Shown: in pieces, positions 1 through 64,000 of the stretch
Numbering within the stretch: the first letter of the stretch is position 1
Layout of the letters: the number at the start of each line of letters is the position of its first letter
Source: Bacillota bacterium
GTDB taxonomy: Bacteria; Bacillota_I; Bacilli_A; RF39; UBA660
DNA length: 64,000 nucleotides
Direction of reading: 5' to 3'
Assembly: GCA_015059425.1 (NCBI GenBank)
Contig: SVAM01000001.1
Coordinates: 28,027 to 92,026, forward strand
Position numbers and translations under genes: made by a program
The notes under the pieces: model-generated
Databases searched by the model: none
Seen by the model: only the letters and a program-made list of their open reading frames with translations
What the model was told of the DNA's origin: nothing

Positions 1-1701
1 AAATTGATTTGGTGTATGTTCTGTCCTCTTGTGCTCAATAGTATCACACTTTTGGTTCTCCATATATAATATTTCATTTTCAAGAGGTCCACCTATATGT
101 TTTGCTCCTTTAGTATGCGATCTTTCTGTACCAAATAAATTCAAGAATATATCTAGTTTTACATTATATCTATCGCCATCCACTTTGGATACAATAATTT
201 CATCTACAAACTTTCTGATAAATTCTTCTATAGAGCCACCATCAATCTCCTCTTGAATAGATTTTGACATCTTATCTATATTGTCATTACTTTGTTTTAG
301 TATTTCAATCTGCTTCAATACTTCTTCTTTGCGGTTCTTAAGTCTTTGAAGATTTTCTTCGAAACTATCAAATTGACTTTTTAAAGCATCTCTTGTCAGT
401 TCTCCATTAAATACCATATCAAATGCAAGTGCTTTCTTGTCTTCAATGACTTTAATATCCTTATCTATCGCTGCTAAATCTTTATCATACTGATTAGTCT
501 TATCAATGTTGTTATACAATTCTAGCATATTCTCTACTATTGATGATTTGTTTGGAATTATGTTATTCATTATTTGCTTCAATATATTATAAAGATCTAT
601 CTCTGCAATAATAGGAGACTCACAAGCTTCAATACGATATTGTAAATACATGCCACAACTCCATGTAGGTCTATTCTTTCTTCTACTACCATGCGATCTT
701 TGAAAATTAGCATTACAATCCTTACAATAAATCTTAGAACTAAAAGGATATTTCAAACCGCCTGACCAATAGTTATTATTCTGATAACTCTTTGTCCTAG
801 TTGTTAATATTTCATTTGCCTTATCCCAAAGTTCTTCTGATACAATAGCTGGTATAATTTCTTCTTCAGTTTTGTAAATCTTTTGCTCTTCAATTGGAAG
901 TTTCTTTCTTCTTTTGGTTCTATAGTCCATTATTTCATGTTCATGACTTCTATAAAAACCTTTATATTTTGGATTCATTATCATACGCTTAAGACTATCT
1001 TTATCATACATTCTACCTTTCTTATTTAAATAACCCATTGCAGATAGTTTTTTTGATAATTTATGAAATCCATATTCTCCTGTAGCGTATAGTTCAAACA
1101 GCGTTCTAATGAATTTTGCTTCTTCTTCAACAATTACTAGCTTACATTTATCCTTCTTATAACCAGTAATATTACTAGACCCAAGAACATGACCTTTTTC
1201 CATAGCTTGCTTATGACCGAACTTAACCCTTGAAGAAAGCTTCTTAGATTCTTCTTGCGCTACACTAAATAAAGTATTTAAAATCATTTCAGAATTTGGA
1301 TCAAAAGTATTTAATGCTTGATTTTCAAAAAACAAACCCACACCATGTTCCTTAAGTTCTCTAATTGTATGAATACTATCTTCAAGGTCACGAGCAAACC
1401 TAGAAACTTCTTTTGTCACAATTAAATCAAACTTATTTAATTTAGCATCGCGTATCATACGCTTAAAGTCATCACGTTTGGTAATAACAACACCTGTAAT
1501 TCCTTCATCATAGTATCCTTCAACAAATGTCCAGTTTGAATTTGACTTAATATAATTTCTATAATAGTCTAATTGATTTTCTAATGAATTAATTTGAACA
1601 TCACTATCAGTTGATACTCTACAATAATAAGTAACTCGAAGAGGAAGATTACGAAGGTTTTCCCCACGAATTACTGCAGATACTATTTCATCATAGGACA
1701 T
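1..1701 (-). CDS. Large serine recombinase (integrase). Partial: the 3' end runs off the left window edge and at least 566 aa are visible.
   Basis: Minus-strand ATG at 1701 with an AGGAGG RBS. The N-terminus MSYDEIV...RVTYYCRVSTDSDVQ carries the resolvase-type catalytic Ser motif. A long recombinase domain follows, with a Cys-rich zinc ribbon (CKDCNANF...WSCG) and a C-terminal coiled coil. The ORF is absent from the ORF track because it has no stop inside the window. Confidence 0.8.
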   Translation of the reverse strand, partial: MSYDEIVSAVIRGENLRNLPLRVTYYCRVSTDSDVQINSLENQLDYYRNYIKSNSNWTFVEGYYDEGITGVVITKRDDFKRMIRDAKLNKFDLIVTKEVSRFARDLEDSIHTIRELKEHGVGLFFENQALNTFDPNSEMILNTLFSVAQEESKKLSSRVKFGHKQAMEKGHVLGSSNITGYKKDKCKLVIVEEEAKFIRTLFELYATGEYGFHKLSKKLSAMGYLNKKGRMYDKDSLKRMIMNPKYKGFYRSHEHEIMDYRTKRRKKLPIEEQKIYKTEEEIIPAIVSEELWDKANEILTTRTKSYQNNNYWSGGLKYPFSSKIYCKDCNANFQRSHGSRRKNRPTWSCGMYLQYRIEACESPIIAEIDLYNILKQIMNNIIPNKSSIVENMLELYNNIDKTNQYDKDLAAIDKDIKVIEDKKALAFDMVFNGELTRDALKSQFDSFEENLQRLKNRKEEVLKQIEILKQSNDNIDKMSKSIQEEIDGGSIEEFIRKFVDEIIVSKVDGDRYNVKLDIFLNLFGTERSHTKGAKHIGGPLENEILYMENQKCDTIEHKRTEHTPNQF

Positions 1702-1735
1702 AATCTTCCTCCTTTGCTACTTTAGTTTACATATA

Positions 1736-1879
1736 TTATGCTGCCCTTAATGCTTTAAGCATCTTAAGTAACTTTTCATTTGCCTTCGAAAAAGTATTCT
1801 CATCAATAATATTTCTTTTATAAAGGTTTGTATTAATAATAATTTGAATTTGTACTTCTGCTATCTTATTCATATCCAT
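1736..1879 (-). CDS. Small 47-aa ORF immediately upstream of the large serine recombinase. It could be a regulator or a directionality-factor candidate.
   Basis: The ORF begins ATG and translates as MDMNKIAEVQIQ...KMLKALRAA, with a weak GAGAAG RBS. Its stop lies just 5' of the recombinase RBS. Confidence 0.25.
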   Translation of the reverse strand: MDMNKIAEVQIQIIINTNLYKRNIIDENTFSKANEKLLKMLKALRAA

Positions 1880-2139
1880 AATAATCTTCTCACTTTCATA
1901 AACTACTTAAGTCTATGTGTGAAATAAATGAATAATTCATAAACAGCTTTAACATTAAATCACTTAAATACATCACTTTGTCAATAGACTTAAATACATT
2001 AAATAGTGAAATGGGTAAGTGAGACGTTCATATAAAGCCAAAAAAGGAGGTAAGCTAAATACAAAAGTAATGTAGCATGTTAACCACTTACCCAATATTC
2101 ACAGCGAGAGTACCAACCAAAACATATATAAGCACTAAT

Positions 2140-2348
2140 ACTATGGGCACTGCACCACTCGCTAGTATGTTATAAGAAATTGTTTGGACATTTTTCACTT
2201 TAATCGCAAAAAAGTAGAAAAAAGTGTTAAAAACTTATAAAAACAGCGAATTATCAAGCATTAATACATAAATATTCTCACTAAAAGACATACGTACATC
2301 CTTACTAGAAAATAGTGTGAAAATTCTCCCTAGTCTTACTTGGGAAGC
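2140..2348. repeat. Copy A of a bipartite non-coding module, 3' of resolvase remnant genes.
   Basis: A ~75-bp block (gcacca..gttataagaaattgtttggacatttttcactttaatcgcaaaaaagtagaaaaaa) is followed about 130 bp later by an imperfect palindrome, tccctagtCTtacttggga, at 2327-2345. Confidence 0.6.
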
Positions 2349-2399
2349 AAATTGACCCCCAAAAAAAGAAGCTACTAATTAAGTAACTTCTACTTCAAT

Positions 2400-2780
2400 T
2401 TACATCCACCCTTGCTCAAATCCAACTAATTCAGGATACTTATCAAAGTTGATGAAGAAATTCATTTTGTCCTTTAGTAAAAATATCGTATAAAACATAT
2501 TAACCTTTCGATTACAGATATATAGTTCAGTTTCATATCTACATAAAGTTTCTAAAATATTAATAACCTCTTGTATGCGAAATCCTAAGTCATTAAGTCG
2601 AAGAATATATAATTTACTATATTTAACTTTACTTAATACTTCTTTCAAATTACCATCTTTAGTACCATAATCGTAAAATATCTTTCTTTCACTGATATCA
2701 TAACTTCTAAGTGTGCTTATTGCATCATCACCAGCAATACCATTCTTAACAATTCTAAAGTATCCATAGCCATAATTCAT
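2400..2780 (-). pseudogene. Remnant of a small serine recombinase N-terminal catalytic domain. The catalytic Ser is replaced (GYFRIVKNG vs GYCRCSTNE) and the E-helix and HTH are missing.
   Basis: Residues ~1-95 align with the intact resolvase at 3414-4016 (KIFYDYGTKDG...LYILRLNDLGFRIQEVINILETLCRYETEL). The sequence then diverges. Confidence 0.5.
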
Positions 2781-2781
2781 T

Positions 2782-3036
2782 CTATATCAAATCCTTTCTT
2801 ACAATTAAATCCGGCTTTCTAGGACGACCTAACTTCTTACCATTTCTAACAGCAAGAGCTAATCCTATCTTTATCCTTTGTGATTTACTTTTTGATTCTA
2901 CTTCTCTAAGTTTAGCATTAAAGTTTTGTCTACACTTGGTTTCATAAGCAAAACCACCATTTCTAAAATCAGTATCAGCATTATCAATTACCTCTAATTT
3001 TTCTAACATATTCTTAATATTAATTTCTTTGAACAT
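2782..3036 (-). pseudogene. Fragment of a small serine recombinase. It covers only the E-helix and arm region and ends GKKLGRPRK, with no catalytic domain and no HTH.
   Basis: FRNGGFAYETKCRQNFNAKLREVESKSKSQRIKIGLALAVRNGKKLGRPRK aligns to residues ~100-150 of the resolvase at 3414-4016. The fragment sits upstream of the N-terminal remnant, so the order is scrambled. Confidence 0.5.
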
Positions 3037-3177
3037 ATCACTTCATCTCCTTCACAAATTATTCAAAGTTAAACTAAGCATCAATATACCACCCACATAA
3101 TATTCTTATACATGACTACTAACAACTTATAAAATCACATCCTTACTATCAACAAATGCAGACAGACACAATACAAA

Positions 3178-3361
3178 CAACGTTGCACCAACTGCTATTA
3201 CGTTATAAGAAATTGTTTGGACATTTTTCACTTTAATCGCAAAAAAGTAAAAAAAAAAACTTGTAAAACCGATGATTCTACAAGTAATTATTTGTAAAAA
3301 ACTAGTGATTTTCAATATTCAGAAAACTCTAAAAATTCGTCCCTAGTCCTACTTGGGAAGA
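3178..3361. repeat. Copy B of the bipartite non-coding module, 3' of the intact resolvase gene.
   Basis: It carries the same ~75-bp block (3178-3250) and the palindrome tccctagtCCtacttggga at 3340-3358. Confidence 0.6.
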
Positions 3362-3413
3362 AAAAAGAGCCCATTCAAAAGCTCTCCTCGCATGCTTAGA
3401 CAGTGAAATGCTA

Positions 3414-4016
3414 CTAAGCATTTTCTACTATATCTAGATACTTATAAATAGTTGGATACGATAATTGAGTAACTCTAGCAAAAGCCATTTTGTTTAGAGT
3501 TCCATTCTTATACTTAGGATAATACTGCATAAACACCTTTGGAATATCATCATAAGTTGACTTAGGACGTCCTAACTTCTTACCAGCCTTAACAGCTGTA
3601 GCTAATCCTAAATGGATTTGATGTATTTTCAGCTTTGCTTCCATCTCCCCAAAAACCGCGTTAATTTTTAGCATACCTTCAATCATAGGATCTAAACTAC
3701 CATTCCTACAATCTATATCAATACTTCCAACAATAAGCCTAAATTTCTTTGCAATAATCAAATCAATTATTTCACACAAAACCTTTGTATTCCTACACAA
3801 ACGAGTAATATCAGTAACTATTAAAGTATCACCCTCATTCATTTCTTCTAACAGTGCATCAAGTCCAGGTCTATGTTCCTTCCTACCAGAAATATACTCA
3901 TACCTTATATTAGATATATCTACACCTTTATCAATTAATGCATCAATCTGATACTTGACATCTTGTTTTGACTCGTTGGTGGAACAGCGGCAGTAACCCC
4001 ATACTTTGCTTTCCAT
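3414..4016 (-). CDS. Small serine recombinase of the resolvase/invertase family (catalytic domain plus C-terminal HTH).
   Basis: The N-terminus GYCRCSTNESKQDV has the catalytic Ser. The E-helix reads GMLKINAVFGEMEAKLKIHQ and the arm reads GKKLGRPKS. A C-terminal HTH follows. Confidence 0.8.
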   Translation of the reverse strand: MESKVWGYCRCSTNESKQDVKYQIDALIDKGVDISNIRYEYISGRKEHRPGLDALLEEMNEGDTLIVTDITRLCRNTKVLCEIIDLIIAKKFRLIVGSIDIDCRNGSLDPMIEGMLKINAVFGEMEAKLKIHQIHLGLATAVKAGKKLGRPKSTYDDIPKVFMQYYPKYKNGTLNKMAFARVTQLSYPTIYKYLDIVENA

Positions 4017-4250
4017 ATTAAATTACCTCTTTTCTAAAGTGTAAAAGAAAACATCTTTCACATTTCGTTTATATAAATCACTTAAATTCGTGGAAAAAGC
4101 AACGTATTTCGGATAAGTTTCTAATATAAAAGAAATCAAATGATTACGTTTATACTCAATATTCAGCCAAATAAAAAGAATAATAAGCTATAACACCTAT
4201 TATCCAATTCATACAATCACACCAGCTACAATGCAAGTTATACACCTATA

Positions 4251-4688
4251 TCATAAAGTACCAACAGGTATCCAACTAATAATGAAGTTGTTGTCATCAT
4301 CCTCATATTTTAACTTGGTTATACCAGTAGCATCAGCAGTAGTCTCTACTAAACACAACATCATAGGAATATCACTCTTAATCTTATATCCATCATTCGT
4401 GTATTTTATTACTAGAGAGTTAATACCATTCCTATATTGTAACCTATCATAAATATTATCACCAAGCATCTGTTGTAAAAACAACTTGTCAACTTCAATT
4501 GAACCTACACTAAAAAGGAAAGCATGATTAAAGATAGGATCATCTATTACATCAACTACACTTGTTAAATTAATATCTAATTTTTTAAGTTTACTACAGG
4601 GAATAATAAAACTCTCACCATTGTTAAACTTAACATCAATACTCTTTATATCTTTACCATTTATATTATAAAACTTTGACTTGTCCAT
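4251..4688 (-). CDS. Hypothetical protein (145 aa).
   Basis: Single long ORF lying downstream of the peptidase gene on the same strand. Confidence 0.45.
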   Translation of the reverse strand: MDKSKFYNINGKDIKSIDVKFNNGESFIIPCSKLKKLDINLTSVVDVIDDPIFNHAFLFSVGSIEVDKLFLQQMLGDNIYDRLQYRNGINSLVIKYTNDGYKIKSDIPMMLCLVETTADATGITKLKYEDDDNNFIISWIPVGTL

Positions 4689-4767
4689 AATGACTCCTTC
4701 AACTACTTAAATATATAAACTATTGCACACAAAAAAAGATAGCAATGCTATCTCTATATTATAATAA

Positions 4768-6105
4768 TTATTCACTTATTAATTCAATTGCATTTCCACC
4801 TGTATTGGCACTTCCAGGTAAAAAGTTTTCATCCGTATACTTAATCCAGACAGTACCATCACCATTAGAATCAGGAAAATATTTAACACGTGCCCATGTA
4901 TTTCCCCATGAATTTAACACAAGCCAAGATTCTTTGGAATCATCCCATCCAATAATTAACATTCTATGTCCAGGTTGAATATCATCACGCATCTTAATAA
5001 ATGCTGAACCATATTTCTTAACAAGCTCTTTAGTATACAAATTTAGTAATTCTTTTTCATATTCTTCAGCGTTAGGTATATCGTCAAATATATTATATTC
5101 ACTTTTATCAGCATGCACTAAACTCAATATTTTAGAGTACTTATCAAGCAGATTAGTTAATCCATAAGAACGTTGCATAGCTATGGTTTCATAATCTTCA
5201 CCCTTTTCAGATTCATATGATAAATAATAATATTTTTTCTTACCAGGAATTAAATGATCAGAACCAAGAAGTATAGTATTATCTTCTTCATTAATAATTC
5301 CATCAATATTAGCATCTAATCCATTAATCTTCTTCTCAAAATCTATCAAAAATTGATAATCTAGACCTTTCAGCTGTGCAGATATTTCTAATGCCTTAGT
5401 ACTTGACCATATCTCACAAGTATCAGAACTTCCTTGATCTCCAGCTATAACTTTTACTTTATCTCTAATATCAAATTTAGACTCTATATCTTGTTTCTTC
5501 GTTTCAAATGGTTCAATAGCCGCTTCTATCTTTTTCTCTAAACAAACCTTTTCATCTAACATTAAACTTGTTACTGCATTTTGATGTATATCTTCCTCTT
5601 CGTATTTACCTATACAGGTATAATCATATTCTTCACCAAGAATATCATGTCTATATTTATCACTATCAATACATTTATAACCATCATCGTTACGAACAGC
5701 ATAATTACCACCATCACAAGTAATTGGTTCTTCACTTCCACAATAATAGAGATCACCATCAGAACCACAAATTGAAATATTCAATTGCTCAAGGCGTTTA
5801 GACTCATATGAAAATATAGAAACTCCTGAGATAGTAATTACAACAATCGAAGCAAGTATAAATATCTTCATGTAGCTTCTAGTTGTATAATTCTTTTTAA
5901 ATATTAATACAGAACCTACAATACCAATAACGAACAGGATCATCATAAAATTAGTATCCTGTGAAACAAAACCATTTTCATCAAAATAATCAATTATTAA
6001 TAATAATCCTCCAAGAGCTATAGCAAGCAAAAAACTTTGACACAATGATTTTCGTAGTGGATGTTTCTTCTTACTTTCAATCTTATTTTTCTTCACAACA
6101 TACAA
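4768..6105 (-). CDS. Membrane-anchored papain-like (C1-type) cysteine peptidase with a Cys-rich extracytoplasmic region.
   Basis: Two N-terminal TM helices are followed by a Cys-rich stretch. The C-terminus shows Cys...His...Asn signatures: QGSSDTCEIWSS, HRMLIIGWDD and LNSWGNTWA. Confidence 0.55.
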   Translation of the reverse strand: MYVVKKNKIESKKKHPLRKSLCQSFLLAIALGGLLLIIDYFDENGFVSQDTNFMMILFVIGIVGSVLIFKKNYTTRSYMKIFILASIVVITISGVSIFSYESKRLEQLNISICGSDGDLYYCGSEEPITCDGGNYAVRNDDGYKCIDSDKYRHDILGEEYDYTCIGKYEEEDIHQNAVTSLMLDEKVCLEKKIEAAIEPFETKKQDIESKFDIRDKVKVIAGDQGSSDTCEIWSSTKALEISAQLKGLDYQFLIDFEKKINGLDANIDGIINEEDNTILLGSDHLIPGKKKYYYLSYESEKGEDYETIAMQRSYGLTNLLDKYSKILSLVHADKSEYNIFDDIPNAEEYEKELLNLYTKELVKKYGSAFIKMRDDIQPGHRMLIIGWDDSKESWLVLNSWGNTWARVKYFPDSNGDGTVWIKYTDENFLPGSANTGGNAIELISE

Positions 6106-6115
6106 CTCCTTAAAT

Positions 6116-6400
6116 TTAACAACCCCAAACTAACTTTTCAACAAACATTGGGATAAACTTCTCAATAAATAAAACAGCAAGTATAATTTCAGCAACAAGT
6201 AACAAAATAATAATGTTATATCCAAAACCAGCAGATGTAACAGTTAACGCAAGATCAAACGGAATTTGTGTTGCCTCACATATGGAATCAGCTATCATCT
6301 TGTTATTATGAATAAACAATGCACTAACACAAGCAAGAAACAATGACTCCATAACAATTAAGAACTTACTATCTTCAAACCTTCCAGTAAACATAAACAC
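6116..6400 (-). CDS. Small integral membrane protein (94 aa).
   Basis: Hydrophobic ORF lying 10 nt upstream of the peptidase gene in the same operon. Confidence 0.4.
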   Translation of the reverse strand: MFMFTGRFEDSKFLIVMESLFLACVSALFIHNNKMIADSICEATQIPFDLALTVTSAGFGYNIIILLLVAEIILAVLFIEKFIPMFVEKLVWGC

Positions 6401-6517
6401 TCAACTCCTTCCTGACAACTTCTAACATATCTATTATACCACAAAGGTAACATTTGAAGATACCTACATTTAAAAACATTCATGAGAAAATAATATTATC
6501 TAAGGTGGAGGTGTGTT

Positions 6518-6823
6518 ATGGGAAGAAACAATCATTCTTATACAGAAGAACAATTGATTGAATATAGTGAAATTAAAAAGAACATATGCCAAAACATGCG
6601 CATCGCTAGAAAGCTTGCTCAAATGAAAGTAAAAGATGCAGCACCTGCACTTGGCATAGAGCCAGAATCACTAAAAAGGATTGAAGCTCCTAGTTCAAAA
6701 GTAGGTCCATCTTTAGAAGTACTGTGTGGTGCAATAGAATTATATGAAAAAGATCCTAATTTTTACTGGCTAGACTGGGAAGAGAATGAAAAACTATTAG
6801 ATACAGAAAAGGAAGAGAATTAA
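6518..6823 (+). CDS. XRE-family helix-turn-helix transcriptional regulator.
   Basis: HTH segment ICQNMRIARKLAQMKVKDAAPALGIEPESLKRIE. The gene is divergent from the peptidase operon and has GGAGG as its RBS. Confidence 0.6.
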   Translation: MGRNNHSYTEEQLIEYSEIKKNICQNMRIARKLAQMKVKDAAPALGIEPESLKRIEAPSSKVGPSLEVLCGAIELYEKDPNFYWLDWEENEKLLDTEKEEN

Positions 6824-7047
6824 CTCTTCCTTTTAAAGTGTGCTATAAAGTTTGTACGTGAATCATCAGTTGGAGTTAACGATTCAAAAAAGTAATCAGT
6901 ACAATTAACCAGATAATATATTATTTCAAACTCTCTAGCATTGTCTTCTTGACTCTTAAATGTTATCTCAATAACATCAGGTAGTTCCTTAGATAAAGTT
7001 TCCTTTACCTCTTCGAATGTAGGAAACTCAAGAATAAGCTTATTCAA
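6820..7047 (-). CDS. Hypothetical small protein (75 aa).
   Basis: ORF only. Confidence 0.3.
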   Translation of the reverse strand: MNKLILEFPTFEEVKETLSKELPDVIEITFKSQEDNAREFEIIYYLVNCTDYFFESLTPTDDSRTNFIAHFKRKS

Positions 7048-7108
7048 TTACATCACCATCCGCTTGTATAATAACGTGCTTTTAATAATTATACAACTTA
7101 ATGGTTCA

Positions 7109-7828
7109 CTATACAAAGTACTTAAGGTACTTCTTCTTTGAGTTGTAAGTCTTAAACATCTTGTTGTAATCAGCAATTCTAGATTCAACATATCTTGTCT
7201 TGTAAGCTTCAATATTTCTTTTCCTATTTCTAATAGGATCCTCTGCTTTAGCAAAATAATCTAGTCTTGCACCAATATCATCAAATAGTTCTAAAACATT
7301 ACCTCTACCTCTTTGACAGAAAGCTACATCAGACATAAATTGAACCATCTTACGACTCTCATCTAAATTATACTCCTTAACTTCCTTAATTGGAATATCT
7401 AGAGCTGTCAATTCTTCTTCTATAGAAGGAACAAACTTGGCATTACGAATAAAATTTGAAATGATTAACTTGTAAACTAACTCCTTTAATTTCTCATCAG
7501 ATGAATCCTCAGGTGTATAACTCAAAAGTTCTTTTAGTTCCTGCTCACTATTTCTAACAATCTCAGTGACACACATTTGAAATGGTGGAACATTAAAAAA
7601 GTTATTCTTCATACATCTAAGAAACTTGTTCATATTAGAAATGAATTGTTCAGCAGAAATCATACCGGCAGCAGGTTCAATATCAAAAGAAAAGGTTCTA
7701 TCATCAATTCTCTCCACCTCGTTCATTAAACTCCTAGTTGATAGTAAAGTAAATAAAACATTATCATACAAGCGACTCTCCTGCAGCAGAATGTACCTCA
7801 ACATCTCTGCTTTAGTCTCGGTTTTCAA
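7109..7828 (-). CDS. Hypothetical protein (239 aa).
   Basis: Long ORF with a coherent acidic/basic composition. Confidence 0.45.
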   Translation of the reverse strand: MKTETKAEMLRYILLQESRLYDNVLFTLLSTRSLMNEVERIDDRTFSFDIEPAAGMISAEQFISNMNKFLRCMKNNFFNVPPFQMCVTEIVRNSEQELKELLSYTPEDSSDEKLKELVYKLIISNFIRNAKFVPSIEEELTALDIPIKEVKEYNLDESRKMVQFMSDVAFCQRGRGNVLELFDDIGARLDYFAKAEDPIRNRKRNIEAYKTRYVESRIADYNKMFKTYNSKKKYLKYFV

Positions 7829-8167
7829 AATATCACCATCCTCATACTTTGTTATAACGTAATAATCAGGGTTTGGGAGCTACATTTGTGAAAAAAACAT
7901 AAAATCTATGGTATAATGGAATAGACAGATAAATAGTAATTTGTTAATTTGATTAGAAAAAATTAGATGCAAAAATTGAGAAAAAAAGACAAATTAAAAC
8001 CGGAATTTTAAAATAAAAAATGTTATAATATAAGTGTTATTATATAACTAGAAAACCAATATCAGTATTGCCATTAATGGCAGTTGATGGTAATAAAAAA
8101 ACTATCATTGTTTTCTATATTATAGGTTAATCTATCTGCCTTAGATTGAATCGTAAGGAGGTGCACA

Positions 8168-8416
8168 ATGAAAAGAGTAAAAGCTGGTTGTGTTCTTCAA
8201 ACATTAGTATTTTTGCAAAAAGAAGAATTAAATCTAAGTAAGGAAGAAGCACTTAAATTGAATCGTGAAGAAGTAGAACATTATAAAGAATCTTTAGAAA
8301 GAGCAAAAACTAGATATCAAATTCTTGATGTAAAAGAACAGGAAGATGCTTCTATAATTGTTCATGTAAGAAAACATCTTAATTCAACTACTGATGTTGA
8401 AGAATATTTTAATTAA
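8168..8416 (+). CDS. Hypothetical protein (82 aa).
   Basis: AGGAGG RBS 6 nt upstream. A bidirectional terminator hairpin follows at 8420-8450. Confidence 0.45.
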   Translation: MKRVKAGCVLQTLVFLQKEELNLSKEEALKLNREEVEHYKESLERAKTRYQILDVKEQEDASIIVHVRKHLNSTTDVEEYFN

Positions 8417-8454
8417 AAAAAAGTCACAATTTTGTGGCTTTTTAAAATGCAAAA

Positions 8455-8655
8455 TTATTTAAGATTTTTTCTTTTATTCAAGTCCAATCCTTCTAGTTGT
8501 AATTTTATTGCTATAGAATTGATTTCATCATAACTAAAATTCATTTTCTTAAGAGTTTTTCTATCTAAATTCCATAATTTTTCAATAGAATTTATGTTAT
8601 TCTTTTCAAGTTTTTTAAATATTTTATCATTTAGTTCTAATTTAGCTAATTCCAT
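8455..8655 (-). CDS. Small protein resembling the RNA polymerase alpha C-terminal (helix-hairpin-helix) domain.
   Basis: LELNDKIFKKLEKNNINSIEKLWNLDRKTLKKMNFSYDEINSIAIKLQLEGLDL resembles the alpha-CTD HhH. Its start is 2 nt after the CarD-like stop, so the two are in one operon. Confidence 0.4.
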   Translation of the reverse strand: MELAKLELNDKIFKKLEKNNINSIEKLWNLDRKTLKKMNFSYDEINSIAIKLQLEGLDLNKRKNLK

Positions 8656-8656
8656 A

Positions 8657-9142
8657 TTACTTACTTACTTTTTCTGTAATATATTTTTTGACTTCTTCAA
8701 CTGATTTATTCAATGCAACAGAAAGTTCATTGTATAAATATTTTTCTGCAAGTTTGAAAAAAGTATTATCCTTTTCACTAATTTTTTTCTTATTATTAAT
8801 TCTGTCCTCATTTCTTAGATATGTGGTTTTTATTATTTTTATTAAGTTTTCGTGTCCACCAGCATTGAGTAATTCTTTATACTTCATTTCAATATTTTTA
8901 TCATTAATATTGTCTAATGGCTGAATTTTTGAAATTTTATTGATAAGTTTTTCAGCATCTTCTGAAGATATAACATCTCTTAAAAATCCCATTCTATTTT
9001 CTATAGGAATATCAATTATTAATGTATCATCATCTATTGGAGTCATTACATAATATGTGTTCCCCATCAGCCTATTTTCTTTAACATCTTTAATTTTGCA
9101 TACATCATGTTTGTAAACAACATAGTCATCTTTCTTATACAT
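8657..9142 (-). CDS. CarD/CdnL-family RNA polymerase-binding transcription factor.
   Basis: N-terminal KDDYVVYKHDVCKI...YYV...IPIEN is a Tudor-like RNAP-interaction region. The C-terminal helical region KYKELLNAGG...LRNEDR...ISEKDNTFFKLAEKYLYNELSVAL is also present. Size is 161 aa. Confidence 0.65.
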   Translation of the reverse strand: MYKKDDYVVYKHDVCKIKDVKENRLMGNTYYVMTPIDDDTLIIDIPIENRMGFLRDVISSEDAEKLINKISKIQPLDNINDKNIEMKYKELLNAGGHENLIKIIKTTYLRNEDRINNKKKISEKDNTFFKLAEKYLYNELSVALNKSVEEVKKYITEKVSK

Positions 9143-9257
9143 AAAATGTTCCTCCTTTTCTTTGTGTGTTACAATATAATTTTATCAAAATTTTAAATTT
9201 TTCGTAAGTTTTTAAAATCTAATAAATTGAAAAAATGTACACAAAATGAAGTTTTTA

Positions 9258-9373
9258 TGGTATAATTTTGACTTGTCAGACCCAGCTTAATGCGTATAAA
9301 GAGACATCTTTTGCGCATTATTTTTTTGCCCTAAATTAAGCTAAAGGGTTGATTATAAAATAAGGAGGAGAAA
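9258..9373 (+). promoter_or_regulatory. Promoter (TGGTATAAT) and 5' leader holding a terminator-like hairpin and an alternative pairing, upstream of the MATE fusion gene. It is an attenuator or riboswitch candidate.
   Basis: The extended -10 tggtataat is at 9258-9266. A hairpin aatgcgtataaagagacatcttttgcgcatt is followed by a T7 run. The upstream agcttaat can pair with the downstream attaagct next to the RBS. Confidence 0.35.
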
Positions 9374-11353
9374 ATGGAAAATCAAGAAAACAACAGATAT
9401 CTTGGAGAAGAAAAGATATCAAAAATTTTATTCAAATTTGCTATTCCATGTATATTATCACTATTAATTAGTTCTTTATATAATATAGTTGACCAAATAT
9501 TCATTGGACATAGTGAATTAGGTTATTTAGGAAATGCAGCAACATCAGTAGTATTTCCTATAACAATTATTTCAGTTGCGTTTGCATGGTGCTTTGGTGA
9601 TGGTTCAGCAGCTTTCTTATCACTAGCACAAGGAAGAAAAGATACAAAAGATGTTCATAAAGGAATTGGAAATAGTATCTTAATTAACTTCATTATAAGC
9701 ATTATATTTGTAATATTAGGCTTTATATTTATGGAACCACTATTAAGAATGTTTGGTGCTTCAGATGTTACATTAGGGATAGCTAAAGATTATTTTAAAA
9801 TAATTCTACTATTTATTCCTGTGTACATGATGGCTAATGTAATGAATCCAATTATTAGAGCAGATGGTTCACCATTAGGAGCTATGATTGCTACTTTAGT
9901 TGGAGCAATTACAAATATTATTTTAGACCCAATATTTATATTTGTGTTTGATATGGGAATTGAAGGAGCTGCTTGGGCTACAATTATAGGACAAGTATTA
10001 TCATTAATAATTTCTATAATTTATTTTGTTAAATATACAAAGACTTTTAAACTTTCAAAAGATAGTTTTAAAGTAAATATTGGTATATTTAGTAACATTA
10101 TTAAACTGGGAGTTAGTACATTTATAACACAAATGTCTATAGTAATTATTTCATTAGTTTGTAATATTATGTTGGCAAAATATGGTGCGATGTCAAAATA
10201 TGGTGCAGATATTCCTATTGCAACTATGGGTATTTGTATGAAAGTATTTACTATTGTTATTAATATAGTAGTTGGTATCATATTAGGAGCACAACCAATT
10301 TTAGGATATAACTTTGGAGCGAAGAAAATTGATAGAGTTAAACAAACTTATAAGATAGTATTAATTTCTACTATAATAGTTGGTATTTTGTCAACATTAG
10401 TATTTGAATTATGTCCTGAAGTTGTTATTAAAATGTTTGGTACTGAATCAGATTTATATATGGAATTTGCAGTTATAACATTTAGAATATTCTTAATGCT
10501 AATTACATTTACTTGTACAATTAAAATGACATCAATATTTTTTCAAGCAGTTGGAGATCCAGTTAAAGCAGCAATCACATCTTTATTAAGAGATATTGTT
10601 TGTTTTGTTCCTATGGTAATTATTTTACCTAAATTCTTCGGAGTAAAAGGAGCATTATATGCTGCACCTGTAGCAGATGTTGTGGGTATTTTAGTATCTT
10701 CAGTATTGGTAGTTGTATTCTTTAAGAAAATTAGTTCAACTAAGAAAGTAAAAGTTGAAAAAGCAAAATTACTTAATTCTAAAGAAGGAATTATTATTGC
10801 TATTTCAAGAAGTCATGGTAGTCAAGGTAAATATATTGGTAAATTAATATCTGAACAATTAAAGATACCTTATTACTATAAAGAAATGACAGCTTTAGCT
10901 GCACAAGAAGCTGGATTAGATAGAGAGTTTATTGATAAATTAAATTCATCAAATAATATTTTAAGGGATCTATATTTAACTACAGAACCAGTTAAATATG
11001 CTATTGAAGCTCAAGAAAAAGCAATTAATATGATTGCTGATAAAGGTTCTTGCGTAATAGTTGGTAGAGCTGCTGACTATGTATTAAGAGATAGAAAAAA
11101 TGTCATTAAAGTTTTCATTACCGCTGATGAGGAAACAAGAATTAAAAATGTTATGAATATGTATAAAGATAAAAAATCAGATGCAATAAAAAATATTAAA
11201 AAATCTGATAAAAATAGATCTAGTTATTATAAAGCTATTTCTGGTAAAGAATGGGGCAAAGCTGAAAACTATGATTTATGTATAGACTCTTCCATCGGTG
11301 TTGAAGAAACTGCAAAAGTAATAATTAATTACCTAAATACTTTAAATAAATAA
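9374..11353 (+). CDS. MATE-family efflux transporter fused to a C-terminal cytidylate-kinase-like (AAA-type NMP kinase) domain.
   Basis: About 450 aa with 12 TM helices and typical MATE composition. The C-terminus GIIIAISRSHGSQGKYIGKLISEQLKIPYY...VIVGRAADYVLRD is a CMP-kinase-like fold. Confidence 0.8.
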   Translation: MENQENNRYLGEEKISKILFKFAIPCILSLLISSLYNIVDQIFIGHSELGYLGNAATSVVFPITIISVAFAWCFGDGSAAFLSLAQGRKDTKDVHKGIGNSILINFIISIIFVILGFIFMEPLLRMFGASDVTLGIAKDYFKIILLFIPVYMMANVMNPIIRADGSPLGAMIATLVGAITNIILDPIFIFVFDMGIEGAAWATIIGQVLSLIISIIYFVKYTKTFKLSKDSFKVNIGIFSNIIKLGVSTFITQMSIVIISLVCNIMLAKYGAMSKYGADIPIATMGICMKVFTIVINIVVGIILGAQPILGYNFGAKKIDRVKQTYKIVLISTIIVGILSTLVFELCPEVVIKMFGTESDLYMEFAVITFRIFLMLITFTCTIKMTSIFFQAVGDPVKAAITSLLRDIVCFVPMVIILPKFFGVKGALYAAPVADVVGILVSSVLVVVFFKKISSTKKVKVEKAKLLNSKEGIIIAISRSHGSQGKYIGKLISEQLKIPYYYKEMTALAAQEAGLDREFIDKLNSSNNILRDLYLTTEPVKYAIEAQEKAINMIADKGSCVIVGRAADYVLRDRKNVIKVFITADEETRIKNVMNMYKDKKSDAIKNIKKSDKNRSSYYKAISGKEWGKAENYDLCIDSSIGVEETAKVIINYLNTLNK

Positions 11354-11371
11354 AAACAAATTACAATTTAA

Positions 11372-11397
11372 CGAGCAGATGTAACAATCTGCTTTTC
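11372..11397 (+). terminator. Rho-independent terminator after the MATE fusion gene.
   Basis: Hairpin gagcagatgtaacaatctgcttt followed by tcttat. Confidence 0.5.
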
Positions 11398-11439
11398 TTA
11401 TGGTCTAAATCTTAACCAAGTAAAAAGAGCAATCACTCA

Positions 11440-11925
11440 TTAATCGCTCTCTCTATCACTAAACTTCAAAATCAATTCATCTATAACAGCATCTTGACCA
11501 CTTTTTTCTATCATCTCTTGTAGTGTTCCATCTGCTCTTAAACGTTCTATTTCCTCTAATATAGGACCTAGACGACAATCTGGATGCTTAATATTTCTAG
11601 GATCAAACAATAATGCCACCATCTGATTAAAAAACAAACGATTATGGCTCACTAGTTTCGGATTGATATTACATTTGATAATGCAATCTTGGTCAAAATC
11701 AGCAGTTGAATCATCAGCAGAATACTCATTAATCAACTCTTGTACCATTTCCATTGCTGATTTCTTCAAAACATAAGGTTTCTTTCTTCCATAGGTTAAT
11801 ACATTTGCATCATCATACAAGGTAATCCAGTTCTTATCGTATCTTTCAAGCTTAACCAACCAAGTTCTATCTTTCATAGCACAACTCCTCTCAAATAACC
11901 ACCTAATTCGGCATTCTTTGCCCAT
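11440..11925 (-). CDS. Hypothetical protein (161 aa) in a locally higher-GC segment.
   Basis: Long ORF. Its codon usage is visibly richer in G/C than the surrounding genes. Confidence 0.4.
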   Translation of the reverse strand: MGKECRIRWLFERSCAMKDRTWLVKLERYDKNWITLYDDANVLTYGRKKPYVLKKSAMEMVQELINEYSADDSTADFDQDCIIKCNINPKLVSHNRLFFNQMVALLFDPRNIKHPDCRLGPILEEIERLRADGTLQEMIEKSGQDAVIDELILKFSDRESD

Positions 11926-12110
11926 TTGGCGAATCTTTCGAACAAAGTAATAGAAACACCCACTAACAAAGAAAAGAAACGAAAATCAAGACGTTTTGAA
12001 ATCGTAATATTTCTCTCAAAATAGAAGGACATTTCTACAATAGGATGTTCTATTAAAATATATAAAAAAGCTGTAAAAACCCTAAAAAAGGTAGAAAAAC
12101 CATAAAGAAA

Positions 12111-12437
12111 TCATTCTTCTTCGAACCAATCTATATATACAGGTCTAGTATAGCGCTTAATATTTGCTAATAAAGCTACTTTAAAATAAGCGTATAAACA
12201 TTCAATATCATTTCCATCCTCATCTTTTAGATGATTTCTCTTTATACAGGATATTGTATAGCTAGTGCAATATAGCACAACACGATACTGAAAATGCTGA
12301 AGTAGCTCACTAAAGAATTCATTCCATAGACTCAACTCGAATTCGGAAGGTTCTATTATCAGCTTTCTCCTAATTAGTTCTGAAACAAACAACATGGGTG
12401 TATTTTCATATTTCTTGGAACTTGTAACTTCTTTCAT
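12111..12437 (-). CDS. Hypothetical protein (108 aa).
   Basis: ORF only. Confidence 0.4.
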   Translation of the reverse strand: MKEVTSSKKYENTPMLFVSELIRRKLIIEPSEFELSLWNEFFSELLQHFQYRVVLYCTSYTISCIKRNHLKDEDGNDIECLYAYFKVALLANIKRYTRPVYIDWFEEE

Positions 12438-12772
12438 TTTCCTATCACCTTTGATTTTGTATTTAACCTTAAAAGTAAAACATAATCAATAGGAAATAGA
12501 ACAGAATATAAATATTATTACTTACTCCTTCACATTGTGAAGACAGCAGAAAAGGCAACCCACACTTCGTTGCACTAAAAACCCATATAAAAGTATAAAT
12601 AATACTAGGTATTGTTCTTGAAAATAAGATTAAGTAAAACCATTAACATGCTCTCCTGCAAGCTACGCCGGATCCACCGAATCACGCAACGCTTCATGCA
12701 ACGATCCACAGAACCAGCTTTACCTGCAGCAGTTGCCGATAAAAACAAAACCAGTTTCACTCCTTTGCATGC

Positions 12773-13162
12773 TTAATCTAACGAAGTTAATAAATAATCA
12801 TGCATAATAGAAACAAACTCACCATCACCGATCAAAAACTTACGATATGATTTCTTGTTAAATATAATCTCTAGGAATTCACGCTCGTAAGGCCAACCTT
12901 TAACCGTCAGGTCATCACGCTTAACATTACTTACATCCCAGAACTTGGCTATAAATCCATATATATCCTGAACTTCATATCCAACTATCTTGATATAATG
13001 GGCATACTCGTTGATGTAATATCGAATTTTCTTCATAGAAGTTGATTTAAGCTTACCAATTAAAGGTCCAGTTCCATCAATATAGACACGTCCATCTTCG
13101 TAAGCAACCAGCTTCATTCCATTAAATGGATTCTTAAGTTTAACAATCCAATGTGCTTTCAT
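12773..13162 (-). CDS. Hypothetical protein (129 aa).
   Basis: ORF only. Confidence 0.4.
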   Translation of the reverse strand: MKAHWIVKLKNPFNGMKLVAYEDGRVYIDGTGPLIGKLKSTSMKKIRYYINEYAHYIKIVGYEVQDIYGFIAKFWDVSNVKRDDLTVKGWPYEREFLEIIFNKKSYRKFLIGDGEFVSIMHDYLLTSLD

Positions 13163-13403
13163 ACATTCTCAAATCCTCTCTAAATTCAAAATATTTAGCA
13201 ACTTTAAACCGGTTTGAGAGACTTTAAAGCAAAACTAGTATAAATAACCATAGTCACTTCAAAATCTCCGCTTGACCAGCTTAATCAAATAAAATAATCA
13301 TCTTATATCTGCATATACATCTTCTAGTGAAATTGTACGTCGATACTATAATTGGGATTCCTACCATCTAAATCACTAATATCATTATCTAAAATTCCTA
13401 TTC

Positions 13404-13601
13404 CTATAGAATTGTATCTATAAGCGAATCCCTACCATCTAAATCTCTCTTTGCTTTAAAACTTTCTTTTGAAATAATAGCCTTATGATTGTTAGTATTA
13501 TTATTAATATCTTTATTATTGTTATTGCGTTTTCCGAGTAGGCAATCTCGTACAAAGTTGTAAAAACGTCGCTGTAAATCCGATGATTCATCAACCATCA
13601 T
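13404..13601 (-). CDS. Hypothetical small protein (65 aa). Doubtful.
   Basis: Asn-rich low-complexity ORF. Confidence 0.2.
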   Translation of the reverse strand: MMVDESSDLQRRFYNFVRDCLLGKRNNNNKDINNNTNNHKAIISKESFKAKRDLDGRDSLIDTIL

Positions 13602-13715
13602 AGTAATATAAAATCAAATTGACAATTCTTAATGGATTATCTTAAAAGTCGTGAAGGTGAAGAACTACTCAGACAATCCATCAACTGTCACATTACTATA
13701 CGAAATCTAAATAAC

Positions 13716-13929
13716 ATTTTTCACTAAACTATCAAAAAAAGAAAAAAACATCATAATAAACTCGAAAGGTAATCTAACAATTGCCATAGTACTATACGAA
13801 ATCTAGTCACCAATTTACTCAAAAACATACAAAAAGTAATATTAATTATTATAAAAACTAAAACATTTCTGAGCACATTCAACCATCATAATTCACTTCA
13901 AAAACTTCCCTAGTGTTACTTGGGATATA
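13716..13929. repeat. Copy C of the bipartite non-coding module, immediately upstream of the methyltransferase promoter.
   Basis: The block acatttttcactaaactatcaaaaaaagaaaaaaac is at 13714-13750 and the palindrome tccctagtGTtacttggga is at 13907-13925. An extended -10 (gtggtataat) for the MTase follows at ~14020. Confidence 0.5.
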
Positions 13930-14057
13930 TTTTAACTAATCAAAAAGACAGATATATAGATTGGAATATTTAAACTAATAACATTGATTATTGTAGTTAC
14001 ATTCTAAAATTGGTTAAAAAGTGGTATAATATTTACTGATTAAATGGAGGTGTTATA

Positions 14058-16289
14058 ATGGGAAGAATGAAAAGTGTTGGAACAATCACAAAAAACTTAA
14101 AAAAAGCTTTGACAGGATATAACAAAGGTCAGGATATAACTAGTTATGAAAAATACATATACTTAATCTTATTCTACCGCTTTCTTTCTGAAAGCATAAT
14201 CAAACATATTCAAACTAACTTCAATGTAAATTATATTGAACTAAATAACAATGAGGCAGAAGCATATAAATCTCAAGTGCAAAGTGATATAGATTTCTTC
14301 ATATACCCAGAAGACTTATTCCAAAATATTGTAGCAAAAGAATTGAATAGTAGTCGTTTAGATTCAACATTAAACTCAATATTCAAGAATATCAAACAGT
14401 CTTCTAAATATGAGATATGTGAAATCTTTAGAAACATAGATACTGAAGCAGAAGGTATTGGAACTAGTCAAAATATAAGGAGTAATATATATTCAACCAT
14501 ATTAAAAGCTATATCAGATATTGACTATGACATTAACAAATCTGATTATGACTTATTTGGTAATATCTTTGAATTCTTACTAAACAATAAAGATACAAAC
14601 AATACCATGAGTCTTAAAAACGGCATATTCTATACTCAACCATCAGTAGTAAAACTATTAAAAAAGATTTCAGACCAATATATTACTGATCCTAATAACA
14701 TCTACGATCCTACTTGTGGAAGTGGTTCATTATTAACCGAATATGCAAGATTTAACAATACTATACCTTTCTATGGCAAAGAATTAAATGCAATACCTGC
14801 TATGTTATGTAGAATGAATATGATAATACACAATGTAAAAGACTTTAAAATTACTCAATGTGATACATTGCTAACTTATGATAAAGAAGAAAAAGAAAAG
14901 TACGATTTGATATTTGCTAACCCACCATTTGGAATACCTTGGAATAAATCAACTTTGCGAGAAGACGATGAAAGATTCAATGACAAACCTCTTCCTAATA
15001 AAGAGTTAGCTGATTGGGCATTCATATACCATATCATATACACGCTAAATAAAAATGGATTAGCGTTGGCAATTGATACACCAAACATGTTATCCAGAAC
15101 AAATCCTGAAGAAACTGCAGTAAAAAAACATTTAGTTGATAGCAATCAAATAGATACAATAATACTACTACCTAGAAAGATGTTCCTAAGAACTGATACC
15201 GGTACATGTCTGTTTCTGATTCGAAAAAACAAAACAGACAACAATATATTATTTGTTGATGCAGGTAACATATGTACTAAGAATAGTAATCAAGTAACTT
15301 TTAGTGATGAAAATATAGATAACATCATAGAACTTATATTAGGTAGAAAGAGCATAGACAACCTATCGTACTTAGCAACTCCAGAAGAAATAGCAAATCA
15401 CAAATATTCATTAAATATTTGTGACTACATTAATTATAAAAAAGAACACACATTTACAACTATTGAGGATGTATGCTTATCTGATTTCATTTACGAGAAT
15501 GAAGAAGAAGCTAATTACAAATCACGTTTAAAGTATAATACACAAATTAAAAGGGTTAACGAATGTATAGTCAATACTTTAGAACAACTAAAACAAAGCA
15601 ATCAAATTAAAATGATTCCACTAGCTAATGTTGCCGATATAACTATTGGTTCTAAAATAAAAGACATGAAAATAGATACCAACGATAATTTCCCATATCG
15701 CTACATTACAACAAAGGAAATACAAAATGGTGCTGTTATAGAAGACAGTTCGCTAATGTATATCAAAGAAAACAAAAGTATTCATACAGAAAGAATAAGA
15801 AAAGAAGACTTAGATGAGTTCATTAATAAAGGAAAGTTGAAAAAGGATGATGTATTATTCGCTATTTACTCAAAAGGTACCAAGGCAGCTATAGTACAAA
15901 AACCTAACTTTATATTCTCGGATAGTGTATTTCGATTAAGACCATTTAAAGATATAGAAGACGAAGTATCACCTACATATCTAAGATATGTATTAGAATC
16001 AGATTACTTTGTAGAAAAAATCAATAAACATATCAAAAGATACTATAATAATACTTCTTCTCCTACTAACTATATTACACTCGAAGACTTTAGGCAATTA
16101 ACGATTCCGGTTATTCCTCTAGGTGCTCAAGCAGATATTTGTCTATTGCTAACACTAATGGAAGCGAAATATACAGAACTTGAATTAGCTCTTAAAAGAG
16201 AACTAGAAGTATACCAATATAGGTATCACACAAATACAAAGAAACTATTTAACGATGTAGAAACAGTTGAAGAAGATGAAGAAAACTAA
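14058..16289 (+). CDS. Type I-like N6-adenine DNA methyltransferase (HsdM-type, gamma class) fused to one HsdS-type target-recognition domain. No HsdR is present in the window.
   Basis: The HsdM N-domain (YEKYIYLILFYRFLSE) and DLFGNIFEFLL...GIFYTQPSVVKLL are present. Motif I is YDPTCGSGSLL and motif IV is FANPPFG. The C-terminal ~240 aa has the HsdS TRD signature LTIPVIPLGAQADICLLLTL plus a coiled-coil tail. Confidence 0.85.
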   Translation: MGRMKSVGTITKNLKKALTGYNKGQDITSYEKYIYLILFYRFLSESIIKHIQTNFNVNYIELNNNEAEAYKSQVQSDIDFFIYPEDLFQNIVAKELNSSRLDSTLNSIFKNIKQSSKYEICEIFRNIDTEAEGIGTSQNIRSNIYSTILKAISDIDYDINKSDYDLFGNIFEFLLNNKDTNNTMSLKNGIFYTQPSVVKLLKKISDQYITDPNNIYDPTCGSGSLLTEYARFNNTIPFYGKELNAIPAMLCRMNMIIHNVKDFKITQCDTLLTYDKEEKEKYDLIFANPPFGIPWNKSTLREDDERFNDKPLPNKELADWAFIYHIIYTLNKNGLALAIDTPNMLSRTNPEETAVKKHLVDSNQIDTIILLPRKMFLRTDTGTCLFLIRKNKTDNNILFVDAGNICTKNSNQVTFSDENIDNIIELILGRKSIDNLSYLATPEEIANHKYSLNICDYINYKKEHTFTTIEDVCLSDFIYENEEEANYKSRLKYNTQIKRVNECIVNTLEQLKQSNQIKMIPLANVADITIGSKIKDMKIDTNDNFPYRYITTKEIQNGAVIEDSSLMYIKENKSIHTERIRKEDLDEFINKGKLKKDDVLFAIYSKGTKAAIVQKPNFIFSDSVFRLRPFKDIEDEVSPTYLRYVLESDYFVEKINKHIKRYYNNTSSPTNYITLEDFRQLTIPVIPLGAQADICLLLTLMEAKYTELELALKRELEVYQYRYHTNTKKLFNDVETVEEDEEN

Positions 16290-16297
16290 AGGAAAGA

Positions 16298-16328
16298 GAA
16301 TGCTCTCTTTCCTTTGTTTTATATGGTC
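16298..16328. terminator. Bidirectional rho-independent terminator at the MTase 3' end and the truncated PBP 3' end.
   Basis: Perfect 9-bp stem ggaaagaga-atgc-tctctttcc followed by tttgtttt. Confidence 0.6.
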
Positions 16329-17229
16329 ACTGTATGGTAGGTACGTGCTTAAATGTACTTCCCGGTTCATAAGTCATCCATATAGGCAAATTACGGTTAA
16401 TAACTTCAGTTTTATAATCTTGATAATTGTTACTATTAAAGTTAGGTCGACTTGCCATTGCAAGTATTTCACCAGTATTAGGGTTCATAGCCATAATTAA
16501 TGCTTGCTCTGGATTATATTTATCTATCGCATTATCAAGCTCGTTTTCAACAGCCATTTGAATATCCATATCAATCGTAAGTTTTAAAGTTATTCCGCTT
16601 GTTGGAGCTTCATAAATTTCTGTTAATTCTAACTTATTTCCTTTTCCATCTGAAAAGTATTTTATTGCACCATCTGCACCAGTCAAATATTCATCATAAT
16701 AAAGTTCTATACCTGATAAACCTTGATTATCAATACCGACATAACCAAGAACATGTGACAAAACCGTTTCATAAGGATAATATCTTTTACTCTCTTTTAA
16801 AAGATATACCCCATCATATCCTAAAGCATCAATTTTTTCTGCAATATCAAAATCTAGTCTTCTTCCTTCTGGATGCACTCTTTCAATTGATGTAGATTTG
16901 GTTACATGTGAAAGCATATCTTTATAATCAGAATTTAAAATATTAGCTAAATCTTTTGCAACTTTCTCCGGTTCATCTATTTGCCCTGGTACTACTACTA
17001 ATGATACTGTAGTTACATTATTAGCCAAAACTTTACCATTTCTATCAACAATTAAACCTCTGTCAGCTTTAATAGGAAGTTCTCTGCTCCACAAACTTTC
17101 TGCCAAAGTATTCAATTTTTCATAAGTAAATACTTGTATATAAAATACTTTAATAATAATTGCAATCAAAATAATTATACATACTAAAAATATAAATCTA
17201 ATTCTTTCATGAATATTAGAATAAAACAT
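16327..17229 (-). pseudogene. SpoVD/FtsI-like class B penicillin-binding protein, N-terminal 300 aa only. It ends 6 codons after the SxxK active-site motif.
   Basis: A TM anchor and PBP dimerisation domain are followed by ...WMTYEPGSTFK-HVPTIQ-stop. The intact paralogue at 61192-63360 has YEPGSTMK at the equivalent position and continues for another ~390 aa. Confidence 0.75.
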
Positions 17230-17275
17230 ATAACCACCTAGAAAAATATATGCATAATTAAAAAAGTTAGAAGTT

Positions 17276-19105
17276 TTAGCTTCTAACCAATGTATATATA
17301 TCTTTTTTTAATAAAGTAGCACTTAACATATCTATTTCTTCTAAAGAATAATTACTACCATAAATTATAGAATAGAAAATTATTTCATTATTAATTAAAT
17401 CAAACTTACTTAAATTTCTTAGTAGTCTATTAATAGACACATACACTCCATTAATAAATAAAATATAATTATTTATTTTATAATCCAATAAAACTTCTGG
17501 TAGCACCATATCAAACATATTATTACTATTCAATGTATTAATTATATTACACGGAATAAATGTTTCACTACTAGTTATAAAATCTTCAGTTTGCCAACTA
17601 ACATCATTTAATTCAATATTTAAACTTAAAAATATTTTCTTTTTATAAATTTGTTCAATGCTTAAATTAAGTACATCTAAAGTATTTAATTCTGCATATA
17701 AACCCATTTCTATTAACATATCAATTTTTTGAATTAGATTATTATCATTCAAAAATGAAATACACTTAGTTTCTCTTGTAACATTTATATTATATTCATT
17801 TAATACTTTTAAATTAACTAATAAATTTTTATTTAGCAATATATTTAAAGAGTTAGAGTAATTAATAATATTTATGTTATATCTACTTAAAATATTAATA
17901 TTATTTAATAATGTATCTAAATCATCATTAATTGAAAATAACAACTGAAGATTAGCTTCTATAAATTCTTTATTTATACACCCTTTTATTAATAACCCTT
18001 CTATTACTTTAAGTTTATTAATATCTATAAAAATAATATTCATAATATCTAAGTTAATTTTATATTTATATAAAAACTGAAGAATAATTTTTATTTTATC
18101 ATACCCCAAATTTTTAATAATATTTTTATTACTATCATCAAGCTCTAAATAATCATAATTATATTTAGCAAATAAAATTGTTAAACTTTCATCACTAGTT
18201 CTCTTTAAATCATTATATTGTTCTATTAAACCTTCATAATAAACTTTATTATGATTTAATATATAATTAATAACCAAAACTTTAATTTCTTCATCAGGGC
18301 ATAATCTTAATACTTTTTCTATGTCTTTTATTTCTCCCTCAGCATTAAGTAATAATCTTAAGTCGTCAATTTTTTTATTGTGACGATTAATTTCTTTTAA
18401 CTCACGATCTAATTGTCCTAAAATTTCATTATATTTAGAATGTAATCTATTAAAATAATCAGTAAATAATATTGCTATCTCATCACCAGTATGTAACAAA
18501 GCTTCAAAATTCTTTCTTGCCCATCTTTTTTCTACAGCATCTTTAGTAAGTAATACTTCCTTACTTGATATGGAAAAATGATGAAAATCAATAGCTGCCT
18601 TAAAATCCTCAAATCCCAAATTTTTAAAAACAACTTCAAACTTTTCTCTAGTATTAGGATCTTTTAAAAATTCACATAAAAGCTTAGTTACTTCAGTATC
18701 TATCTCATTATCGGTACAAAAAGCTAACAAATTTCTAAGAACTTTACCAAAAAACTCATTTTTTGCAAATATAACTGTATCAATTAATTCTTTATAATCT
18801 TCACTGTGATAATAAATCCCCAAAGCTGAAATTAAATTATAATCTCCATTAACAAATATCTCTGAATATTCCTCAATGATCTCTATTATTATTTTAGTTT
18901 TATAAGGGTTATTAATCAGAATTACACTTGTCATTACTTCTTCAAATGTCATTTCACTCGCTTTAAAAAAATCTCTAGCAGGATATTTTTTAAAGAAATT
19001 TTTAAAATATTCTCTAAAAGCATTTATATTCTCTATTTTTTCATTATCAACATCAACCTTTAAAGAAGTTATTAAACTATTTAAGTGTTGGCGCATCATC
19101 TTCAC
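17276..19105 (-). CDS. Hypothetical protein (609 aa), Asn/Ile/Leu/Lys-rich, in a very low-GC block.
   Basis: Long ORF that overlaps the upstream gene by 29 nt. No nucleotide-binding motifs were seen. Confidence 0.45.
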   Translation of the reverse strand: MKMMRQHLNSLITSLKVDVDNEKIENINAFREYFKNFFKKYPARDFFKASEMTFEEVMTSVILINNPYKTKIIIEIIEEYSEIFVNGDYNLISALGIYYHSEDYKELIDTVIFAKNEFFGKVLRNLLAFCTDNEIDTEVTKLLCEFLKDPNTREKFEVVFKNLGFEDFKAAIDFHHFSISSKEVLLTKDAVEKRWARKNFEALLHTGDEIAILFTDYFNRLHSKYNEILGQLDRELKEINRHNKKIDDLRLLLNAEGEIKDIEKVLRLCPDEEIKVLVINYILNHNKVYYEGLIEQYNDLKRTSDESLTILFAKYNYDYLELDDSNKNIIKNLGYDKIKIILQFLYKYKINLDIMNIIFIDINKLKVIEGLLIKGCINKEFIEANLQLLFSINDDLDTLLNNINILSRYNINIINYSNSLNILLNKNLLVNLKVLNEYNINVTRETKCISFLNDNNLIQKIDMLIEMGLYAELNTLDVLNLSIEQIYKKKIFLSLNIELNDVSWQTEDFITSSETFIPCNIINTLNSNNMFDMVLPEVLLDYKINNYILFINGVYVSINRLLRNLSKFDLINNEIIFYSIIYGSNYSLEEIDMLSATLLKKDIYTLVRS

Positions 19106-20039
19106 CCCCTAAAGTATAATCTTTAGAATCTAGAATAGCTATTATTTCATCATAAATTGCATTATGTTGAGAAGTAAAATCTGGATTATTCATATTAGCC
19201 AAATAATAATTTTTAGCATTTAAATATTTAACAGATCTATTTACTTTAGTTTTACGATACAATTCGCTGGTATCTTCTTTCTTCATAAAAGTATCAATTA
19301 TTAATATCTTGCCATCACTTAATCTTGCAAAAGTAATACGCATTTTAGAATCTTTAACTTCAAAATAAGATATCTTATGTAAATATTTCAAACCTCTATA
19401 TTTACAATTTTTAATTCCTACTAATAATTTTTTTAAATCAGGATAATATTCTATAGGAATATTTTTTCTTATACTTTCTAATAAAATTATATTACCGCTA
19501 TCACTAGTTAGAAAGTACAACTCATTAGTTAATGCCGTTGATTCTTGGACTTCTTTTTCTAAAGTTAATTCCTCTAGTATACACATTTTATTTTTTATTA
19601 TTTCAATAATTTCTTTAATCTCTTCCAACTCTTCTTTAGAACTAGTTTTAGAAATCATTTTAGAATATAAAATAATTTCTCCATAAAGTTTTAATCTAAT
19701 TCCATTTATTAATTGCATATATCTAATATTATCAGACGATAAAATTTTATTTATTTTTTCTATAATTACGTCTTCATTCAAATTTGTAATATCAAGCATG
19801 CTTATAGCATGATAAACTTTATCTAATTCTGCATCAACACTAATAGAAGTATTTGAATTTATAGTCTCTTTAATAGAATTATGGAAACTGCTACCACTAT
19901 GTACTACACTACTTGGAGTTCGCATACTTGTAATCTTATTTTTTAATTTTGAAGCCCTTGAAATATTTTCTTTAATAACTTCTATTTTATGTTCTAAATT
20001 TTCTTCGGTAGGTACCAAAAAATAATCCTCATACAACAT
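19077..20039 (-). CDS. Hypothetical protein (320 aa) whose C-terminal ~90 aa resemble the RelE/HigB (Gp49-like) toxin fold.
   Basis: The C-terminus reads YRGLKYLHKISYFEVKDSKMRITFARLSDGKILIIDTFMKKED. The N-terminal 200 aa are unassigned. Confidence 0.4.
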   Translation of the reverse strand: MLYEDYFLVPTEENLEHKIEVIKENISRASKLKNKITSMRTPSSVVHSGSSFHNSIKETINSNTSISVDAELDKVYHAISMLDITNLNEDVIIEKINKILSSDNIRYMQLINGIRLKLYGEIILYSKMISKTSSKEELEEIKEIIEIIKNKMCILEELTLEKEVQESTALTNELYFLTSDSGNIILLESIRKNIPIEYYPDLKKLLVGIKNCKYRGLKYLHKISYFEVKDSKMRITFARLSDGKILIIDTFMKKEDTSELYRKTKVNRSVKYLNAKNYYLANMNNPDFTSQHNAIYDEIIAILDSKDYTLGGEDDAPTLK

Positions 20040-20084
20040 AAAAAATCCCCCCTTTAATTGGGGGATATTATAGCATTTTTATAA

Positions 20085-20495
20085 TTATCTGTCAAATTTA
20101 ACACTTATCACTTTTTCTAAAAATAAATGATGGGCATCCTTATAAGTTAAATTATCAGGTTCTGAATCAAATAAACCTATTTCTTCCATTTCAAAATCAG
20201 GTATTTTATCAAATTTAATTATTTTGGCATAGCAAAGTATTCCAAAAGTAGAAATCTTATATAAACAAATAGGTTCTATTACTACATCTATTGCACCTGT
20301 TTCTTCATATAATTCTCTTTTAGCGGCCTCTAGCCACGTTTCTCCTTCTTCAATATGGCCTCCTGGTATTTCCCAAGTTCCACGTTCTTTATGCCTTGAA
20401 TACACCCATTTCCCATTATATTCTGATACACAAATAACACGGGTTAATTCACTATCAAGAATATAACCTAAATCATATATTTTTACTGGTAACAT
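20085..20495 (-). CDS. Nudix-family hydrolase.
   Basis: Nudix box GGHIEEGETWLEAAKRELYEETG. Confidence 0.8.
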   Translation of the reverse strand: MLPVKIYDLGYILDSELTRVICVSEYNGKWVYSRHKERGTWEIPGGHIEEGETWLEAAKRELYEETGAIDVVIEPICLYKISTFGILCYAKIIKFDKIPDFEMEEIGLFDSEPDNLTYKDAHHLFLEKVISVKFDR

Positions 20496-20514
20496 ATTAA
20501 TCTCCCTTTCAAAA

Positions 20515-21501
20515 TCAATTAAATATATCTCTTATATAATTTTTTATATTAACAAATATATTATTTTGTTTTTTATCAATAGCTATTTCATCCTTTAGTG
20601 ATAAAACACTATTTCCTTTATATATCCATACAGGAAAATTATCAGTAACCTTTAATAATTCATTATATAGTTCTTTAATATTATCAGCTATTTTTAATAA
20701 TACTGTTTCATTATTTATATCAAACCCACTATATGTAATAATATCTTTTAATAACAATTCAATTGATTTGCTATCTAAATGTAATTCTAAAAAACTTAAA
20801 AATTCAAATATCTCTAAATTAAATAAATTAATGTTATACTTACCTATACTTATAACTTCTTCTAAAGAATAAATCTTATATTCCAAATCATCTTTTTTTA
20901 ACTTTAATACATCTTTATAATAATAATTTTCTAAAGAAACAATATATTCTTTTTTCTTATATTTAACAATTGTTAATTTATCTTTAAATCTAGTATTATC
21001 CAAAATATCTTTTTTTGTGTCATATATATTTATATTATATTTTTTTAATATTAAATTAAAATCTTCAATAGATAATACATTATAAATTCTTAATACACCT
21101 ATTACTAGGCTATTAAAAATATCTATAAAATTAAATTCTTTCTCATTATATATATTTAAAGCCATTTTAACATAATTTAATATATCTTTAGGTATTATAT
21201 ATTTATCATCATGTTTAATTATCAAATAATTACTTTGTAAATTTTTATTAATTATATACCCAATATAACTATTATCATTAGTTTTATATCCATCATTTAA
21301 TATTTTTTTTAAGACGTTTATTTCTTCAGTAGTACATAAATCAAGTATTATTTCCTGTTTCTTTTTATAAAGAGAAATGATATCATTATAAATATCATTT
21401 CTTGTTATACTATCATATTTTTTAGGGTTTAAAATTAATTTACAATAGAAATTATATAAATTTTCTTTCTTTTCTTTTTTTATATAGTCTTTTAATGTCA
21501 T
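20515..21501 (-). CDS. Hypothetical protein (328 aa).
   Basis: Its start overlaps the ezrA stop in an ATGA arrangement. The composition is extremely AT-rich. Confidence 0.45.
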   Translation of the reverse strand: MTLKDYIKKEKKENLYNFYCKLILNPKKYDSITRNDIYNDIISLYKKKQEIILDLCTTEEINVLKKILNDGYKTNDNSYIGYIINKNLQSNYLIIKHDDKYIIPKDILNYVKMALNIYNEKEFNFIDIFNSLVIGVLRIYNVLSIEDFNLILKKYNINIYDTKKDILDNTRFKDKLTIVKYKKKEYIVSLENYYYKDVLKLKKDDLEYKIYSLEEVISIGKYNINLFNLEIFEFLSFLELHLDSKSIELLLKDIITYSGFDINNETVLLKIADNIKELYNELLKVTDNFPVWIYKGNSVLSLKDEIAIDKKQNNIFVNIKNYIRDIFN

Positions 21502-23231
21502 TTGTATTCCTCAATTAATCTTTTATGTATTCCAGGTTCTACAACATTTATAGCACTTATAGCTTGTTCTAAACTTAATTTAAAATTACCTTTAAAGAAA
21601 GCATTTTCAGCTTTAATTAAACCTAATTCTACATCTTTATTTACAGCACGATATCTATTTCCATATACTATTGCTGTTTCTGCCATTTTTGCAGTTTTAA
21701 TGGATTCTTTAGTTGTATTATAAACTTTTAACGTTAAATCTCTAGCAGTATCTACTCTTGTATTTAATGTTTTTATTGATATAGGCCTTTTATCTAGCTC
21801 TTTGATCATATCACCAATAGCTTCGCTAGCCTCACCTAATTCAACATAGAAATTTTTAGGTGTTACTGGAAGTTTAAAGCTTTTAATATTACTTTTGGAT
21901 TGTTTTAAAATATTTTTAATTTCATCTAATTGTTCTCTAGCTCTTTTTTCATCTTCTTTTAAGCTAGCTAAACTTCTTAATGTTTGTTCTAATTTTTCTT
22001 CAGTTTTAGATAATTTAGCATTAATAAGCTCCATTTCTTTACCAAGCCTTGAGAAAGCAAATGTGTGATTTCTATGCATATCCACTACTCTATTATAATC
22101 ATCTTTAATTTCTTTTAACTCTTCATCAATATCTTCTAAAACTTTTAAATCATCATCTACTAAATCATAACTGTATTTTAAATCATCAATTCTTTTATTT
22201 AAATCAGCACTGATTTTTTCTAATTTAGTAGCTTTTATTAAAATACTTCTTTGATAATCTTCAAATATTCTTTTAGATATTTTTTCTTTATCAAAATTAT
22301 GATACAAAGAATCAAAGTAATCTAAAATTGTTTTAAGTTCAAAAACACTATCTTCTAAATTTAAAACATTTAATCTTGCAAAAATATCACTTATTTTTTT
22401 ATCTGATTCAGTAATATTATAAGGTATATTTAAATAATCTAGATTATAACCTTCCTTTTCCATTTTAGTAGTAATCTTATTAATATCATCTATTTTAGCA
22501 GGTATTAGTTTTTTACCCATTATAATTATTGAAGGCGCCTCTTCTATAACTATTTTTAAATTACCAATGGTATCATCAATAGCTTTTACAATTTTCCCAA
22601 CTTCAGTATATTCATTCTTATCCATAGCATTTTCAAATATACTGAATAATTTATCAGCATTTTCAAATTGTAATTCTAAAGGTTTTTCTACTTCACTATA
22701 ATCACTTTTATTAGAATTATATTTAGATAGAATACCCCTATAATCAGCTTTTAATTTAGTTATTGTTTCCCTGTTTTTTTCTTCACTTAAGGTTATTTCT
22801 TTTATCTCATCAAGTAAAAAGTTAGATTTAGTTTTAACATATGCAATTTGAAGTTCTAATGCCGCAATTTTACTTTTTAAAGACTTATAATCTTTATCTT
22901 CAAATATTTCTTCTATATCAATTAATGCATCAGTTATTTTTGGTACTTCAACATCCTTTATTTCTTTTAATCTTAAACACCAATTATCATATTTTTTTTG
23001 CATTATATCATTATTAATTAATGCTCCAACTTTATTTAGTTCTGATAAAATAGATGCATTTACTATTAAATTTTTATCTCTTTCTAAAGTAGTAATTTCT
23101 TCCTTATATTTTTTCTTTTCTCTTTTATTTATAAAATTTAATACTAGTACTAAAGTTACAACAGTAATTATATAATAAAGAATACCTATTAATATAAAAG
23201 TAGTTCTTGTCATAAGACTCACTCCTATCAT
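21498..23231 (-). CDS. ezrA: Septation ring formation regulator EzrA.
   Basis: An N-terminal TM helix is followed by ~540 aa of coiled coil. The 577-aa size and architecture are typical of EzrA. Confidence 0.7.
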   Translation of the reverse strand: MIGVSLMTRTTFILIGILYYIITVVTLVLVLNFINKREKKKYKEEITTLERDKNLIVNASILSELNKVGALINNDIMQKKYDNWCLRLKEIKDVEVPKITDALIDIEEIFEDKDYKSLKSKIAALELQIAYVKTKSNFLLDEIKEITLSEEKNRETITKLKADYRGILSKYNSNKSDYSEVEKPLELQFENADKLFSIFENAMDKNEYTEVGKIVKAIDDTIGNLKIVIEEAPSIIIMGKKLIPAKIDDINKITTKMEKEGYNLDYLNIPYNITESDKKISDIFARLNVLNLEDSVFELKTILDYFDSLYHNFDKEKISKRIFEDYQRSILIKATKLEKISADLNKRIDDLKYSYDLVDDDLKVLEDIDEELKEIKDDYNRVVDMHRNHTFAFSRLGKEMELINAKLSKTEEKLEQTLRSLASLKEDEKRAREQLDEIKNILKQSKSNIKSFKLPVTPKNFYVELGEASEAIGDMIKELDKRPISIKTLNTRVDTARDLTLKVYNTTKESIKTAKMAETAIVYGNRYRAVNKDVELGLIKAENAFFKGNFKLSLEQAISAINVVEPGIHKRLIEEYK

Positions 23232-23324
23232 TATTTATTTTAACATATTAAAGGTATATTTGTCGAGATTAGTTACTAGAAATTTTTAACATTTTACAAA
23301 GAAAAAACTACTTTTTTAAAGTAG

Positions 23325-24296
23325 CTATTTTTCACTTTCTTCAAGCATTGTTGTTATAAACAAACCATAACCAGTTTTTACATTATCAGTTATTACATGA
23401 GTTACTGCACCTATTAATTTACCATTTTGTACTATAGGAGAACCGCTCATTCCTTGTACGATTCCTCCGGTTGCTTCTAGTAATTTTTTATCCGTGATTT
23501 CAAATGTAATATTTTTTATATCACTATTTTCATTTATTTTAGTTATATAAATTTCAAATTCTTCAACTTTTTCATCTTCAATAACAGTATATATTTTAGC
23601 TTTACCAATACCCACATCATCTTTATTACCTATTTCTATTAATTTGCTTTCATCATATAAATTTTCATATATTCCATATATACCATATTTAGTATTTTTT
23701 AATACATCTCCATAAATATCACGGTAATAAAATTTAGCATTTTTACTCCCTGGATTACCATCAGTACTAATATCTATATTACTAATACTATTTCTAAATA
23801 TTGTGCCTTTATTCACTTCAATCATTTTTGATGTATTACTTTCTAATATTTCATGCCCTAAAGCTCCATATGTATTAGTTTCTGGGTCTATAAAGGTTAA
23901 TGTTCCTATTCCAGTTATGCTATCTTTAACATATAATCCTGTTTTATAAATACCATCAATATTACTTAATTCTAAGGTTGTTTGTTTTTCTTTATTACCT
24001 CTTAAATAAGTAATATTTACTTTATTATTTATAATGTTTTTTTCTATAGCGCTAGTTAAATCGTTTATATCGTTAATAGCATTATCACCCACTTTTATAA
24101 TTAAATCACCTTCAATTAAATCTGTAGTAGGATATTTGCCATTAACTTTATAAAAACCTATAATCATAACACCGGTACTTTTTATATCTATCCCTATTGT
24201 ATTACCACCTAGTATTACTTCATTTGAATATGCTAGTACGTTTAATGGAAATGCTAATAAACATAGAAAAATTAATACTTTTTTCATATAAATCAC
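23325..24296 (-). CDS. SpoIVB-like S55 serine peptidase with a PDZ domain.
   Basis: A signal peptide is followed by the PDZ segment LGGNTIGIDIKSTGVMIIG. The His region is GALGHEI and the catalytic Ser motif is GGIVQGMSGSPIV. Confidence 0.7.
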   Translation of the reverse strand: MIYMKKVLIFLCLLAFPLNVLAYSNEVILGGNTIGIDIKSTGVMIIGFYKVNGKYPTTDLIEGDLIIKVGDNAINDINDLTSAIEKNIINNKVNITYLRGNKEKQTTLELSNIDGIYKTGLYVKDSITGIGTLTFIDPETNTYGALGHEILESNTSKMIEVNKGTIFRNSISNIDISTDGNPGSKNAKFYYRDIYGDVLKNTKYGIYGIYENLYDESKLIEIGNKDDVGIGKAKIYTVIEDEKVEEFEIYITKINENSDIKNITFEITDKKLLEATGGIVQGMSGSPIVQNGKLIGAVTHVITDNVKTGYGLFITTMLEESEK

Positions 24297-24385
24297 CCAT
24301 TAATAGTGTGGTTTAAATATCAAATTTTAACTTAGCAATATTTGGTTAATATATAAAATCTTGAAAAAAACTACAAGTTATCAAC

Positions 24386-26062
24386 TTATAGTTTTATAAT
24401 TTCCTTCAATTTTTCGTTTAATTTATTTAATGATATTATTTCTGTATGATCATTATATTTAATTTCAACCTCATGATTTACCGCATTTTTACCTACTATT
24501 ATCTTAATTGGTATACCAATTAATTCCATATCATTAAATTTAACCCCAGCACGTTCGTTTCTATCATCAATTAAGACCTCATAATTTGCTAATTCTTCAT
24601 ATAATTTGTTAGCAATTTCCATTTGCAATTCATCTTTTGTATTAATTGGAATTATAGCAATTTTATATGGTGCAATATTGATAGGCCAATTAAGATTATT
24701 TTCTGTTGCTTTTTGTTCTGCTATTGCGGCCATAATACGAGCTAAACCTATTCCATAACAACCCATTACTACTGGTTGTAATTTATTTTCTTCGTCTAAA
24801 TATTTAAGGCCTAAAGCCTCGCTATATTTAGTACCTAATTTAAATGTATTTCCAACTTCTATACCTTTTGTAAATAATATTTTATTGCCACATTTTGGGC
24901 ATAAATCTCCTTCTTGAAGTGTTTTAACATCTGCGATTAATTTATATTCGAAATCTTTAATATTTACATTTTCTAAATGTTTATCAATTTCGTTTGCTCC
25001 TACTACAAAATTATACATATCTGCTACTTCTTCATCTAAAATTACAGGTACTTTAATATTTACAGGTCCTACATATCCTACTACAGAACCAGCATTTTTT
25101 ATTTCTTCTTCAGTAGCTAATCTAATTTCAGTTGCATTTAATATTTTACCTAATTTAGTCTCATTAACTTCATATTTTCCAGGTAGTACAACTGCATAAA
25201 GTTCCTTATCAACATTATACATAAGCGTTTTTACAATTTTATCAACTGGTTTATTTAAGAAACTGGCTACTTCTTCTATAGTTTTAACATTAGGAGTATT
25301 TTTTAAAATTATATCTTTAAAATCTTCTTTTTCATGCCTATTTTTTAAGAATGTACCCACTTCTAAATTGGTACTGTAATCGCAAGATTCACAATAACAA
25401 AGTATATCTTCTCCTATATCACAAATAGCTTGAAATTCTTCAGATAAACTTCCTCCCATAGTTCCGCAGTCTGCTGCTACTATACGATAATTTAATCCTA
25501 CTCTATCAAAGATCCTTTTATATGCATTATACATTTTTTCATAACTTATACCTAAACCTTTTTCATCTCTATCAAAAGAATATGCATCTTTCATAATAAA
25601 TTCACGTACACGTATTAAGCCAAATCTAGGGCGCATCTCATCACGATATTTATTGGCAATTTGATATAAATTAAAAGGCATGTCTTTATATGATTTTATT
25701 TTTAGTTTAGCCGCTACTGTAAATAATTCTTCATGAGTTGGCCCTAATACATATGGTCTTTTATATCTGTCATTTAAATTAAACATATTTGAACCAAACT
25801 TGTCAGCTCTACCACTTTCTACATAATAATCAATAGGCAATAAAGACGGCATTAATAATTCTTCCGCACCACTATTATTCATTTCTTCTCGTACTATTTT
25901 TTCAATATTTTTTAAAACTTTTAAACCTAATGGTAAAAAAGAATAAATACCACTACCTATTTTAGTTATCATTCCTGCTCTAACTAATAAGTTGCCACTT
26001 TTGCTTTCTTCATCTTTTACATTTTCTCTTAATGTGAAGAAATATGAATTGCTAAGTCTCAT
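24386..26062 (-). CDS. proS: Prolyl-tRNA synthetase.
   Basis: Class II aaRS motifs are present. MRLSNSYFFTLRE...GLIRVREF...QIANKYRDE is typical bacterial ProS with an editing domain. Confidence 0.9.
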   Translation of the reverse strand: MRLSNSYFFTLRENVKDEESKSGNLLVRAGMITKIGSGIYSFLPLGLKVLKNIEKIVREEMNNSGAEELLMPSLLPIDYYVESGRADKFGSNMFNLNDRYKRPYVLGPTHEELFTVAAKLKIKSYKDMPFNLYQIANKYRDEMRPRFGLIRVREFIMKDAYSFDRDEKGLGISYEKMYNAYKRIFDRVGLNYRIVAADCGTMGGSLSEEFQAICDIGEDILCYCESCDYSTNLEVGTFLKNRHEKEDFKDIILKNTPNVKTIEEVASFLNKPVDKIVKTLMYNVDKELYAVVLPGKYEVNETKLGKILNATEIRLATEEEIKNAGSVVGYVGPVNIKVPVILDEEVADMYNFVVGANEIDKHLENVNIKDFEYKLIADVKTLQEGDLCPKCGNKILFTKGIEVGNTFKLGTKYSEALGLKYLDEENKLQPVVMGCYGIGLARIMAAIAEQKATENNLNWPINIAPYKIAIIPINTKDELQMEIANKLYEELANYEVLIDDRNERAGVKFNDMELIGIPIKIIVGKNAVNHEVEIKYNDHTEIISLNKLNEKLKEIIKL

Positions 26063-26073
26063 ATAATTACCTC

Positions 26074-26289
26074 CTATTCATTCATTTCAAAATCTATTAA
26101 TTCTTTATTTTCAGTTAATATTTTATTTACTTTTTCTGTTGCGCTATTTAACTTCTCACTACAATATTTAGCGAGTTTCATAGCTTCTGTGTATTTCTCT
26201 ATTGCATTATCAAGTTCTACATTACCACTCTCAAGTTCCTTTACAATTATTTCCAATTCTTTTAACGCATCTTCAAATGATTTTTCCAT
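26074..26289 (-). CDS. xseB: Exodeoxyribonuclease VII small subunit.
   Basis: MEKSFEDALKELEIIVKELESGNVELDNAIEKYTEAMKL. Confidence 0.8.
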   Translation of the reverse strand: MEKSFEDALKELEIIVKELESGNVELDNAIEKYTEAMKLAKYCSEKLNSATEKVNKILTENKELIDFEMNE

Positions 26290-26291
26290 TG

Positions 26292-26483
26292 TTAAAATCC
26301 TTCCTTCTTTTCTCTTATTCTTAACACTATTTCTTGATTATCTACAAATTTTTCATTTATTTGTTCTTCAAAATTTGCAATAATGCTTTCTCTTTTTTCA
26401 TTTATTGTAGATATTATACCACTTAATTCATTATGTTGCACTTTTAAATTCTCTATTTCTATTATTAATAAGTCTTGTTCCAT
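26292..26483 (-). CDS. Hypothetical 63-aa coiled-coil protein inserted between xseA and xseB.
   Basis: ORF tightly packed in the operon, with a 2-nt gap to xseB. Confidence 0.35.
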   Translation of the reverse strand: MEQDLLIIEIENLKVQHNELSGIISTINEKRESIIANFEEQINEKFVDNQEIVLRIREKKEGF

Positions 26484-26501
26484 TTCAATATTTTTTTATC
26501 T

Positions 26502-26918
26502 TCAAATATTTTTTCCAGCCTTTGTTTTAAACCCATAAAGTTCTGTATAACCTATAACAGTTCCTAATATTAAAGCTATTTCTGCAACTAGAAAGATTGG
26601 AAAATTAAAGACCATTTCAGGTAATAAAAATATTAAAATTCCAACCATTAATATTGCAAAATTAAATTGAAGATATTTTATAAAGCACTTCTTTAATATA
26701 CTAAACTTAATTTCTTTTAAAATCTTCTTATAATTTTTTAAAAACTGTAATTTTGAATGTAGTACATATATATTATTCGCACATGACTCTATATCAGTAT
26801 TTACTTGATATATTCTTTGTCTAACTTGCTTTTTTTCAATTTCTGTTTTATTTTTCTTTTCTTTGGTTTTATTTAAAAGATTGCTTAATTCATTTATATA
26901 TTCAGTATATTTATCCAT
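26502..26918 (-). CDS. Hypothetical 138-aa protein with a C-terminal TM segment. It is translationally coupled to xseA.
   Basis: Overlaps the xseA 3' end by 8 nt. The hydrophobic C-terminus reads FAILMVGILIFLL...LVAEIALILGTVIG. Confidence 0.4.
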   Translation of the reverse strand: MDKYTEYINELSNLLNKTKEKKNKTEIEKKQVRQRIYQVNTDIESCANNIYVLHSKLQFLKNYKKILKEIKFSILKKCFIKYLQFNFAILMVGILIFLLPEMVFNFPIFLVAEIALILGTVIGYTELYGFKTKAGKNI

Positions 26919-28251
26919 TATTTACCTCCCTGACTTCCGCGGTAACATTACCTTTATGTAATTTTATATTAATTACATCATTTACTTTTAAATTTGAGCT
27001 ATCTTTAATTAAATCATCATTTTTGCTAACTAAAGAATAACCTTTTTCTAAAATTCCTAATGGGTTAACTAACTTTAAAGTATTAATTAAAATTTTATAA
27101 TTATGATCTTTTGTTGTAATAATATTATTAATGCTATTATAAATTGATTTTTTATTATTTACTAGTTTTTCTTTTTTTACCTCAAATAAGCTTAGAGGAT
27201 TTTTTAATACATATGAAATTTTTAAATTATCTAAAATTAATCTACAATTATCTATTTTTTGAGTAATATTATTATTTAATGTATCTATAAACATATCTAA
27301 TTTTTGTTCTTTTAGTTCATATAGTGATAAAGGATTTTTTAATATATACGAACTTGTTATACTTTCTAATTTTAATTTGCTTTTATGTATTAGATTATTT
27401 GTAAATTCATTTAATCTAATTTCATAACCACTTATTATATTATTGATTTCACTAATAGTTGGAACTGCTATTTCTGCTGCTCCAGTTGGAGTAGGAGCTC
27501 GCATATCTGCAACAAAATCAGCGATAGTAATATCTATTTCATGACCTACTGCGCTAATAATTGGCACTCTTGCTTCAAATATCGCACGAGCTACTATTTC
27601 TTCGTTGAATGCCCATAAGTCTTCAATAGAGCCTCCACCTCTACCAACTATTAAAACATCTAAATCGTATTTTCCACTATCTGCTTCTTTTATTTGTTTT
27701 ACTATGTCAGGCGCTGCGTCCTTACCTTGAACTAATGCTGGAAATAATATAGTTTCACAAATTGGAAATCTTCTTTTAATAGTAGATAAAATATCTTTTA
27801 TAGCAGCTCCGGTTGGTGCTGTTATAATACCTATTCTTTTTGGAATCTTTTGAATCTCTTTTTTATATTCAGGATTAAATAAACCTTCTTTAGATAACTT
27901 TTCTTTTAATTTTTCAAATTCTATATATAAGTTCCCTAATCCATCCGGTTCCATTTTATCTACATATATTTGATAAGTTCCTTGCGCTGGATAACAAGAA
28001 ATGCGTCCTTCTACTAAAACGTTCATACCGTCTTCTGGTGCAAACTTTAAGCTGGAAGCGCTCGAATAAAACATAACGGCACTTATTCTAGATGCATCAT
28101 CTTTTAACGTAAAATATAAATGACCTCTAGTATGATTCTTAAAATTTGATATTTCCCCACGTAAATATACTTTTCTTAAATGAGGATTATCATCTATAAT
28201 GCTTTTAATATAATTATTTAATGTGCTAATTTTGATATATTTATCTTGCAT
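26911..28251 (-). CDS. xseA: Exodeoxyribonuclease VII large subunit, with an internal tandem duplication in the C-terminal region.
   Basis: N-terminal OB fold (LRKVYLRGEISNFKNHTRGHLYFTLKD) and catalytic core GRGGGSIEDLWAFNEE. The segment YILKNPLSLYELKEQKL recurs as YVLKNPLSLFEVKKEKL. Confidence 0.85.
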   Translation of the reverse strand: MQDKYIKISTLNNYIKSIIDDNPHLRKVYLRGEISNFKNHTRGHLYFTLKDDASRISAVMFYSSASSLKFAPEDGMNVLVEGRISCYPAQGTYQIYVDKMEPDGLGNLYIEFEKLKEKLSKEGLFNPEYKKEIQKIPKRIGIITAPTGAAIKDILSTIKRRFPICETILFPALVQGKDAAPDIVKQIKEADSGKYDLDVLIVGRGGGSIEDLWAFNEEIVARAIFEARVPIISAVGHEIDITIADFVADMRAPTPTGAAEIAVPTISEINNIISGYEIRLNEFTNNLIHKSKLKLESITSSYILKNPLSLYELKEQKLDMFIDTLNNNITQKIDNCRLILDNLKISYVLKNPLSLFEVKKEKLVNNKKSIYNSINNIITTKDHNYKILINTLKLVNPLGILEKGYSLVSKNDDLIKDSSNLKVNDVINIKLHKGNVTAEVREVNNG

Positions 28252-29005
28252 TATTTATCCCTCTTTTTCTGTTTATTATTTCTAATATTTTTTTATAATG
28301 TGGTTCATATATTCTTATAAATCTATCATTTATTTTAATTTGGTACTTTTTTTCTATAAGTTCAAAAATGGCTTTAATGTTTTCTAACGATGCCTTATTT
28401 ACCATTTTATAAATTATTTCTAAAATTTCCTCATCGCAATTATTTAAAAATTCCTCAAAATCAGAATAAATGCTATTACATAATCTAATTTTATTATTAC
28501 TAATAAATAATTCGGGATTATAATTTATATATGGAGGATTATAGATACTAAAAATATTAAAATTATCAAATAATACTAATTCATTTTCATTAATTAAGCC
28601 CCAATTGCAAGCATGTCTATCATCATTTAAAAATAAAATATCAAAAACATACATTTTTAATATATCAATAGTCAAGTTAGGATTATTGCTTACTTTAGAA
28701 ATGCAATCTATTATTTTTAACAATTCGCATGCCGCTAAAGGTATATAATATCTATTGGCTTCCTTAAAATCATATAATTCATTTATATCTCTAGAAAAAG
28801 AATAAAAATGTCCTTTTATTTTAATACCTACATATTCAATAGAATTTAATTCTAAGTATGTTGCTAAATAGAATCCTATAACTTCTTTTAAATCATCATC
28901 ACTTTTAACGTAATAGTTGCATCCTTCAATATTATATGATTTTACTATTCCTAAACTACAATTTTCAACTATCTCATGAGATTTCTTTTTATCTAGTTTA
29001 ATCAT
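28241..29005 (-). CDS. Hypothetical protein, possibly a HipA-like or atypical kinase fold.
   Basis: LNDDRHACNWGLI resembles a D-x-H-x-x-N catalytic loop. The assignment is weak. Confidence 0.3.
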   Translation of the reverse strand: MIKLDKKKSHEIVENCSLGIVKSYNIEGCNYYVKSDDDLKEVIGFYLATYLELNSIEYVGIKIKGHFYSFSRDINELYDFKEANRYYIPLAACELLKIIDCISKVSNNPNLTIDILKMYVFDILFLNDDRHACNWGLINENELVLFDNFNIFSIYNPPYINYNPELFISNNKIRLCNSIYSDFEEFLNNCDEEILEIIYKMVNKASLENIKAIFELIEKKYQIKINDRFIRIYEPHYKKILEIINRKRGINNAR

Positions 29006-29009
29006 ATAA

Positions 29010-29450
29010 TTACTCTTTAATTATTTTATCTAAAACTGCATTGATAATTTTTCTAACAGATTCATCACTATATTTTTTTGCTAGTTCAATTGCTTCATTA
29101 ATAACTACAACATGAGGTGTATCAGTATATTTAAGTTCATATAAAGCTAGGCGTAATATTGCTGCCCCAGTTTTATCAATACGTGTAATATCCCAATCAA
29201 TCATTTTACTATTAGCAAGTTCATCTAACTTATCTTTATAAGTTACTACTCCATATACCATATCTTTGATAAAGTCATTTTTTACTTCAACATTATTACT
29301 TATTATTTCTTCTATATCTGAATTGATTTTATTACTACTCATCAAATCATATTGATATAAAATTATCATTATTTTTTCTCTTAATTCACTTCTTGTAAGT
29401 GCCATATAAATCACCTCTTTAATTATATTATAATTACTTGTTTTTTTCAA
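29010..29450 (-). CDS. nusB: Transcription antitermination factor NusB.
   Basis: LTRSELREKIMIILYQ...AAILRLALYEL is typical NusB. Confidence 0.85.
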   Translation of the reverse strand: MKKTSNYNIIKEVIYMALTRSELREKIMIILYQYDLMSSNKINSDIEEIISNNVEVKNDFIKDMVYGVVTYKDKLDELANSKMIDWDITRIDKTGAAILRLALYELKYTDTPHVVVINEAIELAKKYSDESVRKIINAVLDKIIKE

Positions 29451-29466
29451 TTTAAATACATGTATC

Positions 29467-29985
29467 TTAACTAGTTATTTCAATATTTTTATTATATTCT
29501 TTACATTTATCTTCCAATAGAGGAAAATTACAACATCTACTGCGAGTTTTATAATCTAATTTTCCATCAAGATATTTATTATATAAATTTTCTGCTCTAC
29601 CAATAATATAGTAAAAGTTTCTATTTAACCATCTTATTTGCAGTTTCAACATATGATTATATTTAGCATTTCTATTATCCTCCACCAAATCCAAATCCAT
29701 AAATTTATAATTAGCGTCTTTTAAAGGAATCATATTATTAAAATTTATTGCACCTAAATTTCCATCAGCAATTTTAATAAAATCTAATGTATTTACCATT
29801 TTTTTATGTTTTGTTTTTGGACTAGATAATGGTGCAAAATACTTGCAACCATTTATTTCAAATAATACTCCAATATAAGGTCTTAATTCTTTAACTCCAC
29901 TATTATAGCACACTTTGTTGTCAAACTTTCTTAAATAATCACAATACTCATAATCAACTTTTACAATTTTAAATTTTTCATTCAT
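29467..29985 (-). CDS. toxN: Type III toxin-antitoxin system toxin, ToxN/AbiQ-family endoribonuclease.
   Basis: The protein is 172 aa. YIGVLFEINGCKYFAPLSSPKTKH, LGAINFNNMIP, YNHMLKLQIRWLNRN and CNFPLLEDKCKEY match ToxN/AbiQ blocks (compare ToxN GIVLEIQGHKYLAPLTSPKKWH). Confidence 0.85.
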   Translation of the reverse strand: MNEKFKIVKVDYEYCDYLRKFDNKVCYNSGVKELRPYIGVLFEINGCKYFAPLSSPKTKHKKMVNTLDFIKIADGNLGAINFNNMIPLKDANYKFMDLDLVEDNRNAKYNHMLKLQIRWLNRNFYYIIGRAENLYNKYLDGKLDYKTRSRCCNFPLLEDKCKEYNKNIEITS

Positions 29986-30069
29986 TCATACCACCCTTCC
30001 ATTTTAAAAATTTAAATGTAATCAAATAATAACATCCAAACTATTGTTTGTCAACATTAAACATAAAAA

Positions 30070-30101
30070 AGATTAGAGTGTGCTCTCTAATCTACTTTTT
30101 T
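30070..30101 (-). terminator. Intrinsic terminator between the repeat array and toxN (a ToxIN-type attenuating terminator).
   Basis: Hairpin agattagag-tgtgct-ctctaatct flanked by an A run and a T run. Confidence 0.5.
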
Positions 30102-30253
30102 CAGTTCCTGTTTCGGCCGGAATCGCCACCTTTTTATTAAGTCCCAATTAATATGGTAGGGAATCACCGCTTTTAATTCAGTTCCTGTTTCGGCCGGAAT
30201 CGCCACCTTTTTATTAAGTCCCTCTTATGGTAGGGAATCACCGCTTTTTTATA
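30100..30253 (-). ncRNA. toxI: ToxI-like antitoxin RNA candidate. It consists of 2 x 77-nt tandem repeats, equivalent to about 4 x ~38-nt units in two alternating variants.
   Basis: ttcagttcctgtttcggccggaatcgccacctttttattaagtccc occurs at 30100 and at 30177. The sub-units GGAATCGCCACCTTTTTATTAAG and GGAATCACCGCTTTTAATTCAG sit directly upstream of toxN and are separated from it by the terminator. Confidence 0.65.
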
Positions 30254-30300
30254 CACAATTTCTTGTGTATTTATAATATATCATATTTTTTTTAAAATTA
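30254..30300 (-). promoter_or_regulatory. Putative promoter for the toxI-toxN transcript, with the inverted repeat tacacaa-ttt-cttgtgta as an operator candidate.
   Basis: An AT-rich -10-like hexamer (minus strand ..tattataaa..) is followed by an 18-bp palindrome at ~30252-30270. The region lies directly after the mutS stop. Confidence 0.35.
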
Positions 30301-30303
30301 CAA

Positions 30304-32844
30304 CTATTCTAATTCCTTTAGTTCAAATAATATATTTATTGCTTCAATTGGGGTCATATGAAGCGGATCAATAGCTTTTAGTTTTTCTCTTAATTCATCG
30401 GTATTATCTTTTGGTTCTTCAAAATTAAGTGCCAGTTGAATATTATCATCCGTTTTAAGTGTTTTTTTAGATTCATTTTCATATTTGCTTAAAATAGCTT
30501 CAGCTCTCTCTAATAAATCATCAGGCATTTTAGCAAGTCTTGCAACATGAATACCATAACTTTTATCAGCTGGCCCATTTTTAACTTTATGTAAGAAAGT
30601 TATCATATTGCCCTCTTCTTTAGCAGCAACATGAACATTTTTCACATTTAAAAATTCACTCTCTAATCTTGTAAGTTCATGATAATGTGTTGAAAATAAA
30701 GTTTTACACTTAATATTTTTAGCAACATATTCAAGTATTGCTTGAGCAAGACTCATCCCATCAAATGTTGCAGTTCCTCTTCCTAGTTCATCAAATAATA
30801 TTAACGAGTTAGACGTAGCATTAACTAAAGCATTTCTTGCTTCTTTCATTTCAACCATAAATGTTGATTCGCCACTTACCAAATCATCACTAGCCCCAAT
30901 TCTTGTAAATATTTTATCTATAATAGGTAAATTAGCGCTTTTAGCAGGTACAAAAGAACCCATTTGAGCCATGATAACTATAATAGCAAGTTCTCGCATA
31001 TATGTAGATTTACCACTCATATTCGGACCAGTTATTAATAAAATATCAGTACTATTATCCATTATAATATCATTTGGTACATACATATTTTTACTTACAC
31101 ATTCTACTACTGGATGTCTACCATCAATAATTTCAATTTTATTTTCTAAATTCAGATTTGGTTTAACTAAATTATATTCCTCACTACAAACTGCTAAAGA
31201 ACATAAAACATCAAGTTCACTAATAATTTCTGCAGTCTCTTTTAAACTTAATACTTTGTTCTTAATAATTTCTCTTATTTCACAGAATAAATTATATTCT
31301 AATTCAAATATTTTTTCTTCAGCATTTAAGATTAATGATTCTTTTTCTTTTAATTCCGGAGAAATAAAACGTTCACAATTAGCTAAAGTTTGACGTCTTT
31401 CCCATCCCAAATCTTCACTTACATATTGAGCTTGTCCTTTAGATATTTCAATGTAATAACCAAATACTCTATTAAAACCAACTTTTAAATTTTTAATACC
31501 CGTAGATTCTTTGATTTCAGATTCAAATTTAGATATAAAATCTTTACCGCCAGTTCGAACACTTTTTAATTCATCTAATTCTTTATTATATCCATCTTTT
31601 ATTAAATACCCCTCTTTAATACTTAGAGGAGGATTTTCATAAATACTATTTTCAAGTAGATTAAATATTTCAGTATGAGTATTAATTTTATATGAAAAAC
31701 CTAATTCGCTAATTATATTTTTTATTCTTGGTAGTACACTTAAAGAATTCTTTATTTGTAATAAATCGCGAGCATTTAAATTACCACATATAACTTTAGC
31801 GCATAATCTTTCTATGTCATATATTTCAAATAATAAATTTCTTAATTCATCTTTTAGCAAAAATTCATTATTTAATACTTCTAATTTATCATATCTATTA
31901 TTTAATTCATTTATATCTCTTAAAGGGTTTAATAACCAAGCCTTTAATTTTCTAGAACCCATCGCAGTTTTCGTTTTATCAAGTAACCATAATAGAGAAT
32001 AAGTTCTTTCTTTTAATCTTAATGTTTCTACAAGTTCTAAATTTCTAACGGTATGAATATCCATTTCTAAATAATTATTCTTATTTATAATATTTACGTT
32101 AGATACATGACTTAAATCTTTTAATTCTTTAATAACTAAATAATGTAGTAAATGTCTAACACCTTGTTTAACCCTTACGTCTTCAATATTTTCAATAAGC
32201 GTTTCATAACCGCTTACTAAATACTCATCGCTTATAGATATTTCAATACCATAATTGTTTTTTAATATATTAATAAGCTCACTATCCAAATTATTTTCTA
32301 ATAAAACTTCTTTAATATTTAAATGTAGTATTTCATTTATTAGTTTTTCTTTATTATGTTCTACATTTAAACTATTTAATTCACCAGTAGATATATCAGC
32401 ATATGTAATTAAATATAAATATTCTAAATCAAGGATACTTGCAATATAATTATTATCATGTTCATTTAAACTTTCTAAATTTATAACAGTACCTTTAGAT
32501 ATTACTTCTACTACCCCTCTTTTTACAGTACCCTTAACATTTTTAGCATCTTCAAGTTGTTCACAAATAGCAACTTTGTATCCTTTTTCTACTAATTTTT
32601 CTAAATAAGGATTAACACTATGAAAAGGAACACCGCACATTGGAATACGTTCTTTTAAACCAGCATTTTTACCTGTTAAAGTAAGTTCCAGTTCACGAGA
32701 TGCAATAATACCATCTTCAAAAAAGAGTTCATAAAAATCTCCCAAACGAAAAAACAATAATTCTTCTTGATAATTATCTTTTATTTCCATATATTGTTTC
32801 ATCATGGGACTTAATTCTGCCCTATTTACTTCATTTCTATTCAT
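30304..32844 (-). CDS. mutS: DNA mismatch repair protein MutS.
   Basis: 846 aa with Walker A GPNMSGKSTYMR and the MutS domain order. The start reads MNRNEVN...LSPMMKQY. Confidence 0.9.
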   Translation of the reverse strand: MNRNEVNRAELSPMMKQYMEIKDNYQEELLFFRLGDFYELFFEDGIIASRELELTLTGKNAGLKERIPMCGVPFHSVNPYLEKLVEKGYKVAICEQLEDAKNVKGTVKRGVVEVISKGTVINLESLNEHDNNYIASILDLEYLYLITYADISTGELNSLNVEHNKEKLINEILHLNIKEVLLENNLDSELINILKNNYGIEISISDEYLVSGYETLIENIEDVRVKQGVRHLLHYLVIKELKDLSHVSNVNIINKNNYLEMDIHTVRNLELVETLRLKERTYSLLWLLDKTKTAMGSRKLKAWLLNPLRDINELNNRYDKLEVLNNEFLLKDELRNLLFEIYDIERLCAKVICGNLNARDLLQIKNSLSVLPRIKNIISELGFSYKINTHTEIFNLLENSIYENPPLSIKEGYLIKDGYNKELDELKSVRTGGKDFISKFESEIKESTGIKNLKVGFNRVFGYYIEISKGQAQYVSEDLGWERRQTLANCERFISPELKEKESLILNAEEKIFELEYNLFCEIREIIKNKVLSLKETAEIISELDVLCSLAVCSEEYNLVKPNLNLENKIEIIDGRHPVVECVSKNMYVPNDIIMDNSTDILLITGPNMSGKSTYMRELAIIVIMAQMGSFVPAKSANLPIIDKIFTRIGASDDLVSGESTFMVEMKEARNALVNATSNSLILFDELGRGTATFDGMSLAQAILEYVAKNIKCKTLFSTHYHELTRLESEFLNVKNVHVAAKEEGNMITFLHKVKNGPADKSYGIHVARLAKMPDDLLERAEAILSKYENESKKTLKTDDNIQLALNFEEPKDNTDELREKLKAIDPLHMTPIEAINILFELKELE

Positions 32845-32936
32845 ACTACTACACCTAAAAAGTATTATAACAATAATTATTTATTTTTCCAAGAAAAAAA
32901 GGATTAAAATCCTAATTATTAAATATATAAACTATT

Positions 32937-33941
32937 TTATTGTGATAGTTTTTGTAATGCTTCATCAAATGTTTTGACACTTATTATTTTTATGTTATAA
33001 TCCTTTTCTTTTGCTACCTTCATTGCTTCTTCATAATTCTCTTCTGGGCACATAAATATATCTGCATCATTTTTTACGGCACCCATCAATTTATATTTAA
33101 CTCCACCTATTTCTCCAACGTTGCCATTGATATCAATAGTGCCAGTACCTACTATTTTTTTACCCTTTGTAATATCTTCTTTTACTAACTTATTATAGAT
33201 AGTTAAACTAAGCATTAGCCCACCGCTTGATCCTGCTTCACTTGATTTTGTTTTAACGTTAATATCGGGGTCTGTTTCATAATCATAAGTAGTAATTAAC
33301 ATTACTCCTATTTTCATACCATCTTCTGTTTTATAAGTTGTCGCATAAGCATTTTTTTCTTTACCATCTCTACTAATTCTTAAATTAACTTTTACGTTTT
33401 CATCTAATTTTTCAATAATATTCTTAAGTTCATCTAATGAATTAATTTTAAAATCATTAACACTTATAATATTATCTCCTATTTCTAAATTAGTTTTTGC
33501 TGCATCTGTAATATAACTAACACTATTATTGATATTTTTAATACTAATTTCTTCGTTAGCCTTTTTATAAGCATTAATTATTGCATTATCAATAGACTCT
33601 TCTAAATATAATCTTTCTCTTTCTAAAAGTTCATCCATGCTTTCATCATCTATAGTAATATCTTCTTTTTTTACTATATCCCAATCAGGTATAACTTTTG
33701 ATAATAGTAAAAACGGAACCGAACCTTTTACCATTGAAACATAAGCCATGTTAAATGAACCTGTTACTTCTTCTTCATTTTCTATTTCAATTCTTTTGTT
33801 TAAATTAACCGTTCCTCCTGGCGTATATATTGAGTAAGGAAGCTCTATATTAAAAAGTAAAAAAATAACTAATATACTTATTAAAAACTTATAATTTTCT
33901 TTGATAAATTGTTTTGTACTTTCATATATTTTAGTAAACAT
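32937..33941 (-). CDS. Lon-like S16 peptidase with a PDZ domain (YlbL/SepM family).
   Basis: An N-terminal TM helix and a PDZ domain precede the Lon catalytic motifs SSEAGSSGGLMLSL and KYKLMGA. Confidence 0.7.
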   Translation of the reverse strand: MFTKIYESTKQFIKENYKFLISILVIFLLFNIELPYSIYTPGGTVNLNKRIEIENEEEVTGSFNMAYVSMVKGSVPFLLLSKVIPDWDIVKKEDITIDDESMDELLERERLYLEESIDNAIINAYKKANEEISIKNINNSVSYITDAAKTNLEIGDNIISVNDFKINSLDELKNIIEKLDENVKVNLRISRDGKEKNAYATTYKTEDGMKIGVMLITTYDYETDPDINVKTKSSEAGSSGGLMLSLTIYNKLVKEDITKGKKIVGTGTIDINGNVGEIGGVKYKLMGAVKNDADIFMCPEENYEEAMKVAKEKDYNIKIISVKTFDEALQKLSQ

Positions 33942-33981
33942 AAAATCACCTTAATAAATTATATCATGTGAGAGATTATTT

Positions 33982-34887
33982 ATGAAAGAAAAACTAATTA
34001 ACTTTACTTTTTGTTTATTATGTATTTTAGCTATTATTTTTATATTTCAAAATAATAATGAAGTGGCTAGTATTATTATTGAGTCTGTTAATCTTTTTTT
34101 TAATAAAGTTTTTGTTTCATTATTTCCTATGTTTATTATTAATGATATTTTAATAGCATTTAACTTCCCTTATTATTTTTATATAATTTTTAACAAATTA
34201 TTTAATAAACTATTTAAAACTAGTGGAATATGTGCTTATGTTTTTATTATGTCTTTAATTAGTGGTACTCCCTCTAATGCTTATATATTAAAAAATTTAG
34301 TTGAAAACAATTTAATAAGTAATGAAGAAGCTAATCACTATTTATATTTTACATATTTTTCTAACCCTTTATTTCTTACATTAATGTTATCAATGTTATT
34401 CGATACTAATGCGGTTATCAAAATAATAATTATTCATTATGTAAGTAATATAATTATAGGCTTATTACTAAGAAATAAAGCACCTAAAATAATTAATAAA
34501 AATATTACAAGTAATTCTAATTCATTTGGTTCTACTTTAACTAAAAGTATTAATAGAACAATTACTACTCTTTTAATGATTCTTGGTACTATAGTATTTT
34601 ATATGCTTTTATCTTTTATTATCACAAAATTCATTAATATAAATTTCTTTAAAGTCATAATATCAGGTTTATTAGAAATTACTAATGGATTAAACTTATT
34701 ATGTACTTTAAATATTTCTTTAAAAATAAAAGAAATAATTGCTATATCAATTATCTCTTTTGGCGGATTAAGTATTCATACTCAAATTAAATCGATACTT
34801 GAAAACACTAATATTAATTATTTGCCTTTTTTAAAAGGAAGATTATATCAAGTATTAATCAGTATTATTCTAATAATTATTTTTTAG
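33982..34887 (+). CDS. Polytopic membrane protein, YlbJ-like (nucleoside-recognition / sporulation integral membrane family).
   Basis: At least 8 TM segments. It lies divergent from the YlbL-like peptidase, as in Bacillus ylbJ-ylbL. Confidence 0.45.
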   Translation: MKEKLINFTFCLLCILAIIFIFQNNNEVASIIIESVNLFFNKVFVSLFPMFIINDILIAFNFPYYFYIIFNKLFNKLFKTSGICAYVFIMSLISGTPSNAYILKNLVENNLISNEEANHYLYFTYFSNPLFLTLMLSMLFDTNAVIKIIIIHYVSNIIIGLLLRNKAPKIINKNITSNSNSFGSTLTKSINRTITTLLMILGTIVFYMLLSFIITKFININFFKVIISGLLEITNGLNLLCTLNISLKIKEIIAISIISFGGLSIHTQIKSILENTNINYLPFLKGRLYQVLISIILIIIF

Positions 34888-35407
34888 AGCAAGAGAAACT
34901 TGTTAAATAATTAGTATTTTCATTTTTTAGACCTAAATAAGTTAAGGTTAAATCATCATTTGTAGTAGTATTTTCATTACCAATTAATACTGGTATATTT
35001 AAAGTAATTAAATAATAATTATTTTCTAAATCTATATAATTATATTCTATACATTTACTATATGCAGCATTTTCACTATTTAAAGTATGTGTTATATTAT
35101 CATATATAATTTTATCATCATATACTTTTAAAGCTTTATCTTCATTTAAATATTTAAAAGTAATTGTAGTATATTCTCCTTCATTTATATTTATACCATT
35201 TAATTTTAATTCTAAAAAATCACTTTCAATATTCTTTATAATTTCTGTTCTTTTTATTTCATCACTACTAGCATAGCTTTTATCATTATTTATATTATCA
35301 AGCGAAAACATAACTTTAATTAATAAAAGAATTACTATTGATACTATTGAAATACTTATTAATACTTCTAATATTGTTAAACCCTTTTTATTCATGATCT
35401 TCACCAT
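34877..35407 (-). CDS. Prepilin-type (type IV pilin-like) minor pseudopilin.
   Basis: The N-terminus KKGLTILEVLISISIVSIV is a class III signal (G-x-T-L-x-E plus a hydrophobic helix). Confidence 0.55.
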   Translation of the reverse strand: MVKIMNKKGLTILEVLISISIVSIVILLLIKVMFSLDNINNDKSYASSDEIKRTEIIKNIESDFLELKLNGININEGEYTTITFKYLNEDKALKVYDDKIIYDNITHTLNSENAAYSKCIEYNYIDLENNYYLITLNIPVLIGNENTTTNDDLTLTYLGLKNENTNYLTSFSCSKK

Positions 35408-35864
35408 TTAACCCAATACTTGCATATGAATATGTATTATTATTGTTAAATTCAACAATAAACCTATATTTAAAATTATCTTTATTTGATAAAGTATTCA
35501 TGTAGTTATTAAAATTACTAGTATAATTATCTTCTTTATATTCTTTTAAATCATATTTAGATAAATATATTTTATTTATATTAAATTCATCAATTATTTT
35601 GTTACAACTCTCAAAACCAAAGTTGTCACAGCTAATAGTTTTAATATCACTATTATCTAATAAATTATTCAAATTATTTAAGCTTAAATATTCTTTTACA
35701 AAATGTACTTTATAAATATTAGATGCATCATCATAAAGAATATTTTTTTTACTATTGTTAATCATATTATTAAAAGTACCATATAGCATTAACATTGAAA
35801 CAGATAAAAAAGTAATAACTATTATAGTTTCTAGAAGTGCAAATCCTCTTTTCATAAGCATCAC
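35388..35864 (-). CDS. Prepilin-type (type IV pilin-like) minor pseudopilin.
   Basis: The N-terminus KRGFALLETIIVITFLSV is a class III signal. It overlaps the downstream pilin gene by 20 nt. Confidence 0.55.
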   Translation of the reverse strand: MMLMKRGFALLETIIVITFLSVSMLMLYGTFNNMINNSKKNILYDDASNIYKVHFVKEYLSLNNLNNLLDNSDIKTISCDNFGFESCNKIIDEFNINKIYLSKYDLKEYKEDNYTSNFNNYMNTLSNKDNFKYRFIVEFNNNNTYSYASIGLNGEDHE

Positions 35865-35967
35865 CTATCTTAAATTAATTATATAGTATCTATATTTTTT
35901 TAGCAAGAATTTTCTAATTTACTTATTATATAAAATCATGCTATAATACTAAGCAGGAAGTGATTTT

Positions 35968-36606
35968 ATGCGTTACATAGAAATTAAAGACTCTGATAAA
36001 ATAATTGGCAGAAGCCCCTATTTAGTTAAAAATCCTAAAGATAACAAAAATAATTGGTCTAAAGTATTCGGAAATAATAATCCAATAAATTTAGAACTTG
36101 GTATGGGTAGAGGCGAATTTATAATAAATATGGCTAAAGCTCATCCAAATATTAATTTTATTGGTTTAGAATTATATGAATCTCAAATGGTTAAAGCTGT
36201 AGAAAGATTGAAAACACTAAATTTACCTAACCTTTTATTAATTAATAGTGATGCTAGAGAAATTGGTGAAATATTTGGCAAAGAAATTGATACTATATAT
36301 TTAACATTCTCTGAACCATGGCCTAAAAAACAAGATGAGAAAAAAAGATTTACTCATGAATCTTATTTAAGACTTTATGATAGAATCTTTAAAAAAGATA
36401 AACACATAATTTTAAAAACTGATAATAAGGGATTATTTGCTTATTCTCTAGAAACTTTATCACAATATTGGTATTCTTTTGAAAGAGTTAGTTTGGACTT
36501 ACATAATGATGAAAACCCAATACCAAATATTATGACTGATTTTGAAAAGAACTATCAAAAAGAACGTAGACCTATATATTACGTTGACGCTAGATTTGTA
36601 AAGTAA
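35968..36606 (+). CDS. trmB: tRNA (guanine46-N7)-methyltransferase.
   Basis: LELGMGRGEFIINMAKAHPNINFIGLELYE is the SAM-binding motif. The 212-aa size fits. Confidence 0.85.
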   Translation: MRYIEIKDSDKIIGRSPYLVKNPKDNKNNWSKVFGNNNPINLELGMGRGEFIINMAKAHPNINFIGLELYESQMVKAVERLKTLNLPNLLLINSDAREIGEIFGKEIDTIYLTFSEPWPKKQDEKKRFTHESYLRLYDRIFKKDKHIILKTDNKGLFAYSLETLSQYWYSFERVSLDLHNDENPIPNIMTDFEKNYQKERRPIYYVDARFVK

Positions 36607-36677
36607 CTATTTTATAGTTATTTTTTATTGAAATATATATATATATTATTCTAAAAACAGAAAGAAGGTTTTGTTAA

Positions 36678-37248
36678 ATGAATAAAAAAGATATAGTGAT
36701 AGGAGCTTTAGTATCAGTTGCTATTTTATTAATTACTTTATTAATTTTAATTTTTACTGATGTAATTAAAGTTGGAGAACCTAAAAAAATTACAGAATAT
36801 AAAGAGTGTGAAGAAAATAAGAATGATAGTATTTCTTATACATATGAAGAAATAGAGGGATTATATGGTACTTCAAGTGAGGATTTAAATTACAATATTT
36901 ACTTTCATAATAACGGAACATTTATTTACGTAACAGATAATGATATAGTGACTAACTCTTTTTTTTGGAAACTATATTATAAAAGATAATAAATTAATTC
37001 TTAATTATTTAATTGATATCAACACACGAGATATTAACGACAGCAAGATTAAAAATGATGAACAAGAAATTATTATCAATAAAGATAAATCTTTAACTAT
37101 TAATAGTAAGCCAGAAAAACTTGAAGACATTAGTATCAAACTTACAGAAATTACTGAAGATAAAAAGCAAAACTTAATTGATACAAAATTATTTGACGTT
37201 GAATATTTGCTAGAATCCTTATTAAAAATCACAGAAGAAACAAACTAG
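36678..37248 (+). pseudogene. Membrane-anchored protein gene interrupted by a +1 frameshift at a T8 tract (36959-36966). The annotated ORF ends at 36989 and the coding signal continues in the +1 frame to 37248.
   Basis: Frame 0 reads ...YVTDNDIVTNSFFWKLYYKR-stop. The +1 frame from the T tract reads LFFGNYIIKDNKLILNYLIDINTRDINDSK...LESLLKITEETN-stop. That is ~96 codons without a stop in 25%-GC DNA. Confidence 0.45.
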
Positions 37249-37395
37249 AAATAGTATATTTTTTATTCCATAAAAAAGTGTAAATATTACAAACATACAT
37301 ATTGTTTATGATATTACATATACTATTAACAGATAGTTTGACAATTAATTTTTGATATGTTAAACTATTTATAGAAATCAAGCCATTGGAAAAAT

Positions 37396-37959
37396 CTAAG
37401 GATTAGTTCCCTGTTGGCTTGGTTTTTTTAATTTATATGAAACATCATATACGTAATGTTTTTCACCAGTAAAGCTTATTTTTATATTAATATCAATAAT
37501 TCCATATTCCGTAACTATATTATTGATAAAATAATTCCATTCTTTTGTGTTGGCGTGAATTCCTTTTAATTTATCCCTTCTTTCTGGTTTTGTACTATCA
37601 TATGTAGAATTAGCAATAATTAAAGGTAATTCTTCAATATGTTCATTTTTATATTTTTTACCTATAGCATCAGATGTATTATTTCCATAAGAATTTTTAT
37701 TTGCACTTTTAGTTGAAAAAGAAGCAATTATAGTTTTATTATTTATATTCAGTTCTATATTCATTTTATTAAAAATATTTTTTATAAGTCTATAAATATT
37801 TTTTTGATTTCTATCAATTAAGTTGCCATGCATATCCAATAATTGAACTTGATTATTTGAATCTATTTTTGTATAAATTTCCTTTAAATCTTTTATTTTA
37901 GTATTTTTAGTTATTATATAAAATTCTTCATCAGTTTTCATTAATATATTTCCTTTCAA
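37396..37959 (-). CDS. Hypothetical protein (187 aa).
   Basis: ORF only. It is in an operon with the upstream 327-aa ORF. Confidence 0.4.
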   Translation of the reverse strand: MKGNILMKTDEEFYIITKNTKIKDLKEIYTKIDSNNQVQLLDMHGNLIDRNQKNIYRLIKNIFNKMNIELNINNKTIIASFSTKSANKNSYGNNTSDAIGKKYKNEHIEELPLIIANSTYDSTKPERRDKLKGIHANTKEWNYFINNIVTEYGIIDINIKISFTGEKHYVYDVSYKLKKPSQQGTNP

Positions 37960-38068
37960 TCAAGAAAATATATTAACAAATTAACTTTGAAAAAATTGTC
38001 ACATTTTGTCATATGGTTTAATTTTTTATTAACTCATTAAAAAACTGGATTTATTATTCCAGTATTTT

Positions 38069-39052
38069 TTACCATATATGTAATTTATTGTCTTCTCTTC
38101 TTCTAACAAATTCATCTTTTTGTTCATTTAAAAACGCTTCAGAAATAGTAGGATTTTCACTTGCGATTGTTTTATCATATTCTTTACTTATTGCTTGCAT
38201 TTTTTCTATAGTTTCTTTGATAGATACTAATAATTCCTTTAATTCTTTTTTCTTATCTATATCATCTATTTGATCAATTTTTAAACTAACTATATTAAAC
38301 ATATTATATAAATCTTGTATAGCAACACCTATATCAACAGAGTTTCTTACAGCAGTAATTTCGTCTGTTTTTTCATTTCTTAAAGCCATAATGTTTTCAA
38401 AAAGATCTTTTTTTTGCGAATTATCAGGCAACCTATTAGAATCAAACACTAAATTATTTAAAAGAATTTTATAATACCCCCTAAAACTACCAATTGTAAT
38501 TTTATAACTAGAATCATTAGATTTATATTTAACATAACCCGAACTATAATCCGGAATAATAACCATGTTATCCATATATGTTATCTCAATATTATCTGCA
38601 AACCACGTATACACATATTGTTCCTCTTGCGTAAAATCTATTTCTCTATTAAATTCTATTTCATCAAACTTTAATTCTTTCAACTTTTTTAATACTGCTA
38701 AAATTTTATCTATATCCTCTTTGTGTGCAAGTAAATATTTATAGAAAAATTGAAGACCTTCATTTGGTTCTCCATACCATCCATAATTGCGATTTATAAA
38801 AGTTGTCACACTGGAATATTTATTAATTGTATCAATTGTTTTTTTATTTTCCGCATAAAATTTTTTAGCTTTTCTTCCGCCTATTTGGAATTTTCCTCTA
38901 GATACATCCCATAATTGAAATACAAATTTTCTATTATATTTAGGCGAAATATAATAGAATAATAAACTTTCAAATTGTTTAAAATCATCTAAAATATGGC
39001 ATAGTGCTATTAAATTATTAATATCAATAGTATAATTTTCGTTCATAACCAA
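38069..39052 (-). CDS. Hypothetical protein (327 aa).
   Basis: ORF only. It lies downstream of rpmA, where Bacillus has spo0B-obg. Confidence 0.4.
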   Translation of the reverse strand: MVMNENYTIDINNLIALCHILDDFKQFESLLFYYISPKYNRKFVFQLWDVSRGKFQIGGRKAKKFYAENKKTIDTINKYSSVTTFINRNYGWYGEPNEGLQFFYKYLLAHKEDIDKILAVLKKLKELKFDEIEFNREIDFTQEEQYVYTWFADNIEITYMDNMVIIPDYSSGYVKYKSNDSSYKITIGSFRGYYKILLNNLVFDSNRLPDNSQKKDLFENIMALRNEKTDEITAVRNSVDIGVAIQDLYNMFNIVSLKIDQIDDIDKKKELKELLVSIKETIEKMQAISKEYDKTIASENPTISEAFLNEQKDEFVRRREDNKLHIW

Positions 39053-39130
39053 AACTCCTTTTCAAATATATCTGTTATTATAACATATATACTTTAATTG
39101 CGCATTATTTTTTTATAAAAAAAGCATTTA

Positions 39131-39415
39131 CTATGCTTCGTAAACGCTTACTTTCTTTTTATCTCTACCTAATCTTTCGAAACGAACAACACCATCAATT
39201 TTAGCAAATAAAGTGTGATCTTTTCCCATTCCAACATTTGTTCCTGGATAAATCTTAGTTCCTCTTTGACGATATAGGATTGAACCAGCTGTAACAGTTT
39301 GTCTATCAGCAGCTTTAGCTCCTAATCTACGTCCACGTGAATCACGACCGTTACGAGTTGAACCTTGAGCTTTAACGTGAGCAAATAATTGGATATTTAA
39401 ATTCATAAACTTCAT
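39131..39415 (-). CDS. rpmA: 50S ribosomal protein L27, with an N-terminal propeptide of the kind cleaved by Prp.
   Basis: [26 protein letters not shown]... carries the conserved L27 core. Confidence 0.9.
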
Positions 39416-39714
39416 GGTCTTTCCTCCTTAATTATTTTAATATTTTTTTTATAAGTTAATGTTAGTTCTTCTAACATTGCAATCATATTTTCAATTATTA
39501 ATAAAACGTATTTATTATCACTAGTAATATTTATTATAAGTTTATCCTTTTCTTCTTTATAATTTAAAGAATTACTATCTAATCTTAAACAAGCATTAAT
39601 ACTTGTAATAACTATAGAAGATACACTTGCACATACAATATCTTTGCCATACTCTTCATAGTTAGCATGACCAGTAATAACTATATTATCTTTATTAATC
39701 TTTACTTTTATCAT
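39412..39714 (-). CDS. prp: Ribosomal-processing cysteine protease Prp.
   Basis: It is 100 aa with a GH...CAS.SS signature and lies between rplU and rpmA. Confidence 0.8.
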
Positions 39715-39716
39715 AA

Positions 39717-40019
39717 TTAGCCAATTTTTTTAACAACTAATTTAGTGTATGGTTGTCTATGACCTTGAGTTTTACGATATTTCTTTTTAGGTCTATATTT
39801 GAAAACTTTTATTTTCTTTTGTTTTCCATGTTTTTCTACTAAACAAACAACACTTGCACCTTCAACATATGGTGTACCAATTTTACCATCAACTGCTAAA
39901 ACATTAGTAAATGTTACTTCTTCACCAGCTTCATTAGGTAATTTTTCAACATAAATTACATCATTTTCTGAAACATAATATTGTTTTCCACCTGTTTCGA
40001 ATATAGCTTTCATCTTCAT
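39717..40019 (-). CDS. rplU: 50S ribosomal protein L21.
   Basis: [27 protein letters not shown]. Confidence 0.9.
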
Positions 40020-40148
40020 TCCTCCTTCATATTTTAAGACGCACCCTTATGGTAACTTAAAGTTTTATAACCATTTTAGTGTGGTTTTTTACGAATACCA
40101 AAGCTTCGCACGTGTATAATTCTAGCAAATTTAACTCTGTTTGTCAAA
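40020..40148 (-). promoter_or_regulatory. rplU promoter (TTGACA-17-TAGAAT) plus an ~85-nt structured leader, consistent with the Firmicute L21 leader.
   Basis: The minus strand reads gtTTGACAaacagagttaaatttgcTAGAATtatac... The leader and a GGAGG RBS follow. Confidence 0.45.
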
Positions 40149-41843
40149 CTATTTTCTTGTACGTTCTTCACCAGTTAATAAAAATGCAAATTCTTCTCTA
40201 TATTTTCTAATTGTTTCAAAGTCCTCTTCTTTATACAATTTTAATAAATAACTAAATTTTTGTTCTTCATTTAACATATTTATATTTATATCTGTTCTAT
40301 TATTTATTTCATTTATTTTATCTATAACTTTATTTCTCAATTCTATATTTTCTAAATTTTCAAATAAACGATTTAAATATATAATATTTTCACTGAATAT
40401 GATTACATTAGTAATAAACTCTTGATATTCAGGTTCTTTTTTAATTAAATTAACAAGCCCTTCCAAATCATTTAATGTTACTAACGTTAAAATTAATTTT
40501 TTCTTTTGTTCTCTATCATCAATAGAAACTAATTCTCTTATATAGTATAAAGCTTTTGATTCAATTACTTTATTAACTAGTGTTTCTACTGGAGCATTTT
40601 TTACGTGGAAAATAAATGTATTAATCCAATTAATTTCTCCTGTTTCAATTAAAGCGTTTGCTAAATCATTTATTGGTGCATTATTTACATCATATGCAAA
40701 TTCATATATTTTATTTGCCACTTTAGTATTAATTATTGCTTTAGATAATTTTTCTATATTAGCACCTTTTATATCTTTGGCAAAACGATATATAAATAGT
40801 GCGTCATTAACTCTTATTATTGCATTCATTAATCTTTCAATTGGAGCATTTGGAATATCTTTGGCAAATCTATAAATATATTGTGGATTTTTAGATGCGA
40901 TAACTCCGCTTGCTAATTTATTTATAGGGGCATTTTTTACACTACGAGCAAATTCAAATATAGCATAACCACTGTTAGTTTTAATAATCGCATCAGCAAG
41001 TTTATTAACTGAGGCATTTTTTACGTTATTCGCAAAATCTGCGATTTTTAATATGTTAACATCTGGATCTGCTTCTATTAATGATAATATGCCATCTGTT
41101 AATATTTCAATTGGGGCATTTTCTACATCGCGCGCAAATTTATAAATGTATGTAATGCTTTTAGTTCTACATACCGCATGTGCCAATGATATAATATCTT
41201 GATTGCTAATGCCTTTAATAATTTTGGCAAATTTACAAATAAATTCTGGATTTCCAGTTTCAATAATTCCCTCTACAAAGTCATGAATTGGAACATTTTT
41301 TCTCATGTCTGCCAAATAACAAATCATAAAAGGGTCTTTTTTATTTATTGCTATTTCACATATTTTGTCTATTGGAGCATTTGGTATACGAGTAATACTT
41401 AAAAGAAATTTAGAATCCTCAGCATTTTTTAAAACATCAACAATTTTATCAAGAGGAACTCCTTTTACTCTTTCTGCAAATTTAAGAATAGCATGATAAT
41501 TAAATTCTAGTATTCTATTAGTTAAAGTATCAATTGGAGCATTTTCTATTTCGACTCCTAATGTAATAATATCATCTGAATTAATGCTTTTAGTCAATAT
41601 TTTATTTATAAGATCATTTACTTTAAAATTTTTAACATTTTTAATTACGCCTTTTATATTATGTATTTCGTGTATTGCTTTATATTTATATACACAATTC
41701 GCTATTACTTCATATAAATCATCTAAAGTTATAATGCTTTCTTCAATTAGTTTATTAAGCATTTTATAATCATCATTAATTCCTTTATGAAAAAGCTTTT
41801 CTAAATAATCATTCATATTTTTCCCACCTGTCTTAAGTATCAT
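40149..41843 (-). CDS. Tandem-repeat protein (564 aa) with about 11 copies of a ~36-aa unit (consensus ..IY.FA.DV.NAPI..L...II...). Function unknown.
   Basis: The units include KFAERVKGVPLDKIVDVL, IYRFAKDIPNAPIERLMNAIIRV, IYEFAYDVNNAPINDLANALIET and others. Matching ~108-bp repeats are visible in the DNA. Confidence 0.5.
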   Translation of the reverse strand: MILKTGGKNMNDYLEKLFHKGINDDYKMLNKLIEESIITLDDLYEVIANCVYKYKAIHEIHNIKGVIKNVKNFKVNDLINKILTKSINSDDIITLGVEIENAPIDTLTNRILEFNYHAILKFAERVKGVPLDKIVDVLKNAEDSKFLLSITRIPNAPIDKICEIAINKKDPFMICYLADMRKNVPIHDFVEGIIETGNPEFICKFAKIIKGISNQDIISLAHAVCRTKSITYIYKFARDVENAPIEILTDGILSLIEADPDVNILKIADFANNVKNASVNKLADAIIKTNSGYAIFEFARSVKNAPINKLASGVIASKNPQYIYRFAKDIPNAPIERLMNAIIRVNDALFIYRFAKDIKGANIEKLSKAIINTKVANKIYEFAYDVNNAPINDLANALIETGEINWINTFIFHVKNAPVETLVNKVIESKALYYIRELVSIDDREQKKKLILTLVTLNDLEGLVNLIKKEPEYQEFITNVIIFSENIIYLNRLFENLENIELRNKVIDKINEINNRTDININMLNEEQKFSYLLKLYKEEDFETIRKYREEFAFLLTGEERTRK

Positions 41844-41875
41844 CTATTATATATGAAAATTATTTAATTGTAAAC

Positions 41876-42643
41876 TTAATTATTAAACTTTTTAGCTAAT
41901 AATTTCTTTTCCGAATATATTTTATTATTATCTTTAAAGTAATGGTATGTATCTTTTTTTAATAATTTTAAATCAATATCATTATGATATTTAACTTTAC
42001 TATATTTTAAATCATATAAATGTCTTTCCATTAAAAATCTAAAATATTCATATTTAAAATCTTTAAAAGTTGTTATTATTTTATAAATTAAAAAACTAAT
42101 AACTAAATAATTATTTAAAGAATATATTTCATTATAAGTTATAAATAAAAAAATAAAAGTGATACTTACTATGAAACTTAGATAAAATGCTTTTTTGTAA
42201 GGCAATATTAATTCCCATATACTTCTAAAAAAGATATATCCATCTAAAGGTATAATGGGAAGCATATTAAATAGCATTATTGTTTTATTATAATTAATAA
42301 ATAACACATATGTATTACTTGATATATAACTAAATTTAAACATTATTAAAAAGATAAATCCTAATATAATTTGAAAAACTATTCCAAATATAGAAATTAA
42401 TATTTCATGTTTTATACTAGTATTTATTTTTTTATTTATAGTAGTTACTCCACCCATGGGATATATATCTACTTTTATTATTTTGTATTTTAACAATTTT
42501 ACTATAAAAATATGCCCTAATTCATGAACTATAACTATTAAATAAATTAAAATAATATTTTTTATTAAGCCTGTAAATAAAAAAGTTAATATTAAAAAAT
42601 AAGTCGAAATATTAACTTTAAATAAGTTTTTGATACTCTTCAT
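41876..42643 (-). CDS. spoIVFB: Site-2 protease family M50 (SpoIVFB-like).
   Basis: A HELGH zinc motif lies in a TM helix. The protein is polytopic and the gene order is spoIVFA-spoIVFB. Confidence 0.6.
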   Translation of the reverse strand: MKSIKNLFKVNISTYFLILTFLFTGLIKNIILIYLIVIVHELGHIFIVKLLKYKIIKVDIYPMGGVTTINKKINTSIKHEILISIFGIVFQIILGFIFLIMFKFSYISSNTYVLFINYNKTIMLFNMLPIIPLDGYIFFRSIWELILPYKKAFYLSFIVSITFIFLFITYNEIYSLNNYLVISFLIYKIITTFKDFKYEYFRFLMERHLYDLKYSKVKYHNDIDLKLLKKDTYHYFKDNNKIYSEKKLLAKKFNN

Positions 42644-43259
42644 ATGTTATATATTTACCATCTTTGTTTATTGTTAAATATATAAAATCACTATTGCTAG
42701 TTCCTAAAATAGCACCAGATTCTACATAATCATATATTTTAATATTAGTATCTGTTATATTAGAATACCAAATATCTACTCCATCATTACCTTGAATAAT
42801 TATAGTATTTCCTAAATCATCTTTTTCACCTATAAATACTACTATGCCACTAGTTATTACATTTACCACTTCATTAATACCTGTAGTTAGTTTTACTCCA
42901 TTTTTATAATTTTCAATATTAGAATAATCAATACTATTAAAAAATACGCTTGTTGAATCATCTTTAGGTTCACTTAATATATCTACTTCCCCAAATAAAC
43001 TTTGATATAAATTATTTATTTTAGTAAAACCTAAAGAGTTTTCAAGTACATATTCTTTATAAATTTTTTTATTATTATCACTTAAATTAGTAAATATAAT
43101 ACTTCCTAAAACAAATATTATTGAAAGCAGTACTCTTGATATTAAACCTTTAATATATTTTAAATTTTTAGGCAAGTCATCTTTGTTACTAGATTTATCA
43201 CTATTTATATAGTTCATTCTTTTTTCTTTATTTTTTCTTATAATTTCTTCTACATCCAT
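42618..43259 (-). CDS. spoIVFA: SpoIVFA-like membrane protein with a degenerate LytM/M23 domain.
   Basis: A TM anchor is followed by ITSGIVVFIGEKDDLGNTIIIQGNDGVDIWYSNI, a LytM-like segment that lacks the metal-binding His residues. Confidence 0.5.
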   Translation of the reverse strand: MDVEEIIRKNKEKRMNYINSDKSSNKDDLPKNLKYIKGLISRVLLSIIFVLGSIIFTNLSDNNKKIYKEYVLENSLGFTKINNLYQSLFGEVDILSEPKDDSTSVFFNSIDYSNIENYKNGVKLTTGINEVVNVITSGIVVFIGEKDDLGNTIIIQGNDGVDIWYSNITDTNIKIYDYVESGAILGTSNSDFIYLTINKDGKYITYEEYQKLI

Positions 43260-43265
43260 TAATTA

Positions 43266-43670
43266 TCACCTAGATAATTTTATGTATTTAAAAACTATAT
43301 TATAACTAAGTAAATAAAATATTATATTTATGACATAATTTTGTGAAATAAATTTAAATATATATAAGTAAGAATAATTATTTAATAAACCTAATATTAA
43401 AATATAACTTATATATATAATACTTATTGATAAAAAATAGTTAAATAAATTTATTTTTACTATTTTAAATTTCTTATATATTAAAAATAATATTATTAAA
43501 ATTATTGTATTAAAAAAATATTTATTTAATATCAACAAATCTAATATTAAGGTAATTATTATTAATTTGTGAAAATCTTCTTTTCTTATAAGTAATATAT
43601 TTAATAAAAAAAAGTAAGTAGGAAATATACTAAAATAAGATATTAAAATATCAAGTAATAATAAAATCAT
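43266..43670 (-). CDS. mreD: Rod shape-determining protein MreD.
   Basis: It is a small polytopic membrane protein and overlaps the mreC 3' end. Confidence 0.5.
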   Translation of the reverse strand: MILLLLDILISYFSIFPTYFFLLNILLIRKEDFHKLIIITLILDLLILNKYFFNTIILIILFLIYKKFKIVKINLFNYFLSISIIYISYILILGLLNNYSYLYIFKFISQNYVINIIFYLLSYNIVFKYIKLSR

Positions 43671-44311
43671 ACTATTACTCCAACATATTTAATATTATTA
43701 AAATTATTATAAGTATTTATGTCTAGGATATATTCTAGTTCTAAACTATCTCTATTTACTTTAGTAACTGTTCCTATTTTTATATTTCCTGGTATATCAG
43801 TTAAACCAGAAGTAGAAACTATATCTCCTACTTTTATTTCATTATCCAGTTTAATATTATTTACATAGAGTTTATTATCTTTAGAATATAAAATACCATA
43901 AGAATTATTTATTTTAACTGATATGTTTATATCTTTATTAGTAATAAGTTTAACTTCACTATAATTTTTATATACTTTATCTATAACCCCTATTAAACCT
44001 AAACTATTAATTACAATATTACCTTTTTTTATATTATCATTTAATCCTTTATTAATCGTAACTTTATTATAAAAGTCATAAATATCTCTAATAATTATTT
44101 TAGAATAAATTAAATTGTAATTATCTATTTTAATATTTAATAATTCAGATAAATCTTCATATTCAAGTTTATAATCTAAATTATTATATGTACAAAAATT
44201 ATTTGTTTCTTTAGCTTTAAATAAACCAATAAAAGTATCTTTTCCTAAAACAAAAAGATATATAGTTATTAAAAATATATAAAATCCATATTTTTTTAAC
44301 ATAGTATTCAC
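43667..44311 (-). CDS. mreC: Rod shape-determining protein MreC.
   Basis: An N-terminal TM helix is followed by the beta-domain segments SLGLIGVIDKV and VSTSGLTDIPGNIKIGTV. Confidence 0.65.
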   Translation of the reverse strand: MNTMLKKYGFYIFLITIYLFVLGKDTFIGLFKAKETNNFCTYNNLDYKLEYEDLSELLNIKIDNYNLIYSKIIIRDIYDFYNKVTINKGLNDNIKKGNIVINSLGLIGVIDKVYKNYSEVKLITNKDINISVKINNSYGILYSKDNKLYVNNIKLDNEIKVGDIVSTSGLTDIPGNIKIGTVTKVNRDSLELEYILDINTYNNFNNIKYVGVIV

Positions 44312-44331
44312 CTAATATTATTATGAGTAAT

Positions 44332-44784
44332 TTATACATTTATATATTCATTAAATAACTTTAATAAAGAATTATTTATATTTTCATAATAACTTCTATC
44401 ACTTGTTTTTATTAATAACTCATAATTACTTATAACATTTAAAAAGTCTACACTTGCTTTCATAGTTTCTTTAGTAAACTTTACATCCTTATCTATAAAG
44501 TAGCTTTCCATTAATTCTATACTTTCTTTTTCTTTATATACTCCAATGATAACCTTATAAATACCATCTTTGTTGTATATTAAAGCATTTTTATAATTAT
44601 TCTTTTTATTATTAGCACTTTCCATATTATTATAAGATCCAACACAAAAATATGTTACTTTAGATTCTAAAGCATTAGTAATAATCGTATTATCATACTT
44701 ATAACAAAATATATAACTTGATACTATTCCTATAATTAAAGCCACGAAAAAAACTTTAACATTTTGCTTCATATACCTCACCAA
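44332..44784 (-). CDS. Hypothetical membrane-anchored protein, possibly SPOR-like.
   Basis: It has an N-terminal TM helix. The YKVIIGVYKEKESIELMESYF segment is weakly SPOR-like. Confidence 0.3.
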   Translation of the reverse strand: MVRYMKQNVKVFFVALIIGIVSSYIFCYKYDNTIITNALESKVTYFCVGSYNNMESANNKKNNYKNALIYNKDGIYKVIIGVYKEKESIELMESYFIDKDVKFTKETMKASVDFLNVISNYELLIKTSDRSYYENINNSLLKLFNEYINV

Positions 44785-44928
44785 AAGTATATTAACATAG
44801 TAATCTAAAATATTATGTCGAACTATGATTTTTTAAATTTTATCGCCTGACACAATTCGACAAATTTTGCTTATTTAATATGTTATCCTAAATTTATTTC
44901 TTTTTAAAGAAGTTAGAAAGGAGGTAAA

Positions 44929-45840
44929 ATGTTAAAAGAAAAAATATTTATAAGTTTAAGTGAAGATTTACTTTTTAAAGAAGCTTTTACACATATTGAT
45001 AATAGGCATATATTAATTGATTATCTAGCTACTATGACTAATTTTACTAAAGAATATTTAGAAAGCGTTGATATTGATGTAGTTTATGAAAGCATTATGA
45101 CCAAAACAAAAATTAACGATAAATCCATGCGCGGAGATATAATTATAAAATTTGATAACTATATTATAAATTTAGAATCATATTCATACTTCGATGCATT
45201 ATCTTTTGATAAATCAACTAGTTACATAATGAGAATATTTTCAACTCAGTTAGATCGAGGCGAAGATTATAATTTGCTGGAAAGTGTTATTCAAATAAAT
45301 ATAATAGATAATGTTGAAATACCTTTTACAAATAAAGTTAAAAGTAATTATTTTATAACTAACGAAGAAGATATAAATGACAAAAAATTAGCTGATAAAT
45401 TTATTATAAAATACTACCGAATTGACAAAGCTAGAGAGATAGAATATAATGAAAGCGATAGAGAAATTAGATGGTTAAAATTTATTGGAGCTAAAAGCGA
45501 CGAAGAAAGAAAATTAATAGCTAAAGGAGATGAAATATTAATGGCAATGGATAATTTTGTCTATGAATATATAAATGACGAGAAAACTAAAAAAATATTT
45601 GGTGAATGGGCAGAATATATTGCAAGTGAAAAAGCTCGTAAAATAGGATTAAAAGAAGGACGAGAGCAAGGCATCAAGGAAGGCATCAAAGAAGGCATCA
45701 AAGAAGGTATTGAACAAGGTAAATTAGAAAATAATTTAAAAATTGTTAGTAATTTGTTATCTATGGATACATCACTTGAGGATATTTCTAAAATAACAGG
45801 TTTATCTATTAATGAAATAAAAGAATTGAGCAAAAATTAA
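44929..45840 (+). CDS. Rpn-family recombination-promoting nuclease / putative transposase (YhgA-like PD-(D/E)XK).
   Basis: The N-terminus DLLFKEAFTHIDNRH is typical. The C-terminal tail carries tandem GIKEG repeats (GIKEGIKEGIKEGIEQG), visible as 15-bp DNA repeats at ~45668-45720. Confidence 0.7.
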   Translation: MLKEKIFISLSEDLLFKEAFTHIDNRHILIDYLATMTNFTKEYLESVDIDVVYESIMTKTKINDKSMRGDIIIKFDNYIINLESYSYFDALSFDKSTSYIMRIFSTQLDRGEDYNLLESVIQINIIDNVEIPFTNKVKSNYFITNEEDINDKKLADKFIIKYYRIDKAREIEYNESDREIRWLKFIGAKSDEERKLIAKGDEILMAMDNFVYEYINDEKTKKIFGEWAEYIASEKARKIGLKEGREQGIKEGIKEGIKEGIEQGKLENNLKIVSNLLSMDTSLEDISKITGLSINEIKELSKN

Positions 45841-45855
45841 TTTTTGCTCTTTTAT

Positions 45856-46377
45856 TTATCCAAAAAATATAAAAGTTATAATAAAGGCTGCAATAATACC
45901 CATTAAGTCTGCAAATAAACCTACTGGTAGCGAATACCTTGTCTTAACTACTTTTATACTTCCATAATATAAAGCTAAAACATAAATAGTAGTATCGGTA
46001 CATCCTTGTAATGTAGCGGCAAGTCTACCGATAAAACTATCAGGGCCAAAATTAATAAATATATCATTCATAATAGCAAGTGATGCTGTACCAGATATTG
46101 GTCTTAATATTGCCATAGGAAGTATATCTATTGGAATATTTATTAATCTAAATAAAGGTTCTAAAAAACTTAAAGTTTCTTTTAAAAAATTACTATCTAA
46201 AAAAATATTTACAGCAAAAACCATCGCTAGTATTGTAGGAGTAATTCGAAATACCATTATTAATCCTTCTTTAGCTCCTACTAAAAAAGATTCGTATACG
46301 TTTACTTTCTTTTTTACTCCATTAAATATTATTAATAAAACAAAGAGAGGAATTATAATTTTTGATATTGCATTCAT
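45856..46377 (-). CDS. spmB: Spore maturation protein B.
   Basis: It is a nucleoside-recognition-domain membrane protein and follows spmA in a dacB-spmA-spmB operon. Confidence 0.7.
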   Translation of the reverse strand: MNAISKIIIPLFVLLIIFNGVKKKVNVYESFLVGAKEGLIMVFRITPTILAMVFAVNIFLDSNFLKETLSFLEPLFRLINIPIDILPMAILRPISGTASLAIMNDIFINFGPDSFIGRLAATLQGCTDTTIYVLALYYGSIKVVKTRYSLPVGLFADLMGIIAAFIITFIFFG

Positions 46378-46952
46378 CTATTTTTCCTCCTTATTATATA
46401 ATCTAAAATAAGACCTGAAATACTAGACACTGCAGTTGCTAAAATACTAGTAATTATTATTTCTGTTGGATTACTACTGCCATGCATGATACGAAGTGCT
46501 ATTACTGTTGTAGGTATTAATGTTACTCCGCCTGTATTAAGCACTAAAAATGTAATCATAGCTTCTGTTGCTGTATCTTTTTCTGGATTACCTTTTTGTA
46601 ATTCTTCCATTGCTTTTAATCCAAATGGAGTAGCAGCAGAACCTAAACCTAACATATTTGCAGCAATATTACTAGCTATGTAACCTAAAGCTTTATGATC
46701 TTTATCTAAACTAGGAAAAAGTTTACTTAAAACAGGATTTAAAAATTTAGAAAATACTTTAAGTAATCCAGCATCTTCTGCTATTTTCATAATTCCTGTC
46801 CATAAAACTATTAATGGCATCATATCAAGTATTAAATTTATACCACTTGTAGCATGGGTTAAGATTCCATTATTTATAGTTTCAAAATTACCTGTAATAA
46901 AAGAATAAATAATAGCAATAAATATTAAAAGATACCATATAACATTTACCAT
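46374..46952 (-). CDS. spmA: Spore maturation protein A.
   Basis: It is a membrane protein with a 4-nt overlap to spmB and directly follows dacB. Confidence 0.7.
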   Translation of the reverse strand: MVNVIWYLLIFIAIIYSFITGNFETINNGILTHATSGINLILDMMPLIVLWTGIMKIAEDAGLLKVFSKFLNPVLSKLFPSLDKDHKALGYIASNIAANMLGLGSAATPFGLKAMEELQKGNPEKDTATEAMITFLVLNTGGVTLIPTTVIALRIMHGSSNPTEIIITSILATAVSSISGLILDYIIRRKNR

Positions 46953-48037
46953 TTAAACCACCCTATTATTTTAGACCAAAAACTATTATTCTTTTCTTTT
47001 TCAATTTTTTTAACTTCTTCCTTTTTTATGTAAATACTTTCTTTATGTAAAATTGTATCATTTAACATTACTTTAACTTCTCCAATTTTCATGTCATTAT
47101 ATATATCTTTATATTTATATAAAGTAATATCTAATTTTAAATTTTTTTGTTCTTCATTAGATACTAAAGCATAATAATCTTCTTTTATATAAAATTTAAC
47201 ATCTTTATAATAATTATCATCTATTTTAAAATTATTTTTATCTAAAGTAAGTACTGCATTATATTTATTAAAATAAGTTTCATATAAACTTTTATGATCA
47301 TTAAAATCATTAGGAGCATTAAGTGTTACTATAACTAAATTTTTATTATCTTTAGAAGCAGTAGTTACTAAAGTCCTTCTAGCAGCATCAGTATATCCAG
47401 TTTTTCCTCCAGTAGTATATTCATACATCCCAAATAACTTATTTTTACCGGACCAGTTATATTCTTTTAGATTACTGGTAGCTTTATAATTTTTAGTTCC
47501 AAATATAGTTTTAAAAGTTTCATTTTGCATAGCTACTTTAGTTAAAAGAGCCATATCATATGCAGTAGATGTATTACCTACTCCATTAGAATCAAGTCCA
47601 TGAGCATTTATAAAATTAGTGTTTTTCATACCTATAGTTTTAGCATATTCATTCATTAAATAAACAAAGTTTTCCATGGAACCTGCTACTGTATTTGCTA
47701 TAGCAACCGCTGAATCATTACCACTTCGAAGCATAAGTCCATATAATAAATCTATTAATTTTATTTCTTCTCCAACTTCCAAATAAACACTAGATCCATA
47801 TGCTTGTAATATATCTTCATCTACAACTACAACTTTATCTAAATCACTATACATAATAGTTATTAAACATGTCATAATTTTAGTAATAGACGCTATTAAC
47901 CGTTCATCATTACCATTTAAATTATATAATACTCTTCCACTATTTAAGTCCATGACTACACATTTTTCAGCACTTATTGCAAATATATTTAATGGTAGAA
48001 TAAAAAAACTAATTATAAAAATTATTATTTTTTTCAT
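46946..48037 (-). CDS. dacB: D-alanyl-D-alanine carboxypeptidase (PBP5*-type, sporulation-specific DacB).
   Basis: A signal peptide is followed by SxxK (ASITKIMT), SGND (LRSGND) and KTG (GKTGYT). Confidence 0.8.
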   Translation of the reverse strand: MKKIIIFIISFFILPLNIFAISAEKCVVMDLNSGRVLYNLNGNDERLIASITKIMTCLITIMYSDLDKVVVVDEDILQAYGSSVYLEVGEEIKLIDLLYGLMLRSGNDSAVAIANTVAGSMENFVYLMNEYAKTIGMKNTNFINAHGLDSNGVGNTSTAYDMALLTKVAMQNETFKTIFGTKNYKATSNLKEYNWSGKNKLFGMYEYTTGGKTGYTDAARRTLVTTASKDNKNLVIVTLNAPNDFNDHKSLYETYFNKYNAVLTLDKNNFKIDDNYYKDVKFYIKEDYYALVSNEEQKNLKLDITLYKYKDIYNDMKIGEVKVMLNDTILHKESIYIKKEEVKKIEKEKNNSFWSKIIGWFKW

Positions 48038-48098
48038 AGACTCACCCTTATTAAATTTATGTTTAAAAATTAAAAAGAATGATTATTTTTTAATCATT

Positions 48099-48800
48099 CT
48101 ATAATTCACCATGTAAAACTTCTCTAATAAGTATTAAATTTTCATTATGTTCATTATTATTTTTATTTTCTATTTCTTTTACTATTAAGTCATCAATTAT
48201 TGGTAGGCATTTTTCTTTTATTGTATTTCTTAAATTTTCATATAATTTTTCTTCATTATCTAATTCAAATAAAAATAATTTTTCTTGTTCTTGTAATTTT
48301 ATAAGTTCTAAATTTCTAACAAAAATCTTCTTTTTAATATTTTTTTCTTCCTTTTCTAATTTATTAATTTTAAATATATTGTTTTTTCTAATTTTTTTAT
48401 AATATACATTTATTATTTTAACACCTATATTTCCAATTACATATCCTGATAAACATATTGAAATTGTTTCAATTATTATTTTAATCAAGTTAAAATTAAA
48501 TGAATTAAATAACATAAATATCATAACAACTAAAAAAACAATTGAAGAAATAGTTATAGCAAATATTTCTTTTGAATCTTTTTCTTTTTCTGTTTTTTTT
48601 AATTCTTCAATTTTACTTAAAATTTCTATATAATTTTTATTTAATTGGACAATATTTACTTGTGTTTCATTAATCTTATTTTTAGTTACATCAATATCTT
48701 TTTTTAATTCATTAATTTTGTTATTTTTTACATTTAAAAATTCAAAATATTTTTTCATAAATCCTTTCTGATATTTAATTTTATATATTATAATATGCAA
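48099..48800 (-). CDS. Hypothetical coiled-coil membrane protein.
   Basis: The ORF has a central TM helix. Confidence 0.4.
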   Translation of the reverse strand: MHIIIYKIKYQKGFMKKYFEFLNVKNNKINELKKDIDVTKNKINETQVNIVQLNKNYIEILSKIEELKKTEKEKDSKEIFAITISSIVFLVVMIFMLFNSFNFNLIKIIIETISICLSGYVIGNIGVKIINVYYKKIRKNNIFKINKLEKEEKNIKKKIFVRNLELIKLQEQEKLFLFELDNEEKLYENLRNTIKEKCLPIIDDLIVKEIENKNNNEHNENLILIREVLHGEL

Positions 48801-48812
48801 AAAAAGAAGATA

Positions 48813-49355
48813 TTAATCTTCCTCATAGTTATATATACCATGTATTTTTTGAAGTACAATTTCTCCAGGTTGTTCTACTTGCCATTTACCATCAACTTTA
48901 ATAGTTTTAAAAACTATATTATAAGAAATGGTATCAGTAATATCTTTCATTCTGTCTAATTTATAATCTAAATACTTTGCACTATCATATATGCCGTTAG
49001 TTAAGAATCTATCTTGATTATCATTTAAATATTTACTAGCAGTCTTTTCTGCTTGATATAAGTCATATACAGTAATTCTAACCGTTACATCAGCAGTATC
49101 ACCATCATAAGATTCATTTTCAATAGTATATAATAAATCTCTATATTGTCTTTTTAAGACTTCTTTATAACTATTCTCTTGAACAATTTCTAAATTTTCC
49201 TTTTCTACTATTTCATCAATATCACTAAGTACATTATCTGATAAACCTTTATAATCATTTAAATATTTTTCAACTGCATCACTCGCTTTATCATTTGTAC
49301 AAGAACAACCAACAGTTCCTATTATACATAATAAAAATATAATTATTTTTTTCAT
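48813..49355 (-). CDS. Lipoprotein, hypothetical.
   Basis: Lipobox LLCIIGTVGCS. Confidence 0.5.
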   Translation of the reverse strand: MKKIIIFLLCIIGTVGCSCTNDKASDAVEKYLNDYKGLSDNVLSDIDEIVEKENLEIVQENSYKEVLKRQYRDLLYTIENESYDGDTADVTVRITVYDLYQAEKTASKYLNDNQDRFLTNGIYDSAKYLDYKLDRMKDITDTISYNIVFKTIKVDGKWQVEQPGEIVLQKIHGIYNYEED

Positions 49356-49450
49356 ATATCCCGTTCCTTTTATTTTTATTATGTTTAGTAAATAATTAAA
49401 TATTCAAAAAATGTTTTTTTTAAATCTATTTTGTAGTATAATTATTTTAG

Positions 49451-49777
49451 GTGATAAGAATGGAAACATGGTTACAATATTTAATTATTGGTATTATTTT
49501 ATTTATTATATTTTTAATAGTATTAAAACTTTCTAAAAGAGATTTTAGAATTGAAGCGAATAAATTGATTGGTTATTTAGGTGGAAAAGATAATATAGTT
49601 AGTGCTGAATGTAATATGAGTAGATTTAAAGTTACCTTAAAAGATGTATCTTTAGCAGATAAAGATGCGATTGAAAGATTAGGCGCTAAAGGTATTGTTG
49701 AAATAGATAACCAATTAAAAATAATATTTGGACCGAATGCTCATCAATTAAAAAGATATATTGATGATATAATTTAA
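49451..49777 (+). CDS. Membrane-anchored protein with a PTS EIIB (glucose-type) domain.
   Basis: LIGYLGGKDNIVSAECNMSRFKVTLKD...LGAKGIVEIDNQLKIIFG matches the EIIB Cys-loop consensus. Confidence 0.5.
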   Translation: MIRMETWLQYLIIGIILFIIFLIVLKLSKRDFRIEANKLIGYLGGKDNIVSAECNMSRFKVTLKDVSLADKDAIERLGAKGIVEIDNQLKIIFGPNAHQLKRYIDDII

Positions 49778-49800
49778 AAGCCATCAGACTAATCTGATGG

Positions 49801-50646
49801 TTATTTTATTTTTAGCATCACATAAGATTTATATAAATCATTGTCTTTTTGATATACTGCTATTTCTTCATTTTTATAAGTTAATAATAAATATTCATAA
49901 TCTATGCCTAAAAATATAGAATTACCATTTATAACTTTTTGGTATTCTATATCGCTTAAAGAATATTCTTTAATATCTAAAACATCTTTTATATTTAGCA
50001 TTTTAAAAGTGTTATTTTTTATTTCATCTATTGTATAAGATTCTTCAATATTAAAATTACCTTGTTTTATTCTTATTAAATTATTCATAGTACCAATAGT
50101 ATTTAATTTTTTACATATATCTCTTATTAAACTTCTAATATATGTACCCTTTTCTACTTTAGTTTTAAATTTAATAATATCATCTTTATATTCTAATAAT
50201 TCAATACTTTTAATTTCTACTTCTTTTATTGGTAATTTTACATCTATATTATTTCTAGCATATTCATATAATTTTTTACCATTAACTTTTATTGCGGAAT
50301 ATTTTGGAACTTCCATATTATATTTACCTATAAAACTATTGAGTACTTCTCTTATATCATCTTTTTTTATATCAAAAGTCTCTTCTTCTAATATTTTACC
50401 TGTTATATCTAAAGTATCTGTTTTAATACCTAATTTAATTTCAGCGATATACTCCTTATCTAAACTTGTAAGCATATCTCCAAGTTTTGTATATCTTCCA
50501 ACAGTTACAACAAGAACTCCTGATGCTAGAGGATCAAGAGTTCCTGTGTGTCCTACTTTTTTAGTTTTAAGTTGTTTACCAATAATGTTAACTACATCTC
50601 TTGATGTATATCCTATTGGTTTATTTACAATTATAATGCCGTTCAT
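49801..50646 (-). CDS. truB: tRNA pseudouridine(55) synthase.
   Basis: GHTGTLDPLASGVLVV is the catalytic Asp motif. Confidence 0.85.
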   Translation of the reverse strand: MNGIIIVNKPIGYTSRDVVNIIGKQLKTKKVGHTGTLDPLASGVLVVTVGRYTKLGDMLTSLDKEYIAEIKLGIKTDTLDITGKILEEETFDIKKDDIREVLNSFIGKYNMEVPKYSAIKVNGKKLYEYARNNIDVKLPIKEVEIKSIELLEYKDDIIKFKTKVEKGTYIRSLIRDICKKLNTIGTMNNLIRIKQGNFNIEESYTIDEIKNNTFKMLNIKDVLDIKEYSLSDIEYQKVINGNSIFLGIDYEYLLLTYKNEEIAVYQKDNDLYKSYVMLKIK

Positions 50647-51035
50647 TATCTTGTTTTAGTTGTAGGTTGAGAACCATACATTTCAAAAGTTCCATGAAGA
50701 TATTCAGGAATCAATTCAGAATTATAATATACTTCGTTAACCTCAAATGGATAATCTGTAGAAGTAATTATTTTTTCTATAAAATCTCCTAATACTGGAA
50801 TATTTTTACCCCAATAAACAATTTCTTCAACTGAAATATTATTAGATTCAATACCATTGTAAGCTAGAAATATAGCAGCATATCCTACTAGTTCATTATT
50901 ATCATATAATTTTTTAATTTTAAAATAGTCCGCTTCGTTATATGTTTCTAAATTTTTAACATCGCCCATTAAAGGTTTGATTTTCATCATAAAATCATAA
51001 GCTTCTTTACTAAATTTTTGTGTTACTACTTCCAT
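50646..51035 (-). CDS. Hypothetical protein (129 aa) between rbfA and truB.
   Basis: ORF only. Confidence 0.4.
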   Translation of the reverse strand: MEVVTQKFSKEAYDFMMKIKPLMGDVKNLETYNEADYFKIKKLYDNNELVGYAAIFLAYNGIESNNISVEEIVYWGKNIPVLGDFIEKIITSTDYPFEVNEVYYNSELIPEYLHGTFEMYGSQPTTKTR

Positions 51036-51036
51036 A

Positions 51037-51381
51037 TTATTTTTCCTCTTTCATATCTTTAATAATACTCTCAATACGTGATGCATATTCTATTGAATCA
51101 TCATATATAAATTCTAATATTGGAGTATGTCTTATATCAATTTTATTAGCAAGTTCTCCTCTTATAAATGGAGCAGCTTCATTAACTTCTTTTACTAAAA
51201 TATTTTTATCTATATTACTTAAAGATGTAAAATAAACTTTAGCATAACTTAAATCTCTTGATACTTTACATCCAGTAATAGTTACTGATTTTAATATTTC
51301 GTCTCTTGCTTCATCAAATAGTATTTCACTTATTGCTCTAGATATATCAGATGAAATTTTTGCTATCTTAAAGTTTGGCAT
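51037..51381 (-). CDS. rbfA: Ribosome-binding factor A.
   Basis: RISSDISRAISEIL...ITGCKVSRDLSYAKVYF. Confidence 0.85.
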   Translation of the reverse strand: MPNFKIAKISSDISRAISEILFDEARDEILKSVTITGCKVSRDLSYAKVYFTSLSNIDKNILVKEVNEAAPFIRGELANKIDIRHTPILEFIYDDSIEYASRIESIIKDMKEEK

Positions 51382-53486
51382 TAACGTTTCACCTCAACCA
51401 TTTCATAGCATTCAATTATATCTCCAACTCTGATATCACTATAATTATCTAATGTAATACCACATTCAAATCCTTTTTTTACTTCTTTAACACTATCTTT
51501 TTCTCTTTGAATAGATGCAATTTTACCATCATATATGATTACACCATCACGTATTAATCTTGCATTAGCATTATTTTTAATAATACCATCTGTGATATAA
51601 CTTCCTGCAATATTACCAACTTTAGAGAATTTAAATATTCTTCTAATTTCAGCATTACCTAAAACTTTTTCTTCATATTCAGGATCTAACATACCCTTCA
51701 TAGCAAGTTCTATTTCTTCTATACATTTATAAATTATTGTATAAAGTCTAATATCTACACCATATTCTTTAGCCATTTCTTTAGTGCTATTTGATGGGCT
51801 TACATTAAATCCAATTATAATAGCATTAGATGCATTTGCTAAAACTACATCGCTTTCCGTAATTGTTCCGATACCAGAACGAATAACGTTTACTTTAACA
51901 CCTTCAACATCTATCTTAAGCAAACTGTTTTTAACTGCTTCTTCAGAACCTCTTACATCAGTTTTTAATACTACGTTTATTTCTTTTTGACCTTCATTAA
52001 TTTTACTAAATAAATCATCTAAAGAAATAATATCTTTTTTGAATTTATTTTCTTTAGCATTGATAGCTCTTTTTTCAGCTATTTCTTTAGCTTCTTTTTC
52101 AGTTTCAAAAGCCATAAATTTATCACCAGCGCTTGGATTTTCATTTAATCCTGTAATTTCAACTGGAGTACCTGGATGAGCCATAGTAATAGATTCGCCT
52201 CTATCATTTTTCATAGTTCTTACTTTACCAAAAGTAGTACCAACAACAACTGGATCTCCTAAACGAAGTGTACCATTTAAAATAAGTAAACTTGCTACAC
52301 CACCAACATTTTTATCTTGACGAGATTCAATTACAGAACCTACCGCATATCTACTAGGATTAGCTTTTAATTCTTGCATCTCACTTATAGCAATTAAAGT
52401 TTCTAATAACGTATCAATACCTTCACCAGTATGTGCAGAAATATTTATAAATGGATATTCACCACCCCAAGCTTCTGGAGTTATGTTTATTTCTGCCATT
52501 TCAGTCATAATTCTATCTGGGTTGGCATCTGGTTTATCTATTTTATTAACTGCAACAACTATTGGAACTTTTGCACTTAAAGCATGTTCTACAGCTTCTT
52601 TAGTTTGAGGCATAACACCATCATCTGCTGCAACAATTATAATTACAATATCTGTTACACTAGCACCTCTAGCACGCATTTCTGTAAATGCTGCATGTCC
52701 TGGAGTATCAATAAATGTTATTTTATTTCCATCTTTTTCAATTTGGTAAGCTCCAATCGCTTGTGTAATACCACCAAATTCTGTATCAACTACATGCGAG
52801 TCTCTTATATAATCAAGTAAAGTTGTTTTACCATGATCTACATGTCCCATTATAGTTACGATTGGTGGACGCGATACTAAGTCAGCTTCATTATCTACTA
52901 TTTCATATTCTTCAAAGTTAGACACATCTTGTGTTTCTTCTCTTTTTAAAGTTTTATTATATTCTAAAGCAATAATTTCAGCATTTTCAAAATCTATAGC
53001 ATTGTTTAAAGATATCATTAATCCTAAAGTCATTAATTTTTTAATAATATCTGTTCCACTTATATTTAATTCATTAGCTAAATCTCCAACTGTCATTCCA
53101 TCTTTAAAGACTATAACATTTTCATCTACGGTATTTGTCATTAATTTATCTTTATTTTTATACATTTCTTTTCTTAATTTAGAATAGTCTTTTGATTCAG
53201 TTTGATCTTTTTTCTTTTTTAACTTTTGTTTCTTATCAGTAATATTAGTATTTTTAATTATATTACTACTTTCTACTATAGCATCTACTACTTCATCTAT
53301 AGTATCTTCTTCTTCATATGTATCTTCTTCAACACCAATTAAATTAATTGCATTATCTAATGAAATTATATCTTCATCAGTTAGATAATCATCTCCACTT
53401 TTAACTTCGATTCCTAAATCATTACATTTTTTAATAATCTCGGCAACACTTAAATTTACATCACTTGCATATTCTTTTATTGTCAT
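51381..53486 (-). CDS. infB: Translation initiation factor IF-2.
   Basis: The G-domain reads [14 protein letters not shown]...DTPGHAAF...NKIDK. Confidence 0.95.
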
Positions 53487-53506
53487 GATTACTCTCCTTT
53501 CAATCC

Positions 53507-53767
53507 TTATTTACATATATTTCTTGCTTCTTCATAAACACTAGCTGGTATTTCTATTTCTAATATTCTATCTAATATTTTAGTTTTTTCAGCTTTATTT
53601 ATTACTTCAATATCTTTTTTTAAATAAGCTCCTCTCCCATTGGCTTTCCCTGTTACATCTACAATAACATTTTTTTCTGGAGTTCTTACAATACGAAGTA
53701 AATCTCTTTTTTCTAATTTTTCTTTAGTTACAACACATGAACGCATTGGTATCTTTTTTGTTTTCAT
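53507..53767 (-). CDS. ylxR: YlxR/RnpM family RNA-binding protein (DUF448).
   Basis: IPMRSCVVTKEKLEKRDLLRIV....GRGAYL. Confidence 0.75.
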   Translation of the reverse strand: MKTKKIPMRSCVVTKEKLEKRDLLRIVRTPEKNVIVDVTGKANGRGAYLKKDIEVINKAEKTKILDRILEIEIPASVYEEARNICK

Positions 53768-53783
53768 GAGTTACCTCCAATAA

Positions 53784-54896
53784 TTATTTATTTCCCTCAG
53801 CATTAATTTGACTCATAGTCTTAATATTAATTTTATATTTAGTTAAACGACTTGCTAATTTAATATTATTTCCGGCTTTTCCAATTGCTAAAGCAAATTC
53901 ATCATCAGGTAGTACTGCTAAAGCTTCTTTTTTCTTTTCATCTGTAATATTTACGATAGCATTCTTAGCAGGACTTAAAGCACTTTTAATATATTCTTCT
54001 GGATTTTCGTTATATACTACTACATCTATTTTTTCGCCATTAAGTTCTTTTAAAATGCTTGCAATTCTTGAACCTCGCTCACCAATACATGTTCCTATTG
54101 GATCAATTCTTTCACTTGTAGATGATACTGCAACTTTACTTCTAATTCCTGCTTCTCTTACACAAGCATGCATAATTAATGTGCCATCTTGTAATTCAGG
54201 TATTTCAAGTTCAAATAATCTTTTAACAAAACCATAATGTTTTCTAGATAAAAGTATAAGTGGTCCTTTAGTACCATCTTCAATTTTAGTAACATAAACT
54301 CTGATATTAGAACCCATTTTAATAGTCTCGCCAGGAATAATTTCACTTTTTGGTAAAATTCCTCTTGTACGACCTAAGTCAATGTAATAATTTCTTGCAT
54401 CTTCAAGTGCTACTAAACCTAATAACATTTCATCTTGTTTATCTTGGAATTCTTCAATAATGCTATTTTTTTCAGCTTCTCTTATTTTTTGAGTTAATAC
54501 TTGTTTAGCAGTAGAAGCGGCAACACGACCAAAATCTTTAGGAGTAACTTCATGTTCAATAGTTTCTCCTACTTTAATACCCGGAACCATTTCTTCAGCT
54601 TGTTCTAATATAATTTGAGCATCTATATTAATTTCTGGAGCAATTTTAACAATATTTCCTTCTTCATCTGTAGTTTCACTTCCAAAATCAACATCATCTA
54701 CTACTACTAAGTATGAAAATACTTTTATTTCTCCTGTTTCACGATTAATGTCTACTCTAACATTTGTTTTAGAATCAAAATTCTTTTTATAAGCTGTAGA
54801 TAAAGCTTGTTCCATTCCTTCAAAAACTATATCTTCACTTATTCCTTTTTCTTTTACTATATGTTTAACCGCTTTAATGAATTCTTCACTATTCAT
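53784..54896 (-). CDS. nusA: Transcription termination/antitermination factor NusA.
   Basis: It has the NusA N-domain, S1 and two KH domains (ERGSRIASIL...GEKIDVV). Confidence 0.9.
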   Translation of the reverse strand: MNSEEFIKAVKHIVKEKGISEDIVFEGMEQALSTAYKKNFDSKTNVRVDINRETGEIKVFSYLVVVDDVDFGSETTDEEGNIVKIAPEINIDAQIILEQAEEMVPGIKVGETIEHEVTPKDFGRVAASTAKQVLTQKIREAEKNSIIEEFQDKQDEMLLGLVALEDARNYYIDLGRTRGILPKSEIIPGETIKMGSNIRVYVTKIEDGTKGPLILLSRKHYGFVKRLFELEIPELQDGTLIMHACVREAGIRSKVAVSSTSERIDPIGTCIGERGSRIASILKELNGEKIDVVVYNENPEEYIKSALSPAKNAIVNITDEKKKEALAVLPDDEFALAIGKAGNNIKLASRLTKYKINIKTMSQINAEGNK

Positions 54897-55155
54897 TTTC
54901 TACACCTCTTTCTTTTGATACAACATCTAATATGTATGAATCATCTGTAAAATCATATTCATCTACTATAGGATTAATAATGTTTGTAGCATCCACAATA
55001 GTATCTAAATCAATTCCTCCAACTTTATCAAGTTCAATACATAATACGTTGTAATTACCACTATTTTTTTCATAAGTAACACTACTTACGATGATTTCTT
55101 TTTCTTTCAAAACTTCTTTAATTTTAGCTTCTAATTCTTCTAACGTTTTTTTCAT
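54889..55155 (-). CDS. rimP: Ribosome maturation factor RimP, unusually short (88 aa, N-terminal domain only).
   Basis: It lies immediately upstream of and overlaps nusA. LCIELDKVGGIDLDTIV..YILDVVS matches the RimP N-domain. Confidence 0.55.
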   Translation of the reverse strand: MKKTLEELEAKIKEVLKEKEIIVSSVTYEKNSGNYNVLCIELDKVGGIDLDTIVDATNIINPIVDEYDFTDDSYILDVVSKERGVENE

Positions 55156-55286
55156 AACTCACCCATTTTCTATAATAATAAAAGTGGGAATTTCTGCCCA
55201 CTCAAATCTGTCAAATTTATTATAACATAAATTATTAATTTGTCAAAGTCTTTATTTACCTTCTCAAAAGAAAAGTAGCAAATTTG

Positions 55287-56423
55287 CTACCTTATTATAA
55301 ATGGATTACTATAAGTTCCGTCTCCTTCAACATATTTGACACCACTTTTTAAATATAATGCTGGATAAGTACTATATCCAATATTACCATTACTTGATCT
55401 AATATACCCATCATCATCTATAAAATATACAGTATCATATTTACCAGAAGCAGGAGACATCGTATATTGATCTCCACTAAATAACCAACTGTTTCCAGCA
55501 CAATTTTGAGTAGCATACCCAGACTTTCCTACTAATGTATTTCTAGGGCAACTACTAGCTAAAACAGAATATCCATAATCACTCAAATACATCAAACCTA
55601 TTTTACCAGTCCATGTTGCGCTATAACCTGTTGGAACATCAGTACCTCTTTCTTGTTCATATATTGTTGGTATAGGCCTATTACCACTACTTGTTGTAAT
55701 GGCTCCAACATGCCAAACTACAGACTCAACCATATTTCTTGATATAAGATTTAGTCCAGTTCTACTAAAATTGCATGTTTTCGTAACTTTTTCAGTGTCA
55801 GTTGAATATGTATAACATTTTGTATCTTTTGCATTTAAATATGCATTATTTAAAGTTTTTTGTAAATTTGAATTTTCCCAATTATTTTTTATATCTACAT
55901 CAAAAGCTAATACATCTAAAACATCATACTTAATTATTTTAGTTAAATATTTTGTATTCCCATTACTGTCTTCAACTTCAAATACACCAATAATTCTCCA
56001 TAATTCATTATTAAATTTAATATAATTATTTGGGTCTACACCCTCATATCTATAAGCTTCTTGTTCAACTACTAAACAATTTTTTGCATCAGCATCATTT
56101 GTAGGGGTGGATGAACAAGATTTATTATTTATTAAATAATCATTTAAATACTGAGTACTGTTATCACTTTCAAATTCTACTGTACAAGTAGTATCACCAG
56201 TTAAACCAGATGTTTCAATTCTCCATGCAGAATAATTAAAACTAGCGCTTCCAGTTGTACAAGTTAAACTTTTTACTTTATATCCATCAGAACTACTAGG
56301 CATTGTTGAAGCTAATTTACCGTCAATATAAGTTTCTATAGTTAGGCTATATTGGTTTGTTTTTAAAATAGCTATTATTGATGTAAATATTATAATACTA
56401 ATTATTAATATTCTTTTTTTCAT
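55287..56423 (-). CDS. Secreted/anchored modular protein, paralogue 3 of 3 (378 aa).
   Basis: It has a signal anchor, a small 2-Cys module, the block YRYEGVDPNNYIKFNNELWRIIGVF and a C-terminal CAGNSWL...LYLKSGV..GDGTYSNPFII domain. Confidence 0.5.
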   Translation of the reverse strand: MKKRILIISIIIFTSIIAILKTNQYSLTIETYIDGKLASTMPSSSDGYKVKSLTCTTGSASFNYSAWRIETSGLTGDTTCTVEFESDNSTQYLNDYLINNKSCSSTPTNDADAKNCLVVEQEAYRYEGVDPNNYIKFNNELWRIIGVFEVEDSNGNTKYLTKIIKYDVLDVLAFDVDIKNNWENSNLQKTLNNAYLNAKDTKCYTYSTDTEKVTKTCNFSRTGLNLISRNMVESVVWHVGAITTSSGNRPIPTIYEQERGTDVPTGYSATWTGKIGLMYLSDYGYSVLASSCPRNTLVGKSGYATQNCAGNSWLFSGDQYTMSPASGKYDTVYFIDDDGYIRSSNGNIGYSTYPALYLKSGVKYVEGDGTYSNPFIIR

Positions 56424-56437
56424 ATTTTACCTACTTT

Positions 56438-57790
56438 CTAATTAGTTATTATATACGGTAAATTGCTTGTTCCAGCACCACCTAAAACTTTAACTGTTGA
56501 TTTTAAATATACAACTGGTCTTACACCATAACCCTCTGTTGAATCATCATCGTTTATATGGCCACCATTATGGATATACGCACTGTTAGTTTCATTATTA
56601 GAATTAGAATTTATTATTCTTTGATAGCCATCTTGATATAGCCAACTGTTACCTGCACAAGTTGTTTTAGCATAATCTGTTAGTTTTGTTTCTCTATCAC
56701 AGCTACTATTTAATACTGAATAACCATAATCACTAGCACTCATTAAACCTACTTTACCAGGCCCATTACTAGCAATTTCAAAGTTATACATATCACTAGT
56801 TTTTACTTCTATGTTAGAATATTTCCCAATATTCCATTTAACCTCTTCCACCATATTTTGAGCAGTAGTATTTAAACCTTTATTCTCAAAATTACATGGT
56901 TTAGTTATTGTTGACTGAATATTACAATTTTGAGTACTCCTAGAATAAAAGCCTTCATTTAATTGTTTTTTCAATGATGAATTACTCCAATCATTATTAT
57001 TTCCGCTATCAAAAGCTAAGTCCTCTAAGTTCTTATCTCTTATTATTTTAACCAAATTTTGAGCAGTTCCTGCGCTATTATTAATATTAAATACTCCTAT
57101 TATTCTCCATAGTTCATTATTGAAAAGCACATAGTTGTTTGGATTTATACCTTCATATCTGTATCCACTTTCATTTACTAAGCAATTTTTGGCAGCATCA
57201 TCGCTTGTAGGTGTACTTGAACATACTATACTAGAAGTTAAGTATGTTGCAAAACTTTGATTTATATTGGATTTAAAATCTACAGTACATACTGTATCTT
57301 TAATTACATCAACTTCTACATTCCAATTTTCATAATCAAATGAAGCTTTAACTCCGTAGTCACAACTTATACTATTAGGAATATATCCACTAGTTTTACT
57401 TGGAAACGCAATACTACTACCATTAGATGTTGCTTTAATTGTTATTTTAGGAGTCGAAGTTTTATCAAAATATAAATAACACTTAGTATTTTGTACTGAA
57501 AAATTACTTATTGTAGCACTCCATGTGTTATTATCCCATCTAATTTTTGCTTTGTTTGAACATACTGTTTTACTTTTATTTATTATATAACCATTTGATT
57601 TAGAAGGTAATGTAGATACTAAATCATAACTTCCACTATCATTTTCTTGATATATAGCAACTTCTTTATTGTTATATTCTGAAATACTACTAGAATCAAG
57701 ATTTATAGTTTTTGAAGCTTGTGTTTTTATAATTACTATAGATGTCATTATAATTAGTATTATAATTGAATATATTTTAATATTTTTCAT
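56438..57790 (-). CDS. Secreted/anchored modular protein, paralogue 2 of 3 (450 aa).
   Basis: It has two copies of the 2-Cys module, the block YRYEGINPNNYVLFNNELWRIIGVF and a C-terminal CAGNSWL...GVRPVVYLKS...PYII domain. Confidence 0.5.
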   Translation of the reverse strand: MKNIKIYSIIILIIMTSIVIIKTQASKTINLDSSSISEYNNKEVAIYQENDSGSYDLVSTLPSKSNGYIINKSKTVCSNKAKIRWDNNTWSATISNFSVQNTKCYLYFDKTSTPKITIKATSNGSSIAFPSKTSGYIPNSISCDYGVKASFDYENWNVEVDVIKDTVCTVDFKSNINQSFATYLTSSIVCSSTPTSDDAAKNCLVNESGYRYEGINPNNYVLFNNELWRIIGVFNINNSAGTAQNLVKIIRDKNLEDLAFDSGNNNDWSNSSLKKQLNEGFYSRSTQNCNIQSTITKPCNFENKGLNTTAQNMVEEVKWNIGKYSNIEVKTSDMYNFEIASNGPGKVGLMSASDYGYSVLNSSCDRETKLTDYAKTTCAGNSWLYQDGYQRIINSNSNNETNSAYIHNGGHINDDDSTEGYGVRPVVYLKSTVKVLGGAGTSNLPYIITN

Positions 57791-59634
57791 TAATTACTCA
57801 CCCCTTCTACTACATATGGACTTGTTGATGTTCCTTCACCCTTTAAGATTAAATCTGCCCTTAAATTAATTACAGGTCTCACACCATAAGAAGTTTCTGT
57901 TTTATTATTACTTAGTTTTGCACCGTTAACAAATACTCTTGCATAAGATTCATATCTATTAGGAGTCATTGTCCAATAATATTGACTAGAATACAAATAA
58001 TATGAAGTGTTATTTACATCATATACTCCACCGGCATATGCTACTTCATCAGCTGTTATTAACCCTAGGGGATAAGTTAATTCTCTATTACCAGTACTTG
58101 CAGTATTAGAAGTAAAAAGATCATTTTCATTTTCACAATTAAATGTAGGAATATTTGAATTAGTGCTACTCATAACTCTTAATTGTGCTTTATAACTTGA
58201 AGTAGTTGCCCCAACTCCCGCTCCACTAGCAACACTTCTATCATTACAAAAACCAGCATTTTTATCAATATATTCTTCATTACTTGCTAATTTAGTAGTA
58301 TAAAAATTTTCTAAAACACCTTTAATTGTGGAACTTTCGGTATTACCATGCATCATATTAACAGTGTATTTATATCCAGTATATTCAGCTATAGTTGAAG
58401 AATCATTATATTTGCTTGTTGTATACGAAAGACTTGCCCCGCTTGCTGTTGCTGAAGTACCAGCATATATCATTCTTATAGTACCATCATAATTTATTCT
58501 TATAATTCGCCAATAATATCCAGCGAATTTTACATAATTATCAGTTGGCGCTCCTGCAAAATAATAAGTATTTCCATCATTTTCTTCTGCTTCATATATT
58601 ACTCCAGTAGTGCTACTAGTTATTGTATTAGTAAATTCAGTTTTTGTTTGACTTCTTGTTGAAATAGTCTTACCTTCTAAGATTGCTTGACAAGAGGTAC
58701 CACATGTTCTATCAAAATATAACTCACATTGGTTGCTACCAGTTAAACTATTTAAACTAATTTCCCATTTATCTTCATCCCAAATTAATGTAGTATTTTC
58801 GCCACAAGTACTTTTATTTTCGTTTAAAACATAGCCTTCACCTTTTTGAGGAATAGTACTGCTTTGTACATATTCATTATTACTATCATGTTTATAAATT
58901 TTAGTAAAAGATATATCAGCTAATTGCGTTCCATTTTTTTCAACAGTTACTTCTCCACTAAATTCACAAGTTTCATCATTATCACATAACATATCATTGT
59001 TTTGAGATCCTTCTTTGTTTGGATATTCAAGAACTACATAGTAATATACAACTGTCGGATTGTCCTTAGTAGTAATAATTGTTTCATTCTCTACTAATGT
59101 AAAAGTTTGCAAAGACATTTTACCTGGGATTACATTTCCTGATGTTTGTACAGTTTCTAAATTTTCAAATCCTGTACGCTCACAAGTTTCATATATTTTT
59201 TTATTACCTAAAGATGCACTCTCTTCTTTAATTTCACATGCTATGCTTGGACTAGGACTAGAGGGTTCATCTCCCTCATATTTATATACATAATAATTAA
59301 GATCTGTTTCTAAGCCATTAAAACCATTCCACACCAATTTAAATTCAGCACTAGAGCCATTTCCTTCAGCAGTGACCTTGATAACAGCAACATTTTGATG
59401 TCCTGGAAAAATACCAGTATAACCTTCAAATGTATCTTCATCATCTTCAAAGTTTAAAACCCCTTCAACAGTTATTTGGACTCCATCTATTTCCCTCATA
59501 CTACCATAAACTTTAGAACCATTTCCTTTAAAATTTATTTCGCCTATAAAATATGAATAACTTACTCCGATAATAATCGCAAAAACTGCGATTAACACTA
59601 ATAATAAGATACTTTTTTTATTCATTAATATCAT
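57790..59634 (-). CDS. Secreted/anchored modular protein, paralogue 1 of 3 (614 aa).
   Basis: It has an N-terminal TM helix and the blocks NYVKFAGYYWRIIRINYDGTIRMIY, YYWTMTPN and GVRPVINL...SPYVV. Confidence 0.5.
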   Translation of the reverse strand: MILMNKKSILLLVLIAVFAIIIGVSYSYFIGEINFKGNGSKVYGSMREIDGVQITVEGVLNFEDDEDTFEGYTGIFPGHQNVAVIKVTAEGNGSSAEFKLVWNGFNGLETDLNYYVYKYEGDEPSSPSPSIACEIKEESASLGNKKIYETCERTGFENLETVQTSGNVIPGKMSLQTFTLVENETIITTKDNPTVVYYYVVLEYPNKEGSQNNDMLCDNDETCEFSGEVTVEKNGTQLADISFTKIYKHDSNNEYVQSSTIPQKGEGYVLNENKSTCGENTTLIWDEDKWEISLNSLTGSNQCELYFDRTCGTSCQAILEGKTISTRSQTKTEFTNTITSSTTGVIYEAEENDGNTYYFAGAPTDNYVKFAGYYWRIIRINYDGTIRMIYAGTSATASGASLSYTTSKYNDSSTIAEYTGYKYTVNMMHGNTESSTIKGVLENFYTTKLASNEEYIDKNAGFCNDRSVASGAGVGATTSSYKAQLRVMSSTNSNIPTFNCENENDLFTSNTASTGNRELTYPLGLITADEVAYAGGVYDVNNTSYYLYSSQYYWTMTPNRYESYARVFVNGAKLSNNKTETSYGVRPVINLRADLILKGEGTSTSPYVVEGVSN

Positions 59635-59780
59635 TCCATTCTTTTTACTATATACATTAAAGCATAGAGTCTTCTACTATATGTAATAATTATAAAATAT
59701 TATTAAATTTTTATCAATAGATTTAGTTTAAATATTTTATAATTTACAAAAAAATACAATTTGAAAATATAAAAAAAACT

Positions 59781-60323
59781 TTAGTTTTTTACTAAAGCTT
59801 TCTTTTTGCAATATTCATATACATAATTTGTAGTTTTACAATCATCTACACTACGATGAGAAACATAATTTAGTTTAAAATATTTTTTCAATGTTTCTAG
59901 CTTATGATTATAAGCTTTTGGAATATATTTTTTGGCTAATTCTAATGTATCAATATTTTTGTTAGTTATCATAGGTAAATTCAACTCTAAAATATTTTCT
60001 TCAATAAATGATAAATCAAAACTAGAATTGTGCGCTATTAAAGTTAAATCTTCTATAAAATTAATAAATTTGGGCAGAGCCTCTTTTATAGTCAACTCAT
60101 TTTTTACCAAACTATTATCTATACCTGTAATATTTGTTATAACTTCTGGTATATCGCATTCTGGATTTATTAAAACGCTAAATTCATCTACTAGCTCATT
60201 ATTTTTATATTTTAATGCACCAATCTCAATTATTTTAGAATCATTAGGTTCTAAGCCTGTTGTTTCTAAATCAAAAACTACATAATCAGACACAAAATTT
60301 GTTTCTTTATTTAAAGATATCAT
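59781..60323 (-). CDS. DEDDh 3'-5' exonuclease (DnaQ/epsilon-like).
   Basis: Exo I (FDLETTGLEP), Exo II (LIAHNSSFDLSFI) and Exo III (YVSHRSVDD). Confidence 0.75.
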   Translation of the reverse strand: MISLNKETNFVSDYVVFDLETTGLEPNDSKIIEIGALKYKNNELVDEFSVLINPECDIPEVITNITGIDNSLVKNELTIKEALPKFINFIEDLTLIAHNSSFDLSFIEENILELNLPMITNKNIDTLELAKKYIPKAYNHKLETLKKYFKLNYVSHRSVDDCKTTNYVYEYCKKKALVKN

Positions 60324-60895
60324 ATTAATTCCTCGATTAAAGTATAAACCTCTTCTTTTCCTTTTTTTGACACAGTTGAAAATGGTATAAACTCTTCTTC
60401 TAATTTTAATGTATCTTTAATAATTTTATTTTGTTTATCACGGCCATTTTTACCAACTTTATCATATTTAGTTGCTATAATCTTTACAGGCAAGTCATAA
60501 TATTTTAAAAATTCATACATTAATACATCATCTTCTGTAGGTTTATGACGATAATCAATTAGTAGAAATACACATTTCAAATTTTCACGACATTTTAAAT
60601 AATCTTCTATCATTACTCCAAATTTCTTTTGTCTTTCTTTACTAACAGATGCATATCCATAACCAGGAACATCTACTAAATAAAAATTATTGTTAACTAA
60701 ATAAAAATTTAATGTTTGTGTTTTTCCAGGTTTAGACGAAGTATGAGCAAAGTTTTTGCGATTAACTAAAGTGTTAATGAAACTTGATTTCCCTACATTA
60801 CTTCTTCCTACTAATAAAAATTCTGGTAAATTACTTTCTGGATATTGGCTAGTTCTAACTGCCATACACGAAAGTTCTACATTGTCTATTTGCAT
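60320..60895 (-). CDS. engB: Ribosome biogenesis GTP-binding protein EngB/YsxC.
   Basis: G1 GRSNVGKSSFINTL, G3 DVPGYG, G4 TKYDK. Confidence 0.85.
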   Translation of the reverse strand: MQIDNVELSCMAVRTSQYPESNLPEFLLVGRSNVGKSSFINTLVNRKNFAHTSSKPGKTQTLNFYLVNNNFYLVDVPGYGYASVSKERQKKFGVMIEDYLKCRENLKCVFLLIDYRHKPTEDDVLMYEFLKYYDLPVKIIATKYDKVGKNGRDKQNKIIKDTLKLEEEFIPFSTVSKKGKEEVYTLIEELI

Positions 60896-60976
60896 TTAAT
60901 AATCACCACAAACATTATATTATATTTTATTTTTTTTTGCAAATATATAAAAATTAAAAAAGAATAATAACTTTTT

Positions 60977-61165
60977 TTATTTATTATCCTTCTTTATATT
61001 ACACATTTTTTTTATAATTTTATCTTCATTATATTCTTCTTTATTTTTATATAAAATATTATTTCCAAACTCATTTAATATACCATATTTAATATAATTT
61101 ATTTTTTCATCACTTTCGTTATAACTTTTATAATATTGGTTTATTTCTTTCATAACTTTCACCAT
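60977..61165 (-). CDS. Hypothetical small protein (62 aa). Doubtful.
   Basis: ORF only. Confidence 0.2.
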   Translation of the reverse strand: MVKVMKEINQYYKSYNESDEKINYIKYGILNEFGNNILYKNKEEYNEDKIIKKMCNIKKDNK

Positions 61166-61191
61166 TATTATAATGTTCTAAAAAATACTTA

Positions 61192-63360
61192 TTATTCTAA
61201 TTTTAAATTCACTTCTAATATTTTATTTTTATCTATAATAGAACCTTCTAAAATATTAAAATTACTAACTGTACCATAACCACTGAATTTATACTTTAAA
61301 CCAATTAAGTTACAAAAATTCATAACTTCACTACTACTCCAACTTTTGATATTTGGCATTATGTATTCATTAGAATCTGTTTGTAAAAATATTTTACTCC
61401 CTGCTAAAACTTCGGTATTTTTTATTGGAAATTGATTTATGACATTGGAACCATTCCCTATAGTAATAACATCTAGACCTAAATCATTTATACGTTTACT
61501 AGCTTCATTTGTATCTGAACTAATATAATTATCTACATTTATTATTTTAGAATAATCTATATCTGTATCATTATTTGTAATATTAGCATAGTTAGCAATA
61601 CTTTCTACTGCATTAGTTACAACATTTGCTAAAGCTGTTACTCCACCATCTAATTGCTTAGCAGATACATATATTATATATTTAGGATCTTCATAAGGGA
61701 AAACTCCAGCAAAACTTCTTATGTAATTTATATCACCAGTTAAATATCCTCCATTTGAACTAGCAATTTGTGCAGTACCAGTTTTACCAGCTAAAGTAAC
61801 ATTATTTGGTTGCCAAATAGTAGTTAAACCATTATATACAACATCATACATTAAAGTATTAATTTTACTTATAGATTCACTAGAGACTTTTTTGCCTAAT
61901 TCTGTTTTTTTACCATCATAAGTTACATTGCCTTTGTCATCCACTATTTTATCTACTATATAAGGTTTTAACATTACACCATCATTAGTTAAAATACTTA
62001 ATGCTTGTAAAGTTTGAATCGGCGTTGTAGTTATACCTTGGCCAAATGAAGCACTGGCAAGTTCTGATTCATAAGTAAGTTTAATAATACCACTCTCTTC
62101 GCCTGGAAGTTCAATTCCAGTTTTAGAACCAAAACCTAACTTTTCATAAAATTCTTTAAGTTTTACGTTACCTAGCTCTAGTGCAAGTTTAGTTGCCGCA
62201 ACATTTGATGAATATGCAAATCCTGTATCATAACTTATTTTACCCCAACCTTTATAATTAAAGTCTTTAATAGTTGCTCCTGCTATCTTAATTGTACCAG
62301 ATTCAAATTCATCTTCACCATTATATATTCCATTTTCCATTGCTGCTAACCATGAAAATATTTTCATAGTTGATCCCGGTTCATATGTATAACCTACTAA
62401 AGGATTAACATAATTAGTAAGATCTTCTAAAGTATTAGGATTAAAATTAGGGCTTGATGCACTACCTACAATCGCTCCAGTTTTTGCATCCATTACCGAA
62501 AAAGTAAACCAACCCATATTATATTTATCTTCAAGTGTATGCACTGCATCTTCTAATATTAATTGGATTTGTGTATCTAATGTTAAATAAATATCACTTC
62601 CACTTATTGGTTCAGTAGTATAGGCATCTCCCATTTGATATCCATAAGCATCTCTTTGGTATTCTGTATGGCCATCTGTACCCTTTAATTTATCATTATA
62701 ATAACCTTCAACACCCATTTCCCCAACAATTTCACCTTCATCATTATTTTTAGCATAACCAACAATATATGAAGCCATTTTAGATTTTTTATAATATCTT
62801 TTACTTCCTACTATAAAATCTATTCCTGGTAAATCTAAAGCATCGATAGCTACCTTAGTATTTTCCGATAAATTTTTACCCTTAACACCAAATTCTACTT
62901 GATAAGCTCCTTTTACATTTAATCTTGCTAAAGCATATTCATAATCCATACCTAATACTTCTGATAATGCTTTGGCAGTTCCTTCTTTATCTACAACATG
63001 TTCTGGATTATCTGGATCTGTTGTTCTAGATTCACTTAAATAAGCAATTAAAGTATATGAATTAACGTTTTGAGCTATGATATCACCATTTACATCATAT
63101 ATATTACCACGTGATGCATATAAAGTTTTCTTAACTGTATTTCTATTATTTGCAAATACAGTTAAATTTACGCCATCTACATTTTTACTTAAAGATACAA
63201 ATAATACTTTACCAATAGCTCCAACAAAGCACAAAAAAAAGATCATGATAAATATTTTACTTACTTTTATGCGTGATCTTTTATTTTTCATAGTAACTCT
63301 CCTAATCATTAATTGTTTTAATATTACTATTATTATAAGACAAACCATTCTTAGATGCAA
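61192..63360 (-). CDS. Class B penicillin-binding protein of the dcw cluster (FtsI/PBP2B/SpoVD family) with C-terminal PASTA domains.
   Basis: It has a TM anchor, a dimerisation domain, SxxK (YEPGSTMK), SSN, KTG(T) and two PASTA repeats. The gene follows ftsL. Confidence 0.85.
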   Translation of the reverse strand: MHLRMVCLIIIVILKQLMIRRVTMKNKRSRIKVSKIFIMIFFLCFVGAIGKVLFVSLSKNVDGVNLTVFANNRNTVKKTLYASRGNIYDVNGDIIAQNVNSYTLIAYLSESRTTDPDNPEHVVDKEGTAKALSEVLGMDYEYALARLNVKGAYQVEFGVKGKNLSENTKVAIDALDLPGIDFIVGSKRYYKKSKMASYIVGYAKNNDEGEIVGEMGVEGYYNDKLKGTDGHTEYQRDAYGYQMGDAYTTEPISGSDIYLTLDTQIQLILEDAVHTLEDKYNMGWFTFSVMDAKTGAIVGSASSPNFNPNTLEDLTNYVNPLVGYTYEPGSTMKIFSWLAAMENGIYNGEDEFESGTIKIAGATIKDFNYKGWGKISYDTGFAYSSNVAATKLALELGNVKLKEFYEKLGFGSKTGIELPGEESGIIKLTYESELASASFGQGITTTPIQTLQALSILTNDGVMLKPYIVDKIVDDKGNVTYDGKKTELGKKVSSESISKINTLMYDVVYNGLTTIWQPNNVTLAGKTGTAQIASSNGGYLTGDINYIRSFAGVFPYEDPKYIIYVSAKQLDGGVTALANVVTNAVESIANYANITNNDTDIDYSKIINVDNYISSDTNEASKRINDLGLDVITIGNGSNVINQFPIKNTEVLAGSKIFLQTDSNEYIMPNIKSWSSSEVMNFCNLIGLKYKFSGYGTVSNFNILEGSIIDKNKILEVNLKLE

Positions 63361-63601
63361 TATCTTGAATGTTATCTATTGAAGCAAGTTCATCAATTTG
63401 CATACCTAAAGCTTCATTTGTTTTTGTTTGTCTATTTATTTTACTTTCAATTCGTTCAAGTTCAATACTAGTTTCAGAAAGTAAGGCTTTAGTATAAACC
63501 CAAGATGTAGGCATAATTATAAAACCAAATAATATAAGTAGAAAAAACATAAATTTTTCACCTTTTAATAATTTAATCCTTTTTACTCTTTTTGTTCTCA
63601 T
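63302..63601 (-). CDS. ftsL: Cell division protein FtsL.
   Basis: It is a small bitopic protein with a TM helix (FMFFLLILFGFIIMP) and a coiled coil. It sits between rsmH and the PBP gene. Confidence 0.6.
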   Translation of the reverse strand: MRTKRVKRIKLLKGEKFMFFLLILFGFIIMPTSWVYTKALLSETSIELERIESKINRQTKTNEALGMQIDELASIDNIQDIASKNGLSYNNSNIKTIND

Positions 63602-63604
63602 AAC

Positions 63605-64000
63605 TATAACCTTTCTATTACTCTTAGTTTAGCACTCTTACTCCTACTATTTTCACTTATTTCTATTTCGCTTGGCAAAATAGGTTTTTTATTTATTAAC
63701 TTTATTAAAGGCTTATATTCTTCTGGAATATCAGATTCAGGTAAACCTTTAAAAATTTCGTTTGTTTCACTAAAACTTTTAAATATGTTCTTAACTATTC
63801 TATCCTCTAGCGAATGAAAAGTTATAACACATATTCTTCCACCTTTTTTTAATTTTTTAATTGCTAGAGGTAAAGCTACCTCAATTGCTTTAAGCTCATT
63901 ATTAACTTCAATTCTTATCGCTTGAAATATTTCCCTTTCAGGGTGTTTTTTAAAGAAATAATTAGCCCCTACACTAGATTTAATTATTTCTACTAATTCA
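63605..64000 (-). CDS. rsmH: 16S rRNA (cytosine1402-N4)-methyltransferase RsmH/MraW. Only the C-terminal part is in the window; the 5' end lies beyond the right edge.
   Basis: The minus-strand tail reads ...LEDRIVKNIFKSFSETNEIFKGLPESDIPEEYKPLIKLINKKPILPSEIEISENSRSKSAKLRVIERL-stop. Confidence 0.7.

Follow-up and report, generated by a model that had tools for sequence, protein, structure and literature searches.

The truncated class B penicillin-binding protein (PBP) gene in the DNA analysed here, a 64,000-nucleotide stretch from a Bacillota bacterium (GCA_015059425.1, SVAM01000001.1:28027-92026; the window), belongs to a spoVD orthologue that lies in three collinear, open pieces, of which it is the first. 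The gene is split by two elements, each of which carries its own large serine recombinase (LSR), and we put at roughly 55% the probability that both would be excised in the mother cell to restore SpoVD. spoVD is likely a further sporulation gene that is put back together by excision of DNA, and no published report of its interruption was found in the literature. If this is true, spoVD, which encodes a cell-wall enzyme, joins the list of sigK, spsM, spoVFB, spoVR, gerE, kamA and yabG, and it would be, as far as our literature search shows, the first known sporulation gene with several independent elements. The host is an uncultured, low-GC gut Bacilli species.

Three collinear pieces of one spoVD gene

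The minus-strand ORF at 16327-17229 encodes 300 aa, which are the first 294 PBP residues and six foreign codons. Pfam assigned residues 53-201 to PBP_dimer and matched residues 245-296 to roughly the first 50 positions of the Transpeptidase domain. The protein ends in ...YEPGSTFK followed by HVPTIQ and the stop, six codons past SxxK, and the sequence after SxxK is unrelated to any PBP. Piece 1 of spoVD proper (16349..17229, minus strand) covers codons 1-293 and ends with AA, the opening two bases of the codon for Lys-294 in SxxK. Encoded in it are the TM anchor and the PBP dimerisation domain, together with the beginning of the transpeptidase domain, in which the catalytic Ser lies, and the best NCBIfam match of the fragment is TIGR02214 spoVD. 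The earlier note on this DNA had described just such a truncated N-terminal ORF with TM anchor and dimerisation domain, and also an intact paralogue that continues for ~390 aa past YEPGSTMK. Both descriptions agree with our results: the paralogue at 61192-63360 encodes 722 aa, its YEPGSTMK ends at residue 333 and ~389 residues remain. It is 30% identical to piece 1 over the fragment length and has an FtsL-like ORF immediately upstream; this other class B PBP of the window scored only 344 bits on TIGR02214 spoVD (cut-off 688).

The left flank was read from two public contigs (L107 and L195) that are 100% identical to window positions 1-14016, and the order there is recombinase, 130-aa middle piece, element 2, piece 3 and mraY. 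The PBP starts again 51 bp past the recombinase stop. This piece 2 takes up the PBP from the Lys of SxxK, and its 130-aa ORF reads MVGTFK...ENSCN...SVTPLQ, then LTV and a stop; the ATG is supplied by element 1, and Gly stands in place of the catalytic Ser (MVGTFK). Just outside the left edge of the window is element 2 (6.8 kb), inserted in the codons for ...GISVTPLQ and the Q that follows. Piece 3 is open from TTLQQIRAV... to the native stop, carries the KTG motif and the PASTA domain, and is followed by mraY. The earlier note had predicted that the missing half of the PBP would lie just beyond the left edge. A PBP fragment does lie there, on the same strand and ~82 bp beyond the edge, but what adjoins the recombinase is only the middle piece of ~120 PBP residues with the SxN motif, and the KTG and PASTA piece is found 6.8 kb further on, behind a second element with its own recombinase.

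In-silico removal of both elements at their cores gave a 1905-nt ORF encoding 634 aa, with STFK, SCN, KTGT and one PASTA domain. With 734.4 bits the rebuilt ORF passes the cut-off (688) of the spoVD equivalog model TIGR02214, and it shows the SpoVD architecture, i.e., TM anchor, PBP dimer domain, SxxK/SxN/KTG transpeptidase and a single PASTA domain; the gene first called spoVD-like is a SpoVD orthologue by this model. The junctions fall inside the SxxK and GQG..TPLQ codons, and the split gene is directly upstream of mraY or, in relatives, of a SpoVE/FtsW-family gene.

Judged from the window alone, which shows just the N-terminal part and after SxxK a sequence unlike any PBP, the 300-aa ORF might be the remnant of a PBP paralogue whose remainder was lost, that is, an ordinary decayed pseudogene. 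This explanation is very improbable and is refuted by the other 340 residues, which are present, collinear, in frame and stop-free in the same strain. The scattered frameshifts that the earlier note would have counted against a split gene were not seen in this strain; the breaks coincide with apparent LSR att sites, and the same breakpoints recur in dozens of hosts. A metagenome misassembly, or a split protein whose parts work as separate polypeptides, is hardly credible either, although the data are metagenomic and element 1 does give the middle piece an ATG. The same 300-aa protein and flanks were found on at least 23 contigs, with identical junctions in independent JGI, ENA, Logan and NCBI assemblies, so the split arrangement is no assembly artefact. 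Piece 3 is without a start codon at its junction, and therefore the pieces cannot act as separate proteins; moreover, the catalytic Ser of the middle piece has become Gly, and a single transpeptidase fold would need three chains to assemble.

Two recombinase-bearing elements and their attachment sites

Element 1 occupies window positions 1..16348 at the SxxK-coding site of spoVD, its insertion point being the AA of the Lys codon. Its full length is 16,446 bp, reaching 97-98 bp beyond the left window edge, and its GC content is ~0.30 vs ~0.22 in host DNA (0.24-0.33, mostly 0.28-0.33, over 1-17000; about 0.16-0.32, mostly 0.19-0.27, in the remaining window). The attL of element 1 (16334..16365, minus strand) reads CCGGGAAGTACATTT-AA-GCACGTACCTACCAT, with the host half-site at 16351-16365, the predicted crossover AA at 16349-16350 and the element half-site at 16334-16348; the foreign codons HVPTIQ and the stop (16327-16347) come from element 1. 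The element half-sites, taken from attL and from the attR of L195, form a 13/15 inverted repeat, ATGGTAGGAACGTTC / ATGGTAGGTACGTGC, around AA, in line with the inverted repeats and core dinucleotide that had been sought near 16330-16345 and at the left junction. The recombinase stop lies 66 bp before the attR1 crossover dinucleotide. The empty site, found in a sister species (L027), reads GGAAGTACATTC-AA-AATAATTACG, and this intact locus is 99.88% identical to L013, an occupied copy from the same sister species, over 9.9 kb, starting from the exact core; this is identity at strain level. No att-like site was found inside element 1. The recombinase and the methyltransferase, which might have belonged to different elements, share one 16.4-kb element bounded by attL and attR, with the empty site in the sister species.

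The attP of element 2 has the arms TTAGAC/GTCTAA around CA, within a shared TTACAAC core, and that of a related element at the SxN site is a perfect 16-nt inverted repeat. All three reconstructed attP sites fit the LSR pattern of a short core with imperfect inverted repeats and little likeness of attB to attP outside it, and both junction pairs of this strain look like LSR att sites. With the crossover dinucleotide inferred from the symmetry of the arms, the predicted junctions are GAACCGGGAAGTACATTTAAAATTATTACACTTTCGG (attB1), GGAATGGTAGGAACGTTCAAGCACGTACCTACCATACAG (attP1), GTGTAACTCCATTACAACAAATAAGAGCTGTATC (attB2) and CCTTAGACTACGTTACAACTTACTGTCTAATAAATG (attP2).

The large serine recombinase reported at the other end of element 1 is indeed there (1..1701, minus strand): 567 of its 576 residues are encoded in the window, the last 9 codons and the stop lying off it, and Pfam identified Resolvase (PF00239), Recombinase (PF07508) and Zn_ribbon_recom (PF13408) domains. 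Full-length 576-aa homologues are 99% identical, and the complete gene corresponds to L195 10179-11909. The element 2 LSR has 553 aa and the same three domains, and its ORF extends across attR2. The best matches of these recombinases to phage or known LSRs are at most 43% identical; among NCBIfam models, those of Ccr were the best matches, and XisF matched both LSRs weakly. In each element the LSR gene is at the downstream end with a small ORF before it, and the cargo of the two elements is unrelated.

In element 1 the small ORF is a 47-aa candidate recombination directionality factor (RDF) at 1736..1879 (minus strand), 34 bp upstream of the recombinase, and its position is kept in every examined element of its recombinase clade with upstream sequence present. 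In the SxN-site element a 62-aa ORF occupies the corresponding position, and it and the 47-aa ORF are 37% identical over 38 aa. The ORF of 68 aa in element 2 had no significant BLASTP similarity among the small ORFs compared, and homology of all three was rejected.

The cargo of element 1 includes a MATE-family transporter/cytidylate-kinase-like fusion of 659 aa (9374..11353, plus strand; Pfam MatE and Cytidylate_kin2) and a 743-aa type I-like N6-adenine methyltransferase fused to a specificity (HsdS-like) domain (14058..16289, plus strand; N6_Mtase and HsdM_N by Pfam, MTase_I and Specificity_I by PADLOC), near which no HsdR was found. The end of this HsdM-HsdS gene and its terminator were said to adjoin the PBP truncation, and they do: the gap from the ORF end to the PBP stop codon is 37 bp, and the terminator hairpin lies at 16287-16316. 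A resolvase-type small serine recombinase of 200 aa (3414..4016, minus strand; Pfam Resolvase E = 6e-25) also occurs in related elements. The cargo of the elements amounts to 5-16 kb, with methyltransferase, transporter-fusion and TA/defence-like genes, and several related elements carry anti-phage defence genes. No phage structural, packaging or lysis genes were found in element 1, PHROGs giving only replication-initiator-like and function-unknown matches, and no close relative was present in IMG/VR or INPHARED; a prophage or defective-prophage origin is not supported.

Proposed developmental excision versus insertional inactivation

In B. subtilis, spoVD is a sigma-E-controlled mother-cell cortex gene (PMC517825), and by analogy we infer mother-cell expression and a cortex role for the split gene. 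In the proposed mechanism, each LSR would cut out its own element, in circular form, while the mother cell undergoes terminal differentiation, the small upstream ORF probably encoding the directionality factor for excision. SpoVD would then be made for cortex synthesis, and both elements would stay in the forespore chromosome. Disruption of spoVD would be free of cost in vegetative cells, so the elements would be tolerated there. The timing is suggested by the precedent of skin, SPβ and gin: elements in sigK, spsM, spoVFB, gerE, kamA and spoVR are reported to be excised during sporulation, and excision of the yabG element to be growth-phase dependent (PMC4191935, PMC5595907, PMC6957869, PMC10747680).

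Upstream of spoVD, beyond which the terminator hairpin of the preceding gene lies at 17265-17288 (minus strand), a CATATATT box is found at 17245-17252 (minus strand), 15 bp before the start and with its first base 23 bp before the ATG. This sequence agrees with the sigma-E/sigma-K -10 box as given for C. difficile (PMC3789822), and most of the closer intact spoVD orthologues have the CATA core (CATAnAnT) in the same place. The box overlaps a sigma-A TATAAT box from which it is not separable, and as a sporulation promoter it is suggestive only. A sigma-E-like motif, GAATTAT-N14-CATAGACT (1910..1938, minus strand), lies ~30 bp upstream of the 47-aa ORF; its block is kept in the L013-type element and not in the L020 type, and the pattern, fitted post hoc, is not enriched (4 matches in the window vs 5.3 expected). 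No sigma-70-type promoter was found on the minus strand in 1600-2500, and upstream of the element 2 68-aa ORF there is only a hairpin and an AT-rich leader, with no comparable motif. None of these motifs makes a convincing sporulation promoter.

Splits occur at three motif-coding sites, SxxK, SxN and GQG..TPxQ, across more than 50 related loci. In the element 1 LSR clade, a PBP C-terminal piece comes next in nearly all loci that reach past the recombinase, the exceptions being L001, with an attP-like junction, and L015, at a non-PBP site; in a second LSR clade, residues 412-634 come next in more than 50 loci. All pieces stand in order on eight contigs (L124, L126, L136, L157, L165, L135, L159 and L164). 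The L001 junction was not accepted as an excised circle, because a tandem array would look the same; L174 is such an array with an attP-like junction. The two target sites assessed, SxxK and GQG..TPxQ, are not the most conserved 30-mers of the gene within the clade, being at the 65th and 73rd percentiles. The best 120 matches to the N-terminal piece are all at most 519 aa, a ceiling that recurred with a second query and makes them unfit for estimating frequency; 80 intact 634-aa orthologues in a genome scan dismiss the reading that all close homologues are truncated.

This distribution raises the possibility, to which we give slightly less than even odds, that three paralogous LSR lineages use spoVD as a landing pad with several sites, each lineage being directed at a different catalytic-motif-coding stretch (SxxK, SxN and GQG..TPxQ), and that in carriers two (possibly three) independent excisions in one mother cell would be needed to rebuild the gene. 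The elements would then ferry defence and other cargo between species of an uncultured gut Bacilli clade. Alternatively, integrative islands with defence or other cargo may simply spread horizontally and inactivate spoVD, the motif codons serving as att sites in a gene dispensable in the gut; excision would be tied to transfer or stochastic, and carriers would either lack cortex and be effectively asporogenous, or sporulate only when a rare excision has occurred. We consider plain inactivation unlikely, but several observations fit it. The host spoVD genes of the identical recombinases P0003 and P0007 share only 53-68% identity, pointing to recent horizontal spread into diverged hosts. The non-PBP site of L015 and the attP-like junctions of L174 and L001 are off-target or tandem cases, and a stack of two elements is also consistent with neutral accumulation in a gene that was already dead. 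The searches above gave no convincing sporulation promoter, and no reconstituted or single-element allele of this strain was found by exact look-up among 15 billion public proteins. The hosts may belong to the uncultured Bacilli orders related to Mycoplasmatales, which include both sporulating and non-sporulating species (PMC10868615).

Against inactivation, almost every piece in more than 60 loci is open, damage to a few related pieces being seen in L173 (frameshift), L142 (truncated) and P0177 (deletion fusion). Sequence conservation is much higher among the recombinases than among the genes that host them, which indicates that the insertions are recent, and intact pieces are then expected even without selection; with horizontal and recent spread, intactness is no proof of selection. 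Nor was dN/dS accepted as proof of maintained function: the split gene (0.076-0.093) equals the intact pairs (0.055-0.102), the insertions are recent, and dS is saturated at 1.2-1.9, so the test has little power. Also against inactivation is the intact state of the neighbouring sporulation-type genes in the window, among which are a SpoIVB-like peptidase (296 bits; cut-off 305), an M23 peptidase with an M50 peptidase next to it beside mreC, and a DacB-type carboxypeptidase followed by two Gate-domain (SpmA/B-like) proteins. spoVE/ftsW-family genes are likewise intact downstream of split spoVD in many loci, and, judging from many independent samples, the allele with both splits appears to be fixed in this strain. 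Finally, of the LSR elements that have been studied by experiment in mother-cell sporulation genes, almost all undergo developmental excision.

The hosts are abundant, uncultured gut Bacilli with reduced genomes, in which sporulation is judged by gene presence in MAGs. If the landing-pad reading is true, a spoVD scored as absent or pseudogenised in such surveys can be an insertion artefact, and sporulation would have its own counterpart to the multi-element nif/hup rearrangements in heterocysts. The findings also hint at a link between mobile defence islands and the sporulation cycle, and the three sets of LSR, att sites and candidate RDF, with attB and attP defined, are possible genome-engineering tools.

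Comparison with known systems

The skin elements in sigK are excised by SpoIVCA in B. subtilis and by CD1231, with the RDF CD1234, in C. difficile. As in skin, an LSR-bearing element lies inside the coding sequence of a sporulation gene with its own recombinase beside an att site, precise deletion (in silico here) restores the ORF, and the directionality factor is likely to be a small protein whose gene lies close to that of the recombinase. The differences from skin are several: spoVD encodes a cortex transpeptidase where sigK encodes a sigma factor, a single gene holds two elements, the cargo does not resemble a prophage, kinship between the recombinases is only distant, and the developmental timing here is proposed by analogy. 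The heterocyst elements in cyanobacterial nifD, fdxN and hupL are excised by XisA, XisF and XisC, of which XisF is a large serine recombinase. They too are several independent elements, each with its own recombinase, in genes that only a terminally differentiated cell requires; phylum and developmental programme are different, and the likeness is by analogy only. SCCmec is moved by Ccr LSRs and integrates at the 3' end of rlmH (orfX) without inactivating it. It resembles our elements in being a cargo island that LSRs move into a conserved gene and that can build up in tandem at hybrid att sites (cf. L174), whereas here the catalytic domain of the target is split.

The gin element in gerE of B. 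cereus ATCC 10987 is non-prophage, essentially a recombination unit, and interrupts a mother-cell gene (PMC5595907). The spoVD elements are likewise non-prophage gene-intervening elements in what would be a mother-cell gene; unlike gin, they hold 5-16 kb of cargo and clearly move between species. SPβ in spsM and phi3T in kamA use SprA/SprB and are organised as attL-rdf-int-attR units (PMC4191935, PMC6957869). Our elements differ from them in having no phage genes and in the candidate RDF being co-oriented with the recombinase and directly upstream of it. They share with SPβ and phi3T an rdf-int module beside one att site (the RDF being a candidate here), interchangeable recombination units with variable cargo, and horizontal mobility combined with integration in a putative mother-cell gene.

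The split spoVD gene and its two insertions

The minus-strand ORF at 16327-17229 of the window (300 aa) is the N-terminal part of a class B penicillin-binding protein (PBP), with Pfam matches to the PBP dimerisation domain (residues 53-201) and to the initial ~50 positions of the transpeptidase domain (residues 245-296). After YEPGSTFK come six codons of unrelated sequence (HVPTIQ) and then the stop codon. The window's other class B PBP (61192-63360, 722 aa), which lies just after an FtsL-like ORF, matches the entire fragment at 30% identity and has another 389 residues beyond its own SxxK. A type I-like methyltransferase/specificity fusion (14058-16289) has its stop codon 37 bp from the PBP stop, with a terminator hairpin at 16287-16316, and the opposite end of the block holds a large serine recombinase (LSR), 567 of whose 576 residues are encoded at 1-1701 on the minus strand before it runs off the window. 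The GC content of 1-17000 is 0.24-0.33, mostly ~0.30, as compared to ~0.22 (range 0.16-0.32) in the remaining window. The earlier note had described a PBP gene cut just after its SxxK at the edge of a compositionally distinct, recombinase-bearing block, while the intact PBP runs on for ~390 aa, and this observation is correct in all particulars.

Public contigs of the same strain were found through exact matches to complete window proteins. Loci L107 and L195 (JGI 3300023371, contig Ga0216340_10000581, 133.5 kb) match window 1-14016 at 100% identity and reach 6.6-8.3 kb further left. The LSR stop codon lies 30 bp past the window edge, and a 51-bp gap separates it from a 130-aa ORF (MVGTFK IITLSAAL...VVENSCNPGF...SFGQGISVTPLQ, then LTV and a stop) in which the same PBP carries on for a further ~120 residues. 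After this middle piece, in gene direction, comes a second foreign block (element 2, 6,845 bp), which encodes an HTH/M78-peptidase protein resembling RmrA/CapP, a DUF4411 protein, a transglutaminase-core protein, a replication-initiator-like fragment, a 68-aa ORF and a 553-aa LSR. The third piece, which includes KTGT and a PASTA domain, stays open from TTLQQIRAVSAAINGG as far as the native stop codon, and mraY is next. The missing remainder therefore does lie beyond the left edge and next to the recombinase, as had been predicted, but the gene is in three pieces with two elements, not two with one: the piece by the LSR carries the SxN motif, and KTG and PASTA appear only past element 2. The ORF of the 553-aa LSR crosses attR2, the downstream junction of element 2 in gene direction (L195 19175-19215), and takes its final ~13 codons from host spoVD DNA in another frame, so excision would alter the recombinase C-terminus.

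In gene orientation, attL1 (window 16365-16334) reads CCGGGAAGTACATTT-AA-GCACGTACCTACCAT and attR1, left of the window, reads ATGGTAGGAACGTTC-AA-AATTATTACACTTTC. The two half-sites of element 1 (16,446 bp) are inverted copies of each other at 13 of 15 positions around a central AA, which are bases one and two of the Lys codon in SxxK; the search for inverted repeats or an identical core dinucleotide suggested in the earlier note was thus positive. The core TTACAAC is common to attL2 and attR2, and in the reconstructed attP2 (joined element ends) TTAGAC/GTCTAA arms flank the CA of this core symmetrically. In-silico removal of both elements at their cores gave a 1,905-nt ORF (634 aa) with STFK, SCN and KTGT, which scored 734.4 bits on NCBIfam TIGR02214 (stage V sporulation protein D equivalog, cut-off 688); the other PBP of the window scored 344 bits and looks PBP2X/2B-like. 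The equivalog score identifies the split gene as the predicted spoVD orthologue. Since B. subtilis spoVD is a cortex gene under sigma-E control (PMC517825), the split gene would be expected to act in the mother cell.

Target sites and horizontal movement

Truncated N-terminal proteins stop at three sites, namely SxxK (~300 aa), the SxN motif after ENSCN (~364 aa counting the foreign tail) and SVTP(I/L)(H/Q) (~418 aa), each with its own LSR clade (576, 533 and 553 aa, respectively; 35-44% identity between clades). The attP of the SxN-site element has a perfect 16-nt inverted repeat, and over 50 metagenome loci have a relative of the 553-aa LSR followed by SpoVD residues 412-634. Complete split genes on single contigs were interrupted at the third site only (L124, L126, L136, L157, L165), at the SxN and third sites (L135), or, like the window strain, at the SxxK and third sites (L159, L164); the SxxK and SxN sites are combined in L020 and L110/L197. 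The structural half of the intervening-element reading is confirmed and extended, with two elements, three pieces and three target sites across the clade.

The scan of GTDB species representatives revealed 80 intact orthologues, whose best segments match the chimeric query at 65-95% identity, with a maximum of 86.6% against the reconstituted gene of the window strain itself; the MAGs that carry them are labelled Bacilli bacterium, Mycoplasma sp. CAG:776, Tenericutes bacterium, Ca. Caccenecus and Ca. Coprovivens. They rule out that every close homologue is truncated; homologue listings of the N-terminal pieces covered proteins up to ~1.7x query length. The empty locus L027 is syntenic with host DNA right of the window's fragment (75-82% nucleotide identity), and L013, whose element has a recombinase of the element 1 clade, is 99.88% identical to L027 across 9.9 kb, starting exactly at the core. 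These loci are a strain-level occupied/empty pair, and spoVD is split by mobile insertion rather than decay. Directly upstream of spoVD, at 17276-20039, a pair of large ORFs of 609 and 320 aa lack a Pfam match and are poorly conserved in L027, a sister species otherwise syntenic.

One recombinase protein (P0003) occurs in L002-L005 and another (P0007) in L011-L016, in spoVD genes of very different hosts. The C-terminal pieces there match the reference at 53-68% identity, and the genes downstream differ; the elements therefore moved between species recently. In L015 (11148-11530), an element whose recombinase is the same protein as in L011-L014 sits next to a Big_14-domain gene at ...GGTACTTTTAAAAAAGGC, an apparent secondary attachment site outside PBP genes. 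In a relative's protein, P0177, the SpoVD N-terminal part runs to ~residue 314 and then continues in frame into a pseudouridine synthase domain. It resembles a product of deletion and shows that some lineages lost spoVD for good.

Element makeup and promoter signals

The elements have only one module in common, located at their downstream end and co-oriented with spoVD: a small ORF and, next, the LSR. The small ORFs of 47 and 62 aa are detectably similar, and that of 68 aa is equivalent by position only. Element 1 carries the orphan methyltransferase-S fusion and a single 659-aa ORF (9374-11353) joining a MATE-family efflux transporter and a cytidylate-kinase-like domain; others carry D5-type primases, type I R-M, AbiE, GmrSD, a SMODS-domain (CBASS-type) nucleotidyltransferase, KAP NTPase and heavy-metal ATPases. 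No phage structural genes were found in the elements, nor close relatives in IMG/VR and INPHARED. In L174 (11560-11800 and flanks; contig coverage 157x), two elements stand in tandem with an attP-like joint and no spoVD piece nearby, carrying type I R-M, KAP NTPase, a SMODS-domain nucleotidyltransferase, DUF6602 and AbiEi/AbiEii. The L001 contig ends in an attP-type joint (3680-3763, GGTAGGAACGTTTAAGAACGTAGATACCATATAGTGACC), as expected of an excised circle or else of a tandem array, and its recombinase is 99% identical to the window's. Element 1 also contains 65-73-nt direct repeats (2149-2223, 3182-3256, 13675-13749, 13771-13835), two copies of which are 92% identical and bracket a variable 84-aa/126-aa ORF segment, replaced by a 107-aa ORF in related elements; these repeats could be promoter/operator modules or small-resolvase recombination sites.

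The motif GAATTAT-N14-CATAGACT before the 47-aa ORF is kept in one further element type, absent from a third and not enriched within the window, and no sigma-70-type promoter was found before this ORF. The 68-aa ORF is preceded only by an AT-rich leader and a conserved hairpin (GTAGAACTTAA-TA-CCTTAAGTTCT, then a T-run, ~60-110 nt upstream in L115-L181) with compensatory changes between element variants, e.g. TTGAG/CTCAG; this hairpin is a terminator or regulatory structure just ahead of the small-ORF and recombinase pair. A CATA core (CATAnAnT) lies ~15-25 bp before the spoVD start codon in most closer orthologues; it fits the C. difficile sigma-E/K -10 box CATATAAT (PMC3789822), yet overlaps TATAAT. 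As evidence for sporulation control these promoter sequences are weak.

Proposed excision and known intervening elements

Our results showed that the LSRs integrated site-specifically at motif-coding sites, that the pieces are collinear and open, and that the ORF is restored exactly on paper. The developmental half of the reading is plausible: each LSR, with its small ORF acting as directionality factor, would excise its own element in the mother cell, SpoVD would then be made for cortex synthesis, and the forespore would retain the elements. We put this at slightly better than even (about 0.55), because neighbouring sporulation-type genes are intact, the doubly split allele is apparently fixed in many samples and the third piece is untranslatable by itself. 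The main rival, plain insertional inactivation of a spoVD dispensable in the gut, under which element stacking would be neutral, appears less likely. No reconstituted allele of this strain was present in a 15-billion-protein collection; intact pieces are expected with or without selection because the elements are recent arrivals, and dN/dS is uninformative because dS = 1.2-1.9.

A search of the literature accessible in full text, thus of few subscription papers, returned no description of spoVD interrupted naturally by an element, and its sole match for a spoVD insertion was laboratory ICEBs1 at secondary sites (PMC3715440). The interrupted genes named in reviews of intervening elements are sigK, spsM, spoVFB, spoVR, gerE, kamA and yabG, and this precedent also argues for mother-cell excision of the spoVD elements.

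Follow-up and report, generated by a model that had tools for sequence, protein, structure and literature searches.

We analyzed a 64-kb stretch of a Bacillota bacterium contig (the window) and found a non-coding module, composed of a 19-bp dyad and a 73-nt block, present in three copies within a single integrated element. We give about an even chance to the reading that the module is an upstream operator plus promoter, through which the operon of a large serine recombinase (LSR) and two other operons would be co-regulated. What we observed is the anatomy of the modules, how they are conserved, distributed and spaced, and that the sites of the recombinases themselves lie elsewhere; promoter activity, protein binding and co-regulation are what we infer.

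The integrated element and its genes

Positions 1 to ~16350 of the window corresponded to one element (~16.4 kb) carrying an LSR. It is inserted within the SxxK codons of a penicillin-binding-protein (PBP) gene, so the att sites of the LSR are the element ends. These carry inverted arms, ATGGTAGG(A/T)ACG, unrelated to the module; at the right end (16316-16356) the att arm CTGTATGGTAGGTACGTG is joined to the PBP codons ..EPGSTFK, and the N-terminal part of the interrupted PBP gene (16327-17229, negative strand) terminates in six element-encoded codons and a stop. The LSR gene (1-1701, negative strand), with Resolvase, Recombinase and Zn_ribbon_recom domains and its 3' end beyond the window, is preceded by a small ORF, sORF47 (1736-1879, negative strand). 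Relatives have small ORFs at the same position; their resemblance to sORF47 by eye is weak, and tblastn gave matches only in L001, L005, L047, L084 and L117-L119. Further to the right, all in the negative strand, are ORF126 (2400-2780), without a family match; ORF84 (2782-3036), the relic of a second small resolvase; and the gene of a 200-aa small serine recombinase of the resolvase/invertase type (3414-4016), to whose residues 95-152 ORF84 aligns with 41% identity (E 3e-11). ORF126 resembles ORF110 of L003 and ORF107 of L131 by eye, with no match in tblastn. ORF65 (13404-13601, negative strand), followed by ORF129, ORF108 and ORF161, is the first gene downstream of the third module, from which the gene of a 743-aa N6 DNA methyltransferase (14058-16289, positive strand) diverges.

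Sequence and position of the three modules

The 19-mer TCCCTAGTnnTACTTGGGA occurred three times in the positive strand of the window: 2327-2345, 3340-3358 and 13907-13925 (dyads A, B and C, with centers CT, CC and GT, respectively). No match appeared in 100 dinucleotide-preserving shuffles, even with 2 mismatches allowed. Each 19-mer is paired with a 73-nt block and the three modules are in direct orientation, in agreement with the preliminary description; the start of ACATTTTTCACT is 139 (A), 119 (B) and 193 bp (C) away from the 19-mer, close to the 118-194 bp given there. Outside the dyads, neither the 8-mer TCCCTAGT nor the 8-mer of the right arm, ACTTGGGA, was found in the 64 kb, and the near-variant TCCCAAGT had a single occurrence, at 20371. 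The block is a three-copy direct repeat (A, 2151-2223; B, 3184-3256; C, 13677-13749) in which B is 92% identical to A (67/73, including a 48-nt perfect run) and C is 60% identical to A. A fourth, partial copy, in tandem with block C and 72% identical to it, is located at 13771-13835 in the negative strand and has a second TATAGT.

Since the neighboring genes are all in the negative strand, the modules lie, in gene direction, upstream of operons. Read in this strand the order is: dyad, AT-rich spacer, T-tracts plus GTGAAA-18-TATAAC or TATAGT, and operon, each block preceding a co-oriented one. Dyad A (sense TCCCAAGT-AAG-ACTAGGGA) is 15 nt past the T-run of the ORF126 intrinsic terminator (2367-2391, negative strand), and block A, with T-tracts and GTGAAA-18-TATAAC, is upstream of sORF47 and the LSR gene. 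Dyad B (TCCCAAGT-AGG-ACTAGGGA) comes immediately past a putative resolvase terminator (3361-3390, negative strand), a hairpin and T-run recognized by eye and absent from the terminator scan list; its block is upstream of ORF84 and ORF126. Dyad C (TCCCAAGT-AAC-ACTAGGGA), heading the leftward genes in the divergent region between these and the methyltransferase gene, has no terminator before it, and block C (GTGAAA-18-TATAGT) is upstream of ORF65. Copies A and B had both been placed directly 3' of a resolvase gene; this holds for B, whose resolvase is detected by Pfam, and not for A, which is 3' of ORF126 (no Pfam resolvase match) and 5' of the small ORF and the LSR gene.

Copies A and B have identical dyad arms (16/16) and nearly identical blocks, whereas their spacers are not alignable, which points to selection on two separate elements; the spacer of C does not align with either of them. 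The dyad consensus is TCCC(A/C)AGT-Ann-(A/G)CTAGGGA, in an 8-3-8 geometry. Seven copies from the window and its relatives presented two arm changes, at arm position 5 and at the innermost position, with a freely variable center; within each copy, moreover, the two arms do not match at position 5. No compensatory arm change was seen among the seven, which suggests sequence-specific recognition.

Distribution in related elements

The copies did not occur outside the element (1-2 in each related metagenome-assembled genome, MAG) and therefore do not form the genome-wide REP/MITE-like repeat that had been considered. No dyad or module was found in phage and plasmid collections, and a block profile had no match across 47 kb of host DNA. 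The same profile found one strong copy per related element, always ahead of the LSR operon, and as extra copies only B and C in the window and C in L008. In L113-116, L125 and L131, whose resolvases are 81-83% identical, the terminator, dyad, spacer, block, small ORF and LSR gene follow in the same order, with a TATAAC-like hexamer ~45 nt ahead of the start codon of the small ORF and its ribosome-binding site. In L117-119 the right dyad arm has decayed, yet the block and the LSR operon persist. In L120, L126, L129 and L131, further genes of the family are preceded by a shorter 'T-tract + ATTTCGTATAAC'. All these relatives belong to a narrow lineage, and the conservation spans a small evolutionary depth.

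A proposed promoter with a putative distant operator

In the reading that we favor, each module would be a negative-strand transcriptional control region of the ~16.4-kb element. The 73-nt block would act as a promoter-like unit, with phased T-tracts followed by GTGAAA and, after a further 18 nt, TATAAC or TATAGT: copy A, the canonical one, would drive the small ORF and the LSR gene, copy B would head the relic resolvase and ORF126, and copy C the ORF65-ORF161 operon. The dyad, 120-163 bp upstream on the same helix face, would be the putative site for a dimeric sequence-specific DNA-binding protein acting on the promoter at a distance, either through a DNA loop or through contact over bent AT-rich DNA. 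Recombinase expression and the two other operons would thereby come under one control.

The spacing is consistent with this arrangement. The distances from dyad center to hexamer were 162-163, 140-142, 120 and 216 bp across non-homologous spacers, and the dyad-to-block distance varied in 21-bp steps. At a 10.5-bp period the dyad-hexamer distances share phase (R = 0.91, p ~0.006; 0.02 at 10.4), in a test picked after seeing the data and based on five distances. Against this arrangement, the -35-like hexamer is a poor match, not kept in L117, L125 and L003, and the -10-like one is degenerate (AACAAC) in L003, L125 and L131. A promoter scan gave fewer matches near A and B than in shuffled sequence (9 vs 15.1), the block promoter not being among those listed, and only 12 vs 7.7 (sd 2.9) around C; closer promoter-like sites exist for both A and B.

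An operator had been named before as an alternative to recombination sites, with the XRE regulator or the resolvases as binders. We favor the operator and consider both binders unlikely: no half-site was present in the control region of the XRE gene or elsewhere, and the modules do not contain TATAAACGnAAT, the half-site motif of the resolvase. No window ORF was found to co-occur with the dyad across loci.

The arrangement recalls the KorB O_B sites of IncP plasmids, ~12 promoter-distal palindromic operators of a mobile-element global regulator. As in that system, several control regions of a single mobile element share a short palindrome, and its placement ~100-200 bp upstream of the promoters, not overlapping them, implies that it acts at a distance. 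Unlike O_B, there are three copies, their sequence is unrelated, the dyad is a putative binding site, and no ParB/KorB-type protein was found in this element; a ParB-like gene beside the methyltransferase gene was present only in the relative L008. Looping operators of helix-turn-helix repressors (lac O3-O1, gal OE-OI, ara O2-I1) offer another comparison, and operators of the lambda/434 type measure 14-19 bp. The 8-3-8 dyad, its half-site centers about one helical turn apart, resembles them in its conserved arms, free center and promoter spacing in helical phase. It differs in that there is one dyad per promoter, with no second operator visible at the promoter itself, and in that the XRE-type gene of the element has no adjoining dyad.

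Alternative explanations

The preliminary description had taken the modules for crossover or accessory sites of a serine recombinase, either the small resolvase or the LSR, with direct copies allowing excision between them. Several lineages do have the canonical module flanked by two serine recombinase genes, the dyad combines symmetric arms with a variable center, its helical phasing is also compatible with a synaptic complex, and the homology level between related elements shifts at module edges (at the outer edge of dyad A against L001, and at the T-run beside block A against L003). We nevertheless hold this to be quite improbable. The junctions of the LSR are at the element ends, and the resolvase has its own res-like array upstream of its gene (4040-4154, negative strand). 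The array is formed by dyads at 4125-4154 (12-6-12) and 4040-4073 (12-12-12) and a weaker one at 4084-4109, and its 12-bp-arm dyads are kept in 9/9 aligned lineages. By comparison, the 19-mer is intact near only four of the nine resolvases and absent or decayed near the other five, despite a nearly invariant C-terminal, DNA-binding domain, and the modules lack the resolvase motif given above. The res sites of Tn3/gamma-delta and Sin/beta-type systems have two or three subsites of 25-34 bp each, with 12-bp half-sites, upstream of the resolvase gene. The 19-bp dyad shares with them the nearby resolvase gene, the dyad symmetry and the directly repeated copies; the description fits 4040-4154 and not the dyad, whose 8-bp arms make it shorter than such subsites. 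Its odd center allows no centering of a 2-bp stagger and differs among copies. The proposed deletion of 11.6 kb between copies likewise left no trace: GTDB and metagenome scans of related loci revealed neither hybrid nor deletion junctions.

Passive origin deserves more weight, though we still think it unlikely: B and C would be recombination-made copies of the LSR-operon control region, functionless as a set, and the modules homology patches for segment exchange. Most relatives have a single module, B being found only in the window and C only there and in L008; B adjoins the truncated resolvase relic, homology breaks at module edges, and the 48-nt perfect run common to A and B could support RecA-mediated deletion of 1,033 bp. 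Recent passive duplication, however, does not resemble the combination of non-aligning spacers, identical dyad arms and a conserved block, and C, with a block identity of 60%, still has perfect arms and has been kept in L008. The phasing kept in all copies also argues against passive persistence. Somewhat more doubtful is a function of the dyad as a sense-strand RNA hairpin, serving as a weak second terminator or insulator, or as a place where transcripts reading through into the next operon are processed or bound. Dyads A and B, and those of relatives, are right past the terminator of the upstream gene, with 4-6 T within 2-4 nt past the dyad in 5/7 copies; an A-to-G change in the right arm of the L113 dyad preserves pairing, as U-G, in the sense strand but not in the other, and the predicted free energies are -6.5 to -8.6 kcal/mol. 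In stability these hairpins did not exceed shuffled sequence (z = -1.1 to -1.7), L125 and L131 have an interrupted T-run, and no co-oriented gene that could be terminated lies upstream of copy C. Arm conservation is at the sequence level, without compensatory pair change, position 5 being unpaired in every copy (A-A or C-A); Rfam gave no match, the whole module has no consistent fold, and an RNA role leaves the helical phasing of dyad and block unexplained. Least probable of all, in our estimate, is that the excised element uses the dyad as a DNA hairpin or nick-associated site, such as a transfer origin or a rolling-circle replication origin. In some relatives the interval from the resolvase gene to the LSR gene includes Rep-like (REP_ORF2-G2P) or DnaB_C-like genes, and spacer A contains CTTGATA, similar to the pC194-type nick sequence. 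But those relatives are without the dyad, no Rep or relaxase match was found in the window's element, CTTGATA is not kept in B, C, L113 or L125, and three origins within one element would be unusual.

Comparison with gene-intervening elements

LSR elements that interrupt genes include skin in sigK, SPbeta in spsM and gin in gerE (PMC5595907, PMC4191935, PMC5499854). Like them, the element described here is LSR-integrated and splits a coding sequence; unlike them, it interrupts a PBP gene, cut at the SxxK motif, in an uncultured low-GC gut Bacilli lineage. As a further point in common, the small ORF next to the LSR gene may encode a recombination directionality factor.

Copies and layout of the module

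The three copies of the module (A, B and C) are directly oriented and join a 19-bp dyad to a 73-nt block. A scan of the window for the dyad 19-mer, TCCCTAGTnnTACTTGGGA, located it on the positive strand at 2327-2345, 3340-3358 and 13907-13925, with zero matches in 100 dinucleotide-preserving shuffles when 2 mismatches were permitted. Outside these dyads the 64 kb contained neither the 8-mer TCCCTAGT nor the 8-mer of the right arm, ACTTGGGA; the near-variant TCCCAAGT occurred a single time, at 20371. The block is a direct repeat at 2151-2223, 3184-3256 (92%) and 13677-13749 (60%), and part of a fourth copy lies at 13771-13835; blocks A and B are identical at 67 of 73 positions, including a 48-nt perfect run. 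Because the 19-mer never appeared in shuffled sequence, the arm 8-mers are restricted to the dyads and the block is itself repeated, the module repeats are genuine and well above chance, which confirms the observation of the preliminary description. The 48-nt perfect repeat (2176-2223 and 3209-3256, 1,033 bp apart) could be a substrate for a RecA-mediated deletion that removes module B, ORF84 and ORF126.

The genes adjoining the modules are all in the negative strand. On this coding strand, modules A and B have the same order: upstream gene, intrinsic terminator, dyad, AT-rich spacer, T-tracts with the block, and operon. The negative-strand terminators are those of ORF126 (2391-2367, from a terminator scan) and of the gene of a 200-aa resolvase, a small serine recombinase (~3390-3361, read from the sequence). 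Downstream of module A come a 47-codon ORF and the gene of a large serine recombinase (LSR), and downstream of module B come ORF84 and ORF126. Module C has neither an upstream gene nor a terminator; the leftward operon that it heads, ORF65-ORF129-ORF108-ORF161, diverges from the methyltransferase gene. ORF84 (2782-3036) aligned with residues 95-152 of the resolvase (E 3e-11); it covers only these residues of the catalytic domain and E-helix, with the DNA-binding domain and the region of the catalytic serine both missing, and is a relic of a second small resolvase.

Host element and LSR attachment sites

The G+C content is ~0.24-0.33 (mostly 0.28-0.33) in 1-17 kb, where the modules lie, and mostly 0.16-0.27 beyond, with a few windows up to 0.32. 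At the left side of this region is the LSR gene (1-1701, negative strand; Resolvase, Recombinase and Zn_ribbon_recom domains). At its right side is the N-terminal part of a penicillin-binding protein (PBP) gene (16327-17229, negative strand), encoding its first 300 residues; after ..YEPGSTFK come six foreign codons and a stop. The metagenome contig L084 is 97.6% identical across the LSR region, and in it the same transpeptidase resumes as ..GTFKIITMSTAIEE.. ~85-105 bp left of the window start. The junctions are at 16316-16356 and, as seen in L084, ~85-105 bp left of the window start; both carry inverted arms ATGGTAGG(A/T)ACG, unrelated to the module sequence, and the predicted attB reads ..GAACCGGGAAGTACATTTAAAATTATTACTATG.. 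The insertion splits the PBP at the SxxK codons (..EPGSTFK/IITMSTAIEE). In the more distant loci L117-119, a related LSR gene is directly followed by a 'Transpeptidase, PASTA' half-gene, that is, the PBP C-terminal half. Given the split PBP halves and the inverted arms at both junctions, the LSR attachment sites are the ends of an element of ~16.4 kb, which interrupts the PBP gene at the SxxK motif. This insertion at an active-site motif is a more notable feature than the module itself.

All three modules are internal to the element. A module was rejected as attL or attR of the LSR, being away from the element-target junctions and having unrelated arms.

Other genes of the element were also noted. 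A 659-aa ORF (9374-11353) encodes a membrane domain of MATE/polysaccharide-synthesis type fused to a cytidylate-kinase-like domain (Cytidylate_kin2, E 1e-44), and this cargo segment is missing from the related loci L003 and L047. Also in the cargo, at 8455-9142, are a 66-aa ORF and the adjacent gene of a 161-aa protein, whose matches to the CarD/TRCF RNA-polymerase-interaction domain are weak (below the Pfam cut-off); together the two may modulate host transcription. In the related locus L008 (CALWAL010000007.1, 3836-5145) the methyltransferase gene adjoins two genes, one of XRE type (157 aa) and one ParB-like (290 aa, with a GHRR motif read by eye); both are missing from the window, where the element stops just past the methyltransferase gene.

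Resolvase and recombination sites

The preliminary description had proposed that the modules are crossover or accessory sites of a recombinase, allowing deletion of the DNA between copies. In Tn3/gamma-delta and Sin, the res site lies upstream of the resolvase gene and comprises two or three subsites sharing a half-site motif within ~90-130 bp; each subsite, of 25-34 bp, has ~12-bp half-sites around a central 2-bp crossover. The closest solved relatives of the 200-aa resolvase by sequence are the Gin invertase and the Tn3 and gamma-delta resolvases. Directly upstream of its gene we found a res-like array (4040-4154, negative strand; half-site TATAAACGnAAT) with two dyads of 12-bp arms, 11/12 complementary, TATAAACGTAAT-6-ATTTCGTTTATA at 4125-4154 and ATATAAACGAAA-12-TTTCTTTTATAT at 4040-4073, and a weaker third dyad at 4084-4109. 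The ~170 bp upstream of the resolvase gene, the array included, were strongly conserved in 9/9 lineages, down to 68% protein identity. By analogy, 4040-4154 has the layout of a res site at the usual position, and it is this array, with several 12-bp-arm dyads conserved along with the resolvase gene, that resembles the sites of small serine recombinases.

The module dyad differs from such a site in arm length, array, co-occurrence with the enzyme and common centre. It has 8-bp arms and a 3-bp centre, its symmetry stops at the flanks, and each module holds a single dyad with no further symmetric sites in the block. The central dinucleotides are CT, CC and GT in A, B and C, and a 19-bp site with an odd, copy-specific centre is unsuited to a 2-bp staggered exchange. 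A search of the modules for the resolvase half-site motif found none. The C-terminal DNA-binding domain of the resolvase is nearly invariant in nine lineages, yet five of these have no intact 19-mer nearby; among the related loci, the dyad is missing in L108-112, L120, L123 and L126-130 and decayed, in its right arm, in L117-119. No related locus presented a dyad-to-dyad hybrid junction. The best remaining argument for recombination sites is that mosaic breaks coincide with module edges (see below). With the LSR sites already accounted for at the element ends, a separate res-like array and a dyad that does not track the resolvase, we consider it very unlikely that the modules are recombination sites. 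Two other candidates were inspected by eye and set aside: a lox-like site (a common 9-mer, TTCGTATAG, has no inverted partner) and a pC194-type nick site, which was unconserved.

The block as a predicted promoter

On the negative strand the block contains the hexamers GTGAAA-18-TATAAC in A and B and GTGAAA-18-TATAGT in C, the latter scoring 9/12. In relatives the -35 hexamer is a poor, variable match, and L003, L125 and L131 have a degenerate -10. Promoter scan counts were 9 against 15.1 expected near A/B, and 12 against 7.7 (sd 2.9) near C. The block lies upstream of a small ORF and the LSR gene in the window, L001, L003, L113, L117, L125 and L131, with a TATAAC-like hexamer ~45 nt ahead of the small-ORF start codon in L113 and L125. 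A profile search returned one strong copy per related element, always before the LSR operon, the extra copies being B and C in the window and C in L008, with no match in the 47 kb of host DNA of the window. Other genes, in L120, L126, L129 and L131, have a shorter motif upstream, 'T-tract + ATTTCGTATAAC'. Since block copies sit at one place per element and the short T-tract motif stands before other genes, the block appears to behave as a family-specific promoter region. Its interior showed no symmetry. Inspection by eye for known promoter classes found TTGC with no GG 11-12 nt upstream, against a sigma-54 promoter, and CATAC unconserved in B, against sporulation sigma promoters.

The dyad as a candidate operator

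Seven dyad copies gave the sense-strand consensus TCCC(A/C)AGT-A-nn-(A/G)CTAGGGA. The arms had two changes in the seven copies, at position 5 and at the innermost position, and position 5 also differs between both arms of every copy; no compensatory change was found. The centres vary (AAG, AGG, AAC, ACT and ACC on the sense strand). The spacers of A, B and C are unalignable, and their arms are identical. From dyad centre to hexamer the distance is 162-163 bp (A type), 140-142 bp (B and L113 type), or 120 and 216 bp (C). These distances follow 21-bp steps in a single helical phase (R = 0.91; p ~0.006 at 10.5 bp/turn and 0.02 at 10.4, in a test picked after the data were seen).

The dyad could also be read as a hairpin, in RNA or of origin type. 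Its predicted folding energy is -6.5 to -8.6 kcal/mol (z -1.1 to -1.7), not better than that of shuffled sequence, and the terminator scan did not call it. A T-run follows the dyad in some copies and is broken in others, and A, B and the A-type relatives already have a canonical terminator ahead of the dyad. Against Rfam 15, the window had no match that reached the gathering score, and a scan of 1600-3500 with E up to 1 was also empty. Sense-strand folds of whole modules had no common structure; only B exceeded its shuffles, owing to one spacer hairpin. With so weak a fold and arms lacking compensatory change, we regard an RNA hairpin as improbable. An origin-type hairpin is rated as extremely improbable. 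Arm conservation, free centres, lack of compensatory change, the weak hairpin and the shared phase together suggest that the dyad is recognised as double-stranded DNA by its sequence, on the helix face that it shares with the block.

Conserved arms, a free centre and helical phase to a predicted promoter are the properties of an operator, and the dyad has all three. An upstream, helically phased operator with its promoter, bound by a putative regulator, is the likeliest mechanism, to which we give about even confidence; the LSR operon would then be controlled in common with two further operons. An operator had been the alternative of the preliminary description and is now favoured, with the resolvase an unlikely binder, its half-site being missing from the modules. 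No element ORF co-occurs with the dyad across loci, and in Pfam and PHROG most element ORFs had no matches and no DNA-binding assignment. A bolder version, which we think quite unlikely, is that an element-encoded putative regulator binds the dyad 120-163 bp upstream and switches the LSR/small-ORF operon and the two others together, as the master switch of gene-splitting elements that would form a new family in gut Bacilli. If the operator reading is true, the module would be a control point for an LSR whose element interrupts a PBP gene at the catalytic SxxK; switching of the LSR operon would therefore control excision, and regulation at the dyad would set when the element excises and the PBP gene is restored. 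In itself, a mobile element with a repeated promoter/operator module is nothing unusual. Here three kinds of putative site are separated in one element, namely LSR att junctions, a res-like array and a regulatory dyad, which a sequence-only reading easily confuses.

The controller-protein C-box of restriction-modification systems was rejected by eye, its symmetry being reversed (AGTnnnACT vs ACTnnnAGT). A literature search for the dyad motif gave chance matches only.

Distribution and mosaicism

In a scan of GTDB, ten loci had the 19-mer. Four of them are homologous (L001, L005, and L003 with L008); all come from 'uncultured Bacilli' metagenome-assembled genomes (MAGs), each with one or two copies. 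Of the 93 loci from a metagenome scan only L047 and L084 were related. Further, more distant elements were found via relatives of the resolvase protein and their contigs; in L113-116, L125 and L131 the resolvase is 81-83% identical and the module lies between its gene (or ORF107 after it) and the small ORF and LSR gene. A genome-wide REP/MITE-like repeat, raised earlier as the case against the module, does not fit copies that are confined to the element in every related MAG, absent from the 47 kb of host DNA and devoid of terminal repeats. Phage and plasmid collections had no matches to window 1-17000 (megablast) or to module A, 2100-2400 (distant blastn), and IMG/VR matches to the 19-mer were unrelated coding sequence.

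The window and L001 are 97-98% identical across the LSR gene with module A and across the resolvase gene. Divergence starts at the outer edge of dyad A, where L001 has an ORF110-like ORF and lacks ORF84 and module B. L003 retains dyad A and spacer A, but its homology breaks in the T-run next to the block, beyond which block and small ORF are diverged, as is the LSR (35% identity). We read these homology breaks as probable homologous exchange within conserved control regions. That the copies are passive and act as homology patches is unlikely. Less likely than the master-switch version is that the dyad marks points where operon-sized cassettes are exchanged, through a mechanism independent of the two recombinases.

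About 20 of the 93 metagenome loci (including L024, L029, L031, L053, L083, L086 and L098) belong to an unrelated REP-like hairpin family, (C)GTTCCCAAG(T/C)nnn(A/G)CTTGGGAAC(G), on high-GC environmental contigs, often with two or three copies per contig. Its arm core is common with the 19-mer, and Rfam had no match at the motif.

Other loci in the window

A type III toxin-antitoxin locus was found at 29467-30250 in the negative strand. It contains two tandem 51-nt repeats (30100-30227; 96% identical, 77-nt spacing), whose RNA had no Rfam match, followed by a terminator-like hairpin (~30070-30098) and the gene of a 172-aa ToxN-family toxin (Pfam ToxN_toxin, E 6e-46). A 44-nt repeat occurs four times at 40660-41141 (identity to the reference copy 73-77%, spacing 84-252 nt); the copies are probably repeats inside coding sequence.

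Follow-up and report, generated by a model that had tools for sequence, protein, structure and literature searches.

HigB belongs to the Gp49-like branch of the RelE/ParE superfamily, and in S. pneumoniae the higBA operon begins with the toxin gene, followed by that of an XRE-type antitoxin of ~100 aa, HigA. The toxin bears a helix after its sheet, and mutagenesis has shown that its residues R68, R73, F90 and K92 are needed for RNase activity and toxicity (PMC7984235). In Cami1, a CARF–RelE effector of type III CRISPR systems (PDB 8phb), a RelE-family domain that cleaves mRNA in a ribosome-dependent manner is joined to a larger regulatory domain; this effector sets a precedent for a RelE domain kept inactive until a signal arrives. 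In CapRel-type toxin–antitoxin defense, with its fused or large partners, a translation-targeting toxin is held off by a linked or co-encoded, fast-evolving region that possibly acts as a sensor.

We analyzed a window of 64,000 nucleotides (the whole stretch of DNA under study) from a Bacillota bacterium, together with about 45 related genomes of uncultured, AT-rich gut Bacilli. Two adjacent genes in this window, encoding proteins of 320 and 609 aa (hereafter the pair), have the toxin-first order of HigBA, and a domain of the 320-aa protein has the fold and strand/helix order of HigB, including the helix after the sheet. The pair differs from HigBA in that this domain lies between an ~170-residue helical N-domain and an ~45-residue tail, in that the downstream partner is a protein of ~600 aa without a recognizable HTH in place of HigA, and in its vertical inheritance at one fixed chromosomal site; sequence similarity is below Pfam thresholds and activity is putative. 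The fusion of a RelE-type domain to a larger region recalls Cami1, whereas the 320-aa protein has no CARF and its purely helical N-domain has no detectable relative, the neighborhood contains no CRISPR or cyclase genes, and the 609-aa partner has no relationship to Cam3, the membrane protein that accompanies Cami1. We read the pair, with a probability of roughly one half, as a chromosomal toxin–antitoxin-like or abortive-infection module of atypical architecture, from which we infer toxicity, neutralization and a role in defense or addiction.

In the core chromosome of this lineage, a variable slot lies between ezrA and the penicillin-binding protein (PBP) gene. It comprises the following features:

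16327..17229, minus strand: fragment of a SpoVD/FtsI-like PBP gene (context), N-terminal aa 1–294, Pfam PBP_dimer and Transpeptidase
17265..17288, minus strand: terminator hairpin, GGTTAGAAG-ctaaaa-CTTCTAACT followed by a T-run (terminator scan)
17276..19105, minus strand: 609-aa gene, open reading frame from GTG
19077..20039, minus strand: 320-aa gene, open reading frame
19254..19529, minus strand: HigB/RelE-like domain, residues 171–262 of the 320-aa protein (AF2, Foldseek and alignments)
20045..20066, minus strand: terminator-like hairpin, ATCCCCC-aattaaag-GGGGGAT followed by a U-run (terminator scan)
20067..20095, minus strand: predicted promoter of the 320-aa and 609-aa genes, TTGACA, 17 nt, TGcTATAAT
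20085..20495, minus strand: 136-aa Nudix gene, open reading frame
20515..21501, minus strand: 328-aa gene, open reading frame
21498..23231, minus strand: ezrA (context), Pfam EzrA E 2e-97, the core gene anchoring the locus

The PBP fragment, identified by tblastn with an intact 634-aa orthologue, forms the downstream edge of the slot and is truncated by the neighboring island. The slot of this genome is occupied by three independent units: the 328-aa gene, the Nudix gene and the pair. The original prediction had instead taken the four minus-strand genes for one horizontally acquired defense or addiction module, compositionally distinct from a core of ~33% GC. The four reading frames are all present and as tightly packed as it described, with an ATGA overlap of the 328-aa gene start and the ezrA stop, 19 nt between the 328-aa and Nudix genes, and an overlap of 20–29 nt between the 320-aa and 609-aa genes. 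The compositional claim failed: the block has a GC content of 21.5%, the core from 21.5 to 64 kb averages 24.8% (sd 2.5%, windows of block size), and 11% of core windows lie at or below the block value. The genes ezrA, spoIVB and proS have 23.6%, 25.3% and 27.8% GC, and GC3 is 9–15% in the four genes versus 9.5–13% in flanking core genes. The compositional outlier is the island at 1–16.3 kb, which at 29.4% GC is richer than the rest and whose hsdM gene has a GC3 of 22.6%. We attribute the low total GC of the block to its Asn/Ile/Lys/Tyr-rich, weakly constrained proteins and not to foreign DNA.

A single island of all four genes is a highly improbable reading. The common strand, the tight packing, the variation of the slot between genomes and the match of the candidate PADLOC model PDC-S07, found among the block proteins with the Nudix box only, speak for it. 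Against it stand the core-like GC and GC3, the absence of recombinase genes, mobility genes and flanking repeats at the block, and the separate histories and transcription of its parts described below; patchy presence is the only feature of a horizontal island that the pair displays.

The 328-aa gene is lineage-specific, translationally coupled to ezrA, vertically inherited and outside the toxin pair. A gene of its family directly follows ezrA in every related locus (~45 genomes), so that the ubiquity, vertical descent and synteny with ezrA which the original prediction had named as evidence against itself are what we observed for this gene. The family comprises 54 clusters at 42–81% identity and evolves fast, with dN/dS values of 0.10–0.50 compared with 0.02–0.06 for ezrA, whose strongly conserved product is 75–99.8% identical across the related genomes. 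The AF2 model of the 328-aa protein (pLDDT 92.3, pTM 0.88) consists of tandem winged-helix-like pieces, and a search of the PDB gave no significant match beyond local winged-helix hits. A SEC-C zinc motif ends most homologues and is missing from the window copy; PADLOC returned no hit for this protein.

The 136-aa protein is, from its sequence, best described as a single-domain Nudix hydrolase nearest to B. subtilis RppH/YtkD and MutT-type enzymes, with which it shares its single-domain size and a complete Nudix box, GHIEEGETWLEAAKRELYEETGA, fitting Gx5Ex7REUxEExGU. The Nudix identity proposed earlier was thereby borne out (Pfam NUDIX, PF00293, 48.6 bits; cut-off 21.1 bits). The closest solved relative is BsRppH (4jzu, E 1e-9), whereas the score of 62.2 bits against the YtkD equivalog TIGR02705 is below the cut-off of 154.4 bits and does not establish orthology to RppH. 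At this locus the gene is limited to the window and L010/L011, and is thus an independent insertion into the slot, confined to this sub-lineage. The suggested search for co-occurrence of the four families elsewhere found the Nudix gene and the pair together in this genome alone: the closest relative, L010, has the Nudix gene and no pair, and the converse is true of 13 other genomes.

Transcription signals also separate the pair from its neighbors. From its sequence, the pair is predicted to be a self-contained, translationally coupled operon with a consensus sigma-A promoter and terminators on both sides. The promoter, whose −35 box lies within the final Nudix codons, is the sole 12/12 match with an extended −10 between 16.2 and 23.4 kb, and 11 of 14 pair-bearing loci have TTGAC(A/T)-16/17-TA(T/A/C)AAT equally far from the start codon (L051 has a TTGAAA variant). 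The hairpin at 20045..20066 folds at −12.2 kcal/mol and resembles a terminator of the preceding ezrA–328–Nudix transcript; its 3′ arm is the Shine–Dalgarno sequence of the 320-aa gene. Equivalent anti-SD/SD hairpins, differing in sequence, are present in 10 of the 14 loci, and the three ezrA-lineage loci devoid of one, to which this check was confined, have a separate terminator-like hairpin just upstream of the promoter. The hairpin at 17265..17288, with the 609-aa stop codon inside it, is situated shortly before the PBP promoter. In L001 and L003 the same hairpin also overlaps that stop codon, and L010, which lacks the pair, keeps it upstream of the PBP gene. Within the overlapping frames, an AGGGGG Shine–Dalgarno sequence at 19110–19105, inside the 320-aa gene, favors an ATG at 19099 or 19096 as the start of the 609-aa gene, yielding a protein of 607 or 606 aa.

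AF2 modeling, Foldseek searches against the PDB and family alignments divide the 320-aa protein into a helical region (~1–170), a HigB/RelE-type domain (~171–262) and a helical tail (~263–305). The domain has a β-α-α-β-β-β-β topology (β 173–176, α 185–193, α 196–210, β 218–252; pLDDT about 76–91 over these elements, about 88–91 for the domain), and the AF2 model displays the N-terminal strand, two-helix hairpin and 3–4-stranded antiparallel sheet of the RelE/ParE fold. The top Foldseek matches are S. pneumoniae HigB (6af3/6af4, probability 1.0, TM-score normalized to target 0.62–0.66), Cami1 (probability 0.99) and M. tuberculosis RelE1 (9g12_B, TM-score normalized to target 0.73); M. tuberculosis RelE2 (3g5o) was matched as well. 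A profile of the RelE-like half aligned with HigB 6af3 over the catalytic motif (E 0.4 against the PDB HigB sequence), pairing EVK..R..F..(17 residues)..FMKK with ELR..R..F..FMKR. The shared form is E-[LV]-[RK]...R-[IL]-x-F...(17 residues)...F-M-K-[KR], with identical R-to-F spacing. The putative catalytic residues K229, R234, F251 and K253 align with R68, R73, F90 and K92 of HigB, and of the 14 family sequences that cover this region, 14 (as K/R), 14, 13 and 14, respectively, conserve them.

No other part of the protein is as conserved as this domain (48% identity versus 28–31% elsewhere), and purifying selection is concentrated on it (dN/dS of 0.06–0.24 compared with 0.15–0.42 for the whole gene). 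At the level of family profiles, the window protein had no match to Pfam Gp49 (PF05973) or RelE at E ≤ 10, and one of five homologues matched Gp49 (E 0.0036). These results uphold the earlier suggestion of a RelE/HigB/Gp49-like C-terminal segment, and the 320-aa protein looks, on the basis of the model, as if it carries an intact HigB/RelE-type mRNA-cutting toxin domain. A small stand-alone toxin (~90–120 aa) can be ruled out for this family, since all homologues are 302–323 aa long with conserved N- and C-terminal extensions.

The gene for the 609-aa protein invariably follows that of the 320-aa protein, with an overlap or a gap of 1–3 nt. An exhaustive phmmer search gave 185 clusters at 50% identity for the 609-aa family, all of about 600–660 aa; the family has no sequence relative in Pfam or the PDB. 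The protein is cytoplasmic and exceeds every HigA in size by a factor of 5–6. Neither an HTH nor an antitoxin family was detected among 56 members, and no small conserved ORF occurs in the operon, the ~600-aa protein being the sole partner; here the pair departs from type II higBA, in which a small adjacent XRE-HTH antitoxin autoregulates the operon. Consistent with the earlier remark that no ATPase or nuclease motif is obvious in the block, its proteins had no such family match in Pfam, NCBIfam, PADLOC or PHROGs, and no PADLOC or PHROGs model matched the 320-aa or 609-aa protein.

The 609-aa protein has conserved blocks at residues 251–350, 401–500 and 551–600, residues 101–200 being hypervariable and essentially unconserved, and the gene has a dN/dS of 0.20–0.60. 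The hypervariable stretch, the high dN/dS (0.15–0.6), the extreme AT-driven amino-acid composition and the frequent loss of the pair would all fit decaying, functionless orphans, with the pair and the 328-aa gene drifting under relaxed constraint. We consider this unlikely, as all 14 pair-bearing genomes, like lineages at 20–30% identity, keep both frames (~300 and ~600 codons) open and of conserved length, dN/dS is below 1 wherever reliable and 0.06–0.24 in the RelE-like domain, and the promoter, Shine–Dalgarno sequence, terminator and putative catalytic residues are all conserved. No convincing positive selection was found in any segment of the pair, one window reaching an omega of 1.5 at saturated divergence.

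Of the ~45 related genomes, 14 carry the pair. It is scattered over every clade, the 320-aa gene always comes first, and in 11 of these genomes the PBP gene directly follows the pair. The two genes are neighbors in each of the 14 ezrA-lineage genomes that carry them and remain so, in other contexts, in two far more diverged lineages: L006, with a pyrH-like/rplU neighborhood, and L055, with an ATGA overlap at about 20–25% identity. The trees of the 609-aa family and EzrA have three clades in common (Mantel test p ~0.002), and dS of the pair is similar to that of the flanking genes. Synteny and these congruences indicate that the pair is old and vertically inherited, ancestral with repeated losses and not recently acquired. 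Losses number on the order of ten among close relatives (EzrA 81–95% identical), including the nearest, L010, which implies that the pair is dispensable.

Fixed chromosomal sites and vertical descent are atypical for mobile toxin–antitoxin or defense cassettes and count against a toxin or defense reading of the pair. So do the size of the 609-aa protein and its want of a recognizable antitoxin-type DNA-binding domain, the negative PADLOC and PHROGs results, the absence of the pair from plasmids, phages and viral contigs, the missing positive selection and the sub-threshold Pfam scores of the window protein. The fixed site and vertical descent are compatible with a domesticated RelE-fold protein, a lineage-specific housekeeping or developmental factor such as a ribosome- or RNA-associated regulator of division, envelope synthesis or sporulation, in which the HigB-like domain would serve for binding or controlled RNA processing and not as a growth-arresting toxin. 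The core site between ezrA and the SpoVD/FtsI-like PBP, mraY and ftsW, the renewed placement among core genes in L006, the large partner unlike an antitoxin and the absence of the pair from the mobile-element collections searched (plasmids, phages, viral contigs) agree with such a role. We regard domestication as possible and as the less probable explanation, given that the pair is dispensable, evolves with a dN/dS 5–10 times that of its neighbors, is flanked by signals that separate its transcription from that of the division genes on either side and has kept the equivalents of the HigB catalytic residues.

The fold matches, motif alignment and conserved catalytic residues make a toxin-like two-gene module a reasonable reading of the pair, so that the proposed uncharacterized defense or addiction module survives as a reading for the 320-aa and 609-aa genes and not for the four-gene block. 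The separate promoter and terminators, the strict pairing, the dispensability and the fast evolution of the pair speak for this reading as well. As a toxin-first (higBA-order) toxin–antitoxin or abortive-infection module, the pair would be held in check by the 609-aa partner, or by the helical extensions of the 320-aa protein together with this partner, keeping the RNase domain inactive. Upon release, the HigB/RelE-type domain would enter the ribosomal A site and cleave mRNA, and translation would stop. We know of no homology between CapRel-type modules and the pair, and the CapRel toxin is a tRNA pyrophosphokinase as opposed to the putative RNase here. If the toxin inference is right, the logic of CapRel would, by analogy, hold for the pair as well.

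Four minus-strand ORFs occupy the block between ezrA and the SpoVD/FtsI-like PBP gene, and the sequence bears out their existence, motifs and tight packing as put forward in the original prediction:

20515-21501, minus strand: 328-aa ORF
20085-20495, minus strand: 136-aa Nudix ORF
19077-20039, minus strand: 320-aa ORF
17276-19105, minus strand: 609-aa ORF, counted from a GTG

The start of the 328-aa gene overlaps the ezrA stop codon (ATGA), 19 nt lie between it and the Nudix gene, and the reading frames for 320 aa and 609 aa share 20-29 nt. An AGGGGG Shine-Dalgarno at 19110-19105 makes ATG 19099 or 19096 a likelier start for the 609-aa gene than the GTG. Searches of all four proteins with Pfam, NCBIfam, PADLOC and PHROGs recognized only the Nudix protein, and the window gave no hits when scanned with Rfam and for tRNAs.

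The block had also been described as compositionally distinct, which its base composition contradicts. Its GC content is 21.5%, against a mean of 24.8% (s.d. 2.5%) in block-sized windows of the core (21.5-64 kb), 11% of which have a GC content equal to or below that of the block, and 23.6% in ezrA. The GC3 of the four genes (9-15%) matches that of ezrA, spoIVB and proS (9.5-13%), and hsdM, a gene of the GC-richer segment at 1-16.3 kb that cuts off the PBP gene (hereafter the island), has a GC3 of 22.6%. The segment of odd composition is therefore the island and not the four-gene block, and composition does not mark the block as foreign. Within the core, the stretch 42000-45000 has a GC content of 16-19%, below that of the block, and one ORF has only 10.6%. 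In this 25%-GC genome, low GC combined with dense packing was no sign of horizontal acquisition.

We scanned species-representative genomes with the 328-family alignment and obtained 40 loci, named by their submitters as uncultured Bacilli, Tenericutes, Mycoplasma sp. CAG:776 and a few other labels; MAGs so labelled are, we presume, usually assigned to order RF39. Inclusion of metagenome contigs brought the total to ~45 related loci, which were annotated with profiles of each family. The succession of ezrA and, directly after it, the 328-family gene is invariant across these loci, and the interval that follows, up to the PBP gene (window 17230-20514 and its counterparts in L001-L053), forms a slot of variable gene content. 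Among ~45 genomes with EzrA and PBP 75-100% identical, the slot ranges from empty (~50 bp, nine genomes) to 8.5 kb, and in many of them it holds a recurrent module that encodes an S26 signal peptidase, a giant protein (800-1650 aa) and a protein with a bPH domain. The 320-aa and 609-aa genes (the pair) are alone in the slot of eight genomes and follow the S26 module in three, whereas the two closest relatives of the window, L010 and L011 (EzrA 95% and 328-aa protein 81% identical), carry the Nudix gene alone; the window is the only one of the ~45 loci to combine Nudix gene and pair. In all 14 genomes with the pair the order is 320 then 609, and the PBP gene lies directly downstream in 11; other genes come after the pair in two (L043 and L051), and in one (L028) the pair runs to the contig edge. 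Relative to L010, the indel at the pair is clean, and a search for direct or inverted repeats flanking the pair or the block returned only chance AT-rich matches. These slot contents show that the Nudix gene occurs independently of the pair; the 328-aa gene, for its part, goes with ezrA. An interpretation of all four genes as one acquired island is contradicted by the comparative data: they do not make up one system.

The 328-aa, 320-aa and 609-aa genes diverge much faster than their flanks. Median identity across the compared genomes is 81% for EzrA and 85% for PBP, against 48%, 36% and 32% for the 328-aa, 320-aa and 609-aa proteins, and dN/dS is 0.02-0.07 for ezrA and PBP, 0.10-0.50 for the 328-aa gene, 0.15-0.42 for the 320-aa gene and 0.20-0.60 for the 609-aa gene. 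In close genome pairs, the fast genes and the flanks have similar dS values (0.22-0.30 versus 0.33-0.39 for the related loci L017 and L019). Three clades of the EzrA tree reappear in the 609-family tree of the same genomes (Mantel test, p ~0.002), and genomes with the pair are dispersed over all major clades of the EzrA tree. The simplest history has the pair ancestral at this site and roughly ten losses since, with no need to invoke horizontal arrival. Searches of plasmids, phages and IMG/VR viral contigs found neither the 320-aa nor the 609-aa protein. The 320/609 pairing is much older than this lineage. Diverged pairs occur in L006 and L055: in L006, genes for 321 aa and 631 aa (26-33% identity) are flanked by a pyrH-like gene and rplU, and in L055, which belongs to a subfamily at about 20-25% identity, a 320-like ORF that shares the motif overlaps a 634-aa gene by ATGA.

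Two predicted signals precede the pair:

20095-20067, minus strand: predicted pair promoter, TTGACA-17-TGcTATAAT, a perfect match
20045-20066, minus strand: leader hairpin directly after the -10 box, followed by a U-run, terminator-like

The promoter is the sole 12/12 match within 7 kb, and 11 of the 14 loci have it at an equal distance from the start codon; L051 carries a TTGAAA variant. In 10 of the 14 loci, the -10 box and the ATG are separated by a hairpin and U-run, with the 3' arm of the leader hairpin forming the Shine-Dalgarno of the 320-aa gene, and the pairing is kept by differing sequences (CCCCC/GGGGG, TCCT/AGGA, CTCC/GGAG and AGTCT/AGACT). The three ezrA-lineage loci without it have a separate terminator-like hairpin just upstream of the promoter; the fourth locus without a leader hairpin is L006, and the upstream comparison covers the three ezrA-lineage loci. 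We read the leader hairpin as a probable terminator that would shield the pair from transcription coming from upstream. The transcription start decides whether its 5' arm is part of the pair's own transcript and whether the hairpin may also control how the toxin-like gene is translated. At the downstream end, the 609-aa-gene stop codon sits in the loop of a predicted terminator, GTTAGAAG...CTTCTAAC plus a T-run, an arrangement conserved in the related loci L001 and L003; the hairpin is still present in L010, which lacks the pair. At the level of predicted signals, the pair is shown to be a separate, insulated and translationally coupled two-gene operon.

The AF2 model of the 320-aa protein (mean pLDDT 74.6; about 76-91 over residues 171-262) folds as helices spanning residues 15-166, followed by a beta-alpha-alpha-beta-beta-beta-beta segment and by helices 253-304. 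Foldseek against the PDB matched it to Streptococcus pneumoniae HigB (6af3/6af4; probability 1.0, E 9e-4, target-normalised TM-score 0.62-0.66), to Cami1 (probability 0.99) and to Mycobacterium tuberculosis RelE1 (target-normalised TM-score 0.73), with RelE2 also among the top matches; a viral structure library returned nothing. Sequence thresholds did not place the protein in the HigB/RelE family: the profile of its C-terminal half aligned with HigB at E 0.4 ("fEVKdfkvRItF...daFMKKedts" with "wELRplrdRILF...hhFMKRTQKT"), and one 320-family homologue matched Pfam Gp49 at E 0.004. In S. pneumoniae HigB, RNase activity and toxicity depend on R68, R73, F90 and K92, as mutagenesis has shown (PMC7984235). 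The 320-family positions aligned to them are K229 (K/R in 14 of 14), R234 (14 of 14), F251 (13 of 14) and K253 (14 of 14), and the spacing from R to F is 17 residues in both. The RelE-like domain is also the best conserved part of the family (mean pairwise identity 48%; N-domain 28%, tail 31%) and has the lowest dN/dS within the protein (0.06-0.24). Model structure and residue conservation thus support what had been a motif-level guess of a RelE/HigB-like domain, and show a HigB-type domain whose putative catalytic residues are under purifying selection. Pure drift of the pair, for which its fast divergence might be taken, is unlikely because the frames are intact, the regulatory signals are conserved and dN/dS in the catalytic domain is well below 1.

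The 609-aa partner found only itself in a word-indexed homologue search. An exhaustive phmmer search gathered 185 clusters (50% identity) of the family, all about 600-660 aa. Neither the whole protein nor its conserved 385-530 segment yielded consistent relatives among Pfam or PDB sequences, and by profile-profile comparison the family is unrelated to the 328 and 320 families. For mTERF-like repeats of ~32 residues, the sole support is a marginal internal-repeat signal (best hhalign P 0.0015 among 21 comparisons). Conserved blocks comprise residues 251-350, 401-500 and 551-600. Across 14 orthologues, residues 101-200 (about 18506-18805) share 16% mean pairwise identity, against ~40% in neighbouring blocks. 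Windowed dN/dS did not demonstrate positive selection; one comparison of residues 101-200 reached 1.5, at saturated divergence.

The other genes around the pair have features of their own. The 136-aa protein scores 48.6 bits against Pfam NUDIX, is nearest to YtkD/RppH, below the equivalog cut-off, and has Bacillus subtilis RppH as its best solved relative. The 328-aa gene, translationally coupled to the highly conserved ezrA in every genome, evolves ~2-12 times faster than it (dN/dS 0.10-0.50 versus 0.02-0.06). The AF2 model of its product (pLDDT 92.3, pTM 0.88) had no global match in the PDB, only local winged-helix similarities, and the SEC-C zinc motif found at the C-terminus of most orthologues is absent from the window copy and from L003, L008 and L010. 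Downstream of the block, the PBP gene is interrupted in three related genomes. In L001 (5744-10320), a 2.6-kb element encoding a 519-aa serine recombinase breaks into it at aa ~349, after which it resumes intact, and in L010/L011 (L010 11500-16168) it is split at aa ~351. In the window, the break is followed by the GC-richer island of >16 kb (1-~16340), and the C-terminal part of PBP is not in the window:

16327-17229: PBP N-fragment, breaking off at aa ~294
14058-16289: type I R-M methylase/specificity fusion in the island
3414-4016: small resolvase in the island

Developmentally excised intervening elements are known in sporulation genes. With spoIVB adjoining ezrA, the PBP interruptions could, by analogy, be such elements.

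Our data show that the large partner is obligate for the 320-aa gene and that the pair is dispensable, fast-evolving and vertically inherited. From these properties, together with the insulated operon and the conserved HigB-type domain, we infer that the pair is a toxin-first, toxin-antitoxin (TA)-like or abortive-infection module. The 609-aa protein would restrain the ribosome-dependent mRNA endonuclease domain, possibly with a share taken by the helical extensions of the 320-aa protein; fusion of a RelE domain to a regulatory domain has a precedent in Cami1 (PMC11229360). Three points speak against such a module: the 609-aa partner has no recognisable DNA-binding domain of the antitoxin type, the pair fits none of the known defence models, and the locus is fixed rather than mobile. 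Its strongest competitor is the view that the pair is a domesticated factor of RelE fold with a role in the cell, a less likely though serious contender.

The toxin-first reading can be taken a step further. With a probability of roughly 0.3, the pair may found an undescribed two-component translation-arrest class, in which an embedded HigB-type ribosome-dependent RNase would be governed by a ~600-residue, rapidly diverging helical partner (hypervariable over 101-200), and not by a small DNA-binding antitoxin, as sensor/inhibitor, held at a fixed chromosomal site across an uncultured gut Bacilli lineage in at least 185 family clusters without mobile-element spread. If the pair is active, the RelE/HigB family would gain an architecture new to it, in which the toxin domain is embedded and its very large partner is not a repressor, and the pair would demonstrate that such a module can persist for long by vertical descent at one core locus despite repeated loss. 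This pattern of persistence with loss is relevant to the question of a selfish, defensive or regulatory nature of chromosomal toxin modules, and a testable function is assigned to two "hypothetical" families common in abundant uncultured gut bacteria.

Follow-up and report, generated by a model that had tools for sequence, protein, structure and literature searches.

The region between mutS and nusB in the 64-kb window (the whole stretch of DNA that was analysed) holds a toxin-like gene preceded by a repeat array and several predicted signals. All of these features lie on the minus strand and are given in the direction of transcription:

30304-32844, minus strand: mutS, upstream flank, outside the module; five MutS Pfam domains
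30275-30303, minus strand: P1, predicted toxI promoter; -35 TTGTAA at 30298-30303, 17-nt spacer, extended -10 TGATATATT at 30275-30283
30251-30270, minus strand: 5' leader hairpin ATACACAAGAAATTGTGTAT, 8-bp stem with a GAAA loop; predicted 5' end of the toxI transcript
30102-30250, minus strand: toxI-like antitoxin RNA array, four units in the order A1-B1-A2-B2 (TRF, covariance model R1)
30213-30250, minus strand: unit A1, 38 nt
30175-30212, minus strand: unit B1, 38 nt
30136-30174, minus strand: unit A2, 39 nt
30102-30135, minus strand: unit B2, 34 nt
30064-30101, minus strand: terminal A-run (30096-30101) and predicted intrinsic terminator (9-bp stem at 30070-30093, 6-nt loop, U-tract)
30026-30054, minus strand: P2, second predicted promoter, past the toxI terminator and ahead of toxN; -35 TTGACA at 30049-30054, 17-nt spacer, extended -10 TGTTATTAT at 30026-30034
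29991-30000 and 29467-29985, minus strand: toxN, RBS GGAAGGGTGG and coding sequence; 172 aa, ToxN/AbiQ-family endoribonuclease by sequence match
29010-29450, minus strand: nusB, downstream flank, outside the module; Pfam NusB, E 2e-31

The original prediction had placed the locus between these two core genes; both flanks were confirmed, and the placement recurs in relatives. The -35 box of P1 directly follows the mutS stop codon (30304-30306), and no terminator was found for mutS before P1. On the other side, the nusB coding sequence most likely covers 29010-29405 from an ATG, giving a 131-aa product, with a promoter-like site of its own (TTGAAA-17-TATAAT, 11/12) at 29422-29450. The exact 131-aa NusB sequence occurs on 23 contigs.

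The 172-aa open reading frame (ORF) at 29467-29985 is present as predicted, with all four of the peptide blocks quoted for it, and by homology it is a full-length ToxN/AbiQ endoribonuclease with its catalytic residues kept. The sole Pfam family that it matches is ToxN_toxin (PF13958; E 5.8e-46; score 157 bits, cutoff 25; alignment to profile positions 2-159 of 159), its E-value with the PADLOC AbiQ model is 1.1e-38, and phmmer against PDB sequences returned solved ToxN and AbiQ proteins (4ATO, 7.3e-24; 2XD0, 3.1e-20; 7D8O, 8.4e-17; 4GLK, 4.8e-9). The ToxN/AbiQ assignment, first made from the peptide blocks, thus passed the profile searches and membership in the ToxN family is established; 1567 relatives were found at E <= 1e-10. 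Residues R35, S54, S55, K57, Y109 and Q116 align with K33, T52, S53, K55, Y110 and Q117 of ToxN_Pa/Ec, in which K33, T52, S53 and K55 are catalytic, and arginine replaces K33 in E. coli clusters 4 and 5 as well (PMC8860590). The equivalents of R35, S54, S55, K57 and Q116 are invariant in 26/26 relatives, that of Y109 only among the nine closest. An NCBIfam search of the product gave no match. Membership of the CptIN or TenpIN families was considered and rejected: ToxN_toxin is the only Pfam match, and the PDB sequence matches at E <= 1 are all ToxN or AbiQ, the CptN (E. rectale) chain being absent. CptIN repeats measure 40-48 nt and TenpIN repeats 39-57 nt.

A tandem array of four ~38-nt sub-repeats in two variants had been described at about 30100-30253, and all of this was found there: TRF reports a period of 77 (2.0 copies) and a period of 37 (3.5 copies). 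The two 77-nt copies, however, are not perfect as had been claimed. Aligned without gaps as originally delimited, they match at 58/77 positions; with gaps allowed, they measure 74 nt (upstream) and 77 nt (downstream) and differ in the A-unit loop by a 3-nt indel and two mismatches (93% matches and 4% indels by TRF). Every unit opens with an A-run where ToxN is predicted to cut, and the terminal A-run at 30096-30101 would be the last cleavage junction. The array is a local GC peak (43% versus 25.8% in the window). Known toxIN repeats are 31-62 nt long and present in 1.9-5.6 copies (PMC3401426 Table 2), a range that includes the four 34-39-nt units seen here; the 38-nt period, once taken as the mark of a sub-family, is simply the family mean in the same table.

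Each unit contains a predicted H-type pseudoknot with two stems, S1 and S2. In the A units these are GGU/ACC and UCCC/GGGA, and in the B units (U)GGC/GCC(G) and UUCC/GGAA, so that within the window the A and B stems differ by compensatory changes. Across 142 distinct units from relatives, S1 is paired in 88.7%, whereas of six slid registers five give 31-34% and one (+3) gives 62%; one S1 position shows GC in 118 cases and AU in 22, another shows UG in 88, UA in 30 and CG in 22. For S2, whose 3' strand was misaligned by MAFFT because loop lengths vary, the test was anchored on the C-run and G-run. The third S2 pair is T-A in 101 units, G-C in 13, A-T in 6 and G-U in 1, with mismatches in 10; G goes with C (Fisher p 7e-16) and A with T (p 2e-5), and the lengths of the C-run and G-run covary too. 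Both predicted stems are supported by covariation across the 142 units, which implies that selection still acts on the RNA structure. When single units were folded with nested pairs only, their stability did not exceed that of shuffles (z -0.8 and +0.6), so thermodynamics gives no independent support; for short pseudoknots stabilised by protein, such a lack of excess stability is expected.

If the repeats had nothing to do with the ORF, they might be a tandem duplication that arose by chance, a short peptide gene, or an element of REP-like or small CRISPR-like type. The one result in favour of such a reading is that Rfam does not recognise them: the ToxI model RF02519 (gathering score 50 bits) had no match in 29900-30400 with E-values up to 10, and across the whole window it had none that reached the gathering score. 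Weak Rfam matches to ctRNA_pT181, RAGATH-19 and queA (E 1.6-9.2) were set aside as chance. RF02519 scores the units of the Bacillus thuringiensis plasmid pAW63 at 59, 47 and 40 bits and one Fusobacterium unit at just 22.5 bits, from which we conclude that the model is narrow. The covariance search suggested in the original prediction failed with the curated model and succeeded with R1, a model built from the repeats of non-clade ToxN loci only: in the 64-kb window R1 found exactly the four array units (E 2e-6, 2e-6, 3.5e-6 and 9e-3), the next match having an E-value of 0.68. Moreover, repeats of the family to which these units belong precede ToxN genes at well over 100 independent loci, in more than one kind of genomic context (several were seen), and nearly all of 80 genome loci encoding a ToxN relative have a 34-37-nt array of ~3 units with a hairpin upstream. 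This co-occurrence establishes the homology of the repeats and refutes an unrelated origin. The units also abut without spacers, and the ORFs that overlap them are all <= 39 aa, five of six with a non-ATG start (GTG/TTG) and one with ATG; a protein-coding account was rejected on this basis, in agreement with the original prediction that no protein ORF explains the repeats. We regard an unrelated origin as vanishingly improbable. The repeats are ToxI-like in architecture and lie outside RF02519 as curated, which means that the curated model misses a large, abundant ToxI branch (well over 100 loci); a broader model could be started from the alignment of 142 units, in which both stems covary. In IMG/VR, the pattern AAAGCGGTGATTCCN{3,6}CC, used to look for toxI mimics carried by phages, gave 38 single matches, none with a nearby ToxN gene or array; they are one to three nucleotide-offset matches of a single site, consistent with chance. 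We found no phage-related context in the window.

The alternation of two unit variants proved real and is kept in the closest clade. When metagenomes were scanned for closer relatives, no locus exceeded 61% identity and four-unit arrays were absent, which leaves the clade with eight loci and, in addition, L206 and L207. Across it, the super-period of 74-80 nt and the identity of A and B are maintained: between loci, A units are 82% and B units 78% identical to their counterparts, versus 74% between A and B within one locus. By these comparisons, A and B are anciently diverged, alternating classes that predate the clade. Complete clade arrays have two or four units, and the partly read arrays of L081 and L085 are also strictly A/B-alternating. 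The conserved super-period would suit an antitoxin consisting of a ~77-nt A+B di-unit, or of the uncleaved array, with ToxN cutting only one junction type, and the two junctions do differ (CUUAAU/AAAAAGG versus CUGAAUU/AAAAGCGG, the slash marking the junction). Yet an A-run of 4 or more is kept at both, as at all junctions in the three-unit relatives described below, and A and B each keep both stems through compensatory changes. Known ToxN and AbiQ cut at every repeat (PMC7781912), and 77 nt would exceed the 31-62-nt family range (PMC3401426). A di-unit or uncleaved antitoxin thus appears very unlikely, and single units remain the preferred form.

The promoter-like box and the palindrome claimed upstream of the array were both located. 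P1 scores 9/12 with TG in a consensus scan; sites of this quality are common (16 found versus 9.9 expected in a 26% GC genome), those at 11/12 rare. The P1 layout (TTGACA or TTGTAA, 17 nt, TGnTAtAAT) is conserved in L001, L002, L003 and L007, and P1 would act as the toxI promoter. The palindrome at 30251-30270 has a folding energy of -8.0 kcal/mol (z -8.4, 0/200 shuffles as stable) and directly adjoins the A-run with which A1 opens. Among relatives its position is conserved and its sequence differs (GCAAAGAAATTTGC in L001, AGCAAGAAATTTGCT in L002, GCTACAATGTAGC in L074, GCTACTTAGTAGC in L033); the hairpin may stabilise the transcript or be a by-product of processing. At the other end of the array, a terminator scan gave two sites, the two strands of one hairpin, versus 0.3 expected from shuffles. 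This hairpin (-11.4 kcal/mol, z -3.4) has a counterpart at the equivalent position in nearly all related loci. The original prediction was right about the hairpin with its T-run, but not in placing it just before the toxN RBS, from which the U-tract is separated by ~64 nt that include P2.

P2 had been missed. It is a near-consensus, sigma-70-type site (TTGACA-17-TGnTATTAT, 11/12 with TG), and a site scoring 11-12/12 stands at this position in 8/8 closest-clade loci (the window, L001, L002, L003, L081, L082, L084 and L085), as well as in L007, L018 and L059. With P1 upstream of the array and a conserved P2 between terminator and toxN, there are two candidate promoters for toxN. The architecture had been called exactly that of toxI, terminator and toxN; the order of promoter, repeats, terminator and toxN stands, but because of the second promoter the arrangement is not exactly canonical. 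The locus could nonetheless be a canonical ToxIN with a single promoter, P2 being fortuitous or non-functional and toxN being reached by terminator read-through as in ToxIN_Pa, where one promoter is combined with ~90% termination and ~10% read-through (PMC4147584). AT-rich DNA yields many promoter-like matches, the site is absent from pAW63 and from most three-unit loci, and in most relatives, which lack it, only 47-80 nt separate the array from the ATG. Against this stand the quality of the site and its constant 17-nt spacing, both kept while spacers and flanks have diverged among loci, and its probability in composition-preserving shuffles, 1.5e-4 to 6e-3 per locus. The terminator-to-ATG distance is also systematically longer with P2 (mean 80 nt) than without it (56 nt). 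The association of P2 with longer terminator U-tracts is weak (p 0.03), the hairpin finder having absorbed T-runs into A-T stem extensions, and we give it no weight. We consider a single-promoter arrangement rather unlikely, and P2 is predicted to be active.

Linkage of mutS to toxIN is also seen in L003, L081, L082, L084, L207, L037 and L077, and the mutS-toxIN-nusB synteny is kept at MutS identities of 80-85%. The locus in L207 is identical to that in the window. No empty mutS-nusB site was found among the fetched loci. That toxIN is repeatedly present downstream of mutS, over a range of 60-85% MutS identity, points either to a module long resident in the chromosome or to a hotspot where cassettes turn over; a chromosomal location is usual for toxIN (57/67 loci; PMC3401426 Table 2). 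In L077 a decayed toxI array occupies the mutS position, and a variable PDC-M03A-like gene lies in the neighborhood; both observations fit a cassette-turnover hotspot. The decayed array would also suit a decayed or domesticated remnant, in which the toxin is inactive or the repeats serve as a cis-acting leader, as would the placement among core genes with no mobile-element signature, and the strain variant L206, whose array has only two units (in a gapped scaffold where a run of Ns interrupts toxN). However, the ORF in the window is intact with its catalytic residues kept, the same locus recurs in many assemblies, and in species where MutS is 80-85% identical, ToxN is kept at 65-73% identity with an intact array. 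Given also the selection on RNA structure implied by the covariation of the repeats, a remnant is extremely unlikely.

The computational checks proposed in the original prediction favor its type III toxin-antitoxin reading, which the protein match, R1 repeats, covariation and element order all support, with the qualification that RF02519 misses the repeats, and the locus is very probably a chromosomal module of the ToxIN family. In the proposed mechanism, P1 would drive a short non-coding RNA consisting of the hairpin, four ~38-nt ToxI-like units in A-B-A-B order and the intrinsic terminator. By analogy with the cleavage motifs of ToxN_Bt (A^AAAA) and AbiQ (A^AAA), ToxN, as a sequence-specific endoribonuclease, would cut this precursor in the A-runs between units. 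The freed units would fold as H-type pseudoknots whose single-stranded tails fill the ToxN active site, closing an inactive ring of protein and RNA. Should the labile RNA fall or the complex be disturbed, for example by phage shut-off of host transcription, free ToxN would be released and would degrade host and phage RNA, aborting the infection; rescue by the antitoxin, toxicity and an anti-phage role are all predicted on this model.

The closest clade would depart from this general scheme in two respects. First, a strong promoter dedicated to toxN, P2, would follow the toxI terminator, which predicts separate toxin and antitoxin transcripts. Second, the array is built of two anciently diverged, alternating unit types. 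On the boldest reading, the antitoxin would be an obligate A+B hetero-pair forming an even ring (2:2 or 4:4) with ToxN, and the separate promoters P1 and P2 would set the ratio. Such a pairing is compatible with the data because the A/B classes are older than the clade, both keep their stems, and the arrays are even or alternating. To our knowledge, all solved ToxIN complexes are 3:3 triangles, and we think an obligate pair improbable; were it true, promoter strength and not terminator read-through would set the toxin:antitoxin ratio. The A/B units, the predicted toxN promoter and the leader hairpin bear on two questions about type III systems: what sets the proportion of toxin to antitoxin, and what determines the stoichiometry of the ring. 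The basic picture is unchanged: judged by its sequence, the locus is an ordinary ToxIN, readily placed in a known family of defence and toxin-antitoxin systems, and the A-B-A-B array and P2 are modest oddities. Its value is that of a well-supported ToxIN in uncultured gut Bacilli or 'Tenericutes'-like bacteria (25.8% GC), a lineage of which little is known.

Among known systems, ToxIN_Bt of B. thuringiensis pAW63 (PDB 4ATO) gives the best solved-structure match (E 7.3e-24; 34.5% identity by tblastn) and has the same order of array, terminator and toxN. Compared by eye, the unit layout is alike (A-run boundary, xxGGUG, S2a, UACC, loop, S2b) with an identical S1 (GGU/ACC), and by the same visual reading of S1 and S2 the repeats on pAW63, too, differ from one another, their S2 changes being compensatory; the junctions here agree with its A-rich cleavage motif, A^AAAA (PMC7781912). 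Unlike the locus described here, ToxIN_Bt is plasmid-borne, has 2.9 copies of a 34-nt unit instead of four units of 34-39 nt in two alternating classes, and is scored by RF02519 at 40-59 bits where nothing is scored here. The pAW63 terminator abuts the RBS, thus leaving no room for a second promoter.

ToxIN_Pa (Pectobacterium atrosepticum pECA1039; 2XD0, 2XDB, 2XDD) and ToxIN_Ec (7D8O) belong to the same protein family (E 3e-20 and 8e-17), and the equivalents of their catalytic K33, T52, S53 and K55 are present here. Their toxin processes an antitoxin repeat that forms a pseudoknot, an arrangement to which the locus appears analogous. They differ in having 5.5 identical 36-nt units, as opposed to four non-identical ones, and a cleavage motif of AA^AU or GAAAU, as opposed to a plain A-run; W57 and F88 of ToxN_Pa are replaced by K59 and N84. 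AbiQ/antiQ (Lactococcus lactis pSRQ900, 4GLK) shares with the locus a low-GC Gram-positive host and the PADLOC AbiQ match (1.1e-38), and has 2.8 copies of a 35-nt repeat plus a terminator, cut in an A-run (A^AAA; PMC7781912). It is more distant (PDB E 4.8e-9), plasmid-borne and made of a single unit type.

Outside the clade, the locus can be compared with the unannotated three-unit toxIN loci (L004-L080) of metagenome-assembled genomes from uncultured gut Bacilli, 'Tenericutes' and Clostridia, whose ToxN is 54-62% identical. They have homologous repeats (consensus AAAAAAGCGGTGATTCCAGCCATAAATGGAACTT) and the same leader hairpin and terminator, and some adjoin mutS (L037, L077) or lie near nusB-xseA (L074). 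Their arrays average ~3.2 units of 34-37 nt, versus four of 34-42 nt in the closest clade, and they lack both the (U/G)AAU 3' extension and the A/B alternation; most also lack P2 and have a short terminator-to-ATG spacer.

The minus-strand open reading frame at 29467-29985, originally predicted to encode a ToxN/AbiQ-like toxin of 172 amino acids, contains all four of the peptide blocks quoted in support of that assignment. A profile search bore the assignment out: the product gives an end-to-end match to the Pfam ToxN_toxin profile (PF13958; 157 bits with the cutoff at 25, E 5.8e-46) and also matches the PADLOC AbiQ model (1.1e-38), with no match in an NCBIfam search. Among solved toxins, it matches ToxN of Bacillus thuringiensis (4ATO, 7.3e-24), Pectobacterium atrosepticum (2XD0, 3.1e-20) and Escherichia coli (7D8O, 8.4e-17), and AbiQ of Lactococcus lactis (4GLK, 4.8e-9). 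The active-site and RNA-holding residues of E. coli ToxN are K33, T52, S53, K55, Y110 and Q117 (PMC8860590); by alignment to the solved toxins, the equivalents here are R35, S54, S55, K57, Y109 and Q116. E. coli clusters 4 and 5 likewise have arginine in place of K33 (PMC8860590). Five of these six residues do not vary among 26 aligned relatives; the exception, Y109, does not vary among the nine closest. At E <= 1e-10, a large protein database yielded 1567 relatives, of which the best full-length matches share 73% identity; the nearest plasmid-borne toxins are from Fusobacterium (43%), C. botulinum (42%), Lactococcus (40%) and pAW63 of B. thuringiensis (34.5%).

Elements of the locus in coding-strand order, checked base by base (leader hairpin also by folding; terminator by terminator scan and folding; toxN as an ORF). 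P1, predicted promoter of the toxI-like array; P2, second predicted promoter; A1 to B2, repeat units.
30304-30306, minus: mutS stop codon
30298-30303, minus: P1 -35, TTGTAA
30275-30283, minus: P1 extended -10, TGATATATT
30251-30270, minus: 20-nt leader hairpin, ATACACAAGAAATTGTGTAT
30213-30250, minus: unit A1
30175-30212, minus: unit B1
30136-30174, minus: unit A2
30102-30135, minus: unit B2
30096-30101, minus: closing A-run after unit B2
30070-30093, minus: terminator stem, 9 bp, followed by a U-tract
30049-30054, minus: P2 -35, TTGACA
30026-30034, minus: P2 extended -10, TGTTATTAT
29991-30000, minus: toxN RBS, GGAAGGGTGG
29467-29985, minus: toxN, 172 aa, ATG at 29985

A scan of 1.2 kb found two terminator-like sites (0.3 expected), which are the two strands of one hairpin. 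This terminator folds at -11.4 kcal/mol (z -3.4), and the leader hairpin at -8 kcal/mol (z -8.4). GC content peaks locally in the repeat array (43% versus 25.8% for the window), and, as first proposed, no protein-coding frame explains the array: overlapping ORFs are all at most 39 aa, five of six starting with GTG or TTG. Tandem Repeats Finder describes 30100-30252 as period 77 x 2.0 (93% matches, 4% indels) or as period 37 x 3.5 (68% matches). The two 77-nt copies had been called perfect; at the coordinates proposed for them only 58 of 77 positions match ungapped, and a gapped alignment leaves two mismatches and an indel of 3 nt, confined to a single loop. A three-codon out-of-frame mini-ORF, ATGAATGAATGA (29978-29989, minus), overlaps the toxN start, its ATG lying 4 nt upstream of that of toxN with one RBS common to both; it may be incidental or may lower toxN translation. 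Over the whole 64-kb window, ARAGORN found no tRNA genes and no Rfam family reached its gathering score.

For comparison we used 80 genome loci encoding ToxN relatives, almost all from gut MAGs labelled uncultured Bacilli, Tenericutes, Mollicutes or Clostridia. In nearly all, the 420 nt upstream of toxN hold an array of about 3.2 units of 34-37 nt, with a consensus resembling AAAAAAGCGGTGATTCCAGCCATAAATGGAACTT, and then a hairpin. A covariance model (R1) built from 64 units, all from loci outside the window's own clade, was searched against both strands of the 64-kb window. Its significant matches were exactly the four A/B units (E 2e-6, 2e-6, 3.5e-6 and 9e-3), the next best having E 0.68. Each unit is predicted to form an H-type pseudoknot with stems S1 and S2. 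When 142 distinct units are aligned, 88.7% of S1 cells are paired; shifting the register lowers this to 31-34% in five of six cases and to 62% in the remaining one (+3). Pair types at one position are G-C 118 and A-U 22, and at another U-G 88, U-A 30 and C-G 22. Variable loop length made the MAFFT alignment unusable for scoring S2 (xCC with GGx'), which was anchored instead on its C-run and G-run. The pair adjacent to the runs is T-A in 101 units, G-C in 13 and A-T in 6, with 10 mismatches and one G-U (Fisher p 7e-16 for the G-C association and 2e-5 for the A-T one). The two runs also covary in length, with 90 units at 2/2, 16 at 3/3 and 10 at 4/3. The A and B units of the window are distinguished by compensatory changes in S1 (GGU/ACC versus GGC/GCC) as well as S2 (UCCC/GGGA versus UUCC/GGAA). 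Judged by sequence, the repeats are a ToxI-type RNA. The Rfam search proposed for the region failed to recognize them: ToxI (RF02519) gives 59, 47 and 40 bits for the pAW63 units and 22.5 for one Fusobacterium unit, and returns nothing for the window repeats even at E <= 10. RF02519 has a narrow scope, and Rfam annotation at present misses this branch of the ToxI family.

The period of about 38 nt, offered as a hint of a sub-family, equals the mean for toxIN repeats (38.1 nt, range 31-62; PMC3401426 Table 2). The two-variant alternation fared better, as the A and B classes are real and clade-wide, although unit heterogeneity itself is not new: many three-unit arrays contain position-specific units, and the pAW63 repeats also differ mutually. 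Four-unit arrays with a 74-80-nt super-period occur only in the closest clade, namely the window, L001, L002, L003, L081/L082, L084 and L085 (independent assemblies, ToxN identities 65-73%), with none among 80 further metagenome loci. Units of one type are 94% identical within a locus and 82% (A-A) or 78% (B-B) between loci, versus 74% for A against B within one locus. Because same-class identity between loci exceeds A-B identity within a locus, the A/B split predates the clade and has been kept; by sequence comparison the two classes are orthologous across it, and the two-unit block is under concerted evolution. Only A-B is present on L082 and L206, short contigs from the same or a sister species. 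L206 is a 1167-nt scaffold with 94% nucleotide identity to the window locus, one A-B pair, a P2 -35 of TTGGCA and a toxN broken by a run of Ns. These two-unit arrays (L082 compared with L081) may be true copy-number variation or assembly collapse. In L014, L020, L025, L027, L033 and relatives, three-unit arrays have position-specific, non-identical units conserved between loci; the third and last of them may act as a cap that does not fold, since the GG of its S2 3' strand is consistently interrupted (GTGAAC or GCGAAC).

All eight clade loci have a P2-type site in the terminator-toxN gap, matching 11-12 of 12 sigma-70 consensus positions with a 17-18-nt spacer and, in most, a TGn extension; spacer sequences are unrelated among loci, and shuffles that preserve composition give such a site with a probability of 1.5e-4 to 6e-3 per locus. 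Such sites also occur in L007, L018 and L059, and are absent from most three-unit loci and from pAW63. Uncoupled transcription of toxin and antitoxin, with toxN read from P2, is thus plausible, and would depart from the norm, as type III loci are described in reviews as single-promoter bicistronic operons (PMC5086642) and in ToxIN of P. atrosepticum about 90% termination sets the ratio (PMC4147584). A further-reaching proposal, that A and B form an obligate hetero-antitoxin in a ring with an even number of members and that separate transcripts supply toxin and antitoxin, we consider improbable. The hairpin directly 5' of the first A-run is conserved family-wide in structure, not in sequence; we infer an RNA element, either a 5' stabilizer or a processing by-product. 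An operator is less likely, as no gene for a DNA-binding protein is present in the cassette.

The flanking genes are, as predicted, mutS (five MutS domains) and nusB, the latter with its own promoter (11/12) at 29422-29450. The exact NusB sequence is found on 23 contigs, one of which (L207) is identical over the entire toxIN locus. The order mutS-toxIN-nusB-(ORF of about 250 aa)-xseA recurs in L081 and L084, where MutS (83-85%), NusB (83-89%) and XseA (82-89%) are well conserved and ToxN is only 73% identical; L003 has this order without the 250-aa ORF, nusB adjoining xseA (MutS 80%, ToxN 65%). In L037 and L077 toxIN also lies downstream of mutS, both proteins being about 60% identical, and neither has an ATG-initiated ORF of at least 80 aa on either strand in the roughly 4 kb 3' of toxN (about 4520-8500). 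Other clade members are sited elsewhere; L001, like L007, has the cassette between gatB and a ThiF-like gene. Just upstream of its live one-unit cassette (toxN at 4001), and likewise downstream of mutS, L077 carries a decayed pair of toxI-like units that has a terminator of its own but no toxin gene (about 3640-3740), an arrangement suggesting that a cassette decayed here and was replaced. The window ORF between nusB and xseA (254 aa; 28241-29005, minus) weakly matches a HipA_C kinase-like family (Pfam E 7e-4, below cutoff) and also matches the PADLOC 'phage defence candidate' PDC-M03A (E 6e-8). It diverges strongly among relatives, with 47% identity in L081 and 29% in L084, where flanking identity is 82% or more, and could represent, next to toxIN, a second variable gene of defence type. 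Long chromosomal residence of a fast-evolving toxin with occasional cassette turnover would fit these patterns; a recombination hotspot fits equally. Chromosomal location is usual for the family (57 of 67 loci; PMC3401426 Table 2).

The original ToxIN reading is supported, and by its sequence the locus is a new member of that family, of specialist interest rather than surprising, with the A/B alternation, P2 and leader hairpin as variant features that are conserved at sequence level and putative in function. Partly from what is shown and mostly by homology, we infer that P1 would yield a hairpin-capped four-unit precursor whose 3' end is at the terminator. ToxN, expressed from P2, by read-through or both, would cut it in the A-runs, by analogy with ToxN_Bt and AbiQ, which cleave at A^AAAA and A^AAA (PMC7781912). 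The pseudoknotted units would then lock ToxN in a closed, inactive ring, and loss of the RNA would free the nuclease. The basis for a possible anti-phage role is family precedent and the PADLOC match. Read by eye, the characterised ToxI units of pAW63 have the same layout and the same S1 (GGU/ACC) as those of the window, and likewise show compensatory S2 changes between units; unlike the window, pAW63 has a terminator that abuts the RBS, and no P2.
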